A DNA stretch of 64,000 nt, from positions 135,038,001-135,102,000 of the forward strand of contig CM059431.1 of NCBI GenBank assembly GCA_030390025.1, given 5' to 3'. This DNA comes from Squalus acanthias. Lineage: Eukaryota. Positions 1 through 64,000 of this stretch are shown here, in pieces. Below the pieces are notes generated by a model that saw nothing but the letters and a program-made list of their open reading frames with translations, did not search any database and was not told the DNA's origin. A program made the translations under genes and the position numbers. Each line of letters starts with the position of its first letter. Position 1 is the first letter of the stretch.

Positions 1-521
1 CTTAGTCTCTGAGTCAATTTCTTCGCTCTCCATTTCGAGTGAGAAATCGATCATGTTATGATCGCTCTGACCCAAGGGTCCCCGTACAACAAGATTACTA
101 ATTAGTCCCTTCTCATTGCACAGTACCCAGTCCAATATAGCCTGTTCCCGAGTTGGTTCCTCGACATATTGATCCAGATAACCATCCCTTAAACACTCGA
201 GGAATTCCTCCTCCTCATTATTTTTACTGATTAGGCTAGTCCAATCTATATGTAAGTTAAAGTCACCTATGATGACAGCTGTGCTCTTATTGCACGCTTC
301 TCTAATTTCCCTCGTGATGCCCTCCCCAACCTCTATTTTACTATTTGGAGGCCTATATACCACTCCTATTAATGTTTTTCGCCCCTCGCTATTTCTTAGC
401 TCCACCCATATAGATTCTGTATTAACTGAGTTAATATCCTTCCTTTCAATTGCATTTATCCCCTCTTTTACCAGCAATGCTACCCCTCCTCCCTTTCTTT
501 TTTGTCGATCCTTCCTAAATT
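1..521 (-). mobile_element. CR1 LINE fragment (ORF2 apurinic endonuclease region)
   Basis: Minus strand translates RKDRQKRKGGGVALLVKE...EFLECLRDGYLDQYVEEPTREQAILDWVLCN...SDHNMIDF, the CR1 endonuclease motifs. Runs off the window start. Confidence 0.9.
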
Positions 522-524
522 CTT

Positions 525-1083
525 AGACGCCATCTCCATAGATAGGGCAATTTTGCATGCTGTGTCAAATGTTAGGTTCGGAGTGTTCAGTAATTTGGAC
601 TGTGTGCGCTCATCCACCAGTCCACACACAAACTTATCTCACAACACACGATCCAAAAATGTGCCGAAGTTACAATGCAAAGACAGGTTCTTAAGAGCTA
701 CAATGGACTCACTGATGGTTTCACTTTGTTTTTGGTTTCTGGTACCAAACTTATAGCTCTCTGCTATTTCTAACGGCTTTGGGTCGAAATGGTCCTCGAG
801 TTTCTCGACAATGTCTTCAAATGACATATCCTTCGCTTTCGCTGGCGCGAGTAGGTTTGTCAACGTTCCACAGACATCTGGCCCGATCTCTGTTAGAAAA
901 ATTGCTTTCTTCCGTTCACGAATTACTTTATTTTGAGCTTGAACATTCTCATCTGCACCTTCTGTCTCAATAACGTTATTGGCCCTAAAAAAACATCTCT
1001 ATCTGCTCAATGTAAGAACTGAATGGTTCGTGAGCTCAGTCATAAATGCCAAGGCTTCTGATGAATCCCATAGGCATGGCCAT
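525..1083 (-). pseudogene. Gypsy gag pseudogene
   Basis: MAMPMGFIRSLGIYD*...YIEQIEMFFRANNV...LLAPAKAKDMSFEDIVEKLEDHFDPKPLEIAESYKFGTRNQKQSETI...LHCNFGTFLDRVL*DKFVCGL. Retrotransposon gag pattern with two in-frame stops, cut off by the CR1. Confidence 0.8.
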
Positions 1084-1458
1084 GATTGTCCCGATCCTGT
1101 CGAACAGTGAGTCAGCACCCTACCTGCGTACCTTTGCGAATCAATGCCACTGTTGCTGTGTATACATACACATGAAAGCGAAGCAGACAATTCTGCATTA
1201 GCATTAACGGTAAAACATCGCAAAAACTCAGTTTAGGTGTCACAAATTCACCTTAAACTTGTCCACTCGAAGGTTGACACTGTGTCCTTCGATGATCCCT
1301 AAAAATGGCTTTGGGATTCCATCCTCCTCCCCAAAATGTAATATATGTGGGTAGAACAAATGAAGGACAGAGACACGATGAGTTGCTAGTCCATGTACTT
1401 GCATTAGGCCAGAGTGAACTGAGCATGCTCTTACCAAACCATGTGACAATACATTTCA
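525..1458 (-). mobile_element. Ty3/Gypsy (Mag-like) LTR retrotransposon 5' remnant: short LTR, PBS and gag
   Basis: Gag-like frame (next feature). Primer-binding site 1316-1333 reads TGGGGAGGAGGATGGAAT on the minus strand, about 15/18 to a tRNA-Ser 3' end as recalled. It lies 3 nt from an LTR end at 1337. The other LTR end near 1458 is an imperfect inverted match and is tentative. Confidence 0.7.
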
Positions 1459-1769
1459 ACTGTAGATTCACTTTTCCTGATTTGAGTTGAATCTAATTAC
1501 AAACTTACAAAAATCGGAGGTACAAGCATTTACATACTTCTAACTTTATAATGATTGTTTGTTTACGATTGTATGTTACTTTGCAAGGTCTATGGATTGT
1601 CTGACAGACAACACATTTGCAATTAATCCGTTACGTTTTGCAATATATTCTGTTCATTCTTTAAGTACATAAATACCTTTTGATGCCAACCACGACTGCG
1701 TGCCAGCTGCATTCCATTCATTGTCCATGCGCCAGGCGCCCGGCCGCAAGGTGCTTGCCATCTCCTCCG

Positions 1770-1901
1770 ATTGGCTGTAATAGCACCAGCCCTGCGACTG
1801 TGATTGGTTGACGTCTTCAACATTCTTCCTGAATTGACATGGTTCTCGGATTCCGATTGGTTAGAGATGGAATTAGGAGCTCAGTCTTTGAAGACAATTG
1901 G
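1770..1901 (+). promoter_or_regulatory. Candidate HS6ST promoter: four inverted CCAAT (ATTGG) boxes and a CRE-like TGACGTC
   Basis: ATTGG at 1770, 1803, 1856 and 1897; TGACGTC at 1809; CpG-rich context about 450-570 nt upstream of the ATG. Confidence 0.55.
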
Positions 1902-2338
1902 CTGCGTTTGGTGCCTCGCTCCTTGAAAGTTGACGCTGATTCGCTGGCGCGCTGAAGCTACAAACCTTCCTCTTTGTCGCTCCATCTGGTAAATGTTGAG
2001 TATTTCTCCTGGCCGGGCTGATGCTGTTGCTGCAAGAAGGGGTGGTCCAGTAACGATTACTGTCTTTATTATTTACGAGCATTTCAGTAATTGCTGCCAC
2101 TGTTACATTGCTGCAAATTGAAACCGGAAGATTTTTTATTATTATAATATGGACTAATTTACTTCACCAGGTGCCGAGCTACCGAGGAATGTCATCGCAG
2201 CAACATCACCTGAATGCGAAGATGCTGGAAAGCAGGGGAGACGCAAACAGCCGCCAACAAATATTTTCTTCTGTGAAAAATTCCGTTGGTATGAGTACTG
2301 ATGTTAATGTATGACTAAAGAACACGCTTCCTGGGAAC

Positions 2339-2874
2339 ATGGATGATAAATCCAATAAGCTGCTCCTGGCCCTTGCTTTAGCTGTCCTGTTTGTTATGAT
2401 CATCTCTCAGTATATTTGCCCAGGTATCAGCTCTTGCCAAATTCGAGGAAGAGAAGCGCAGAAGCTGAAGGGGGACAACCCGCTTGGTTTAATGCTGTCA
2501 CAGCTGGATTATTACAAGGTTGAAGATGACAACCCAGCCAAGTTTGTGGCCAAAATCAACTTCACTGAGGGAGACCTAAAAAGGTTCGTGGATTTTAATA
2601 TCAAGGGGGAAGACGTGATCGTGTTCCTGCACATCCAGAAAACAGGAGGCACCACTTTCGGAAGGCATTTGGTGAGAAATATCCAGTTAGAGCAGCCTTG
2701 TGATTGTAAACCGGGCCAGAAGAAATGCACCTGCCACCGACCGGGGAAGAAAGAGACCTGGCTTTTCTCCAGGTTTTCTACAGGCTGGAGCTGCGGTTTG
2801 CATGCAGACTGGACCGAGCTGGTAAACTGTGTGCCAACAGTCATGGACAAGAAAGAGACGCAAAAGACTCACAG
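2339..2874 (+). CDS. HS6ST2/HS6ST3: Heparan-sulfate 6-O-sulfotransferase, first coding exon (HS6ST2/HS6ST3 type)
   Basis: MDDKSNKLLLAL plus a type II TM segment; 5'-PAPS-binding motif FLHIQKTGGTTFGRHLV; CTCHRPGKKETWLFSRFSTGWSCGLHADWTEL. Strong Kozak (aacATGg) with an in-frame TGA upstream at 2312. Ends at the donor AG|GTGAGT (phase 2), where vertebrate HS6ST exons split. Paralog not resolved. Confidence 0.95.
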
Positions 2875-4384
2875 GTGAGTGAAAAACAAAGATAAATATA
2901 TTAAAAACTCAGGTGACAGGTTTCATTGACCCGTTGTCATATTAACAGCAAATTTGTATGTGCCAAAGGTCAACTTTTAAAGATATAAATCTTTATTTTT
3001 TAAATATTGAATTGCGTTCCATTACATAATTCAACTTTCTTAATTCAACGGGGACTCTTAAAAATACTCTCATACATACACATTCCCAGGAGACTGACCA
3101 TTTCCTCTTGTCTGTAAAGGGAGGGAGGTTCCAGGTGTTGACCTCATCCCCAGTAATGTGATTTCAAAATAAACTGAACATTCCTCCCGCATCAATTATC
3201 TCCAGCCATTAAATTTGAATTTTGAAGAGAGCTATGCTTCTTTATTTAGATTTACATATTTCAAAGTTTCATTCAAAGACCTTTACAATAGATCGAGTAT
3301 TGCATTGGAAAGCGAGATTTCATTAGGCGAACATAAACTGCAGCCAGGCCGAGAAAAAGGGAATATAACACGGAAGTATCGGCTTTTAGGGAAGGAAAAC
3401 AACACAACTTTAAAAAGATAATACCATGAACATTGAATGTATCTAAATTCAAGTTGCAGTGTCCAAGCAGCAGTTAAATCCTGATACCTCCAGTGACAAG
3501 TCCGCTCCTCCGCCCATCTTTTTTATTACGAAGTTCAGATTCAAATAGAAAACGAAACTCCGATTGAAGAACAGACTCGGTAAACCAATATGACTTTGCT
3601 CTCGCTTCCAACTTCTAGCAAACTTAGAAGTCAGGAACTTCACAGAGTCAGTTTGCCGGTATCCAATTTGCCGCTACGTGTATGAACCTTGTGGTGGTGC
3701 CAGTCTACGTGGAACGAATTAGAAACTGAAGAGTTTATACTCCCAACAAAAGCGCCATGCTTTTGTAAGTTCTGCCCTTGATTTTGTTTGCTTTGGGGCG
3801 CAATATCAGTTTCAGAACTGAAGAGATTTTTGTAATGCAAACCTCAAAAGCTCTGAAAAGTCACCGTCGATATCATTGGCCCTCGGATTGGGAGTGTTGG
3901 CTACACTGGAGAACTAAGGACTATCTCAGTATATCGCGGCTCCCCTTACATAGAGTCTACAGTGTTCAGTTCACAGCTTTTGATTCCATTACATGGAAGA
4001 CTTTGTCCATACGATATGGCATGGGTAGCATATGAAAGGATTCCATCAACGTTAGTTTCTGGACAGTTTAACAGCGTTCTGTAAATCGTATCAAAGCGTT
4101 CTACTAATTGGTTACACTATGAGAATAATGCAGTATCCGCGAGTATTTCAGCACTGGGAGCTTCTCACGTCATGGGGAACTCTAGCCCTCATTTCTTGGC
4201 ATGATGTAACAAGAGGTGTCGATACTTAGTGTCGATTTGTCCGAATAACTGCACCATGTTTGGTCGCTCCGAACAACAATGAAGCAAACGAATCCAATAA
4301 TACAGGAGAAGCTCAAATCGGGAGTCCCACAACGTATTTATTTGTATTTTTTAAAGCCATGAACAGATTCTGTTTAGCTCACAG

Positions 4385-4482
4385 CTAGGTGGCTCACCAC
4401 TACCTTCTCGAGGGCAATCGGGGATGGGCAATAAATGCTGGCCTTGCCAGCGACACCCACATCCCAGGAACGAATAAAAAAA
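4385..4482 (+). mobile_element. LINE 3'-end remnant (GGCAATAAATGCTGGCCTTGCCAGCGAC...GAATAAAAAAA)
   Basis: Recognisable shark LINE tail ending in an A-run. A second partial copy sits at about 9716-9771. Confidence 0.65.
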
Positions 4483-5325
4483 GGTCCCATTAAAACAATC
4501 CCGTTTCATCAACTACCCCTGGTGCAGGACAAAAAAAAGACGGAAAGGTCTAAGATATATCTCAATCACTCGCGCCTCTTAAATGAGACTGCTCATTTCC
4601 TACACACAGTAAATGTAAGTATCTGGATTCAAGTGCGCACTAGTCTCTAAACTGCGTTCTACATTTAAGGGTAGTATCATATTCAGGAAAAACACGAGTG
4701 TAATACACAAGAGTCAGCCTGTGGACATTCAGTTTGTCGATACGTGTATAAACCTTGCCTCATTTTCATAATAGTTCGAATTCTCATGTTTAAAATTGTT
4801 CAGAAGCACAATTATTAGGAACACTATGGTGGGACCCACGATTGACCAACTGCCTTGTGTAGTTTTCATCTCGCAAATACCATTAATACAGCTTAAATGT
4901 AGCTAATCACCTTTAAAGTGCCGTTTTGGAGCCGTTCTATGCGAAATATCACAGAAAAGTTTGCCTGTGAAAGTTGCATCTTTGAAATTTGTCAAAAAAC
5001 GCAATAGTAAAATTTGCAGAGTTCCCTGTTCAGTGACTCAATTTCTCTTGTTTTATTAAAAGAATTTCGAACCTTCAAGCCTTACGTAATTACTCCTTTA
5101 AAACCAGCAATCAAGTGTATTGTGTTTTGTAAGATTAATTATTAAATGTTTTTTTAGTTATTTCATATGAAAGTTTTTCGAAGCAAGAATTGCATAATAC
5201 TGATTTAGAATTGTACATCTAAAGTGTCTGAACATGTTTTGTGTACAATAAATAAGTAATGTAACTATCCATCTTTCGGCAATGCTTAATCAATTGATTT
5301 ATTATCACTTTTATCAGCCTCGAAT

Positions 5326-5393
5326 TTATGCTCAAAGTCTCTGGAGTGGGACTTGAACCCACAACCTTCTAGCTCAGAGGTGAAACTGACACC
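5326..5393 (-). mobile_element. DeuSINE 5' (tRNA-derived) fragment
   Basis: Matches the head of the full SINE copies at 6558, 19561 and 21428 (CTCTGGAGTGGGACTTGAACCCACAACCTTCT). Confidence 0.7.
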
Positions 5394-5489
5394 AGTTTAG
5401 AGGGGGAATGGGAAATTGCAGCATTGATCTGGGGTCATAGTCATTATGGCCCTGTGCTTCCGACACATCTGCACAGTTTGCTCCAGACC

Positions 5490-8400
5490 TCGGTCACACC
5501 TCATAGAAAGGTACAGGTTCAGAACGGGGTTGGTGTGACCGATAGTGTGCAGAGTAAGGGGAACCCAGGTGAGAAAGGGAATGAGGATCCACAGAAACTG
5601 ATCCTATGCAACAGGTACAATGTACTTGCTACCTGTGAGGATAAGGATAAAAACTGTTGGAAGGACAGCCAGAATGCGGATCATGGCACCTTGGAGCAGG
5701 AGGCTGTCCAAAGGGATGATGTTGAGGAGGAGAGGAAGCATAACATGGCAGTTGTAGGGGATTCTATAATTAGGGGGACAAATAGCATCCTTTGAAAGCA
5801 AGATCGAGAGTCCCACATGATATATTGCCTACCTGGTGCCAGGGTGAGGGACACCTCGAACCAGCTTGAAAGGATATTGGAGAGGGAGGGGAAGGATCCA
5901 GTCATTGTGGTCCATGTTGGGACCAACAACATAGGGAAGAGTAGGCAAGAGGTCCTGTTTGGGGAGTACCAGGAACAAGGTGCTAAATTAAAGAATAGGT
6001 CCTCAAGGGTTATAATCTCTGGATTATTACCTGAACCATGTGCAAATTGACGTAGGGATAAGCTGATTAGGGAGGTGAACATGTGGCTAAAGGAGTGGTA
6101 TGGGAAAGAGGGGTTCCATTTCATGGGGCACTGGCAGCAGTATTGGGACAGGAAGGAACTGTACCGTTGTGAAGGGCTCCACCTGAATCGGTCTGGGATC
6201 AGGATCCTAGCGGAAAGGATAAATAGGGCAGTCACAAGGACTTTAAACTAGTAAATGGTGGGGAGGGCTCAGGTGGAAACTATAGGGCAAATAATAGTTC
6301 AAAAACAAACGAAAGGGAAGAGAGTAGAGTAACAGTCAGAAATTGTGCTTTAGGCACTACAGGTAAAGGGAAAACTAAAAGATGTAAAGTGATTAAACCA
6401 GGAGAGAGAAATAAGAAACATGCGAGTGAGACATTCGAGCTGAAGGACAACCTAGGGTGTGTGGCCCAAAAAAGCATTTTTTATGCAAACGCATAGAGTA
6501 TCAGAAATAAATTGAATGAACTGCAGGCACGAATTCAAATTGGAGGGTATGACATGGAAAGAAAGACTTGGATTTATATAGCGCCTTTTGCGACCACTGG
6601 ATGTCCCAAAGCGCTTTACAGCTAATTAAGTACTTTTGAAGTGTAGCCACTGTTGTAATGTAGGAAACGCAGCAGCCAATTTGCACACAGCAAGCTCCCA
6701 CAAACAGCAATGTGATAATGACCAGATAATCTGTTTCAGTGATGTTGATTGAGGGATAAATATTGACCAGGGATAACTCCCTTGCTTTTCTTTGAAATAG
6801 TGCCGTGGGATCTTTTACGTCCACCTGAGAAAGCAGGCGGGGCCTCGGTTTAATGTCTCATCTGAAAGACAGCACCTCCAACAGTGCAGCACTCACTCAG
6901 CACTGCAGTCAGCCTAGATTTTTGTGCTCAAGTCTCTGGAATGGGACTTGAACTCACAACATTCTGACTCAGAGGTGGGGGTGCTACCAACTGAGCCATA
7001 ACTGGTAGCCATAACTGAGACATGGCTGCAAGATGGTCAAGACTGGGAACTAAATATACTGGGTTACAAGGTCTGCAGGAAAGATAGGAAAAATGGTAGA
7101 GGGGAGGAGCAGCCTTAGTGATTAATGATGAAATCACTTCAATGATAAGTGAGGATATAACGAGAGGTAAGCAGACAGTGGAGACTTTTTGGGTAGAATT
7201 AAGATATAGGAAAGGATTTAAGACTGTAGTGGGAGTTGTGTAGCAGCTGTGAAGTGTTAGATTGTATAAATGCAGAGATTAGACAAGCCTGTAGCAAAGG
7301 CAGAGTGGTTTTAATGGGGGATTTTAACTTTCATATAGATTGGGACAAGCAGACTAACACCTGTCAGAAAGGTAGTGAATTTCCTGAGTGTGTCCGGGAT
7401 AGTTTTCTACAACAATATGTCCTGGAAGCAACAAGGGGGCAAGCCATATTAGATTTACTAATGAGTAATGAGCCAGATTTAGTTAACAGCCTAACTGTGC
7501 GTGAACATTTATCCAATAGTGAACATAACATGATCGAGTTCAACGTGTTCAACCCTTATTTGAAAGGGAGAAATGCGAAACAGCTACTAAGATTCTAGAT
7601 TTCGGTAAGGCCGACTTCAACAGGATGAGACAGAGACTGTCCACAGTAAACTGGGCAAATTTGTTAATGGGTAAAACGACAGAAGATCAGAGGGAGATGT
7701 TCAAAAAATAATTTAACATGATACAGAACTAGTTTATACCCCTGAGGGGCAAGAGCTTTACTTGCTAAAAAAACAGCCATGGACGACTAAAGAGGAAAGG
7801 GACAGTATAAAACTAAAGGAAAAGGCAGACAAAAATGCAAAAAATAGCACAGATCCTGGCGAATGGGAAAGATACAAAGAACAGCAAAGGGTCACAAAAC
7901 AGATAGTAAGAGCTACAAAAAGGGAGTATGAAAAGAAACTTACAAGGGATATCCAAATCAACACAAAGAACTTTTACAATTATATTAGGAAAAAGAGGTA
8001 GTCAGGAGCAATGTTGGCCCCTTAAAAACTGGTATCAGTGATATTGTCAATGAAAATAAGGAAACGGTGGACATGTTGAATAATTACTTTGCGTCAGTAT
8101 TTACAGTAGAGGAAATCCCAAGGAAACTAATGCTGAATCAGGGACAGGACTCAATAAAATTAACGTAAGTAAAATAATCTTCCAAAGTTCTCTCGATTCA
8201 GGAACCGTTCCTTTAGATTGGAAAATTGCGCGGGTCACTCCGCTATTTAGGAATGGCAAGAGAGGGAAACCAGGCAATTATAGATCAGTTAGCCTAACAT
8301 CTGTTGTCGGTAAATTGCTAGAGTCTATAATTAAGGATAGGGTGACTGAACACCTCGAAAATTTTCACTTGATCAGAGAGAGTCAGCTTGGATTTGTGAA

Positions 8401-9385
8401 AGGTGGGTCATGCCTGACAAACCTGACTGAATTTTTGAGGAGGTGACTAAAGTAGTGGACAGGGGAATGTTATTTATATGGACTTCCAGAAGGCATTTGA
8501 TAAAGTCCCACATAAGAGACTGTTAAGTAAGGTAGAAGCCCATGGAATTGAGGGCAAATTATTGACCTGGTTAGAAAATTGGATGAGCGGCAGGAGACAG
8601 AGAGTAGGGGTAATGGGTAGGTACTCAAATTGGCAGGATGTTACTCGTGGTTTCCTGCAGGGATCTGTGTTGGGCCTCAACTATTCACAGTACTTATTAA
8701 CGACTTAGATGATGGCACAGAAAGTCATATTTGCAAATTTGCCGATGACACAAAGACAGGCGGCAATGTAGGCAGAGTAGATGAAAGCATAAAATTACAA
8801 AGGGATATCGACAGATTAAGTGAATCGGCAAAACTGTGGCAAATGGATTTCAATGTCGGCAAATGTGAGGTCATCCACTTTGGACCTAAAAAGGATAGAA
8901 CAGGGTACTTTCTAAATGGTGAAAAGCTAAAAACAGTGGAGGTCCAAAGAGACTTGGGGGTCCAGGTACATAGATCATTAAAATTCATGAACAGGTACAG
9001 AAAATAATCAAAAAGGCTAGTGGAATGCTGGCCTTTATATCTAGAGGACTAGAATACAAAGGGGTAGAAGTTATGCTACAGCTATACAAAACCCTGGTTA
9101 GACCACACCTGGAGAACTGTGTTCAGTTCTGGGCACCACACCTTAGGAAGGATATATTGGCCTTGGAGGGAGTGCAGCGTAGGTTTACCAGAATGATACT
9201 CGGACTTCAAGGGTTAAGTTACGAGGAGAGATTACACAAATTAGGGTTGTATTCCCTAGAATTTAGAAGGTTAAGGGGTGATCTGATCGAAGTTTTCAAG
9301 ATATTAAAGTGAGCAAATAGGGTCGATAGAGAAACTTTTTCCGCTGGTTGAGGAGTCTAGGACTAGGGGGCATAGTCTAGAATTA
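5490..9385 (+). mobile_element. Near full-length degenerate CR1 LINE (ORF1 SGNH esterase plus ORF2 EN-RT)
   Basis: ORF1 motifs VVGDSIIRG, CLPGARV, VVHVGTNNIG, GLHLN; ORF2 motifs MGDFN, DFQKAFDKVPH, KFADDTK, LVRPHLE. Many stops and frameshifts; interrupted by a SINE. Confidence 0.92.
6558..7002 (-). mobile_element. DeuSINE (SacSINE1-like), inserted in the CR1 endonuclease
   Basis: Reverse complement of the 19561-20034 SINE. It splits the CR1 codons GYDM|VAITETW. Confidence 0.88.
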
Positions 9386-9802
9386 AAATTCAACATTTTG
9401 TACATGTAAATTATTAATTAGAATATTGTAAAATTATAAATTCTGTCTATTGTCCATTTATTTTTTTCTGTAATTTAGTTGCTTTTTTCATTCCCATATA
9501 TTTTTATCTTTATAACATTCTACTATTATATGTGTAAGAGTACAATAACATCATCATCTCATGCATTCAAGTTCACTATGTATTAGTGAAATAAATGTAC
9601 GTTTGTATAGAAGGCTTTAATTATGGCTATTATTAGGAATTAATTCATGGATTGATTTTTGAAAGGAAAAAATGTGAGGGGCGAAGAACAATATATCTTC
9701 ATGACAATAACAAATGAACAATAAATGCCTGCCTTACCAGCGACACCCACATCCCGGGAATGAATTAAAAACACAATTATTCTAAGATTCATTATATTCT
9801 TA

Positions 9803-10540
9803 GGGGGAAAAATTCAGTTGCTTTGTGCCTCCCGTTAGCACCCTAAGTGGCAAAGCAACTAGCGCCCGGGCACAGCGCCACCAACGCCTCCTGCGAAATT
9901 CAGCGTGAGGTTTGCGGCGGCGGTAACTGTTAACGCCCCGCGGCGCTGCGCCGCCGGTGATGACGTCATCACCGTGCGCAGCACCCCACTCATACCCCGG
10001 CCGCGATATTCGGTAGCGCCCCCTGACTTACCGCCGGACGCTATGTCCGACAGGGTCAGGGGGACCTACCTGTGGTCGGGGCGGCGCTATTTAAAGGCGA
10101 GGTGCCGGGCAGCCATTTTTGTTGCTGGCCGCCTGCCAGCACCTGCCTCCGCTGCCCTCCCTGGCCTCCTGAGCACCCCCCCCCCCACCCCACCGCGGAG
10201 TGCTGGCTGCGCTCCATGAGCCCGGCACTTCACTTGAGTGCCGGGCTCTTTTGCCGGCACTCCGATCCCGGTGGCCCAGCTGGGCCCCGGGTTGCGCTGC
10301 GCAAGGCCCCTCCCCTTTAAGAAGGGGAGGAAGGCCTGCAATACCGCGGCACGTAGCGCCATGATATTCACTTGCAGCGCCCCAAGAGGGAGGCGGAGCG
10401 CTTCCAGTAGTGCCCCGCTTCCCTCTTGGGGCGCTACCAGTGAATTTCGGGCGCGGGGGGTGCTAATTTTTTCAGGCCGCTAAAAATAGCGCCCCGGCGA
10501 AGTTAGCGCCCCAAAGGGGGCATGACTCCATTTTTCCCCC
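9803..10540. mobile_element. Non-autonomous PIF/Harbinger MITE
   Basis: Ends GGGGGAAAAAT...ATTTTTCCCCC, flanked by a TTA/TTA 3-bp TSD. GC-rich; sister copy at 55221-55926. Confidence 0.85.
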
Positions 10541-11574
10541 TTATTTCCTAATGTAGTCATAGATTTTTGTATAATTTCCCATCAAAATCTGAATCTCTTG
10601 TGAACTTTACAATAGAAGTTTCAAAGTGTGGTCATTAGACCAAAAGTGGGCTGCAAAATCAACGGATTTCTGTTCATCTCAGGCCATGAATTCTGACCTC
10701 AGTGTCTCGAGAATTCAGCATTTTATATTTTATTTTATATTTATTAACTTACGAGTGTATACTATATAATAATAACAAATGCTTTCTGCCATTATAGCAC
10801 TATTTTTCATTGGGTAACTTAACAATGGCTGGAATTTTCCTGCTGCCATGCATGCAGGATTGGAGGCGGGTCCGAGTGAAAGTGGAAATAAACTAGTGCG
10901 GGTTGACAACCCGCCGTCATCCCACCTCCACGTGCCTTTAACTCGGGCACATTTGCCAGTGAGGCACCGACCCGAACGGCAGAGACGGGCGACCCAATTT
11001 AGATAATTATTAGCTTGTTGTCACACCCTTAAACATCTTTTTAACCAGACCTTTGCAATTTCACTGCATGACCACAGGAATCATGCAGCTTGGGGACCAC
11101 GTCTGTCAAGCTGAGGCGGAAGTTCAGTGGCCATTGATCGAGGTCATTAATGCAGAGCATGGAAAGCACAATAGATACTGCCACCTGAAACCTGCTTACT
11201 TTCCTAAGGGAAATGCTGTTGCTGAGTTCATTTTCAGCACAGATTTAGGTTTCTAGAGGTAGCAAGTGTTTTCAGCGAATTCGGGAACCACTGTCAACTC
11301 TTGCTACAACCTATCACACCATTGACAGATTGCTTCTCTCATCTCTACTTGACCTGCCATCTATTACATCAGCATGGGTGCCACATATACTGTCTCACCT
11401 TGGTCCTCAGAATCGGACCAGGATGAGCCCCTACACCAGCAGCAGCAGGCACACCAGCAGCACTAACAACAACACCACTAACCTTCTCCTCAACGACCTG
11501 ATGCTCCACAGGACAGAGGCAGGGTTGCACCATGCCAGAGGCGATACCCCCAACACAGGGTATACAGGCAGAGG

Positions 11575-12675
11575 ATGAGTTTCCTCAACATGAGTGAGCA
11601 GCAGTGCCAAAGGAGGCTCAGCCTATCGCGCCAGGTCATTGCAGACACTTGCAGTTTACTGGAGCAAGACCTGCAGCCCAGAGGACCTGGCGGACACACC
11701 TTACCAGTGGCTGTCAAAGTCACCAGCACCCTCAACTTCTTCGCCTCAGGCTCCTTCCAGGGATCTGCAGCAGACATTTGCGGCATCTCACAGTCGGCTG
11801 CCCACAGATGCATCACCCAGGTCATTGATGCCATGTCTGACAAGTCATCCAATTATATCAACTTTGCCACTGATGACGCCAGTGTTACTGAGCGGGCGCT
11901 CGGCTTTGCCGCTCTGGCTGGCTTCCCACGGGTGCTGGGTGTCATCGACTGCACACATGTGGCTATCAGGGCACCCCATCATCACCCAGGAGTGTTTGTC
12001 AACCGCAAGGGCTTCCACTCCCTCAATGTGCAGCTTGTCTGCAACCATAGGAAGATCATCATTCATGTGGGCGCCAAATTCCCTGGCAGCTGTCATGACT
12101 CTTTCGTCCTACGCCAGTCCACCCTCCCTCAAGTCTTTGCACCACCAAACACACTTACTGGCTGGCTGCTTGGAGACAAGGGCTATCCACTGAAGACGTG
12201 GCTCATGACACCCTTCAGGAGGCCAAATACTGAGGCCGAGGAGAGATATAATGAAAGCCACATGTCCACCAGATGTGTTATAGAGCAGACAATAGGCATG
12301 CTGAAAATGCACTTCAGATGCCTTGACAGATCTGGAGGAGCCCTTCAGTATGCACCAGCCAGGGTCTCCAGAATCGTTGTGATCTGCTGCACCCTGCACA
12401 ACATAGTGCAGCAGCGAGGATTAGCGCTGCATGAGGAGCAAGGCACTGAGCACACAGCCTCTTCAGAGGAGGAGGAGGAGGAGCATCAGCTGGAAGACAA
12501 GGAGAAGCAGGAGGAACCTGAGGTCCAGATGCCACCAGCACCTGAGCACATTGCTGCCCAGGAGGCCAGTGATGACCTCATCCTGGCCAGATTTACTTTA
12601 CTTCATGCATTACACCCATATGGCTGCCACATGCTGCACCAGGTCCCCCCCCCTCCCACCACAACAACACCATAA
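11575..12675 (+). CDS. Harbinger (HARBI1-like) DDE transposase, open core
   Basis: 366-aa ORF with [66 protein letters not shown] and an acidic tail. The likely ancestral start, ATG 11374, is in frame but separated by two TAA codons (11464, 11479). Confidence 0.88.
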
Positions 12676-12861
12676 AGCATCCCTACAATAACCAGGCCAT
12701 TCCTTTCACACTGACCACCATTGCTGGAGGTAATGTTAGGTCTCACCCTTCACTCCAACTCACTAAGCCACTTCCAAAGTCGCAGACAGAATTGACCATG
12801 GTGAAAATGAAGAGTTTTATATGTGACATAAGAGTAACGGAACCTTAACAGAAACATTTAT

Positions 12862-14525
12862 TTAAACACCCATGTGCTTACCCTTGTGCATCTTTCTCTT
12901 ACGTGTGCTTCTACAAGGTGCAACCCCTGTGGCTTCAGCAGAGGTAGAGGCAGCCTGCTCACTTCCCTGCTGCCACTGCATAGACACTTTTAGCAGACAT
13001 CCTCTGGGTTTTGGAGCCTCTGGTGGCCCCACCAAAGTCTGCTCCTTCTGCGACTGTGCAGGGGCGGTCTCGACCATATCAATCCCAGGAGGCATCTGGG
13101 GCTCTGACTTTTCCCCTCTCACTGTCCTCCCTCTCATGGGCCACCCACACTTCCCTCCTAGCAAGGGGCTGGAGACTACCTTGCTGCACAGCAGTGGGGC
13201 TATGAGGAATCAAGTCTACACTGGCATCCCTCCTAGAGAGGAGGTCTATAACCTCTGCCATCTATTCTCCATAGAGACCATGTGCTCCTGTGAGTGGCAC
13301 ATTAGCTGCTCCATACAGGTGGCCATCCTTTCCGTGGAAGAGCCTACAGTCGCCATCACCTGCGACATGGTGCTGCTCATGTTGGAGATGGACTCCTCCA
13401 TTCTCTGCAAATTTGCAGACATCGTGGTCGCAAAACCTGTCAGAGCCTCCTACATTTCTTCCTGCACCACCAGGATTGCCCTCTTTCTGGATGGCCCCCG
13501 AGGCTCAGCGTCTGCATGCAGCTGAGCAGAGCTGGGAGCGTCCTGCACCCGCTGGCGAGGAGTCTCCACTGCTGTCCCTGTCTCCACCATCTGCTCTTGC
13601 TCACTTGTGACTTGTGAGACATCAGGTGACAACACTGCTCTATCTCGCGTGGGACCCACCGAAGTGTGCGTAACTGCGCTGGTGCTGGGTGCGCTTATGT
13701 CTGGTGACGATGCACCCTCAGAGGCTGGAGGCTCCTCTGAGGAGTCATCTTCCTCTTCCTCCAGGACAGTGGGGGCGGGGGGCTCTTGATGGACCTTTGG
13801 GAGTGTAAAGAGATGATTTCGAAATGTTATATCAAGAATGGCTAATGATACCATTGTGCACATGATGAACATTCACTCGCTGCTGACATCAATCCCCATA
13901 TGAGTGACTGCTGTATGCCATGTGGCTGTAAGAGATGTAATTCTGTCACCAGGTTGTTGAGATGGCCCTGTCTCTCCGTCTCCCACCTCCAGCTGCTCTG
14001 CAACTCCTGAGACATCCAGGGCGACCTCCACTGCTGGAGTTAAAGTGGCCAATGATGGAGGGCCACCTCCGGTTCTCTCCCTTTCCCTCTTATTGTGGGC
14101 TCGCTTCTCCTGCAAGGAGGGAAAGAAGAGAAGTTTGAGTGAGAGTGATGGAATGAGTGTAAGGAATGGATAGGTTACATGTTTAGAGGGTGACTATGAT
14201 GGAGTGGGGTGCCAATGCCAAGTGGCCTCCTTGTGTGTTGTTAGTTGGTATGATTGCATTAGGATGAGGCTGAATGTGAAGGGTGGTTAGTAAGATGGGG
14301 ATGTGATAATGTAGATAGAGAGAGAGGGATGGGTGGACATGCAAGGTATGTTGGTGTGAGTAATGATGTGCAGGAGTGGGCTTGGGAAGGCAGAGTGATG
14401 GGGATGTGATAAGAGGCACAGCAGGATGAAGTTGAGTGTGGCTTTGCACTCACCTTTCCTGATTTAATGAGATAATTGAAGCGCTTCTGGCACTGCACCC
14501 AGGTCCTCCTCACAACATCCCTGCC
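12862..14525 (-). pseudogene. Harbinger Myb/SANT-like DNA-binding protein gene (3 exons, 5' truncated)
   Basis: Exon 1 end RRTWVQCQKRFNYLIKSGK|GTGAGT (about 14454); exon 2 14109-13950 (EKRAHNKRERERTGGGPP), bounded by AG/GT; exon 3 from 13794, acidic and Ser/Pro-rich, ending in basic STRKRKMHK. Frameshifts present. Confidence 0.8.
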
Positions 14526-14528
14526 CTT

Positions 14529-14622
14529 CTCCAACAAGAGCGAGTTTAACCAATGCCCCTTGACATTCAACGGTATTACCATCATTGAATACGCCCACAA
14601 TCAACATCCTGGGAATCACCAT
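14529..14622 (+). mobile_element. Short LINE RT fragment
   Basis: Translates SNKSEFNQCPLTFNGITI, then after a frameshift TINILGITI, typical of the region downstream of a LINE RT domain. Confidence 0.55.
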
Positions 14623-15881
14623 TGTTGGACTTTCTCCTACTACTGTTCAGACCTCGAGAATTACAAATATGTGTAACAATGACAGATAAGTTTGTTATCA
14701 ATAAAAATGGTCTTTATTCACACTACAGTTTATTATCAACTCAAACTTACATAAAAATACTCCCAGCAATTTACATGCCCTACAGTTTACTCCAGCAATT
14801 TATATGCTCTACAGTTTCGTACATAAAAATACTCCCAGCAATGTATATACCCTATCATTTATTAATAAGTCAAACGTACATAAAATTACCCCCAGCAATA
14901 TATATATGCCCGATGTCCGACTTTCATGCATATACTCCTCCTCGGGTGATCAGTCCGAATCAGTGGTCGGCTTCAAGAGTCGACGGGCCAATCAAAACAG
15001 CTTCCTTTGTCCTTTGAATTTCTGAGCTTTTGTCTTTCCCCTTTACAATGCTCTCCTGCACGTTCTCCTCGTGTCTTCTCCTCGTGTCTTCTCCTCGTGT
15101 CTTCTCCTCGTGTCTTCTCCTCGTGTCTTTATAATGCTCTCCTGCATGTTCTCCTCGTGTCTTCTCCTCGTGTCTTTATAATGCTCTCCTGCACGTTCTC
15201 CTCGTGTCTTCTCCTCGTGTCTTTACAATGCTCTCCTGCATGTTCTCCTCGTGTCTTCTCCTCGTGTCTTTATAATGCTCTCCTGCTTTTAATGCTCTCC
15301 TGCACGTTCTTCTCGTGTCTTCTCCTCGTGTCTTTACAATGCTCTCCTGCACGTTCTCCTCGTGTCTTCTCCTCGTGTCTTCTCCTCGTGTCTTTATAAT
15401 GCTCTCCTGCACGTTCTCCTCGTGTCTTCTCCTCGTGTCTTTATAATGCTCTCCTGCACGTTCTCCTCATGTCTTTATAATGCTCTCCTGCACGTTCTCC
15501 TCGTGTCTTCTCCTCGTGTCTTTATAATGCTCTCCTGCATGTTCTCCTCGTGTCTTTTCCAGCTGCGTCCCTCTGATAAAGCTTCAAAGATCAATTCTCC
15601 AAATGCATGTTGCTCTGTTTCCTGATTGGAGCACCGGCTCATGTGATCCCAGGTATGCTTCCGCACACGCTGCGCCCCTGGGATCCGTGGGCCATTAGGC
15701 TGCCCTCCAGTATGCAGCGTTAAACAGCAAGTTCGCAAAGGAGGGGCCCCATTAGGTAAGTTCACATTCTTTTCGGATGCCAGCAGCGTACTCTGTAGGT
15801 ACGCCGCTGACCGCAAAATCCAGACCATTATAGTTCTGTGAGATTCTTCATTTAGACAGTTTGACATACTTTCCTCTAACA
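14623..15881 (-). mobile_element. Candidate solo LTR containing minisatellites
   Basis: TGTTGGA...TCTAACA inverted ends; on the minus strand CCAAT (about 15625), repeat block, then AATAAA (about 14713-14718). No clean TSD. Confidence 0.4.
15040..15556. repeat. Compound minisatellite: TTCTCCTCGTGTC (13 bp) interleaved with TTTATAATGCTCTCCTGCACG (21 bp)
   Basis: Directly visible tandem units, often forming a 47-bp higher-order unit. Confidence 0.95.
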
Positions 15882-16490
15882 TACCACATGAGCTATGTGG
15901 GAGTGTCATTTTTTTGTCATTCTGTTGCTGGCTGTGTGCTTGAAATAGGGACCATATTTTTGAGAACTTCTCTTGTTTTAATCTCTGTGAGTATATAAGT
16001 TTTTTTCTGCAATGGGTTTTGGTGATTCAATCCATATTGATTGGGGGACAGCCAAAGAGGGTCTGCTTGCTGTCACTTCAGGCGGTTCCTCACTGCAGTC
16101 AGGAGAAAGCTCAGGAATTTTCTCATTCTCAGTTCTGGGGGAATTACTAAGGAAGACCCAGGGAAGAATATGTTGGGTTTATGTTAGTTAATTTAATTTT
16201 AATTTTGTGCAGCATATTTTGATTGCAGAGCTGGATTTTTTGGCATTTACAGGATTGTCTTTCCCACTGCCTCTCCAAAATTCTGCTTGGACTCAGAGTT
16301 CCAGTTGTGTGAACTAGAGGGAGTAAGCTATGTTTAGAAGTTAATTTTAATTTGCCCTTCTTTTAATTTGTTGCAGGTTGAGATTGTGTGCACTGCCTCA
16401 CAGATGGATTCTAATTCGTCATCAGAGAGAGATCGCTCGCATGCTCTTCCTCGGGCTCTTTTTGTTGCCTTTGTATTTCCTAAGCACTAA

Positions 16491-18266
16491 GGCCGGAATT
16501 TTCCTGGTGCTCAGTGGATGGGATTGGTGCCGGGTCAGCAGTGAAATTTGATTTGATTGACAGCGGGTCTGGAACCTGCTGTCAAATCGCGCATATTTGC
16601 GTTTCCCAATGTCGGGTCTGCCAGCGCTGAGCAGACCCAACCGGCAGCGACGGGGGACCTAATTTAAACAATTATTGGCTTGTTGACAAGCCCTTAAGAT
16701 TGAATTTAATCTTACCTTTTGATTTTAACAGCTCGCCCATGGCTTCCACGCTGCTCCTCGACCCCGTCTGTTAATCTGAGGTGGAAGTGAGTGGCCATTG
16801 AATCAGCTGATGAGTGAAAGCTTGAAATGTAATATAAAAGCTTCCACTTCACACCAGTTCACTTTCCAAGCACAGAGGCTGTTGCTTTCTCCCTTTGGAA
16901 CGCAGATTGAGCTTAATGCTGGCTGCAAGTGTTTGGAGCAAACTCTCCAGCCAGTGTCACCTCAATGCAGCAACCTCTCTCACCATTGACAGATTGCTTC
17001 TGTCATCTCCACTTCAACTGCTATCTACTCCATCAGCATGGGTACCATTTACACTCTCTCACCTTGATCCTCAGAATCTGACCACAATGAACCCCAACAC
17101 CAGGTACACCAGCAGCACCAACAACAACACCAAACTTCTCCGCAGTCAACTGATACTGCACAGGACAGAGGGCATCAGCACCCAACCACATTGCTGCCCG
17201 GGAGGCCAGGGATGGCCTCACCATGGCCAGATTTACTTCACTTGATGCTGTACACCTTGGCTGTCACATGATGCGCCAGGTTGGCACCACCCCACACCAA
17301 CACCATAAAGCATCCCTACAATGACCAAGCCATTCCTTTCACACTCATCACCATTGCGGGGGGTACCGTTATGTCTCACCATTCACTACAACTCACTAAG
17401 CCACTTCCAAAGGTGCACACAAATCTGTCCAAGAACGCAAAGTGTTCAAAATAAAGGTTTTAATATTTGACAGCACATTAACAGAAACTTTACATGAACA
17501 TTGGATAAAACACCCAAGTAGCTACCCTTGTGTGTTGTTAGTTGGTATGATTGCACTAGGATGAGGGTGAGTGTGAGGGTTTGCGAATGAGATGGGGATG
17601 TGATAATATAGATAGAGAGGGACGGGTGGAAGTGCAAGGCAAGTTGATGTGAGTAAGGATGTGCAGGAGTAGGGTAGGGAAGGCAGAATGATGGGGATGT
17701 GATGAGAGGCACAGGAGGATGAGGTTGAGTGTGGCTTTGTACTAACATTTTGTGATCTACTGAGATCACTGAAACATTTGCACCACTGCACCCAGGTCTT
17801 CCTGACGACATCCCTGCTTGTGCCCTCCTCTGCAATGTGCAACCAGGCTGTGTTGGTCTCCTGGGGCGGTGTCTTCTGCCCATGGGAAGGGAAGAGGACC
17901 TACCTGTGTGCTCAGACTCCCTCCATAAGCATATGGAGGGAGTCATGGCAGAGTCTGGGTGCAGCCATGTGCCTTTGTACAGTCATTGTCAGTGTTTGCA
18001 GCACCTCAATGGTACAGAACACTGACAGCACAAATGTCAAGACAAATGTGGCCATGGTCCCTTTAAGGAAACCGGCTGATGATGCGTCATCAAATGACGT
18101 CACCAGACCCGCTTCCTCTAATTGGCTGGGAAAGGTGCTGGGCGGGTTTGACAAGCCCAATCAAGGGAAATTCATTTCACACAGCGGGCTGGAGCCAACA
18201 GCGTGGCTGCGACCTGCCACCGACATTGCCCGCAATGGACCCACCAAGATTAGGAAAATCGCAGCC
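16491..18266 (+). mobile_element. Non-autonomous Harbinger deletion derivative
   Basis: TIRs GGCCGGAATTTTCC / GGAAAATCGCAGCC. Colinear with the 10827 element but lacks the transposase core and Myb exons 2-3; keeps Myb exon 1. Confidence 0.85.
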
Positions 18267-19560
18267 ATAGAAACAAAAATAGCATATCCCCATGTAACCA
18301 ATTTGATTGTGTCTCTACGGGAGGAAAAGACATTTTCTAGTGTTGTGTGTGGCCAGGCATCTATCGCCCACTGCTATACATGGATAGGAAGTATCTTATT
18401 TGTAGGTAATGGAATGCATCATTCAGGCTGGATTATTATATGGTTTAGAAAGAAGAAGCAAAAGTAATTGTTGGTCCCTCAGAGGCTGAGACAGGTGAAA
18501 TTATACTGGGAAATAAGGAAATGGCAGAGACATTAACCAAATATTTTGTATCTGCCTTCACAGTAGAAGAGACAAAAAGCATACCAAAAATAGTGGGGAA
18601 CCAAGGGGCTAATAAGAGTGAGGAACTTAAAGTAATGAATATCAGTAGAGAAAAAGTACTTGAGAAACTAATGGGACTAAAAGCCGACAAATCCCCTGAA
18701 TCTGATGGTCTACATCCTAGGGTTCAAAAGAGGTGGCTGCAGAGATAGTGGATGCATTGGTTGTGATCTTCCAAAATTCCCTAGATTCTGGAACAGTCCC
18801 AGTGGATTGGAAGGTCGCAAATGTAACAGCGCTATTCAAGAAAGGAGCGAGAGAGAAAACAGGGAACTGCAGGCCAGTTAGCCTGACATCAGTCGTCAGG
18901 AAAATGCTTGAATCCATTATTAAGGAAGTGGTAACAGGGCATTTAGAAAATCATAACATGATTAGGCAGAGTCAACATGGTTTTATGAAAGAGAAATCAT
19001 GTTTAACAAATTTATTAGAGTTTTTTGAGGATGTAACTAGCAGGGTAGATAAAGGGGAACCAGTGGATGTAGTATATTTGGATTTCCAAAAGGCATTCGA
19101 TAAGGTGCCACATAAAAGGTTGCTATGCAAGATAAGGACTCATGGGGTTGGGGGTAATATATTAGCATGGGTAGAGGATTGGTTAACGGACAGAAAACAG
19201 AGAGTAGGGATAAATGGGTCATTTTCTGGTTGACAGGCTGTAACTAGTGGGGTTCTGCAAGGATCAGTGCTGGGGCCTCAGCTATTTACAATCTATATTA
19301 ATGACTGAGATGAAGGGACTAAGTGCAAAGTATCCAATTTTGCTGACGATACAAAGCTAGGTGGGAAAGTAAGCTGTGAGGAGGACACAAATAGCCTGCA
19401 AAGGGATATAGACATGTTAAGTGAGTGGGCATTAAGGTAGCAGATGGAGTGTAATGTATGGAAATGTGAGGTTGTTAACTTTGTTAGGAAGAATAAAAAA
19501 ACAGAATATTTTTTAAATGGTGAGAAACTATTAAATGTTGGTCTTCAGAGAGATTTAGGT

Positions 19561-20034
19561 GTCAGCTGTGGCTCAGTGGGTAGCACTTTCACCTCTGAGT
19601 CCGAAGATTGTGGGTTCATTGTCCCACTCCAGACACTTGAGCACAAAAATCTAGGCTGATACTCCAGTGCAGTGCTGAGGGAGTGCTGCACTGTTGGAGG
19701 TGCCGTCTTTCAGATGAGATGTTAAACCGAGGCCCGGTCTGCTCTCTCAGGTGGACGCAAAAGATCCCATGGCACTATTTTGAAGAAGAGCAGGGGAGTT
19801 ATCCCCGGTGTCCTGGCCAATATTTATCCCTCAATCAACACAACAAAAACAGATTATCTGGTCATTATCACATTGCTGTTTGTGGGAGCTTGCTGTGCGC
19901 AAATTTGCTGCCACATTTCATACATTACAACAGTGACTACACTTCAAAAGTACTTCATTGGCTGTAAAGCACTTTCGGACATCCGGTGGTCGTGAAAGAC
20001 GCTATATAAATGCAAGTCTTTCTTTTTCTTTCTT
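19561..20034 (+). mobile_element. Full-length DeuSINE (SacSINE1-like)
   Basis: tRNA-like head with A box TGGCTCAGTGG and B-box-like GGTTCA; Deu-domain core (GATGAGATGTTAAACCGAGG...AAAGATCCCATGGCACTATT...CCCCGGTGTCCTGGCCAA); tail GCTATATAAATGCAAG(TCTT)n. Confidence 0.88.
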
Positions 20035-20574
20035 GCCTCGTACAGGAAACACAGAAAGTTAGCATGCAGGTACAGCAAGCAATTAGGAAGGCAAATGGAA
20101 TGTTGGCCTTTATTGCAAGGGGTTTGGAGTACAAGAGTAAGGAAGTCTTACTACAATTGTTCAGGGCTTTGGTGAGACCACACACCTGGAGTACTGTGCA
20201 CTGTTTTGGTTTCCTTATCTGAGGAAGGACATACTTGCCATAGAGGTGGTACAACAAAGTTTCACTAGATTGATCCCTGGGTTGAGAGGGTTGTCCTATG
20301 AGGAGAGATTGAGTAGATTGGGCCTATGCTCTCTGGAGTTTAGAAGAATGAGAGGTGATTTAATTGAAACATACAAGATACTGGGGGGCGGTGAGATTGA
20401 CAGCGTAGATGTTGAGAGGTTGTTTCCCCTGTCTGGAGAGTCTAGAACAAGGGGGCATAGTTTCAGGATAAGGGGTAGGCCATTTAAGACTGAGATGAGG
20501 AGGAATTTCTTCACTCAAAGGGTTGTGAATCTTTGGAATTCTCTACCCCAAAGGGCTGTGAATGCTGAGTTGTT

Positions 20575-21250
20575 GGGCTGGATTTTCATTGACCCGTGGA
20601 GGTGGGTTTGGAGGCATGTGGGGGGTTAAAATTGCGAAAAATGGCAGGGCGGGCACATGCCCGCCTCCATCCCGCCTCCATGCAATTTTCATTAAATCGT
20701 GTCTGCTGGTCCCGATTAGAGGCGGGATAGGCTGTTAAGGCCCTTAACAAGCACTAAATTGCCTCTATAATGCCATTTTGAAAGGACTTTGTGATTTTAA
20801 CCCTTTTTCTACGTGAAGCACGCCTGTTCTGAACCACGAATGTGAAACCTGGCGGGAGCACATTTGGATGGCTGGCTGGCTGGCTGGCTGGATGGATGGA
20901 TGGATGACATATCTGGGAGTGGTGGTGGATGGGAGACACATCTGGGAGTGGTGGTGCAAAAATATCTGGGAGCAGACTTATGGCTGCTGCTGCTCATTTT
21001 GCATCCAGGTCCTCTCACAGCAAAGGCCAGGCAGTCTTTGCAGACCTTCAATGCAGCAGCAATGATGACATCATCAGAGGCGACTTTCAGACTGAAAACA
21101 CTAATTGGGTCATGGGTTCCCACATGCTGGAACTCAATTGCCCAATTAGGTGAAAATCGCATCAATCTCCCACATCCAATTGCAGTCGGGTGGATAACAC
21201 GAAAAGTGGGTAACACGACCCCAACCCGCCCCAGTATCAAAATCCAGCCC
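20575..21250. mobile_element. Harbinger MITE inside CR1
   Basis: Perfect 12-bp TIR GGGCTGGATTTT/AAAATCCAGCCC; GTT/GTT TSD; internal (GGCT/GGAT)n. Sister copy at 57509-58276. Confidence 0.9.
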
Positions 21251-21427
21251 GTTGAGTATATTCAAGGCCGAGATAAATAGATTTTTGGATTCTAGGAGAA
21301 TCAAGGATATGGGGATCGGGCGGGAAAGTGGAGTTGAAGTCGAAGATCAGCCATGATCTTATTGAATGGCGGAGCAGGCTCGAAGGGCCAAATGGCCTAC
21401 TCCAGCTCCTAATTCTTATGTTCTTAC

Positions 21428-21893
21428 GAAAGAAAGAAAGAAAGATTTGCAATTATATAGCGCCTTTCAGGACCTCAGGACGTCCCAAAGCGTTTTACAA
21501 CCAATGAAGTACTTTTGAAGTGTAGTCACTGTTGTAATGTAGGAAATGTGGCAGCCAATTTGTGCACAGCAAGCTCCCACAAACAGCAATGTGATAATGA
21601 CCAGATAATCTGTTTTTTTTAGTGATGTTGATTGAGGGATAAATATTGACCAGGACACCGTGGATAACTCCCCTGCTTTTCTTCACAATAGTGTCATGCC
21701 ATCTGAATGAGCAGACACAGCCTCCGTTTAACGTCTCATTCGAAAGACGGCACCTCCGACACTGCAGCACTTCCTCAGTACTGCCTGGAGTGTCAGCATG
21801 GATTTTTGTGCTCATATCTATGGAGTGGGATTTGTTAACCTACAACGTTCTGACTTAGAGGCGAGAGTGCTACCCACTGAGCCACAGCCGACA
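21428..21893 (-). mobile_element. DeuSINE (SacSINE1-like)
   Basis: Reverse complement of the 19561 copy, tail-to-tail with the CR1 end. Confidence 0.88.
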
Positions 21894-22593
21894 CAATTTA
21901 AAGTATGTCAAAAGATTTGATAACTCGGTTGTTGATAATTTTTGAATTTCTCCCCCCCCCCCCTCCCCTCCCCACCAATTTCCTGAACTTGCCCACCATC
22001 CAATTCTACCGTCCTCAAGGTAGTGGCTCTTGCTGGTTCTGTAGGTACCCCATCCTGCTGTACCTCACCAAAGTGGTAATTCTTTATGTGTGAAAATGAA
22101 TGTCGGCAGGGTGTTTGATGGTGGGAGGCATTATAGCCTAACCTCACCCTGTCCCTATCCAATATCTATGCACATTTACTTTCCAACAGAGATTGCTAGA
22201 TAATAATCATGAACAGAAAACCTGGCTAACGTTATTCCTCTTCCTAGCTCTGGAATGCTGATGCCAGATCGTAGCATCCCAATGCTTTCCTCAGCAGAGG
22301 CAAAGGACTAAGCTTTGTCTGTATGGCCCTTTATTACATCAGGCAATATAATTATCCAATGAATCAACATGAGAGCTCTCACTCATCTTTTCATGCCTTT
22401 GTCTTTCCAGGACTCAAAGCTTTCCCAATCACTGTAGGTGGGACATTGGGGTTGTGCATATAAGTGCTACTGTTGACATTCTTCGAGGAATGTGATTGTG
22501 GTGGCATAGATCTGGATATGGTGGTCTAGGCTAGTGGTTGAGGCTGGAGCATAGGTAGTTGGGAAGGCACTGGTTCATGGCACTGTCTGGATA

Positions 22594-22721
22594 ATCATAG
22601 AATGATAGAATCTTATAGCACAGAAGGAGGCTATTCAGCCTATTATCTTAAATCTGTGTCCTCTGGTTATCGACCCTCCTGCTAGTAGAAACTGTTTCTC
22701 CCTATCTACTGTATCAAAACA
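22594..22721 (-). mobile_element. CR1 3' tail fragment
   Basis: (ATAGAAT)n tail and 3' UTR similarity in reverse orientation. Confidence 0.6.
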
Positions 22722-23999
22722 CTCACAAGATTAAGAAGAGCCTTTCAAACAAGACCACTGAAGACCATTTACTTTATCCACTGCTTTAAGATATTTTACA
22801 GTTCACTGGGCTGACTATGATGCTAATTTAAAGCAGAAATTATAGTACTATAGCAAGCAGTAAGGCCAAACAAAAGTGTAAATTCCATGTAAAATGTTAT
22901 GATGGAAATCAGGTAGAGATTTATATTATTCTTTAAAACTGTAGAAATAAAAAGAAAAATATGAATATTGGAAATTTGGAATAAAAACAGTATTGCTAGG
23001 AAAACATATTGATGAATGTTTCTGCCTAAAATGTTAATCTGTTTTTCTCTTTCGCCTGCTTTATATTTTCAGCATTTTGTGTTTTTATTCTTTAGCAATG
23101 ATTGAACTCTGAGATGTATATGCATAAGGAGATGAGAAGGCTGTGAGTGCATAAAGAGCTGTATTTGTTAAATTCAGTTTAGAGTTTTCCCACCGCATCA
23201 CCCCCACCCCCACCCCCCGACCCCCTGCAGAAGAAATGCACGTGCACTGTTTTAAAATGGTCAATATGTTGATGGAACTTGTCCTAGCAAACCTTTATGT
23301 TTCTAATGAACCTTTATTTCCCATTGTCAGTCTTGGTTTAGCTTTGTTTTTGTTTTTCATCTGTAAAGTAATTAAAAATCTAGCTACATTCTTTATGTGA
23401 TTTCTCTCTTCTGCTTCATGCTTGGGTCACACAAAAGGGTGGCAAATGATGCAATAGAAGAAGGATGGTGAGTGAAACCAGCAAAATCACATATTAATCT
23501 GTTGGAGTAGACCTATACCACATTGGAAGCATTGTAAATAGTTTCATATTTCTTCATGGATTGCTTAAAAGTTAACAATATCAACAGCTCTTAATAGTAA
23601 TAGTTACGTAATGTAGAAGTGTGGCATATTAAGTGGCACTATAGCTACAGTTAATGACAATTATTTCACCAATATTTGTACATTTTTAATGCAACTACTT
23701 ATTTAAACTCCCTTCTTAGTTAAGGCAAATTTCACCTTTTTAAGGCTATTTTTAGTCTGGGATAGTTGTCCAACATGCTCTTTCATTCAATCGGCGATTA
23801 CATAAAAATCTGTTTTGGTGCTGCACTGCAAACTTTGCATTCTGGTTAAAGGAGGTTATGTTTGATTTCTACTTTATTACTATCACATTATAGACATTGT
23901 GTTGAACCTGGTCCTGTGAATTTACATAGTATAAATTTGAAAAGATGGTACACATTGGAATCCAAACGGAAACTGTACATTCACTAGTCCAGGAAAAAT

Positions 24000-26008
24000 A
24001 TATTCCGCTAAAAACAAGAACAAGCTAAACACTAATGAGACGCCATAGATGAATAAAGCCACAAGGGAAAAATTGAGGGTATGAAAAGAGGCATACATTA
24101 AGTACATGGACAGCAGGGGATAGCGTGATAAGGGAAACTACAAAGAGATTATGAGAGAAGGCAAAAAAAAAACAATTAGTAAGGCAAAGAGGAACTATGA
24201 AATTAAATTATCAAGGAACATAAAACAAATTAGTAAAATATTTTACAGGCACATCAATAAAAAAATGAAGGTCGGGATGGGAATAGGGCCACTTAGGGAT
24301 GGACAGGAAAATACCACAGGCAGTGATAGAGAGATGGCAGAAATATTAAATAATTACTTTGCTTCAGTATTTACCAGGGAGATAGAACAGGTAGACATGA
24401 CATTGAATCATGAGATTACTAATGAAATAACTGTATTTAAAATAAAAAGAGGAGATATATTAAATAAGCTAGTCAAACTCAAGGAGGAAAAAACCCCTGG
24501 ATAACATCCACACATTTTAAAGGAATCTAGGAAGAGATAGTAGAGACATTAATACACATACTTAATAATTCATTAGAAAAAGGTGTAGTGCCAGAGGACT
24601 GGCAGATAGCTAACATAATACCTATATTTAAGAAGGGAGATAAAACATGTCCAGGGAACTATAGACCAGTCAGCTTAACATCGGTAGTAGGAAAAATAAT
24701 GAAATCCCTACTAAAGGAGAAAATAGAAGAACATCTAGAAGCCAAAAATATAATAATGAACAGTCAGCATGGATTTCAAAAGAGAAAGTCTTGCTTGATC
24801 AACATCACTGATTTTTTTGAAGAATAGACATGGATAATGTAGTAGATATAATTTATCTAGATTTTCAAAAGGCCTTCGATAAGGTACCACATAATAGACT
24901 AATGAAAAAGGCCAGAGAATGCGGAGTCAGGGGACAAGTAGCAGAATGACTAGTTAGCTGGCTTCAAGACAGAAAGCAGAAAGTAAGGTTAAAAGGTAGC
25001 TATTCACAGTGGCAGAAGGTGGGTAGTAGTGTTCCACAAGGATCAGTGCTGGGACCACCGCTGTTCACAATTTATATTAACAATTTAGACTTTGGAATCA
25101 AAAACACAATTTCTAAATTTGCGGCTGACACCAAATTGGGGGGGGATAGTTTATACTGAGGAGGACTGCAACAAATTACAGGAAGACATTAAAAAACTTG
25201 CAGAGTGCGCATATAATTTTGGTAGGAAGAATAGGAAGGTCACTTATTACTTGGAGGGTGCGAGTCTGGGTGGGGTAGAGCAGCAAAGGGATCTCGGAGT
25301 ACAAATATACAAATCACTAAAAGTAGCGACACAGGTTAACAAGGCCATAAAAAAGCAAACTAGGCACTAGGGTTTATTTCTAGAGGGATAGAAGTGAAAA
25401 GTAGTGAAGTTATGCTAAACTTGTATCGAACCTTGGTTAGACCATACTTGGAGTACTGCGTACAATTCTGGTCACCATATTATAAAAAGGATATAGAGGC
25501 ACTGGAGAGGGTGCAGAGAAGATTTACAAGGATGATACCAGAAATGCGAGGATATACCTATCAGGAAAGGATGAACAGGCTGGGTCTCTTTTCACTCGAA
25601 AAAAAAGGCTGTGGGGTGACCTAATTGAGGTCTTTAAAATTATGAAAGGTTTTGATAGAGTAGATACAGAGAGAGTGTTTCCACTCATGGGGGAAAACAA
25701 AACTAGAGGCCATCAATATAAGATAGTCACCAAGAAATCAAACAGGGAATTCAGAAGAAACTTCTTTACCCAGAGAGTGGTGAGAATGTGGAACTCGCTA
25801 CTACAGTAAGTAGTTGAGGCAAATAGTATAGATGCATTTAAGGGGAGGCTAGATAAGCATATGAGAGTGAAGGGTTATGTTGATAGAGTTAGATGAGGAA
25901 AGACGGGAGGAGGCTTGAGTGGAGCATAAACGCCGGCATGGACTGGTTGGACCGAATGGCCTGTTTCTGTGCCGTATATCCTATGTAATCTTGTGTAATC
26001 CTATGTAA
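24000..26008 (+). mobile_element. Degraded CR1 LINE (RT and tail)
   Basis: PEDWQIANIIPIFKKG, YRPVSLTS, LVRPYLEYCVQFWSP; (ATCCTATGTA)n tail. Confidence 0.9.
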
Positions 26009-26605
26009 ACTACATACAGAGTGGTCTGCACAGAGTGCCTCTAAACAGAGTGTTAAAGTTGGGTATTTGGAGAGAGTGGAAGGGCTCGATTTTAATAGCC
26101 CTGAGGAGGCGGGTTTGGAGGTGGGTCTGTAGCGAAAATCAGAAAAAATGGCTTCAGACACCCAACCCGCCTCCATCCCACCCGATTTTCGTGAGTGTCT
26201 ATTTAGCCGCTCCCAAACTGACCCGACTGGAACCGATGGGACAGGTAGTTAAGGCAGCCTGTTAATTGCCTTGCTAATCCTATTTTTATAGTTGTTTCCC
26301 ATATTCATGCCTCTGGCCCCTGTTTCCCATCTTGTCAGAAACAGGCCAGCTGCAAGGAGACGAGTTGCTGGAGGACATGATTTGTAGTAATTGGTGGAGC
26401 ACTTTAAAAGCGCCCCTGAAACATGGCTGGCATTCAAATGCAACAACCTTGTTGTTGGGAGGTTTGGGATAAGATTTTGCAAATCTACTGACTTGACTGT
26501 TCAAGTTGACAGCCATCTGCAGTGTGACCTGATAGGAATAATTTCAGGCCACTTCTAGTGTGCGCTTGCAAGCTACTTGCCTCAAGTGAAATCTATAGCT
26601 ACGGG

Positions 26606-27812
26606 ATGGGAAGCATTTATATCCTCTCATCCTGGTCGTCAGATTTGGAGGAAGAGCAGCCGCGGCAGCACCATAACTAGCCACAACAGCAGCACCAGCA
26701 CCAGGAGCACCAACCTCCTCCTCACCCACTTGATGCTGCACAGGGCAGAGGGCGTCAGTGCAGGGCTGCACCTTGCTGCAGGAGATACCCCCAACACAGG
26801 GTTTACAGGCAGAGGATCAGCTTCCTCAGCGTGACTGAGCAGCAGTGCCAAAGGAGGCTGAGACTTTTGAGAGACGTAGTCGCTGACATCTGTGCAATGC
26901 TGCACCAAAACCTGGAGCCCAGAGGAGCGGGTGGGCACTCCTTACCAGTGGCTGTCAGAGTCACCACCGCACTCAACTTCTTTGCTTTGGGCTCCTTCCA
27001 GGGATCAGCTGCAGACATAAACGGCATCTCCCAGTCGGCCGCACACACCTGCATCATGCAGGTCACCGATGCCCTCTTTGCAAAGGCCCACAATTATATC
27101 CACTTCTCCACGATGGCCCAAGTGTGACGGCGTGTGCGGTTGGCTTTGCCAATATGGCAGGCTTGCCAATGGTGCAGGGCATCATTGACTGCACACATGT
27201 AACCATTAGGGCAACCCATCGCAACCCAGCTGTATTTGTCAACCGCAAGGGATTCCACTCCCTGAATGTCCAGCTGGTGTGTAACCACAGGAAGATCATC
27301 ATGCATGTTTGTGCAAAGTACACTGGCAGTTGCCATGACTCTTCATCAGCTAAACCAACTTTCAGGATGGCTTCTTGGCGACAAGGGCTATCCCCTGAAA
27401 AAGTGGCTTATGACACCGATGAGGAGGCCATCAAATGATGCTGAGGAGCGGTACAATTTGAGCTACATATCCACCAGAAGCATCATCGAGCAAACCAACG
27501 GCTTGCTCAAAATGCACTTCCGATGCCTAGCCACAACTGGAGGAGCCTTGCAGTATGCACCAGCCAGGGTGTCCAGAATCGTTGTGGTCTGCTGTGCTCT
27601 GCACAACATCACACAGCAGCGCGGCTTAGTGCTGCCGCATGAACAAGTAGCTCAGCACACAGCCTCCTCTGAGGAAGAGGACAAGGAAGAGGATGAGGAG
27701 GAGGACGAGGAGTGACGCTTTGCGGGGCCGGATGTGGCCAATCCAGCAGCAGGCGAACACATTGCTGGCCGTCAGGGCAAGGGATGCACAAATCCATGAC
27801 AGATTCGCGTAA
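26606..27812 (+). pseudogene. Harbinger transposase pseudogene
   Basis: MGSIYILSSWSS...[11 protein letters not shown]...GIIDCTHV...LLGDKGY...CCALHN...EEED, with frameshifts and a deletion. Confidence 0.88.
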
Positions 27813-29232
27813 GCTTACGCTTCAACCACAGGTGGCTGGCACATGGAGATCCCGAGCAACCACATCTGCAGCAAGTGTCTGCAACTCGAGGAACTTCGGC
27901 TCAGAATTGTTGAGCTGGAGTACGAGCTGCAGACATTGCGATGCATCAGGGAGGGGGAGTGTTACCGGGACACTTTGTTCCAGGAGGCAGTCACACCCTT
28001 TAGATTAAGTAGTACTTTAGAGTTCATCAGTGGTCAGGGACAGGAGGGTGTGACTGCGAGTCAGGAAGGTATGGGGACCCAGGATGTAGTGATGGAGGAG
28101 CCTTAGCCCTGGACCTTGTCCAACAGGTATGAGGTACTTTATACCTGTATGGATGAGGAAAAGGACTGCAGGGAGGATGGGCAAACTGACCACAGTCCTG
28201 TGGTACAAGGGGCCATCCAAATGGGGGGAGAAGGAAGGAATGTGGTAGTAGTAAGGGACAGTATAGTTAGAGGGGCTAGATACTGTTCCCTGCAGCCGTG
28301 AAAGAGAGTCCCGAAGGCTGTGTTGCCTGCCCAGTGCCAGGGTTAAGGATATCTCCTTGCAGGCTGGAGAAAAACTTGGAGTGGGAGGGGGAGGATCTAG
28401 TTGTTGTGGTCCGTGTAGGAACCAACGACATAGGTAGAACTAAGAATCAGGTTCTGCTGAGGGAGTTTGAGGAGCTAGGGTCTAAATTAATAAGCAGAAC
28501 CACAAGGGAAATAATCCTGGATTACTTCCTGAGCCACGCGCAAATTGGCATAGGGTCATGCAGATCAGAGAGTTAAATGCATGGCTCAAAGAGTGGTGTG
28601 GGAAAAAGGGGTTTCAATTCATGGGGCACTGGTACCAGTACTGGGGAAAGAAGGTGCTGTTTCGTCGGGATGGGCTCCACTTAAACCAGGCTGGGACCAG
28701 CGTCCTGGTGAATCAAATAACTAGGGCTGTAGATAGGGCTTTAAACTAAAAAAAGGGGGGAGGGGTCAGGTGAGGGGAAATTTAGAAATCTAAAGAGAAA
28801 GGTCAAGGCAATAGAGCAGTGTAGCGATTTGGGTAAAAATAAGCAGAGTGTGACAGGAAGGGACAGAGAATTTAATGGTAGCAGTGCAGCAGAGAATAAG
28901 GTCAAAGCAGGGAACAATGGTAAAAAAAATTAAATTAAAGTCTCTTTATCTGAATGCACAAAGCATTCGTAACACAATAGATGAACTATTGGCACAAATA
29001 GAGATAAATGGGTTTGATCTAATAGCCATTACAGAGACATGGTTGCAAGCTGGCCAAGGTTGGGAACTAAATGTTCCAGGGTACTTGACATTTCGAAAAG
29101 ATAGGCAGAATGGAAAAGAAGGGGGAATAGCCCTGATAATAAAGGATGACATAAGGACAGTAGCGAGAAAGGATCTTGGCTCAGAAGATCAGGAAGTAGA
29201 ATCAGTATGGCTGGAGATAAGGAATAAGAAGG

Positions 29233-29395
29233 TGGCGGAGCGGGCCCAGGGGCTGAGTGGCCGGGTCCTGCTCCTACTTCTTGTGTTCTTTAGATTTGAG
29301 GTTAGGATCAGATCAGCCATGATCTTATTGAATGGCAGAGCAGGCTCGAGGGGCCGATTGGCCTACTCCTGCTCCTATTTCTTATGTTCTTATGT
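29233..29395 (+). mobile_element. Short CR1 3' end with duplicated terminal hairpin, inserted in the CR1 endonuclease
   Basis: Two tandem versions of TGGCGGAGC...TGGCC...TCCTGCTCCTA.TTCTT.TGTTCTT. Confidence 0.75.
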
Positions 29396-30400
29396 AAAAC
29401 ATTGGTCGGAGTAGTATATAGGCCCCTTAACAGTAGCTATACCGTTGGACAGAATATTAATCAAGAAATAGTAGGAGCTTGCATCAAAGGTAATGCAATA
29501 ATCTTGGGGGACTTTAATCTTCATATAGACTGGACAAATCAAATTGGCAAAGGTAGGCTGGAGGATGAGTTCATGGAATGCATTCGGGACAGTTTCCTAG
29601 AACAATATGTCATGGAACCAATCAGGGAACAGGCTATTTTAGATCTTGTATTGTGTAATTAGACAGGGTTAATTAGCAATCTCATAGTAAAGGATCCTCT
29701 GGGGCAGAGTGATCATAATATGATAGAATTTTACATTAATTTTGAGAGTGACTTGCCGAAGTCCGAAACTAGAATCTTAAACTTAAATAAAACCAATTAC
29801 ATAGGTATGAGGGGTGAGTTGGCTAAGGTAGATTGGAAAAATAGATTAAACGGTATGGCAGTAGATAAGCAGTGGTTAGCATTTAAAGAAATATTTCATA
29901 ATTCTCAACAAAAATACATTCCAGTGAGAAACAAAAACTCCACGGGAAAAGTGATCCAACCATGGCTAACTAAAGAAGTTAAGGATAGATTGAAAGAAGA
30001 AGCTTATAATGTTGCAAAGAATAATAGTAAGCCTGAGGATTGGGAGAGTTTCAGAAACCAGCAAAGGTTGACCAAAAAATTGATAAAAAGGGAAAAAATA
30101 GAATATGAGAGAAAACTAGCAAGAAATATAAAAGCAGATTGTAAGAGTTTCTATAAGTATGTAAAAAGGAAAAGTGTAGCAAAAGTAAACGTTGGTCCCT
30201 TAGAGGCTGAGACAGGAGAAATTATTATGGGGAATAAGGAAATGGCAGAAACGTTAAACAAATATTTTGTATCTGTCTTCACAGTAGAAGATTCAAAAAG
30301 CATACCAAAACTGGTGGGGAACCAAGGGTCTAATGAAGGTGAGGAACTTAACATAATTAATATCGGTAGAGAAAAAGTACTAGAGAAACTAATGGGACTA

Positions 30401-30516
30401 ATAGAGTCATAGAGTTATACAGCACCAGCCATCAAGCCCTGTCTATTCTAATCCCATTTTCCAGCACTTGGTCCATAGCCTTGTATGCTATGGCATTTCA
30501 AGTGCTCATCTAAATG
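30401..30516 (-). mobile_element. CR1 3' tail fragment inserted in CR1
   Basis: Reverse complement of the tail at about 57365-57508; possible CTA duplication. Confidence 0.75.
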
Positions 30517-30948
30517 CTAGATGCCAACAAAACCCCTGGACCTGACGGCCTACATCCTAGGGTTCTAAAAGAGATGGCTGAAGAGATAGTGGATGCATTG
30601 GTTTTGATCTTCCAAAATTCCCTAGATTCTGGAGAGGTCCCAGCAGATTGGAAGGTCGCAAATGTAACACCGCTATTCAAGAAAGGAGGGAGAGAAAAAA
30701 CAGATAACTACAGGCCAGTTAGCCTGACATCAGTCGTCTGGAAAATGCTGGAATCCATTGTTAAGGAAGTGGTATCAGGGCACTTAGAAAATCATAACAT
30801 GATTAGGCAGAGTCAACATGGTTTTATGAAAGGGAAATCATGTTTGACAAATTTATTCGAGTTTTTTGAGGATGTAACTAGCGGGGTAGATAAAGGGGAA
30901 CCAGTAGATGTAGTATATTTGGATTTCCAGAAGGCATTCGATAAGGTG

Positions 30949-32651
30949 TGTAAGGGGTTTCGTAGCCTGTGATTCTTTGCTATTGCTTGCTCTGGTCTCC
31001 GGCCAGACCTCTTGCAATAATCACCCGTGAGTGGTTCGACCCACTCGCCCTTACGGTTCTGACACCTAGACTTAGATGCAAAGGAGCAGTAATGCAGAGA
31101 AGGACTCAAATAGACCTGGTTGAATAATACGAAATGAATGCCTTTATTGTACGGTGTCCGAAATAATGAAATACATGTCATATGCGCAGATCAAAGAAAT
31201 TACAAGTATACACACGTCTATAAATCTTGTTCTATACAAACGGGGAACACACGGCACATCGTAAAGGGGATAACACATTACAAATTACCCTTAAAAACCA
31301 CCCTCCCCTATAATACCTAAACTAAGTCTGGATTTGTAGGATCGGGAAACATGCTCACCACTCGGGTTATTTCGGAATTTAAAATGAGGCTCGCTGCTTT
31401 TCGTTGCAGCCCCTGGCTGCCACGTGGCTGTGGGAGCTTCTGGGCACGACTTGTTTACTCTCGCTGCTGCGATGGACCCACTCGGGTCAGCCCTGATGAA
31501 CATTCGTCGCGGATGGCCCAGGCTATTCGCTCAAATAACCAGAAGAAAAGGCCTGTCTTTCCTGATGTCATGAAATATTCGGTAGGATTCAAAGAGTGGG
31601 TTTGAACCTACTTCGTCGCTTATCTTCGGGCGCGGTCGGGGTTTGACTGACCGTGCCGGCTCCTACGTGGAATTCTTCTCGTCGCTCGGGCCTCGTTTGG
31701 CCGAAGTTCCTGCCTTCTTGACTGACAGCGGCTGGTCGTTCGGGAACACACCGCTGCGTTGCCCTGATGGATCCGGACACTGATTACCGACGATCGGGAT
31801 GGTGTACCCTGCTGCCTGCCGTGTCGAGGTGGCTCGTCCTGAGGTTCCGTTCCTGACCGAATGTGAGCCTCTGCCCAAAACGAGCAACAACCACCACCCA
31901 ACCAACCGACCGACCGACCGAACGACCGAACGAACCAACCAACGAACGAACGAACAACCAAGCCTGATGGACATTCTTCTTCTATAGTTATACTGTTGGA
32001 ACGGGCCTTATCTCCCGCTCAAATCAAGATGCTGTCTTTTGTTTTAATTTTGGCGCCCAAAGTTCTCGGTATGGGGTAATTGTCTCTTCAACTGGTGTCG
32101 GGATCACTCGAAACTGGCCCAACTACCCGTTAATGTCTTACTCATTGTTAGGCTGGGTGGAATTTGTATAATTGTCTCCTCAACTGGTTTCGGGATCACT
32201 CGAAACTGGCCCAACCACCCGTTAATGTCTTTCCCATTGTTGGGCTGGGTGGAATTTGTATAATGATGTGTCTGGATGGGCCCCGACCGTCCGGTGCAAC
32301 GACTCCTCACCGTGCATTTAAAACGAGTCAAGCACTTAGTTTATTGTTCTGTCCAAAACGCAAATGGGTTGCATCCTGCCTTCCCAATCTGTACTGTGCA
32401 TGATCTCATTATAAATGTATTTTCAGCGCCTTCTTGTCTGAGCCACTACGACTGGTTTTCACGGATTTTTTTATTACTGCAGTGGCTGAGTGCTCACCAT
32501 GTTCTGGAAAGCCTGTCACGATGCTCGGCGGCCATTTTACAAGGCTGCTATACCTTTTTTTTTAAAGTAGCAGCCTTTCGTTCAATAAAATGTTCAATTA
32601 AACTTGCTTCTCTCCTTATTATTAAAATCGTGATAATTGCGAAAATCTACA
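30949..32651 (-). mobile_element. Solo LTR (1703 bp) of an LTR retrotransposon or ERV
   Basis: TGTAAG...CTACA ends with an exact 4-bp TSD GGTG (30945-30948, 32652-32655) that splits the CR1 motif FDKV|PHK. Minus-strand AATAAA near 31143, TATA-like sequence near 31990, and a tandem duplication of about 92 bp at 32079-32262. Confidence 0.85.
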
Positions 32652-33946
32652 GGTGCCACATAAAAGGTTATTACACAAGATTAGGGCTCATGGGGTTGGG
32701 GGTAATATAATAGCATGGATAGAGGATTGGTTAAAAACAGAGAGTAGGGATAAGCAGATCTTTTTCAGGTTGGCAGGCTGTAACTAGTAGGATGCCACAA
32801 AGATCAGCGTTGGGGCCTCAGCTATTTACAATCTATATTAATGACCTAGATGAAGGGATCGAGTGTAATGTATCCAAGTTTGTTGATGATACAAAGCTAG
32901 GTGGGACAGTAATCTGTGAGGAGAACACAAAGAGTCTGCAAAGGGATATAGATAGACTATGTGAGTGGGCAGTAAGGTGGCAGATGGAGTATAATGTAGG
33001 GAAATATGAGGTTATTCACTTTGGTAGGAAGAATAAAAACACAGAATATTTTTTAAATGGTGAGAAACTTTCAAATGTTGGTGTTCAGAGAGATTTGGGT
33101 GTCTTCGTGCAAGAAACACAGAAAGCTGGCATGCAGGTACAGCAAGCAATAAGGAAGGCAAATGGCATGTTAGCCTTTATTGCAAGGGGGTTGGAGTATA
33201 AGAGTAAGGAAGTCTTGCTACAACTGTACAGGGCCTTGGTGAGACCACACCTGGAGTACTGTGCACAGTTCTGGTCTCCTTATCTAAGGAAGGATATACT
33301 TGCCTTGGAGGCGGTGCAATGAAGGTTCACTAGATTGATTCCTGGGATGAGAGGGCTGTCCTATGATGAGAGATGTGTAGAATGGGCCTATACTCTCTGG
33401 AGTTTAGAAGAATGAGAGGTGATCTCATTGAAACATACAAGATTCTGAAGGGGATTGACAGTAGATGCAGAGAGGTTGTTTCCCCTGGCTGGAGTGTCTA
33501 GAACTAGGGGGCATAGTCTCAGGATAAGGGATAGACCATTTAAGACCAAGATGAGGAGGAATTTCTTCACTCAGAGGGTTGTGAATCTTTGGAATTCTCT
33601 GCCCCAGAGGGCTGTGAATGCTGAGTCTTTGAGTATATTCAAGGCTGAGGTAGATAGATCTTTGGACTCTAGGGGAATCAAGGGATATGGAGATCGGGCA
33701 GGAAAGTAGAGTTGAGGTCGATGATCAGCCATGATCTTATTGAATGGCGGAGCAGGGTCGAGGGGCCGTATGGCCTACTCCTGCTCTTACTTCTTATGTT
33801 CTTATGATCTTATAAGTCTGACATCCTCAAAACCCCAGGCATCATCTGTCTACTAAAGCGCTCAGTGTCACCACCATCATTTTACATGGCATTCGCCCTG
33901 AGCCCTCCCTCTTGAACATCCATTTCCCAGAACACAGAGGCCACAC

Positions 33947-34200
33947 TTTAGGTGATCTCAGCAGATCATTAAACCTTTTTCGATACTGAACCCATGTGCG
34001 TCTGCACACAGACCTCGGACTCAACTCCTCAGCAATTTGCAGCCAAGCTGCCTTGGTTTGCTAAGGAGGCCTCCTCCTTCCATTTCCAGGGAAGAGGACC
34101 TCCTGCCGTTCTCTAACTCCCTCCACAAGCGCATTCAGGGAGCCCTCATTGTATCTGGCTGCTGCCTTAGTTTTTGAGGCTGCTATTCCTGCAGCAGCCA
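33947..34200 (-). pseudogene. Harbinger Myb/SANT exon 1 remnant
   Basis: RYNEGSLNALVEGVRERQEVLFP...WLQIAEELSPRSVCRRTWVQYRKRFNDLLRSPK|GT, with an in-frame stop. Confidence 0.8.
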
Positions 34201-34773
34201 GCACCTTTAAGAGAATAAAAGCATTAATACAACTGGCATTATTTTCATTTCTTAGTCACATACTACATTGATAGATAAAACAATCATAAATGTCTTTCTG
34301 GAATAATATGACCAGCAATTTCATTCAATTATTTGTGTTCACACCAGCCGCTGTCAACTCCCCTTTCTAGATAACCAAGCCATTCCGGTTACATTTTTTG
34401 CAAAGGGGACATGGCCCCTTTAAATTTTTACTCCAAAAATGCGTCATTAGACGCGAGAAACTGACACGCTCCAAGCAATTGCCTGGAGGGACCCGCACGC
34501 CGGCTGTAACGAGGCCAATGAAGCAAAAATTGGAACTGTGGGCCGGCGGCATCCGGGAGCGGGTCCGAAAGCTGCCAAGCAGCGGGCCCGCCCTTAACCT
34601 GCCTCCTCTATAAAAATGCAGCCCAAAGGATCTGGTAAGTACTGGGTAAGTACCAGCTGTAAAAAGTGAAATTTATAATTGAACATTTTTAATTTAACTT
34701 CGAACTTTAAAATCTGTAGTTAACAGAAACTGCCTGTCAGTGGCAGTTAACTGTCAATCAGCTGGACGTGTTT

Positions 34774-37292
34774 GGGGTTGATTTTCTCACTGGAGGCGAG
34801 ATGGAGGCGGGTTTCGGCTTGGGTGTGTCTGAAACTCGCCTCCACTGATAGTTTTTAAAAAATTGAGATTTTCCCATGATTGGCCACTTGATTTCAGAGG
34901 TGTGGGATACCTTGCTGAATTAGTGTTTTGGGACTGAAACTCGCCTCTGTTGACAGCACTTTTCCAGTCTGATTTTATGGCTTCTTGCTCCCTTGGCTCA
35001 TTCCACAGCATTTCTGCTTCTCCTGCACCACCTCCAACATCTTTTGAGATACATATATCCAATTCCAAGGCAAGGGCCTAACCGAGGCTCTCAGATGAGG
35101 CGCTGCAAATGTTGTTTGAGGGGGTGAGAACTAGCATGGAGGTGCTCTTCCACTCATCTCGGAGGAAGAGGCCTGCCAAAGAAACCAAGGCTGTGTGGGT
35201 ACAGCTGGCAAGGGATATAAGCTCCAGATCTGTGTGTAGATTGGGAGACTGTTTCTGTGTATTGATGAAATGCCATCCCTGTTGGAAAGCATTAACATGA
35301 TTTGATGCCAAAATGTTGTCGTTATGCCATCTGTTACTTAGTCGTAGGCAGCTCCACATTGCGGGCAACGCCACACTTGCGTTGTCAGGTTGGTGGCCTG
35401 ACTGAAAGGAGGCCAGAGAGTCATGTCCATTGTCAATGAAGTCCTAGCATGGAGCCAAGGACATGTGCCAACTTGGCCAACCTATACAAATCTGGCCATG
35501 ATAAGTTCATCCCTTGCATCCCTGGCAGCCATGTGCTCGCGTGCTGCCACTGCCGCTTGTCGAAACACCGGCGCTCTGACCTCCTCCTACTCCTCCTCCT
35601 CCTGCTGCTCCTCCTCCTGCTCCTCCTCCTCCTGCTCCTCCTCCTCCAGATCCTCCTCCTCGTCCTCAGCTTCCTCCTCATCCTCATCCTCATCTGAGGA
35701 GGGCTGGAACTGAGCCGCTTGCTCATCAGGAAGCTGTAAGCCACGACACTGTGCGATGTTGTGCAGTGTACAGCAGACCACAACCATTCTGGAGACCCTG
35801 AATGGTGTATACTGCAGGGCTCCACCTGATTGGTCAAGGCAATGGAAGCACATCTTCAGCAACCCAATGGTCTGCTCTATGATGGACCTGGTCGAAGTGT
35901 GGCTGGCGTTGTAGCGCTCTTCAGCCTTGTTAGCTGGCCTCCTGATCGGCATCATTAGCCACTTCTTCAGGGGATAGCCTTTGTCACCAAGGAGCCATCC
36001 ATTAAGTTGGTTTGGTGGATTGAAAAGCGGAGGAGCATTAGAGTGCCGCAGGATGAAAGAATCATGGCAACGGCCAGGGTACATGACGCAAACATGCAGC
36101 TGTACATTGAGGGAGTGGAAGCCCTTTCGGTTGACAAAGATAGCTGGGTTGTGATGGGGTGCCCTAAGGGCCACATGTGTGCAGTTTATGACGCTCTGCA
36201 CCATTGGCATGCCTGCCATATTTGCGAATCCAACCGAACGGGCGGTTATACTTGCTTGATCCCTTGTGAACTGGATGTAATTGTGGGACTTAGCAAAAAG
36301 GGCATCGGTAACCTGGGTGATGCACCTGTGGGCGGCTGACTGGGAGATGCCGCTGATGTCTGCTGATGATCCCTGGAAGGAGCCTGAGGCAAAGAAGTTG
36401 AGTGCGGTGGTGACTTTGACAGCCACTGGTAAGGGGTGTCCACCCGTTCCTCTGGGCACCAGGTCTTGCTGCAGCAGTGCGCAGATCTCTTGGACAACCT
36501 CTCACGAAAGTCTCAACCTCCTTTGGCACTGCTGCTCACTCATGTTGAGGCAGCTCATCCTTTGTCTGTAAACCCTCTGTCGGGGGTATCCCCTGCGGCA
36601 AGGTGTCTTGATGCGCTGGCGCCTTCTGCCCTGTGCAGCATCAGGTGGCTGAGCAGGAGGTTGGGGCTGCAGCTGATGTTGCTGCTGAGCTGCCTGTTCT
36701 GCTGCTGCCCTGGATGGTCCTCATCCTCATCTGAGGTCCAAGGTGAAAGGAAATTAATGTTTCCAATTCTGCTGGCAGATGCCTCCTCTGGGGAAGCGCT
36801 CATTGTAAGCGGGGCGAGAGTCTTCACAGGAGGTCCCACAGTTGATGAAGTCAAGCTGTAGCACCTCTGACTTCGGAAGGCATACTAAAAGTGCTCAGAG
36901 ACCTTTTAAAGCCAAGGTCTGGCCCCTGCAAGTAATCCTTGCTGCAGTGAACGATGTCTTGTAGACCTGCAGCAGGGAGGAGACCACCCACGAGTCAACC
37001 CGCCAGGTTTACCCGGCGTGGTTCAGAAGTTGCGTGAAGCACGCCAAAATGATGGGAAATTCACGAGGGCCTCTCAAAATAGGCTTAGAGAGGCCCTTAA
37101 CAAGCATTTGCAGACGTTAATTAACGCAATGGCCAGCTGGAGGCGGGAGCGTTTCCCGACCTCCAAAACCGGCACCGGCAAAATCCCACGGAGGCGGCTT
37201 GGAGTCGGGTTTCGAACCTCACCTCATTGATTCTAATTTTCCCGCCTATCCCAACTCCAAACCCGCCTCCTCCGGCGTCAGAAATCGCCCCC
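34774..37292 (-). mobile_element. Harbinger transposon (internally deleted), reverse orientation
   Basis: Ends GGGGTTGATTTT / GAAATCGCCCCC, flanks TTT/TAT. Myb fragment on + (about 35060-35240, LFEGVR...KAVWVQLA); transposase on -. Confidence 0.85.
35482..36770 (-). pseudogene. Harbinger transposase pseudogene with expanded poly-Glu tail
   Basis: ORF 35587-36459 with GDKGY, IEQTIG and CCTLHN. First catalytic D appears as N (VINCTHV), there is a small in-frame deletion, and a TAG interrupts the (GAG)n tract. Confidence 0.88.
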
Positions 37293-37294
37293 TA

Positions 37295-39726
37295 TGTCTT
37301 GAATAGGTGCTAATAGAGGGTGTGGAATTCCTAAAATGCATCCAGGAGAACTTTTTTAGCCAGTATGTGACAAGCCAAACAAGGGAGGGGCAGTTCTGGA
37401 CTTAGTTTCAGGGAATGAAGCTGGGCAGGTAGAAGGAGTATCAGTGGGGGAGCATTTTGGTGCTAGTGACCTTAATTCAGTTAGATTTAAGGTAGTTATG
37501 GAAAAGGAAAAAGATTGACCAGGAATAAAAATTTTAAATTGGGGAAAAGCAAAGTTTTGCTAAGCTCAGAGGGGATTTAGCCATAGTGGACTGGAAACAG
37601 CTACTTGAAGGTAAATCAGTGTCAGAGCAGTGGGAGGCATTCAAGGAGGAGATCCAGAGGGTTCTGACCAAATATGTGCCCTTAAAGAAAAAAGGTGGGA
37701 CTAAAAAATCTAGAGATCCCCTGGATGTCTAGAGACATACAGGGTAGGATAAAGAAAAAAAGGGAGGCGTATGACAGATACCGAGGGCTAAATACTGCAG
37801 AATCTTTAGAGTACAGAAAGTGTAGGGGTGCAATTAAAAATGACATTAGGAAAGCAGAGAGCATGAAAAATTCTTGTCAAGTAAAATCAAGGAAAACCCA
37901 AAGATGTTTTATAAATATATTAAGAGTAAGAGGAAAACTAAAGAAAGGGTAGGGCCTATCAGAGATCATGAGGGTAATCTGTGTGTGGAGGCGGGAGACG
38001 TCGGTCGGGTTCTTAATGAATACTTTGCGTCTCTTTTCACAAAGGAGAGGGGCGAAGCAGACATTGCTATCGGGGGGAGGAGTGTGAAAAATTAGATGAA
38101 ATGAACATAGTGAGAGAGGAAGTATTAAGGGGTTTAGCAGCTTTAAAAGTGGATAAATCCCCAGTACCGGATGAAATGTATCCCAGGCTGTTAAGCGAAG
38201 CAAAAGAGGAAATAGCAGAGGCCCTGACGATCATTTTCCAATCCTCCCTGGCTTCAGGTGTGGTGCTGGAAGACTGCTAATGTGGTACCCTTGTTTAAAA
38301 AGGGAGAAAAGGATAGACCGAGTAATTACAGGCCAGTCAGTCTAACCTCGGTGGTGGGAAAATTATTGGAAAGAATTCTGAAGGACTGGATAAATCTTCA
38401 TTTAGAAAGACACAAATTAATCAAGGATAGTCAGCACGGATTTGTTAAGGGAAGGTCGTGTCTGACAAACTTGATTGAATTTTTTGAGGAGGTAACAAGG
38501 AGGGTAGATGAGGGTAGTGCGTTCGATGTAGTTTATATGGACTTTAGCGAGGCTTTTGATAAGGTTCCACATGGCAGACTGGTCACGAAGTTAAAAGCCC
38601 AGCAGATCCAGGGCAAAGTGTCAAGTTGGATTCAAAACTGGCTCGGAGACAGGAAGCAGAGGGTAATGGCTGATGGGTCTTTTTGTTACTGGAAGGCTGT
38701 TTGCAGTGGGGTTCCGCAGGGCTCAGTACTAGGTCCCTTGTTTTTTGTGGTATATATCAATGATCTAGACTTGAATATAGGGGGTATGATTAAGAAGTTT
38801 GCAGATGATACTAAAATCGGCTGTGTGGTTGATAATGAAGAAGGAAGCTGTAGACTGCAGGAAGATATCAATAAATTGGTCAGGTGGGCAGAACAGTGGC
38901 AAATGGAATTCAATCCGGAGAAGTGTGAGGTAATGCATTTGGGGAGGGCTAACAAGGAAAGGGAATACACATTGAATGGTAGGACACTGAGTAGTGTAGA
39001 GGAACAAAGGGACCTTGGAGTGCATGCCCACAGATCCCTGAAGGTAGCAGGCCAGGTAGATAAGGTGGTTAAGAAGGCATACGGAATGCTTGCCTTTATT
39101 AGCCATGGCATAGAATACAAGAGCAGTGGGGTTATGCTTCAACTGCATAAAACACTAGTTAGGCCTCAGCTAGAGTACTGCGTGCAGTTCTGGTCACCAC
39201 ATTACAAGAAAGATCTGATTGCACTAGAGAGGGTACAGAGGAGATTTACAAGGATGTTGCCGGGAGTAGAGAATCTTAGCTATGAGGAAAGACTGGATAG
39301 GCGGGGTTTGTTTTCCTTGGAACAGAGGAGGCTGAGGGGAGACCTTATTGAGGTGTATAAAATTATGAGGGGCCGAGATAAAGTGGATAGAAAGGACCTA
39401 TTTCCCTTAGCAGAGGGGTCAAAAACCAGGGGGCACAGATTTAAAGTAATTGGTGTAAGGTTTAGAGGGGATTTGAGGGGAAATTTCTTCACCCAGAGGG
39501 TTGTGGGGATCTGGAACTCACTGCCTGAAAGGGTGGTAGAGGCAGAAACCCTAACCACATTTAAAAAGTACTTGGATGTGCACTTGGGATGCTGTAACCT
39601 GCAGGGCTATGGACCTAGAGCTGGGAAGTGGGATTAGGCTGGATAGCTCTTTGTTAGCCGGCGCGGACACGATGGGCCGAAATGGCCTCCTTCCGTGCTG
39701 TAACTTTCTTTGATTCTATGATTCTA
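37295..39726 (+). mobile_element. CR1 LINE (second subfamily) with a long open RT frame, 38258-39637
   Basis: 459-aa frame with YMDFSEAFDKVPH, GVPQGSVLGP and KFADDTK to a natural stop; upstream part broken; (ATTCTATG)n tail. Confidence 0.93.
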
Positions 39727-40019
39727 ATGTGAGCAGGAAGCTGAGTCAGCGCTTGTGACTTGAGTGTGGCTCCAAGGAGTATAAAAGTAACCAGTATCTG
39801 TTTTTGCACAGTGTGGTTTTAAACTGAGAGCTTCTAAACAGAGTGTTAAAGTTGGGAATTTTGAGCAGAGGAGGAATGAGGTGCTGCTTTTTGCCTCCAA
39901 TACTTGTAGTGCTTTGTGTTACAGGTAAATATTTAATTTAATCTACCTATAGCTTAAAGTGGATCAGGTAATTGGTTAAAAAACAAAATTATAAGCTAAG
40001 TTAATTAAATACATAAAGA

Positions 40020-41800
40020 TAAAAATTTGTTCTCGCCCAGAAAGCAGTCGGTTTCCTCACCAACTGCTGTTAAAGGCTGCCCGAAATGGCCGCTGTGCTA
40101 AATGAGGTAAAATAGTATGAGGGGCATGGCGGTCGGTGGCGTAGCGCTAACCTTAGGCGCAACACCCTCCTGGTGACGTTGCACGAGGGATCTGGGACCA
40201 ATTTGTTGTGCTGTTGTGGTGTTGCTATTTCCCCTAGTGTCTGTGTGCAAGGCTGTGAAGCTCGCAATGCATTGTGGGCAGTGAATAGCTCTGAAAGGGT
40301 CATGCATATTGAAGCAAGGGAAAATAAAATGCACTGATTCAATACATTTTTCAGCCCTTTCTGTCTTTTAACAAATAATCAATATTTAAAAGAAGTTCCA
40401 AATATCAATATTCAGCACTTAAAGCTGAATTACCTTCCTAAACTCAACAAAATGGAAAACTGCCTCAGCAAGCCAGGGAAGGGGCACCCAGGGTCTTGCG
40501 TACAGCACTCCAGCTTTATGCAGGGGGTCAACACTGCAAGAGTTGTCCTCTACCCACAGGAGCCAGGAGGTTCTCCAGAAAGAACAACGTGGGAGTACAG
40601 CACTGAGGCCGTCACTGCCAGCAGTGTCGCCCCCACCGCCTGGCTCCAGTGCCCAAAGAAGCTTCATGACCTCAGACCACTGGTCAAGGTCAATGAATGC
40701 ATCTTCAAAAGCCACCTCCTACCAACTACACCACTAGCCTCACACACTGCTCAATGCAGGACACCCAATCACTCACCTACCAATAATCTGCACCAATGAT
40801 GAGGCACATCTCCCATTCCTAGCCTCACCTCACCCCCTTGGAGGAGACAGTGCTGGCCATTCTTAGCAGGGGCATGGCTGAGCCCTTGGCCAGCGGCAGA
40901 GCTGAAAGGATACAAGATGCGGGTATCCTTGTATGTTATCCTCCTTCTGGCATGCACCTCTAGGCTTCCCGCCCTCCCATCAGAACAACTCCACCCTTGT
41001 GCCTTCCTCATTTCACACACCCAAAAAAGGCATCCTGCCGAGCCAATGGGACCTCAGGCAGATGATTCCAGCCCGGATATGCCGGCCACAAAGGGGCTGT
41101 CTGGGATGCATCCTTCTATCTGATTGCTCCTCTTCAGCTTCATCCTCTTCTGTGCCTTCCTTTTCTGTGTCTTCCTCTTCTCTCTGCAAGTTGAATCTGT
41201 AAATGTGAAATGACAGCATAAATGCTGCAAATACTCACTTGGTCAGGCAGCATGTCGACCTGAGACGTGAACTCCACGGATGTTGCCTGACCTGCTGAGT
41301 ATTCGCAGCATGTTCTGTCTTCTCAAAGGCGTTCACTTACCATCCGAGTCCTTGCAAGCATCCAGCAGCACTCCCAAAACACTTAAAAAAACTTTTTACA
41401 TCTATTGCAGCAAGCCACCATTTCATTAAAATAAAAAAAAAACCAGTCCAAACCCTTCCATTCAAACTTACCTGATTGATGTGTGTGTCCCTTTAACAGC
41501 TGCAGATATATATCGCCCCTGTCAGCGTCTGTCAGCCTGCTTGCATGCCAGGTTAACCTGGTGTGCTTAGGACCCAGCGCTGACTTGAGCGCAAGTGTCG
41601 AAGTCCGCATAGGTGACATTAAGTTGGCGTTGCACACCGACTGACATCACCACGCCACCATATTTTTTTAGGGCGCTGCCGGTTGCCAGAAGCGCAAAGG
41701 GGGCAACCGATATGGTGGCCACCGCTGGGACCACCTCCAGCTGGCGCAAGAGTGGCGGCTGCCATTTTTTCACGCATCGCTGGCGCTACCAGGTGGCATG
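40020..41800 (-). mobile_element. Degenerate GC-rich DNA-transposon-like (possibly Harbinger) relic
   Basis: Minus-strand acidic tail EEEDTEKEGTEEDEAEEEQ...GRHIRAGII resembles the transposase C-termini; GTCCCTTTAA motif shared with other Harbinger copies. No clear TIRs. Confidence 0.35.
41218..41322. repeat. Short hairpin-type interspersed element
   Basis: Inverted arms ATGCTGCAAATACTCA...GGTCAGGCAGCAT and ATGTTGCCTGACC...TGAGTATTCGCAGCAT. A more decayed relative is at about 22984-23090. Confidence 0.65.
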
Positions 41801-42327
41801 TGCATTTCTTTCTTCTGTTTGTTTTAAGCATGTAATAGTATGAGTAAATGCATATAACAGGAGACTAATGTATTGTAAGAGTCTGTAGGTTTATTCAGTG
41901 TTCTTAGTTTGGAGATTTCAAATGCAATTTTTGTATGTATTTGTAAATGTAGCAACGTAACAAGAGGTCTTAATTTTGAATCACATGTTTGACTGACATT
42001 CAATTTGTTCTATTTGTGTACATTTCGTTGTTCTCAGTTGGAGCCCTCTATTTTAGGGAAGATTTAGGACTGGTTATGGTATGGCCAACAAAAATGTACC
42101 TCCTAATGGAGCTATGCTGATTTCATGACAGCTGCAAACTTAATTGTTGGTAAAGGTTACAAATTGTGTGTATATGTTCTTTGAGTGTCGCAGTGGTCAG
42201 CACACATACCAAATAATGCAATAACTCAGCAGGCTTCAGAGACATTTGAAAACTAGGAAATAACAATTGGGTTTTGGAGCGCTTGACTTTCTAAACCTAA
42301 AGCGGTTTCCCCCCCGCACCTCCGCAC

Positions 42328-43143
42328 CCCCACCCTGAGGCCTCTGATTTCCGCGCCCCCCCCCCCCCCCCCCCCCCCCCCCCCGAGGCCTCTGATTTCC
42401 GCCCCTTCCCCAGGCCTCGGATTCCCCCCCACCCCCCGAGGCCTCGGATTTTCCCCTCCCCCCCGAGGCCTCGGATTACCCCATCCCCCCGAGGCCTCGG
42501 ATTACCCCCCACCCCGAGGCCTCGGATTTCTCCATCCCCCCCGAGGCCTCGGATTACCCCCCACCCCGAGGCCTCGGATTTCCCCATCCCCCCCGAGGAC
42601 TCAGATTACCCCATCCCCCCGAAGCCTCGGATTTCCCCTGCCCCCCGAGGCCTCGGATTTCCCCCTCCCCCCCCGAGGCCTCGGATTACCCCCCGACCCC
42701 GAGGCCTCGGATTACCCCCCACCCCGAGGCCTCGGATTACCCCCCCACCCCGATCCTCGGATTACCCCCCACCCCGAGGCCTCGGATTACCCCGCCCCCC
42801 GAGGCCTCGGATTTTCACCTCCCCCCCGAGGCCTCGGATTACCCCCCACCCCGAGGCCTCGGATTACCCCCCACCCCGAGGCCTCGGATTACCCCCCCAC
42901 CCCGAGGCCTCGGATTTCCCCATCCCCCCCGAGGCCTCGGATTACCCCCCACCCCGAGGCCTCGGATTACCCCCCACCCCGAGGCCTCGGATTACCCCCC
43001 CACCCCGAGGCCTCGGATTTCCCCATCCCCCCCGAGGCCTCGGATTACCCCCCACCCCGAGGCCTCGGATTACCCCCCACCCCGAGGCCTCGGATTACCC
43101 CCCACCCCGAGGCCTCGGATTTCCCCCCCTCCCCCGAGGCCTC
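42328..43143. repeat. C-rich minisatellite, unit about 24-27 bp (CCCCGAGGCCTCGGATT(A/T)CCCCCCA)
   Basis: About 30 tandem units, most with the palindrome CCGAGGCCTCGG. Confidence 0.95.
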
Positions 43144-43194
43144 CCAGCGACCACCGATGCTCCTCCGGCTGACTCTGATGCTTCCCCAACACCC

Positions 43195-44015
43195 CTGATG
43201 ATGCTGCGGTCGGCCCCGTTCCTCTGTCTCTCCCACCGATGATGCTCAGGTCGGTCCCGTTCCTCTCTCTCCCACCGATGATGCTCAGGTCGGCCCCGTT
43301 CTTCTCTCTCTCCCACCGATGATGCTGCGGTCGGCCCCGTTCCTCTCTCTCCCACTGATGATGCTGAGGTCGGTCCCGTTCTTCTCTCTCTCACCGATGA
43401 TGCTCAGGTCGGTCCCGTTCCTCTCTCTCTCCCACCGATGATGCTGAGGTCGGTCCCGTTCTTCTCTCTCTCACCGATGATGCTCAGGTCGGTCCCGTTC
43501 TTCTCTCTCTCACCGATGATGCTCAGGTCGGTCCCGTTCCTCTCTCTCCCCCACCGATGATGCTCAGGTCGGCCCCGTTCCTCTCTCTCCCCCACCGATG
43601 ATGCTCAGGTCGGCCCCGTTCCTCTCTCTCCCCCACCGATGATGCTCAGGTCGGCCCCGTTCCTCTCTCTCTCCCACCGATGATGCTCAGGTCGGCCCCG
43701 TTCCTCTCTCTCCCACTGATGATGCTGAGGTCGGTCCCGTTCTTCTCTCTCCCACCGATGATGCTCAGGTCGGCCCCGTTCCTCTCTCTCCCCCACCGAT
43801 GATGCTCAGGTCGGCCCCGTTCCTCTCTCTCCCCCACCGATGATGCTCAGGTCGGCCCCGTTCCTCTCTCTCCCCCACCGATGATGCTCAGGTCGGCCCC
43901 GTTCCTCTCTCTCTCCCACCGATGATGCTCAGGTCGGCCCCGTTCCTCTCTCTCCCCCACCGATGATGCTCAGGTCGGTCCCGTTCCTCTCTCTCTCCCA
44001 CCGATGATGCTCTGG
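43195..44015. repeat. Minisatellite, unit about 41 bp (CCACCGATGATGCTCAGGTCGGCCCCGTTCCTCTCTCTC)
   Basis: About 20 near-identical tandem units. Confidence 0.95.
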
Positions 44016-44258
44016 TCAGCTCCAATGCTCCCCCCCATGCCGATGTTCCACTGGCCCCGATTCTGCTGCCGCGATCTGTCCCTCCCTCCTCTCTGTGGCC
44101 GTTAAATTTGGCAGGGCCTGTGAGAAACCCATTCTCCCGGGTTTCCCGACTGCTTTCGAGCCCCCTTCCACTCCCAACCCGCCACCAGATTAAAGTTGCG
44201 GCAGTAAGTCGGACAGTATGGTCACTCTCACACTTGTCTATGCTGTCCTTGTGTTTCT

Positions 44259-44890
44259 GGCCCCGATGGGCAGGAGAGGGTCGTGGAGGGGGTGGTTAAA
44301 ATATCGTAATCAAGCAACCCGACCTCAACCCAACCCCCTTCATGGCGGCGATTCAAGCCCTAGATGAGGTGCCTGCTAAAAGCAGATGGGGGCCTATTTA
44401 ACATGCAAAAGTCACGGCCTGACGATGTATTCGGTGGCACGTTTTATTTTTAACCTCATCACAGGTGGAGTCCCGATCTGTCTGATGCCCGGCAGCAGCA
44501 ACACGGTAGGAGGAGCCAACTGACTAGAAGAAGCCCAAGTAATGTTATGGCTTTGTGGGCCAGGAGGAGCAGGATTGCTCCCTCCCAGGCCTCACAAGGA
44601 AGCGTTCGGCTGCCCCAGCCTGACCTACTCCCTTCCAATCGCTTCCATCAGCAGGCTCACCCCTCCCGATCGGTGCCTCAGCCTTCCTCCTCCCCCCTCT
44701 TGATCGTGGCCTGAGACCCCCTTCCCCCACCGACTGCTGCTACATTTCCACTCCCATCCACTGGTCAGGCAGTCAATCTGGCCGGCTATCGGGTGGGAGT
44801 CTGCACGGAATTATTTAAATTATTGCCGGATTCTTCATCCGCTACCAGGCTCCCCCACACCCTTCCCGCCTCCCCTTTAATATTGGGACC
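44259..44890. mobile_element. Harbinger-type MITE
   Basis: Imperfect TIR GGCCCCGAT / ATTGGGACC with a TCT/TCT TSD; CCCGCC subterminal motif. Confidence 0.6.
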
Positions 44891-45184
44891 TCTGTTTCTC
44901 TCTGTATCTCCTGCTTCTGTCTCACTTTCTTCTCTTCACACTCATAACTCTTGTTTTTATCACTGTCCCATTCTGTTTTAAATTAAAAAAAAATTTTTTT
45001 TTAGTTGGGAAGTGGTGGGTGATAGGCATTGAGCGGAGGTGCCAATGGCTGCAGATACATTTGTGGTTGCACGGAAAATGTGGCCCACACAGCTTCCTTT
45101 CCTTTCCCCTGCTTCCCCAATCACTCATGCTTACCCCATCCCTTTGCTCCCATCACAGCCCATACCTCTTTAACTTCACCTAAC

Positions 45185-48100
45185 CCCTTAGGTTAGGTAG
45201 TGGTACAGGTTTGGTTAGTGGTCAGGGACAGGACAGTGTGACTGCAACTCAGGCAGGTTAGGGGACCCCAGGTGCAGTGCTGGAGGAGCCTTGTCCAACA
45301 GGTATGATGTTCTTGCTACCTGTATGGATGAGGAAAAGCCTGTCGGATGGATGAGCAGTCTGACCAGGGCACCATGGTGCAGGAGGCCATTCAAGTGGGG
45401 GAAGTGAATGGGAATGTAGTTGTGGTAGGGGACAGTATTGTCAGGCGCGTGTAACAAGGGTAATACAGTAATCATGGGGGAATTTAATCTACATATAGAC
45501 TGGGCAAACCAAATTTGCAGTAATAGTGAGGAGGACGAATTAATGGAATGTATGTAAGATAGTTTTCTAGATCAGTATGTTGAGGAACGAACTAGGGAAC
45601 AGGCTATTTTAGATCTAGTATTGTGCAACGAGAAAGGGTTAATTAATAATCTTGTAGTAAAGAGGTCTTTAGGGAAGTGTGACCATAATATGATAGAATT
45701 TTATATTGAGCTTGAAAGTGACTTAGTTAAATCCGAAACTAGTGTCTTAAATCTAAACAAAGCAAACTACGTAGGTATGAGGGGTGAGTTGGCTAAGGTA
45801 GATTGGGAAACTACATTAAAAGGTATGACAGTGGACGAGCAATGGCTAGCATTTAAAGAATTAATACATAATTTACAACAAATATACATATTCCTTTATG
45901 GCACAAAAACCCCACAGGAAAAGTGGTCCAACCGTGGCTAACAAGAGAAGTTAAAGATAGTATTAGATCAAAGGAAGAGGTTTATAATGCTGCCAAAAAG
46001 AGTAGTATGCCTGAGGATTGGGAGGATTTTAGAATTCAGCAAAGGAGGACCAAGAAATTGATGAAGAAAGGGAAAATAGAATGAGAGTAAACTAGCGAGA
46101 GACATAAAATCAGACTGTAAAAGTTTCTATAGGTATGTAAAAGGGAAAAGATTAGCGAAAGTAAATGTGGGTCCCTTACAGGCTGAGACAGGAGAAATTA
46201 TAATGGGGAATAAGGAAATGGCAGAGAAATTAAACAAATACTTTGGCCGCGATTTTGTCGCCGCTCAGAGGGTGGGTTTGGAGGCGGGTCAGGTGGTAAA
46301 ATTGCAAATATTGACGGCGGGTTCCAATCCCGCCGTCAACCCGCCTCCGTGCAACTTTCCCAAAGGCGGCCTCCTAGACTCCCGATCGGTCCCGCCACCA
46401 AGCAACAGGATAGGCCCTTAAGGCAGTTAACTGCATCTGCCTGGATAATGCTATTTTGACAGTGGTTTTAGATTTTGCCACTTTTTCTGCGTGTTCCACG
46501 CCATTCCCAAACCCCGCCAGCTGATTGTGCCGGGTTCACAAGTGGCTGCCTTCTTCACAGCTGCAGCTCCAGCATAAAAATGGAGCTCTCAACAAGGCTC
46601 AGTTGCAGATGGCAGAACTTTGTTTTTTCAGGTCTTGGAAAACTTTTTGCAGGTCTACTGATCTTGGAAGTTGTGAAGCTGAGATCCATCTCCACTGTGA
46701 CCGCCTGGGAAAACCCTCTCCCCACATTGACTGAGCACTTCCTCAACTGAGATATCTACCAGCAGCATGGGAACCATTTATTTCCTTTCATCCTGGTCCT
46801 CCGATTCGGAGGAAGAGCAGCTGCGGCAGCAGCAGAACCAGGCACAACAACAGCACCAACAGCAGGAGCGCCAACCTCCTGCTCAGCCACCTGATGCTGC
46901 ACACGGCAGAAGGTATCAGCACAGGGCTGCACACCGCCACAGGGTTTACAGGCCGAGGATGACCTTCCTCAACATGACTGAGCAGCAGTGCCAAAGGAGG
47001 CTGAGACTTTCGCGAGAGGTAGTCGCTGACATCTGCGCAATGCTGACCAACACCAGGAGCCCAGAGGAGCGTGTGGACACTCCTTACCAGTGGCTGTCAA
47101 AGTCACCATCGCCCTCAATTTTTTTGCTTCAGGTTCCTTCCAGGGCTCATCAGAAGACATCAGCGGCATCTCCCAGTTGACCATATCACGCAGGTAACAG
47201 ATGCCCTCTTTGCAAAGGCGCACAATTACATCCACTTCTCCATGGAAGAAGCAAGTGTAACCGCGCATGCGGTTGTCTTTGCAAATATGGCAAGCTTGCC
47301 AAGGGTGCAGGGTGTCATAGACTGCACACATGTGGCCCTTAGGGCACCCCATCACAACCCAGCTGTTTTTGTCAACCGCAAGGGCTTCCACTCCCTTAAC
47401 GTACAGCTGGTGTGTAACCACAAGAAGGACATTTTGCATGTTTGCGCAAAGTACCCTGGCAGTTTTCATGACTCATTCATCCTGCGGCAGTCTAGTGTGT
47501 ATCCGCTCTTCAATCTGCCAACACAGCTTTCCGGATTGCACTACTTGAGGGCAGCATTATCGAATAGTGAAGTGATTGTGTACATAGAGAGAGAGGGATG
47601 GTTAAGGGTGCAAGGGATGTAAGGGTAAAGTGGGATGTGCAGGAGTAGGTTGACAATGCAGAGTGCTGGTGATGAGAGGAGATGGGGAGCAGATTGAGGC
47701 CAAGTGTGATGTTATACTCACTTTTCCTAAGCGGACCAGGTCATTGAGCCTTTTTCTGCACTGCACCCAGGTTCGAGTGCACATGGAACTGGATCTCACC
47801 TCCTGAGCAATTTGCAGCCAGACTGCTTTGGTTTGCTGTGGTGGCTTCTTCCGCCCAGAGGATGGGAAGAGTACCTCCCTGCGCCCTCTGACTCCCTCCA
47901 CAAGAGCATAGAGGGAGTCATCATCAAATCGGGGAGAGGCCTTGGCCCTTGAGGTAGTCATGGCAGCAGTTGTCAGAAGGAAATCCAGCAGCAAATAATG
48001 AGAGAATGAACCAAGGCTGCATGGGCCCCTTAAATGCAGTTGGCTGACAGACGTCAGCAGAGGCGAGTTCCAGACCCCAAACACTAATTGGCCAGGGGAG

Positions 48101-49998
48101 CGCACGCGCAGGGACTCAATTGCCCAATTAGGGCAAAATCGCAAATTTTTACCGGCTGAAAGCGGCGGTTGGACGGGAACCCGATGACCACCTGACCCGC
48201 ACCCAAACCACAACCAATGGGAAAATCACGGCCTTGGTCTGTCTTCACGGAAGAAGACACAAAAAATTTCCTGGAAATAATGGACAACCAAGGATCTAGC
48301 GAGAATGAAGAACTGAAAGATATTAGTATTAGTAAAAAAGTAGTACTGGAGAAATTAATGGGACTGAAAGCCGATAAATCCCCTAGACCTGATGGCCTAC
48401 ATCCTAGGGTTTTGAAATAGTTGGCTATAGAGATAGAGGATGCATTGGTTGTCATCTTCCAAAACTCCATAGATTCTAGAACGGTTCCCGCAGATTGGAA
48501 GGTAGCAAATGTAACCCAACTATTTAAGAAAGGAGGAAGAGAGAAAACAGGGAACAATAGACCAGTTAGCCTGACATCAATAATAGGGAAAATGCTAGAA
48601 TCTATTATTAAGGACGTGGTAACAGGGCACTTAGAAAATAATAATAGGATTGGGCAGAGTCAACACGGATTTATGAAAGGGAAATCGTGTTTGGTGAATC
48701 TGTTAGAGTTTTTTGAGGTTGTAACTAACAGAATAGATAAGGGGGAACCAGTGGATGTTGTGTATTTAGATTTTCAGAAGGCATTCGATAAGGTGCCGCA
48801 CAAGAGGTTATTAAACAAAATTAGGGCTCATGAGATTGGGGGTAATAAACTAGCTTGGATTGAAGATTGGTTAACGGAGAGAAAATAGAGAGTAGGAATA
48901 AACAGGCCATTTTCGGGTTAGCAGGCTGTAACTAGTGGGGTACCGCAAGGATCAGTGCTTGGTCCTCATCTATTCACAATCTACATCAATGATTTGGATG
49001 AGGGGACCAAAAGTAATATATCCAAGTTTGCTGGTGATCCAAAGCTGGGTGGGAATGTAAGTTGTGAGGAGGATGCAAGGAGGCTTCAAGGGGATATAGA
49101 CAGGCTAAGTGAGTGGGCAAGAATATGGCAAATGGAATATAATGTGGAGAAATGTGAAGTTATCCACTTTGGTAGGAAAAACAGAAAAGCAGAGTATTTT
49201 TTAAATGGTGAGAGATTGGGAAATGTCGGTGTTCAGAGGGACCTGTGTGTCCTTGTACACAAATCACTGAAAGTTAACATGCAGGTACAGCAAGCAATTA
49301 GGAAAGCAATTGGTATGTTGGCCTTTATTACAAGAGGATTTGAGTATAAGAGTAAAGACGTCTTACTGCAATTATATAGGGCCCTGGTGAGACCACACCT
49401 GGAGTATTGTGTACAGTTTTGGTCTCCTTACCTAAGGAAGGATATACTTGCCATAGAGGGAGTGCAACGAAGATCCACCAGACTGGTTCCTGGGATGGGG
49501 GAATTTTCATCTGAGGACAGATTGAGTAGACTAGGCCTATATTCTAAGTCATCCTCGGGTCCGAGGGACTGCCTAAGAAGAGAAGATATTCTCTAGAGTT
49601 TAGAAGAATGAGTGGTGATCTCATTGAAACATACAAAATTCTTACAGGGCTTGACAGGGTAGATGCAGGGAGGATGTTTCCCCTGGCTGGGGAGTCTAGA
49701 ACCAGGGGTCACAGTCTCAGAATAAGGCGTCGGCCATTTAGGACTGAGGTGAGGAGAAATTTCTTCACTCAGAGGGTGGTGAATCTTTGGAATTCTCTAC
49801 CCCAGAGGATGCTCAATCGTTACGTATATTCAAGACAGAGATGGATAGATTTTTGAATATTAAGGGAATCAAGGGATATGAGGATAGTGCAGGAAAGTGG
49901 AGTTGTGGTAGAATATCAGCCATGATCTTACTGAATGGCGGAGCAGGCTCTAAGGGCCAAATGGCCTACTCCTGCTCCTATTTCTTCTGTTCTTCTGT
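45185..49998 (+). mobile_element. Degenerate CR1 LINE (ORF1 piece, EN, RT, tail) interrupted by a Harbinger
   Basis: CR1 motifs continue across the insertion (KLNKYF|...SVFTEED); RT motifs at 48421-49856. Confidence 0.92.
46245..48233 (+). mobile_element. Harbinger transposon, internally deleted (5' transposase plus Myb exon 1)
   Basis: TIR GGCCGCGATTTT / AAAATCACGGCC (11/12). Transposase from MGTIYF (46767) to about 47535. Myb exon on - at about 47720-47961: MTTSRAKASPRFDDDSLYALVEGV...WVQCRKRLNDLVRLGK|GTGAGT. Confidence 0.9.
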
Positions 49999-50120
49999 TC
50001 ACATTGCCCCTTTTCCCTACCAACCCATTCGTATCACTACCCCATTGAACTACCCTCTCAATCCCTTTACCTCCCTCTTGCTCTACAGTCAATCACCTCA
50101 CCCTTAACCCTCCATTGATG

Positions 50121-50237
50121 CATAGGAACAGGAGTAGGCCATTTAATCCCTTGAGCCTGTTCTGCCATTCAATGAGATCGTGGCTGATCTGCGACCTCGC
50201 CCCATTTACCCGTCTTTGCCCCATATTCCTTAATACC
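50121..50237 (-). mobile_element. CR1 3' tail fragment
   Basis: AGGAGTAGGCCATT...CCATTCAATGAGATCGTGGCTGATC is the reverse complement of the CR1 terminal hairpin. Confidence 0.7.
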
Positions 50238-50489
50238 TCCCCCCAAACTCACTCTTCCCAATAGCAGGTGACTAGAGGCCAGAAGCCCCATTACACTCAA
50301 CCAGCTTCTCTCCTTCCTTTCCCTTCCAATGCTCCCTCTCTATCTGTTTCTATTTGTTGGATTTCAACTTGTTTTATTCTTTACAAGAAATAACATTTTA
50401 AAAAAGGATGGATATGTGCGCCTTTCTCTTTAGTTGTATTTTTTATTGTCTATCTTCCAAACCCATCCCTTTTTCTATTGCAACTCTCT

Positions 50490-52251
50490 GGCTGGAATTT
50501 TTCGGGGGGGTCAGTGGGCGGATCAGGTGGAAAAGTGTTTTTTTTAGACAGCGGGGCAGACCCCGCTGTCAACCCGCCGCCACGCGCCTTTCCCAATGTC
50601 GGGTCTGTCAGCGCTGAGCAGACCCGACAGGCAGCGGCGGGCGACCCAATTAATCTCATTAACATCTAGTTGACAGATCATTAACAGGCTTTTTTAACTT
50701 ACCTTTTCACTTTAACTTCATGGCCATGGTAACCACACTGTTTGGAGACCACGGCTGTCAACCTGAGGCGGGAGTTCAGTGGCCATTGCTCCAGCTGATT
50801 ACTTGACAGCTTCAAATGTACAGTAAAAGCTCCCACCTGACAGATAATCACCTTCCTCAGCCACAAGCTGTATCTCAGTCCATTTCCAGCACAGATTCTG
50901 CAGGCTTTCCACTTTCCACTCTCCATCCAGTATCACCTCATTGGAAGAACTCTCTCACCATTGACAGGATGCTGCTGTCATCTCTACTTCACCTGCCATC
51001 TATTCCATCAACATGGGTGCCCTTTATACTGTCTCACCTTGGTCCTCAGAATCTGACCAAAATCAGCCCGAACACCAGCAGCACCAGGCACACCAGCAGC
51101 ACCAACATCAACACCAACCTTCTCCGCATTACCTGATGCTGCGCAGGACACAGGGCATCAGCACCTGACCACATTGCTGCCCGGGAGGTCAGGGATGGCC
51201 TCACCATGGCTAGATTTACTTCACTTGAAGCTGTACACCCTGGCTGCCACATGATGCATCAGGTTGGCACCACCCCACACCAACACCATAAAGCATCCCT
51301 ACAATGTCCGAGCCATTCTTTTCACACTCACCACCATTGCGGGGGGTACCGTTATGTCTCACCATTCACTGCAACTCACTAAGCCACTTCCAAAGGTGCA
51401 CACAAATCTGTCCAAAAATGCAAAGTGTTGAAAATAAAGATTTCAATGTTTAACAGCACATTAACAGAAACTTTACACGAACATTGGATAAAACACCCAA
51501 GTGGCTACAGTTGTGTGTTGTTAGTTGATATGATTGCACTCGGATGAGGGTGAGTGTGAGGGGGTGGCTAGTGAGATTGGGATGTGATAATGTAGATAGA
51601 GAGAGAGGGATGGGTGGAGGTGCAAGGTAAGTTGGTGTGAGTAAGGATGTGCAGGAGTAGGGTAGGGAAGGCAGAGTGATGGGGATGTGATGAGAGGCAC
51701 AGAAAGACAAAGGTGAGCGTGGCTTTGTACTAACGTTTCGTGATCTAATGAGATCATTGAAAGGTTTGTGCCACTGCACCCAGGTCCTCCTAACGACATC
51801 CCTGCTTGTGCCCTCCTGTGTAATTTGCAACCAGGCTGTGTTGATCTCCTGGGGAGGTCTCTTCCGCCCATCGGAAGGGAAGAGGAGCTTCATGCATGCT
51901 CTGACTCCCTCCATAAACATATAGAGTGGTCATGGGAGAACCTGGGTGCCACCGTACACCTTTGTGCAGTGCTTGTCAGTGTTTGCAGCACCTCAATGCT
52001 GTAGAACACTGACAACACAAATGTCAAAATAAAGTTGGCCATGGTCCCTTTAAGGAAACCGGCTGACGCATCATGAAATGATGTCACCAGACCCGCTTCC
52101 TCTAATTGGACCGGCAAACGCGCTGGGCGGGCTTAGCAAGCCCTATCAAGGGAAAATCATTTTGGACAGCCGGATGGAGCCAGCAGCAGGGTCGGGAACC
52201 ACCACTGATATCGCTCGCCCTGGACCTGCCAAGTTGAGCCAAATCCCGGCC
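50490..52251 (+). mobile_element. Non-autonomous Harbinger deletion derivative (sister of 16491-18266)
   Basis: TIR GGCTGGAATTT / AAATCCCGGCC; TCT/TCT TSD; same two deletion junctions as the 16491 copy. Confidence 0.9.
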
Positions 52252-52704
52252 TCTCTTTCTCAGCCCCCTTCTCTCCCCAACTTCTTTCTCTCAAATTTCA
52301 CTCTGTGAACTCCCCCACCCTCACTCTTTCTCTCACCCTCACCCCTTTTCACTTTCTCTCAACTCACGCTCACCCTATTCAACCCTTCCCTCTCATTCCA
52401 TCCTCCCCTTTTTTCTCCCTCCCCCTACTACTCGCTCTTCATACTTTGTTTGCTTCAAAATTTAACTTTAAAAAGAAAACTAAATAGAATGAGGAAAGAC
52501 CTATTTGTCTGTCTTTCTCTCTACTTGTGCCTTTCTTTTCTCTTTCTTATTTCTGTTAGAAATTGGAACCTCGGTCTCACGCATATAAGTCACTAGCATT
52601 GACCATTTCCAACTGTCAAAAAGAAGTTGGAGATAATTAGCTAGTTTCAAACTCCAATTGGTCTTTTTGGTTTTGAAAAATGAACATTAGAATGAACAGA
52701 CATT

Positions 52705-52842
52705 TCGGGTGAATTTCCCCAGGGGTTCTGTTGCTTTTCTGCCATAATTTTGGTGGAAAGACTGCGGCTATCCCATGAAAACAGCATAAACAACCAAAGT
52801 TTTTGTGGATGAACAGGAGAACATCCATGGAAATTCATCCCC
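52705..52842. mobile_element. Small MITE (about 140 bp)
   Basis: Inverted ends GGGTGAATTTCC / GGAAATTCATCC. Confidence 0.5.
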
Positions 52843-54099
52843 CTTCTCTCTCTCTCTCTCTCTCTCTCACTCTGTTTAATTCATTTTATATTAATTTTAA
52901 AATTCTTACAAAAGCTACAACAGGTGTGTAATTAGTACACTGTCATTCTTCTCACTGTCTCACACAGGCATACATTTACACTGCTTCTTTAAAAAATACT
53001 CAAGAAAAACTTTCCTCAATTAAGCATTTGAAATTTGACCTCTTGTTTTTCAAAATTATTTTAAGAAAACTACTGAGCAAATGCTCTACTAAGTACAATA
53101 GTGCATCAAGACAGCTGACTGAATCGTACTGGGAAATTGTGTACCCTGCATATGGTCAGACTGCAAAACCCAAAATCAGATCAGAGTAAACAACAACTTG
53201 AACAACATAAAAATGTTACAAGGTGCCTCATTGAGACATAATCAGAAAGAAATGGGCGACAAGCTAAATCAAGAAATAATAGGAGTGTTGGGACTATAAA
53301 TGGCTCACTTCCAAAAGGAAATCCTCACTGCTGACAGGGCCTTTTCCTCCCCAACAGAGCTCCAAATTCCAACCAGTAATAGCAGCAGGAAAACATCATG
53401 GCAACTATCGGTAGGGGAAGGAAAAGAATCCAGGAAAACCCTCTGATCACTGAATGAAGCACACAGCAATAGCTGCAGACCAGTGATCCGTCAACAAAAC
53501 AGTAGGCCCTGCGCAAAGGAACATACTATACCATTAGTCACTCAACCATATTTGAAACAGGCCAATCAATCTCCCTACCCCCACCCCCCACCCCACCACC
53601 GCCACCAACAGTATGCTAAAATGTTGCACACCCTCCCCACCAAATTGAGAAAAGATGTAGTTCCAGGATAAAGTAGTTCCAGGATAAAGCCAATCACCAA
53701 AGTTAGTCCAGGTGAGAAAGAACTTGTCCCTGACTGAGGAGCATCTAGCCTCCCCTCCCCAACACCACGTGGAGCATTCAGGCCTCCAGTCCACCCTCCA
53801 CAGAGCAGCATCTTGGGAGCTGCCCAATGACCACCTCTGTAGATTTCAGCACACAAAATTAACATCCCCCCCACCCCTCTACTGTGGAGCAATGGCCCAG
53901 TTCTCCATCCCCACCCCAACTGAAGACCATTCCATTCTCAAATCCCCATCATCAACAAAGTGCCATTCTGGGCTCCCACCACTTCAGCAGTTTGTATATT
54001 GACATTGGCATTGGAGCATTCAAACCTCAAGCCCCCATCCCCAATAAACAGGATGTTTACCTTGGACAAGCCCAAGGAAGATCATTCGGGCTACTGATT

Positions 54100-54500
54100 C
54101 CTCCCACTCCTTCTCACCTTTCCGCTCCTCTCTCCCTTCTCTATCCTTTTCCTTCCTCCTCTCTCCCTCTCCTCAGTCCCTTTCAACTTCCCTCTCAACT
54201 GCCTTCCCCTCTCCCTATCCACCTCCTGTACTATTTTCTCTCCTTCTTTCCCCTCCCTTACTTTCCTCTCTGCCTTCCCCTTCTCTCCCTGTACTTTTAC
54301 TTCCCTTCCCTTCCTCTCCCCTCTCTCTCTCTTTCTATCTTTTCAACCCAACCCCAATCCTTATATACTTTACCACTCACCCCTCCTTCTCCCCTCTTCA
54401 CTCTCCCTCTTACTCTCCTTCCCGCTTCTGTTTCCCCACCCTCCTATCTTCATCCTTCCATCTACCTTCCTCACCTTAGTCCAATTATTTCCCTGCCCTC
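54100..54500. repeat. Polypyrimidine (CT-rich) low-complexity tract
   Basis: Strongly C/T-rich on the + strand. Confidence 0.8.
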
Positions 54501-55220
54501 TAGCCTTGCTTGACCTATACTGTCCTTGCATTGATTCCCTATGTGCAACACTAAGGGAAATGCACTAGTATCTTATTAAAAATCTTTTTGAATCAACTAC
54601 TTTCCATTTTATATTTCTGTGCCCACATTTATAATAGGTTTTGCCCATATAAACTCATAACTCTGATTGCACAATCTGGCCACATGGTTCCCAATAACTG
54701 CTCAAAATAAATTTTGAACATTTATTCATTTATCACTTTTTTCGCAGTAAATGAAATTTCAACTGTCCAAACAAGGGTTTAACCAAAATTTTAAAAAAAA
54801 CAAATAGTAATACAATAAATTTTCTTTTAATAACTTCATTACATTTTTTACATGAAGGTCTCATCCTCTGCAAAAGGTGCTGATGGCTTAAAAATCCGAA
54901 CACACCATTTTTGGGTGTGCATGGGGTGGGGGGAGCATAGCTGGGGTACAATAATCGAGTTACATATAAAATAAAAGGTGGTACCTAGTGTTAGACAACT
55001 ACTTGTAAGATAGCTAAGAGCTTTCCAAATTTATAGTTCTCCATGTCAAGTGATAAGTAATGTGCAGCAGTTGAAATAGTATAGTGCGGTAAAAGTAGCT
55101 GTTGTCCTGCTTGTTAAATGCACTGTTCTCAACACAATACTGCACTACGAGAAATTACTAAGGATAATAGATAGCAGGCACTGTAATCTCCAAGGTGTTT
55201 CTTGAATGAAAAGAATCTAT

Positions 55221-55926
55221 GGGGGTAAAATTGGGTTGCTTTGCACCTCCCATTAGAGCCCCGGGTGGGGGGGGGGCGCTAATGGGGCGCAAAGCCCCTA
55301 GTGCCTGGGCGTGGCACCGCTAACTCCTGCCTTGAAATTCAGCGGGAGGTTAGCGGTGGCAGTAGCTGGTAGCGTCCCGCGGTGCTGTGCCTCCAGCGAT
55401 GATGTCATCACCATGCTCAGCGCCCCGGCCGCAAACTTCAGATGCGCCCCCTGACCTACCGCCGGACGATATGTCCGATGGGACCAGGGTGGTGTTTTTG
55501 CGGCGGCGGCGCAAATTAAAGGACAGGTGCCGGGCGGCCATTTTCTTTTGCACCACCTGCCACCTGCCCCCTTCCGCTTCTTCATGCGGGGTGCCAGCTG
55601 CAATCGCTCAGCCCGGCACTCCTCTTGAGTGCGGGGCTCTTTTGCCGGCACCCCGCTCCCCGGTGGTCCAGCAGGGCCCCAGTGTGCGCTGCGCTAGGCC
55701 CCTCCCCTGTAATCAGCTCCGCATCATGTAATCAGGGGAGGGAGGCCTGTAATACCGTGGTGCTACGTGCCGACGCGCATTGCGCTGTTGCAAGGAGCGC
55801 CGCGATAATGAATGGTAGTGCTACCACTCAATTTACGGCGCAGGGGTGCTAACTTTTTCAGGGCGCTAAAAGTAGCGCCCCGGCGAAGTTAGCACCCCAA
55901 GGGGGGCGCGACTGAATTTTTCCCCC
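55221..55926. mobile_element. Harbinger MITE (sister of 9803-10540)
   Basis: GGGGGTAAAATT...AATTTTTCCCCC with a TAT/TAT TSD; colinear with the 9803 copy. Confidence 0.85.
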
Positions 55927-56360
55927 TATAACTCTTCAATGTTTAAGGTGTAACTGAGTTATTCAGATCTTCCCCCAACAGATACAAAGGTGAGAATGTC
56001 GAAAGTCTGACTTGTAGGCCTAGAAATTAGTTTGTGTAGTGCCCATATTTCAGGCAAAGAAAGGGCTTTGCAGGACCCAATTTGGCATGCGGCATGTGCG
56101 CACTCAGTCCACACCTGAAGTGCGCCAAATCTATATTAGCTCAGGCACTCTGTAATCATGCAGGGTGCCTGCCCGAAACTGCTATTAGGAATGTGGAATC
56201 AGGAGGAGCACTCCTGCTCCTCCAAGCTTCACATTCAGGTAAGTAATAATTTTAAACTTCCCTTTTGGGTGGCAGCCTCCGGCAGTACTTTTAAGGTATT
56301 TAAGCTTTAGAATTCCAAAACTTGAGGGACCGTCAGCAGCACTTGAAAAGAATTTTCAAG

Positions 56361-57508
56361 TGATTGAATTTTTCGAGGGGGTGACTAGGTGTGTGGATGA
56401 GGTTAGTGCAGTTGATGTAGTCTACATGGACTTCAGTAAGGCTTTTGACAAAGTCCCACATGGGAGACTGGTCAAGAAGGTAAGAGCCCATGGGATCCAG
56501 GGCAATTTGGCACATTGGATCCAAAATTGGCTTAGTGGCAGGAGGCAGAGGGTGATGGTCGAAGGTTGTTTTTGTGACTGGAAGCCTGTGCCCAGTGGTG
56601 TACCACAGGGATCGGTGCTGGGTCCTTTGCTGTTTGTAGTGTACATTAATGATTTAGATATGAATGTAGGAGGTATGATCAGTAAGTTTGCAGGTGACGC
56701 GAAAATTGGTGGAGTGGTAAATAGCGAGGAGGGAAGCCTCAGGCTACAGGCCGATATAGTCGGGTTGGTCAGATGGGCAGAACAGTGGCAAATGAAATTT
56801 AACCCTGAAAAGTGTGAGGTGATGTATTTTGGGAGGACTAACAAGGCAAGAGAATACACAATGAAAGGTAGGACCCTAGGAAGGACAGAGGATCAGAGGG
56901 ACCTTGGTGTGCATGTACATAGATCCCTGAAGGCAGCAGGACAGGTAGATAAGGTGGTTAAAAAGGCATATGGGATACTGTGTGCAGTTCTGGTCGCCAC
57001 ACTATAGGAGGGATGTGATTGCATTGGAGAGGGTGCAGAGGAGATTCACCAGGATGTTACCTGAGCTGCAGCGCTTCAGCTATGAAGAGAGACTGGACAG
57101 GCTGGGGTTGTTTTCCTTAGAGCAGAGAAGGCTGAGGGGGGACCTGATTGAGGTGTACAAAATTTTGAGGGGCATAGATAGGGTAGATAGAAAGGAACTT
57201 TTGCCCTTAGTAGAGGGGTCAATAACCAGGGGGCTAGTTTCAAGGTAAGGGGTAGGAGGTTTAGAGGGGATTTGAGGAAAAACTTTTTCACCCAGAGGGT
57301 GGTTGGAATCTGGAACTCACTGCCTGAAAGGGTGGTAGAGGCAGGAACCCTCACAACATTCAAGAAACATTTAGATGAGCACTTGAAACGCCATAGCATA
57401 CAAGGCTATGGACCAAGTGCTGGAAAATGGGATTAGAATAGACAGGGCTTGATGGCCGGCGCAGACACGATGGGCCGAAGGGCCTCTTTCTGTGCTGTAT
57501 AACTCTAT
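56361..57508 (+). mobile_element. CR1 LINE 3' portion (RT and tail)
   Basis: IEFFE, YMDFSKAFDKVPH, GVPQGSVLGP. The (ACTCTATG)n tail resumes at 58277 after the MITE. Confidence 0.92.
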
Positions 57509-58276
57509 GGGCTAGATTTTGAATGACCCATGGAGTCGGGTTTGGAGGCGTGTGGGGGGTTAAATTTGCGAGGTCGGGGTTTCCGACCCCATCCCAACTC
57601 CATCCCGCCTCCACGCAATTTTGACAAAATCAGTCGCGGGTTTCCCGACTCCGTCCCGCCTCCAAGAGGTGGGAAAGGCCATTAAAGCCCTTAACAAGCT
57701 CTAAATTGGCTCTGTAATGCCATTTTGAAACGTTTTAGCTAGTTTAACCCTTTTCTGATGTGAAGTACGCCTGGTGTGAAACACTCCAGTGAAACCTGGC
57801 GGGAGCACAAGTGGACAGCTGACTATCAGCTGCAGGTCCACTATTACAACGGAGATGTGATGAAGGTTGTAGTAGTATTAGGTCTGAAAGTCGCCGCTGC
57901 TGCATTGAATGTGTTCAGAGACTGCCTGGCCTTTGCTGTGAGAGGACTTGGATGCAAAAAAAGTTCTCTCGCTCTCTCTCTCTCTCTCTCCTTTCCCCCC
58001 CATATTTTGCATCCAGGTCCACTCACATCAAAAGCAAGCCAGGCAGGTCCTCTCTCACCAACAGTCTCTGAGACAAGGCAGTCAGGATTGATGACATCAT
58101 CAGAGGCGACTTTCAGACTGAAACCACTAATTGGTTCATGGGTTCCCACATGCTGGAACTCAATTGCCCAATTAAGTGAAAATTGCATCATTCATCCACA
58201 TTAATCTGGAGTCGGGGGGAAAACACGAAATGCGGATTACACGACCCCAACCCGACCCCAAGACAAAATCCAGCCC
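57509..58276. mobile_element. Harbinger MITE (sister of 20575-21250), inserted in a CR1 tail
   Basis: GGGCTAGATTTT / AAAATCCAGCCC ends; long internal similarity to the 20575 copy. Confidence 0.88.
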
Positions 58277-58339
58277 ATATGACTCTATGACTCTATAATT
58301 GTGCATATTTTGTTCAAAAAGCAAATACCAATGATTCCA

Positions 58340-59240
58340 CATTAAAACTGCAGATGACATGAAACTAAGAAACATAGTAAACAATGAGGAGGATAATAAC
58401 AGACTTCAGGAGGACATAGACAGACTGTGAGATGGAAAGACACAGGGCAGATGAAATTTAATGCAGAAAAGTGTGAAATGGTACATTTTGGTATGAAGAA
58501 TGAGGAGAGGCAATTTAAACTAAATGGTACAATTTTAAAGGGGGTGCAGAAACAGAGAGACCTGGGTGTGTATGTACACAAATCTTTGAAGGTGGCAGGT
58601 CAAGTTGCATACGGGATCCATGGCTTTATTAATCAAGGAATAGAGTACAAAAGCAAGGAAGTTATTCTAAACCTTTATAAAACACTGGTTAGGCCTCAGC
58701 TGGAGTATTGTGTTCAACTCTGGGCACCACACTTTAGGAAGGATGTCAAGGCCTTTAGAGAGGGTGCAGAAGAGATTTACTAGAATGATACGAAGGATGA
58801 GGAACTTCAGTTATGTGGAGAAACTGGAGAAGCTGGGGTTGTTCTCCTTGGAGCAGAGTAGGTTAAGGGGAGATTTGATAGAGGTATTCAAAATCATGAA
58901 TTGTTTTTGATAGAATGAATAAGGAGAAACTGCTTCCAGTGGCAGAACGATTGGTAACCAGATTGAAGATGATTGGCAAAATTACCAGAGACGATATTTT
59001 TACACAGCGAGTTGTTGTGATCTGGCATACACTGCCTGATAGGGTGGTGGAAACAGATTCAACTCTAACATTCAAAAGAGAATTGGATAAATACTTGAAG
59101 GGAAAATATGTACTGGGCTCTGGGGAAAGAGCAGGGGAGTGGAATTAATTGGATAGCTCTACCAAAGAGCCAGCACCTGCACGATGGGCCGCATGGCCTC
59201 GTTCTGTATTATATCATTCTATAATTTTATGATTCTATGA
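58340..59240 (+). mobile_element. CR1 LINE 3' fragment
   Basis: QMKFNAEKCE, LVRPQLEYCVQLW, FTQRVV; ATTCTATGA tail. Confidence 0.88.
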
Positions 59241-59456
59241 TAAAAGCTTCTAAGTAATTCAATATATGTGGTGTTTTGGGGTGTGCTGAGAATGTTCTAA
59301 GACTACATAAATGCTAGTTTTTTTATTTTTTCAATGCAACATATTTTCATATGCTTACCATATTTACTGGCACTGGTGATTAATTATATGATAGTAGTGC
59401 TAGGATCATAGTAATGTACCATTGTGAATATGTAATGTACAGTCTTTTTTTGTTAG

Positions 59457-59592
59457 TTGTGTCTGTTTGGCTCAGTTTGTTGCACTTTCACATCTGGGTC
59501 AGCAGGTTATAAGTTCAAGCCCTATGCCCGAGTTTCAAAATCAGGCCTGACATTCCAGTGTAGTAGTTAGGGAGGTCCTTTGGGTGACCTAT
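59457..59592 (+). mobile_element. Old DeuSINE head, interrupted by a MITE
   Basis: TGGCTCAGTT...AGTTCAAGCCC...CTGACATTCCAGTGTAGT. SINE-like sequence resumes at about 60355. Confidence 0.55.
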
Positions 59593-60354
59593 GACCCAGG
59601 ATTTGCTAGAGCGGGGCATCTCGCAGTCTGCCTCGTTTGTTAGATTTTTTCCCCCACTCTTCAACTCGAAGGTTTTTTGCACCGCAACTTGCTGGAAGTG
59701 GGAGCTGATAATGAGGCATCTGGGACCTTGGTGAATGATGGGACCAACAGTCTAACTCCTCAACATTTAAGGATAAAGAAAGAAAGAAACAGAGGAATGA
59801 TGGAGAAGGAAATAGGTTGAATTAGAGTCAAATTAGATACAGAAATAGAAATAAAGAGAGGGAAATAAAAATTGGATTAAGCGAGAGAGAAAAGAGAGAC
59901 AGAAAGACAAAGTAAAAAAAATTTAAAAAGAAAATTACATTTTAAATTTTAAAAACCTCTGTAATCAATTTACGACCTACAGGAATGAGAATCCATAGCC
60001 TCATTTGTTCCCTTTCTGGGCCGGAGAAGTTGAGTGGCATTGCAGGAACCCTAAACTATTGGATCAACAAATCCTTCAACTTGATCATTACCAAGGATAA
60101 GATAACAATGCCAAGTACGAGCCCTAATTTTCTGTGGTGATTTTAATTTGTATTTACTGCGCAAATGCAGACATTTCTTGAAACTCATGGGGAGGTTAAC
60201 GACAAGCTGCCGGTTTTGAGAGGCTAATGGCAAATTCGTCCAGCAATTCATGGTGATTCACAACTCACCGGTTATCTCTTCCTCACCACAAATTGCTAGC
60301 TAATAATGGCGTGCGCATTAAACTCGTTGTTATTGTCTCAGCAAATTCTGGACC
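59593..60354. mobile_element. MITE with imperfect TIRs
   Basis: GACCCAGGATTTGCT / AGCAAATTCTGGACC; similar internal segment in the 63470 element. Confidence 0.6.
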
Positions 60355-61989
60355 ATTAAACTCAGGTTTGTCTGAGCCTTAGGTTTCAGTGGATGGTGAG
60401 TAATACAAAGATTGGTTTAGCAACAAGTAGCTTTTGGTGGTACGGTTTGTAATTATTAATTCGGGCTCGAAGATAATTGGCTATTTGTGCTGGTCCAGGA
60501 ACAAGTTATTACTGTACAGTATTTTGTGTACAAAACAATAATGCCACCAGTTAAGCCACTATATCTGGTGGCTGTTAAAATGGACATTGTCTCCAGTGCT
60601 GTAGCCAACTAGCATATCTGTGATTTTGCAATAAGAATTGCATAGCTTGTCAGATGCTATTTAAGATTACGTTATGTGACTGATGGACTCCCAGGTAGGA
60701 CATTAATAGAGTTTTGGTATAGATCCACTGAACAGGGACTGGAAGGGATCATGCTGCAAATGAATGACAATCGAATTATTTTCTGCCTATAATACTTGAA
60801 TCAATTGTCATCTTGCTGTCATAAGTCTCTAGCATTATGTATGGTCTGACTGTTAGTTTTGATTAACATCTGCTAACATATGGCCTTAACAAATGGCTTG
60901 CATTTCTCCATGCTTGAAGACAGCATAACAGCAAAGATTATTAAAAATAGACAATTTTCCTATAAAGAGTATAAAAAATCATCTGAAAAAACAGGCGAAT
61001 CAATGCCTAGCATTAACTTTCTAATTACAATCTATTCTCCCAATCTAATCAATCAAAGTCCTATCAGCAGATTTTACATATTTGTCTATTTTAATGATAT
61101 TTGCAGTCATTTCACTTTTAAAGAAGTTCATTGAGGGAAGCTTGAATTCAGCATGACAGGATGTACATAAGTACAGTCTTTAAATATTGTAATGACAAAA
61201 AGGCAGTTCTGAGGAAGTATCTTCACAGCAGCAGTCAAAATTTGACATTGTTTTCTTATCATTGGTAACGATCAAGTTGAAGGATTTGTTCATCCAATAG
61301 TTTAGGGCTTATCTATGAAATCATACTGTATAAAATTAAAAATTACACTTTGATTCTGTTTAATGCAATTCTCTTATCTAATTTATTTTTTGGTCAGACA
61401 GATGGATGTCTGACTCATGTGGAAACTCATCACCATGCATAAGAATCTTCTAGCCAAGCCAAGGAATGCACATAAGTAGAGTTTCCATTTGTCTGATGTA
61501 GATTGCACACTCTATCGCCTTAGTAATGCACCACACTTAGTTAAGCTTAGGAAACTTAGTTGCAGGTTGGCAACAGCAAAAGCATAAGGACCCACAATGT
61601 CTGTAGCAATCACGCAAAGGACACATTAGTTTTGCCAAGGTACTTGTACAACCATAAATAACTGAGCAGATATTGTAGAGGGAGAGTATTGTCAGAAACA
61701 ATTTGACACAGATGGTTTTGCACTGCTGCCTGATAAGTTTATCATGAGTGGTAAGATTCTGTTGTCAATTAGCTGAGTTTATTCTGCAGTACTGCAAAAT
61801 GTGTTCACTGTGCAATGGAGTAGTGATTCACTGGAGTGTTAAATAAAAATGAACGTACACATATGTGAATTATTACTTAGTAGCTGTGTAGGAATAATGC
61901 ATCAGGTTTTAGGTTTATTTCTTGGGTTCTTATTTGTGATGTCCAGTTTGGCTTTTGAGTCATTCAAATGACTTTGAGATAAATAAGCT

Positions 61990-62835
61990 AAGTCCCAGAC
62001 AAAGTGGCTCAAAACCAATAAATCCCCATGGGTAGATATTTACCTCAGAATGCTATGAAAGACTAGGGAGGAGTTTTGTGAGGCATTGACAGTCATTAGG
62101 CGGGAGTTACTGAACACTGGGAGTAGTTTGGAAACAGGTTACATTTCGAAAGGGTGCTAAAGCATACTGTGGCAATTACAGTACTGTGGAAATAGCTAAG
62201 AGTGAAATTAGAAGAGACCTAGGAGTCCTTTTAGACTCAACACTCAAATTGTCCAACCAATGGAGAGCAGCAACGAACAAAGTCAATAGAATGTTGAACT
62301 ATGTAGCCAAAATAATAGAATACAAGTCATGGTCAAATTGTGTAGTGCTGTAGTCAGACCGCACCTTGAGTACTGTGACTAGTTGTGATCAACAAGGCAC
62401 AAGACATTCAAGCACTGGAGTTAGGGTGGAGAATGATTGATCTCTAATGTCAGAAGTCTAAGTTATGAGAACAGATTGAAGAAACTTGGATTTTTCAGCC
62501 ATAAAAGGAGATGTCTAAAAGGTGATCTTATAAAAGTATATATGACACTTAATAATATGGAAACAGTAAATCCAGAAAAAGTTAATTACGAGAGTAATGG
62601 GTTACAGCTTCAAACCAGTAAAAGGCACATTTAGAACTGATATCAATGAGTTATTTTGCACATCAGGAATAATTAATTAATGAAATGGACTTTCAGATAG
62701 CGTAGTGGAGGTGAAAGCCCTGGAATCATTTAAGAAACAATTAGTTGCTGTCATGGGAGGGGCTTTAGGGTATTTCTGGATGGATGAACTAAAATGGGCT
62801 GAATAGCATCCCTCATCCATAATTATCTTGTAATT
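61990..62835 (+). mobile_element. Old, heavily decayed CR1 LINE
   Basis: Remnants of RDLGV, VRPHLEYC, LSYENRLKKLG and LKGDLIKVY, plus a tail-like end. Confidence 0.7.
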
Positions 62836-63469
62836 TTGTGATTAAATTAAAAAGACCCAACGATAGCTCAGCCATCAGTTAAACACCATTTTACTCTTAG
62901 CTTCCCCAAATATATCAAAGATTGATGTATTACTAATTACTTTATTTCTCTACTTCTGTATGATCAAGGATAATATGATTGAGAGTGTAACATTATTCAG
63001 TTAATTTCAGAATTGCAGTTACAACCTTAGCTATGTCTAAGTAACATAGTATAACAGTAACTTACATTCAATTTTGAAGATTACAGTGTGTGTTTGACAA
63101 AGTTATCTGATCACAGTTTAAATAGCAATGTTAGTGGTAACAACTGTGTGCTTCCTGTTTAAGTCTCTAATTTGGAAGAAAGTAATATTTGGTCTGATAA
63201 TAAGCATATAACTACGATATCAAATTAGTTCCATTTTCCTCTACTGTGTGTTGGCTTTGGCCTCTGTGATATATCTTGCTTCCTGAGTCCTCAGCAGTCT
63301 TCTTTTTCTAACTTCTCGCGAATACCTCAGGCGTCATACTATATTTATTATGCTTCTCCTAATTGAAGTCATTGAGTACATTATTGGATTACACTATCAT
63401 CATACTATCATACACTATCCTAACAGTGGAACTGTAGTTGAACACACTCTAAATGTTCTGAAACGCATT

Positions 63470-64000
63470 GGCCCGGATTTTGCGATCAGTGATGAAGGGA
63501 CAGCGCTCGCTGCTGACCTCGCTGCCCACAAAGATTTAGCAGGCTCTGTGGCATCAGTCTCCCCTATTACAATGCCAATTTCATTCTGTCACCATCTAAA
63601 GGGGATATCTGACATCCAGGAACAGTGAAGTCATCAAGCAAGCTGAGCAGCTATCAGATTGAAGCATTCTCACAAACAGCAAACCAAGAAGTAAAAAACA
63701 CTTCTAAAAACACTGATTATCATTCACTTTTTAATCATTTTACAAAGAACAAAATAAAGATTGGGACATAACGTGGGATTAAGGTAAAAGCTGAAATATC
63801 ATAAACAAACTTTAAAAAATAAAATGAAAATACATTTTTATTAATTAAAAAATCTATGGAATTTTTATCATGCAATGGAGGGAATGACACTCCATACTTC
63901 TAAAATTAGTTTTTCAGGGCCAGAGAGGTTGCTCAGCAGTAATAATGACTTAGTACGCCATTAAAAACTCAGTTACACCTCATTCAACAAGGCTTAACTT
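63470..64000. mobile_element. MITE or Harbinger-type element left end (runs off the window)
   Basis: GGCCCGGATTTTGC TIR-like start; similarity to the 59593 element. Confidence 0.45.

What the first reader, a model, noticed from the sequence alone, without database searches (positions are those of the whole stretch)
9803..64000. Full two-component PIF/Harbinger system (transposase + spliced Myb/SANT gene, derivatives, MITEs) in one intron
Seen: four diverged elements (10827, 26082, 34774, 46245) each pair a HARBI1-like DDE transposase with a convergent Myb/SANT gene. There are also two non-autonomous derivatives and at least seven MITEs, all starting with related GG(G)-N-ATTT TIRs. Most carry repeated subterminal GGAGGCGGG/CCCGCC motifs. 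Known: Harbinger elements such as zebrafish Harbinger3_DR need both proteins, the Myb protein binds subterminal motifs, and HARBI1/NAIF1 were domesticated from such elements. Inference: this is a multi-family cartilaginous-fish Harbinger radiation, possibly uncatalogued, with enough copies to rebuild an active transposon. The CCCGCC motif is the candidate Myb-binding site.
Basis: partly seen in the sequence, partly recalled or inferred. Interest (0 to 1): 0.7.

Follow-up and report, generated by a model that had tools for sequence, protein, structure and literature searches.

The report
Decayed shark Harbinger transposon families
This stretch of a shark gene's intron is crowded with broken copies of several two-gene 'cut-and-paste' jumping genes of a known type, a type that transposon surveys had called absent from sharks but that is very abundant here and seems to have given sharks and rays several ordinary genes.

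Summary
Real, but not a 'full' system. The window is the first intron of a shark HS6ST3 gene. Four PIF/Harbinger elements (10827, 26082, 34774, 46245) pair a DDE_Tnp_4 transposase with a convergent Myb_DNA-bind_5 gene. Two deletion derivatives, six paired-end MITEs and five orphan ends share GG(G/C)CNNGATTTT-like ends and 3-bp, AT-rich TSDs. All four elements are broken, and only element A keeps the spliced exons 2-3. They are four separate families (dN/dS 0.25-0.38), so this window cannot rebuild one. Relatives are very abundant: 110,285 contigs of one run lay on 5.5 kb. The GGCGGG motif is enriched but sits mostly at the transposase end, and one MITE family lacks it; Myb binding is untested. 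The elements work like zebrafish Harbinger3_DR, but the target looks like C|WWW|G, not CWG or TWA. Their transposases nest in an elasmobranch-wide clade already mislabelled 'HARBI1' in RefSeq. Two transposon surveys call Harbinger absent in sharks; two shark genome papers list it at class level. Side lead: conserved cross-order transposase and Myb clades suggest shark/ray domestications. New members of a known kind.

The parts
2339..2874 (+). Host gene HS6ST3, coding exon 1 (donor GT at 2875); the rest of the window is intron
   Evidence: 93% identical to Heptranchias HS6ST3-B residues 1-178; no hit for the rest of that protein in the window; PDB 5t03 hit
9803..10540 (.). MITE M1, GGGGGAAAAAT ends, TSD TTA/TTA, GGGGCGC-type inner motif
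   Evidence: 70% to M1b; very high summed depth in run X1
10827..14535 (+). Element A, left end only, truncated on the right; best-preserved copy
   Evidence: tree branch 0.05
11374..12672 (+). A transposase: ATG at 11374, stops at codons 31 and 36, then open to 12672; D-D-E intact
   Evidence: 81% to a Pristiophorus protein
12880..14535 (-). A Myb gene: exon 1 remnant 14454-14535; GT-AG intron of 344 nt; exon 2 13950-14109; GT-AG intron of 155 nt; exon 3 from 13794, with a frame break and four stops in the aligned frame
   Evidence: colinear with Heptranchias XP_067827223 (P0123) over residues 63-461
16491..18266 (+). Derivative N1 of the A lineage: transposase core and Myb exons 2-3 deleted, Myb exon 1 with stops
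20575..21250 (.). MITE M2, perfect 12-bp TIR, TSD GTT/GTT, inserted in a LINE; ends related to C/D/E
26082..34624 (+). Element C: transposase 26606 to about 27812 (two frame breaks, one stop), nested LINE about 27813-33810, Myb exon 1 33947-34177 on the minus strand (one stop)
34774..37292 (-). Element D: transposase about 35590-36767 (stop, D-to-N, 27-nt deletion); partial Myb exon 1 35055-35240 on the plus strand
40482..40930 (+). Additional Myb remnant (two exons) of a different Harbinger lineage; ends not found
   Evidence: tblastn E 5e-10 and 2e-8 to Pristiophorus P0128; separate clade; no Pfam hit
46245..48233 (+). Element E: transposase 46767-47535 (frameshifted, cut); intact Myb exon 1 47722-47961 on the minus strand with a GTGAGT donor
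   Evidence: three-helix model pLDDT 84; nearest folds Zeste and GT-1, E 0.15-0.26
50490..52251 (+). Derivative N2, same deletions as N1, TSD TCT/TCT
52706..52843 (.). Short paired-end element (138 bp)
55221..55926 (.). MITE M1b, TSD TAT/TAT
57509..58276 (.). MITE M2b, inserted in a LINE tail
59593..60354 (.). Paired-end element with degenerate TIR; TSD not matched
15813..15826 (.). Orphan right end, not of the A family (similar unpaired ends at 44360, 44890, 56017, 63470)

Best explanation
These are dead copies of at least four (probably five) once-active, two-component Harbinger families of an elasmobranch-wide lineage, plus non-autonomous derivatives and MITEs that the families moved in trans. 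Shown here: the anatomy, the lesions, the TSDs, the past selection and the abundance. The autonomous form was about 4.2 kb (inferred from A plus the right part of N1): a single-exon DDE transposase facing a three-exon Myb gene, between 12-14 bp TIRs. Inferred from Harbinger3_DR and Ping/Pong: the Myb protein bound the element ends and brought the transposase into the nucleus, and the transposase cut the element out and inserted it at AT-rich 3-bp sites. The preferred site here is roughly C|WWW|G. The repeated GGAGGCGGG boxes are the likeliest Myb sites for the A/C/D/E/M2 group (about 50%). The GGGGCGC boxes of M1 may belong to another Myb lineage, such as the 40.5-kb remnant (about 30%).
For: Pfam pair DDE_Tnp_4 + Myb_DNA-bind_5, the same pair listed for HARBINGER3_DR in PMC4482050 Table S5. 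Canonical introns and colinearity with a RefSeq Heptranchias protein. TSD statistics. C at position -4 in 15 of 28 ends (P 4e-4; 0.015 after 40 tests) and W at -1 in 27 of 28. dN/dS 0.25-0.38 between copies. CpG o/e 0.27-0.37 in the transposases. Nesting with LINEs in both directions. In run X1, flanks have depth 12-14 while the element body has summed depth mostly 1.5-8.7e5 from 110,285 contigs.
Against: No intact element was seen, and no genome was held in which to look for one. No canonical Myb splice joint was among the 15 of 294 joints shown. Binding of the Myb domain to any motif was not tested. 3 of 11 paired elements have no matching TSD. The tool states that summed contig depth is not a copy number. 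Neither HARBI1 nor Harbinger3_DR sequence was in the tree.
Confidence: 0.88

Rival explanations
1. The A family is still active: intact masters exist elsewhere and the window only samples old copies.
For: 10,344 of 110,285 contigs in X1 are at least 99% alike to the window, though they are short. At the first Myb exon-3 stop nearly all depth reads another base. A has a short branch and an intact DDE.
Against: Most contigs are 90-95% alike, and 318 places show another letter in at least 20% of depth, 118 of them A>G or T>C. Five organism labels share 0.36-0.46 of the 31-mers, which fits old shared copies. Nearly all annotated shark relatives look decayed.
Confidence: 0.15
2. The GGAGGCGGG boxes are host promoter GC-boxes driving the transposase gene, or mere shared ancestry, not Myb-binding sites.
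For: 7 of 8 full motif hits in coding elements lie at the end upstream of the transposase. M1 MITEs amplified without the motif. GGGCGG is the Sp1 site (recalled).
Against: The boxes are tandem and inverted within 200 bp of the TIR and are kept in M2 MITEs that have no gene. GGCGGG is in 9 of 11 ends, including Myb-proximal ends.
Confidence: 0.35
3. Element A's transposase is a domesticated, expressed gene that uses an internal start.
For: Stop-free from 11482 to 12672, triad intact, branch 0.05.
Against: Two N-terminal stops, a broken partner gene, CpG depletion, very many relatives, and a position inside a clade of decayed Pristiophorus copies.
Confidence: 0.03

Closest known systems
Harbinger3_DR (= NuwaI-2_DRer in Han et al. 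2015, PMC4482050)
   Same: DDE_Tnp_4 + Myb_DNA-bind_5, 12-bp TIR, 4204 bp. The spacing between the HDS and GD blocks is 23 residues in both. 49 of 92 printed core residues are identical to element A (counted by eye from Fig. S3).
   Different: Its TSD is CWG, seen in 0 of 11 elements here. Its Myb protein is 221 aa against about 465 aa for the shark type (P0123). Its binding site was not seen (the Sinzelle 2008 paper is not held).
NuwaII group (e.g. NuwaII-4_XTro, Harbinger-n_CPB)
   Same: GG-starting TIRs, two ORFs, and a C and G flanking a 3-bp TSD. 50 of 92 printed core residues are identical to the Xenopus element (by eye).
   Different: Their TSD is TNA. Here position -1 is T in 15 and A in 12 of 28 ends, so the site is WWW, not TNA.
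RefSeq 'putative nuclease HARBI1' and 'MYPOP-like/NAIF1-like' models of Pristiophorus, Heptranchias and Heterodontus
   Same: Same lineage: up to 81% identity; the clade of window plus Pristiophorus sequences has SH-aLRT 99.7.
   Different: They are labelled as genes, not described as transposon families. C, D and E form their own subclade (98.8).
Domesticated HARBI1/NAIF1 and MSANTD1-4 (PMC9392472)
   Same: Derived from the same two protein types.
   Different: Those are single-copy jawed-vertebrate genes. No sequence recognisable as HARBI1 (recalled N-terminus) was among the best 120 of 302 hits.

Membership tests
PIF/Harbinger (PHIS) superfamily | DDE_Tnp_4 transposase with D-D-E triad | tested here: met
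   triad complete in A and C, altered in D, cut in E
PIF/Harbinger (PHIS) superfamily | Second gene with Myb/SANT domain inside the same ends | tested here: met
   complete in none
PIF/Harbinger (PHIS) superfamily | Short TIRs starting GG | tested here: met
   G at positions 1 and 2 in 27 of 28 ends; ends were picked by this pattern; 8-13 of 14 bases pair
PIF/Harbinger (PHIS) superfamily | 3-bp TSD | tested here: met
   4 of 11 exact, 4 more at 2 of 3; no empty sites examined
PIF/Harbinger (PHIS) superfamily | Both proteins needed; Myb binds the ends and the transposase | not testable with these tools
   Bench assay needed
PIF/Harbinger group sensu Han 2015 | TWA TSD | tested here: not met
   1 of the 4 exact TSDs is TWA (TTA); the others are TAT, GTT, TCT
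NuwaI (Harbinger3_DR group) | CWG TSD | tested here: not met
   0 of 11
NuwaII | C|TNA|G target | tested here: inconclusive
   C at -4 in 15 of 28 ends, but TNA is not fixed
Nuwa clade | Transposase falls in the Nuwa clade | tested here: inconclusive
   53-54% identity to printed Nuwa cores, counted by eye; Fig. S3 shows no PIF/Harbinger-group sequences and none were in my tree
Described Repbase/Dfam family | At least 80% identity to a catalogued consensus | not testable with these tools

The most novel reading that the evidence does not exclude
Sharks and rays harbour an undescribed, elasmobranch-wide Nuwa-type Harbinger radiation with a relaxed C|WWW|G target. It makes up a sizeable share of some squalomorph genomes (28% of this intron). 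It was domesticated repeatedly, giving at least three transposase-derived genes (two with the catalytic E replaced by K, R or Q) and at least one Myb-derived gene conserved across orders, all hidden under the labels HARBI1 and MYPOP-like. This would be a shark parallel to the HARBI1-NAIF1 pair.
Probability: 0.45. Interest if true: 0.62.

Novelty: new member of a known kind. Interest (0 to 1): 0.42.

Why it matters
Two transposon surveys state that PHIS/Harbinger elements are absent from sharks (PMC4482050) or from the elephant shark, and one asks for other cartilaginous fish to be checked (PMC9179366). This window shows the opposite for at least one shark lineage, with several families and high abundance. 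Many shark 'HARBI1' and 'MYPOP-like' gene models are therefore transposon debris that inflates gene counts, while a few look like real new genes. Families with different end motifs and different Myb domains would allow a direct test of how the DNA-binding partner sets element specificity. The mechanism itself is already known.

Tried and rejected
The whole genome is not held. A longer-protein search with the E Myb exon found nothing; the representative library then gave 41 hits. No PDB sequence relative of the transposase was found. The single-sequence fold was poor (pLDDT 58) and was replaced by an alignment-based one. Complex prediction of the A transposase with the Heptranchias Myb C-terminal part gave no verdict (score 0.01, alignments not used); it is not evidence either way. 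No RNA holder was listed; two runs guessed to be RNA showed family contigs but cannot show transcription. Raw-read run X22 gave 40 reads, 97% running on unlike. The end at 15826 was rejected as A's right end: it has no similarity to the right ends of N1/N2. No partners were found for the orphan ends at 15826, 44360, 44890 and 56017. My first guess of HS6ST2 (recalled) was rejected for HS6ST3. Earlier findings of the scan: none in 3 look-ups. A family-level description of shark Harbingers or of their domestication was not found in paper searches; subscription papers, Repbase and Dfam were not searchable. Supplements of PMC12498223 and PMC8455134 gave no Harbinger text; their repeat tables may be pictures. 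bioRxiv supplements (Greenland shark Table S1) are closed and may bear on abundance and novelty.
Full report
Setting. The window starts with coding exon 1 of a shark HS6ST3 gene (2339-2874, 93% to Heptranchias). No later exon is present, so the rest is intron. It is filled with LINE remnants (RVT_1 and endonuclease hits) and Harbinger-type pieces. The eleven best-defined Harbinger pieces cover 17,187 bp, 28% of the intronic part. Closest proteins come from Pristiophorus, Heptranchias and Heterodontus, which points to a squalomorph shark (inference). No genome was held.

Anatomy. A (10827 to about 14535) has a transposase from ATG 11374 with stops at codons 31 and 36 and an otherwise open frame with D-D-E intact. 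Facing it is a three-exon Myb gene with GT-AG introns of 344 and 155 nt, colinear with the 465-aa Heptranchias model XP_067827223. Exon 1 is cut by a LINE-like fragment, exon 3 is broken, and the right end is missing. C (26082-34624) is frameshifted and split by a 6-kb LINE. D (34774-37292) has a stop, D-to-N and a 9-codon deletion. E (46245-48233) is cut after the first catalytic D but keeps an intact Myb exon 1, which folds as three helices (pLDDT 84), nearest to Zeste and GT-1 (weak E-values). C, D, E, N1 and N2 have no exon 2 or 3 sequence. N1 and N2 are deletion derivatives of the A lineage. The M2/M2b MITEs share both ends with C/D/E, while M1/M1b share nothing beyond the end motif. A further Myb remnant at 40482-40930 belongs to another lineage.

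Ends and targets. Eleven elements have paired ends. Four have exact 3-bp TSDs (P 2.5e-5 against the window-wide rate; one lies in a microsatellite), four match at 2 of 3, and three do not match. Over 28 ends the flank is W at -1 (27), -2 (25) and -3 (22), and C at -4 (15; P 4e-4, 0.015 corrected; paired ends are not independent). This reads as C|WWW|G. Han et al. 2015 (PMC4482050; passages, sections 7 and 8, and supplements 1-2 seen) define groups by TWA, CWG (which includes HARBINGER3_DR) and C|TNA|G. None fits exactly; the sample is small.

Motif. GGCGGG is enriched in the ends (18 hits in 9 of 11 ends against 2.8 in shuffles), and 13 of the 14 GGAGGCGGG copies in the window lie within 200 bp of an end. 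But 7 of the 8 copies in coding elements are at the transposase-proximal end, and M1/M1b have GGGGCGC instead. A Myb site is plausible by analogy: PMC2836001 and PMC9392472 (passages) report that the Harbinger3 Myb protein binds the ends and imports the transposase. A promoter GC-box is the rival.

Families, age, abundance. Pairwise dS is 0.34-0.77 with dN/dS 0.25-0.38, so the four diverged while active and are separate families. In trees (122 of 124 rows, two dropped for coverage; a 59-row subset), all shark and ray sequences form one clade (SH-aLRT 99.7). The window copies group with Pristiophorus copies (99.7), and C/D/E form a subclade (98.8). Only the best 120 of 302 hits were available. 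On 9400-14900, run X1 laid 110,285 contigs; the flanks match with 2 differences in about 360 bp at depth 12-14, while most bins of A and M1 sum to 1.5-8.7e5. The tool warns this is no copy number; my rough reading is thousands to tens of thousands of relatives. X1 may be the source sample. Most relatives are 90-95% alike, the transposases are CpG-depleted, and five organism labels share 36-46% of the words. This fits an old burst, but activity elsewhere is not excluded.

Literature. [quoted passage not shown] PMC9179366 (passages) found none in the elephant shark and asks for other species to be checked. The whale shark paper lists PIF-Harbinger (PMC8455134, passages). The grey reef shark paper calls Tourist and Harbinger the commonest DNA transposons within 1.58% of the genome (PMC12498223, passage). 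The Greenland shark preprint gives 3.88% DNA transposons in the passages seen. The C. inopinata preprint (passages) restates the TWA and two-gene features. Searches found no family-level description. Repbase and Dfam could not be searched.

Side lead. Among the relatives are clades with high identity across orders. T1 is found in 7 galeomorph species (80-98%, E replaced by K or R in the four where the motif was read). T2 spans a ray and 4 sharks (87-97%). T3 covers 4 batoids (83-99%, E replaced by K or Q in the two aligned). Within-species transposon copies have medians of only 58-71%, biased low by 90% clustering. A Myb clade spans rays, galeomorphs and Heptranchias (support 0.95, full-length identity 42-98%). 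These look like domesticated genes that PMC9392472 does not list in the passages seen. Synteny, copy number and selection were not tested.

Verdict. These are decayed members of a known superfamily that works like Harbinger3_DR. Their interest lies in the host group, the abundance, the relaxed target and the domestication lead. Interest 0.42.

Noticed in passing
proteins P0005/P0007/P0172-P0177; P0020/P0022/P0185-P0187; P0026/P0029/P0188-P0189; P0009/P0010; P0024/P0034: Transposase clades conserved across shark and ray orders, often with the catalytic E replaced: candidate elasmobranch domestications, all labelled HARBI1 or uncharacterized.
   Followed up: partly
proteins P0125/P0127/P0131/P0133-P0136/P0140: Myb clade conserved across rays and sharks. 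In two catsharks it lies on the same-length contig as a T1 transposase gene, but not in whale or zebra shark.
   Followed up: partly
proteins P0050, P0062, P0074, P0097, P0101, P0102, P0108: Catalytically altered transposase clade from lungfish and coelacanth to birds; looks like another domesticated gene, possibly already described.
   Followed up: no
window 42309-43143 and 43197-44017: Two adjacent GC-rich minisatellites (25-bp x 30 and 41-bp x 20); the 25-bp unit loosely resembles the TIR.
   Followed up: no
window 15063-15560: 47-bp tandem array just inside the orphan end at 15826.
   Followed up: no
window about 30950-32650: Unidentified 1.7-kb CpG-rich insertion inside the LINE that splits element C, with a 92-bp tandem duplication.
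   Followed up: no
window 5312-5388, 6557-7004, 19559-20032, 21428-21894: Copies of a roughly 460-bp repeat, 80-86% alike; looks like an elasmobranch SINE (recalled).
   Followed up: no
window 642-998 (minus): ORF resembling a Gypsy-type gag fragment (by eye); no Pfam hit above cut-off.
   Followed up: no
window 10827-11240: The left end of A has far lower summed depth in X1 (4e2-6e4) than its body, suggesting a rarer subfamily end.
   Followed up: no
window 60049-60114 and 61242-61307: 66-bp inverted repeat at 92%, unrelated to the Harbinger ends.
   Followed up: no
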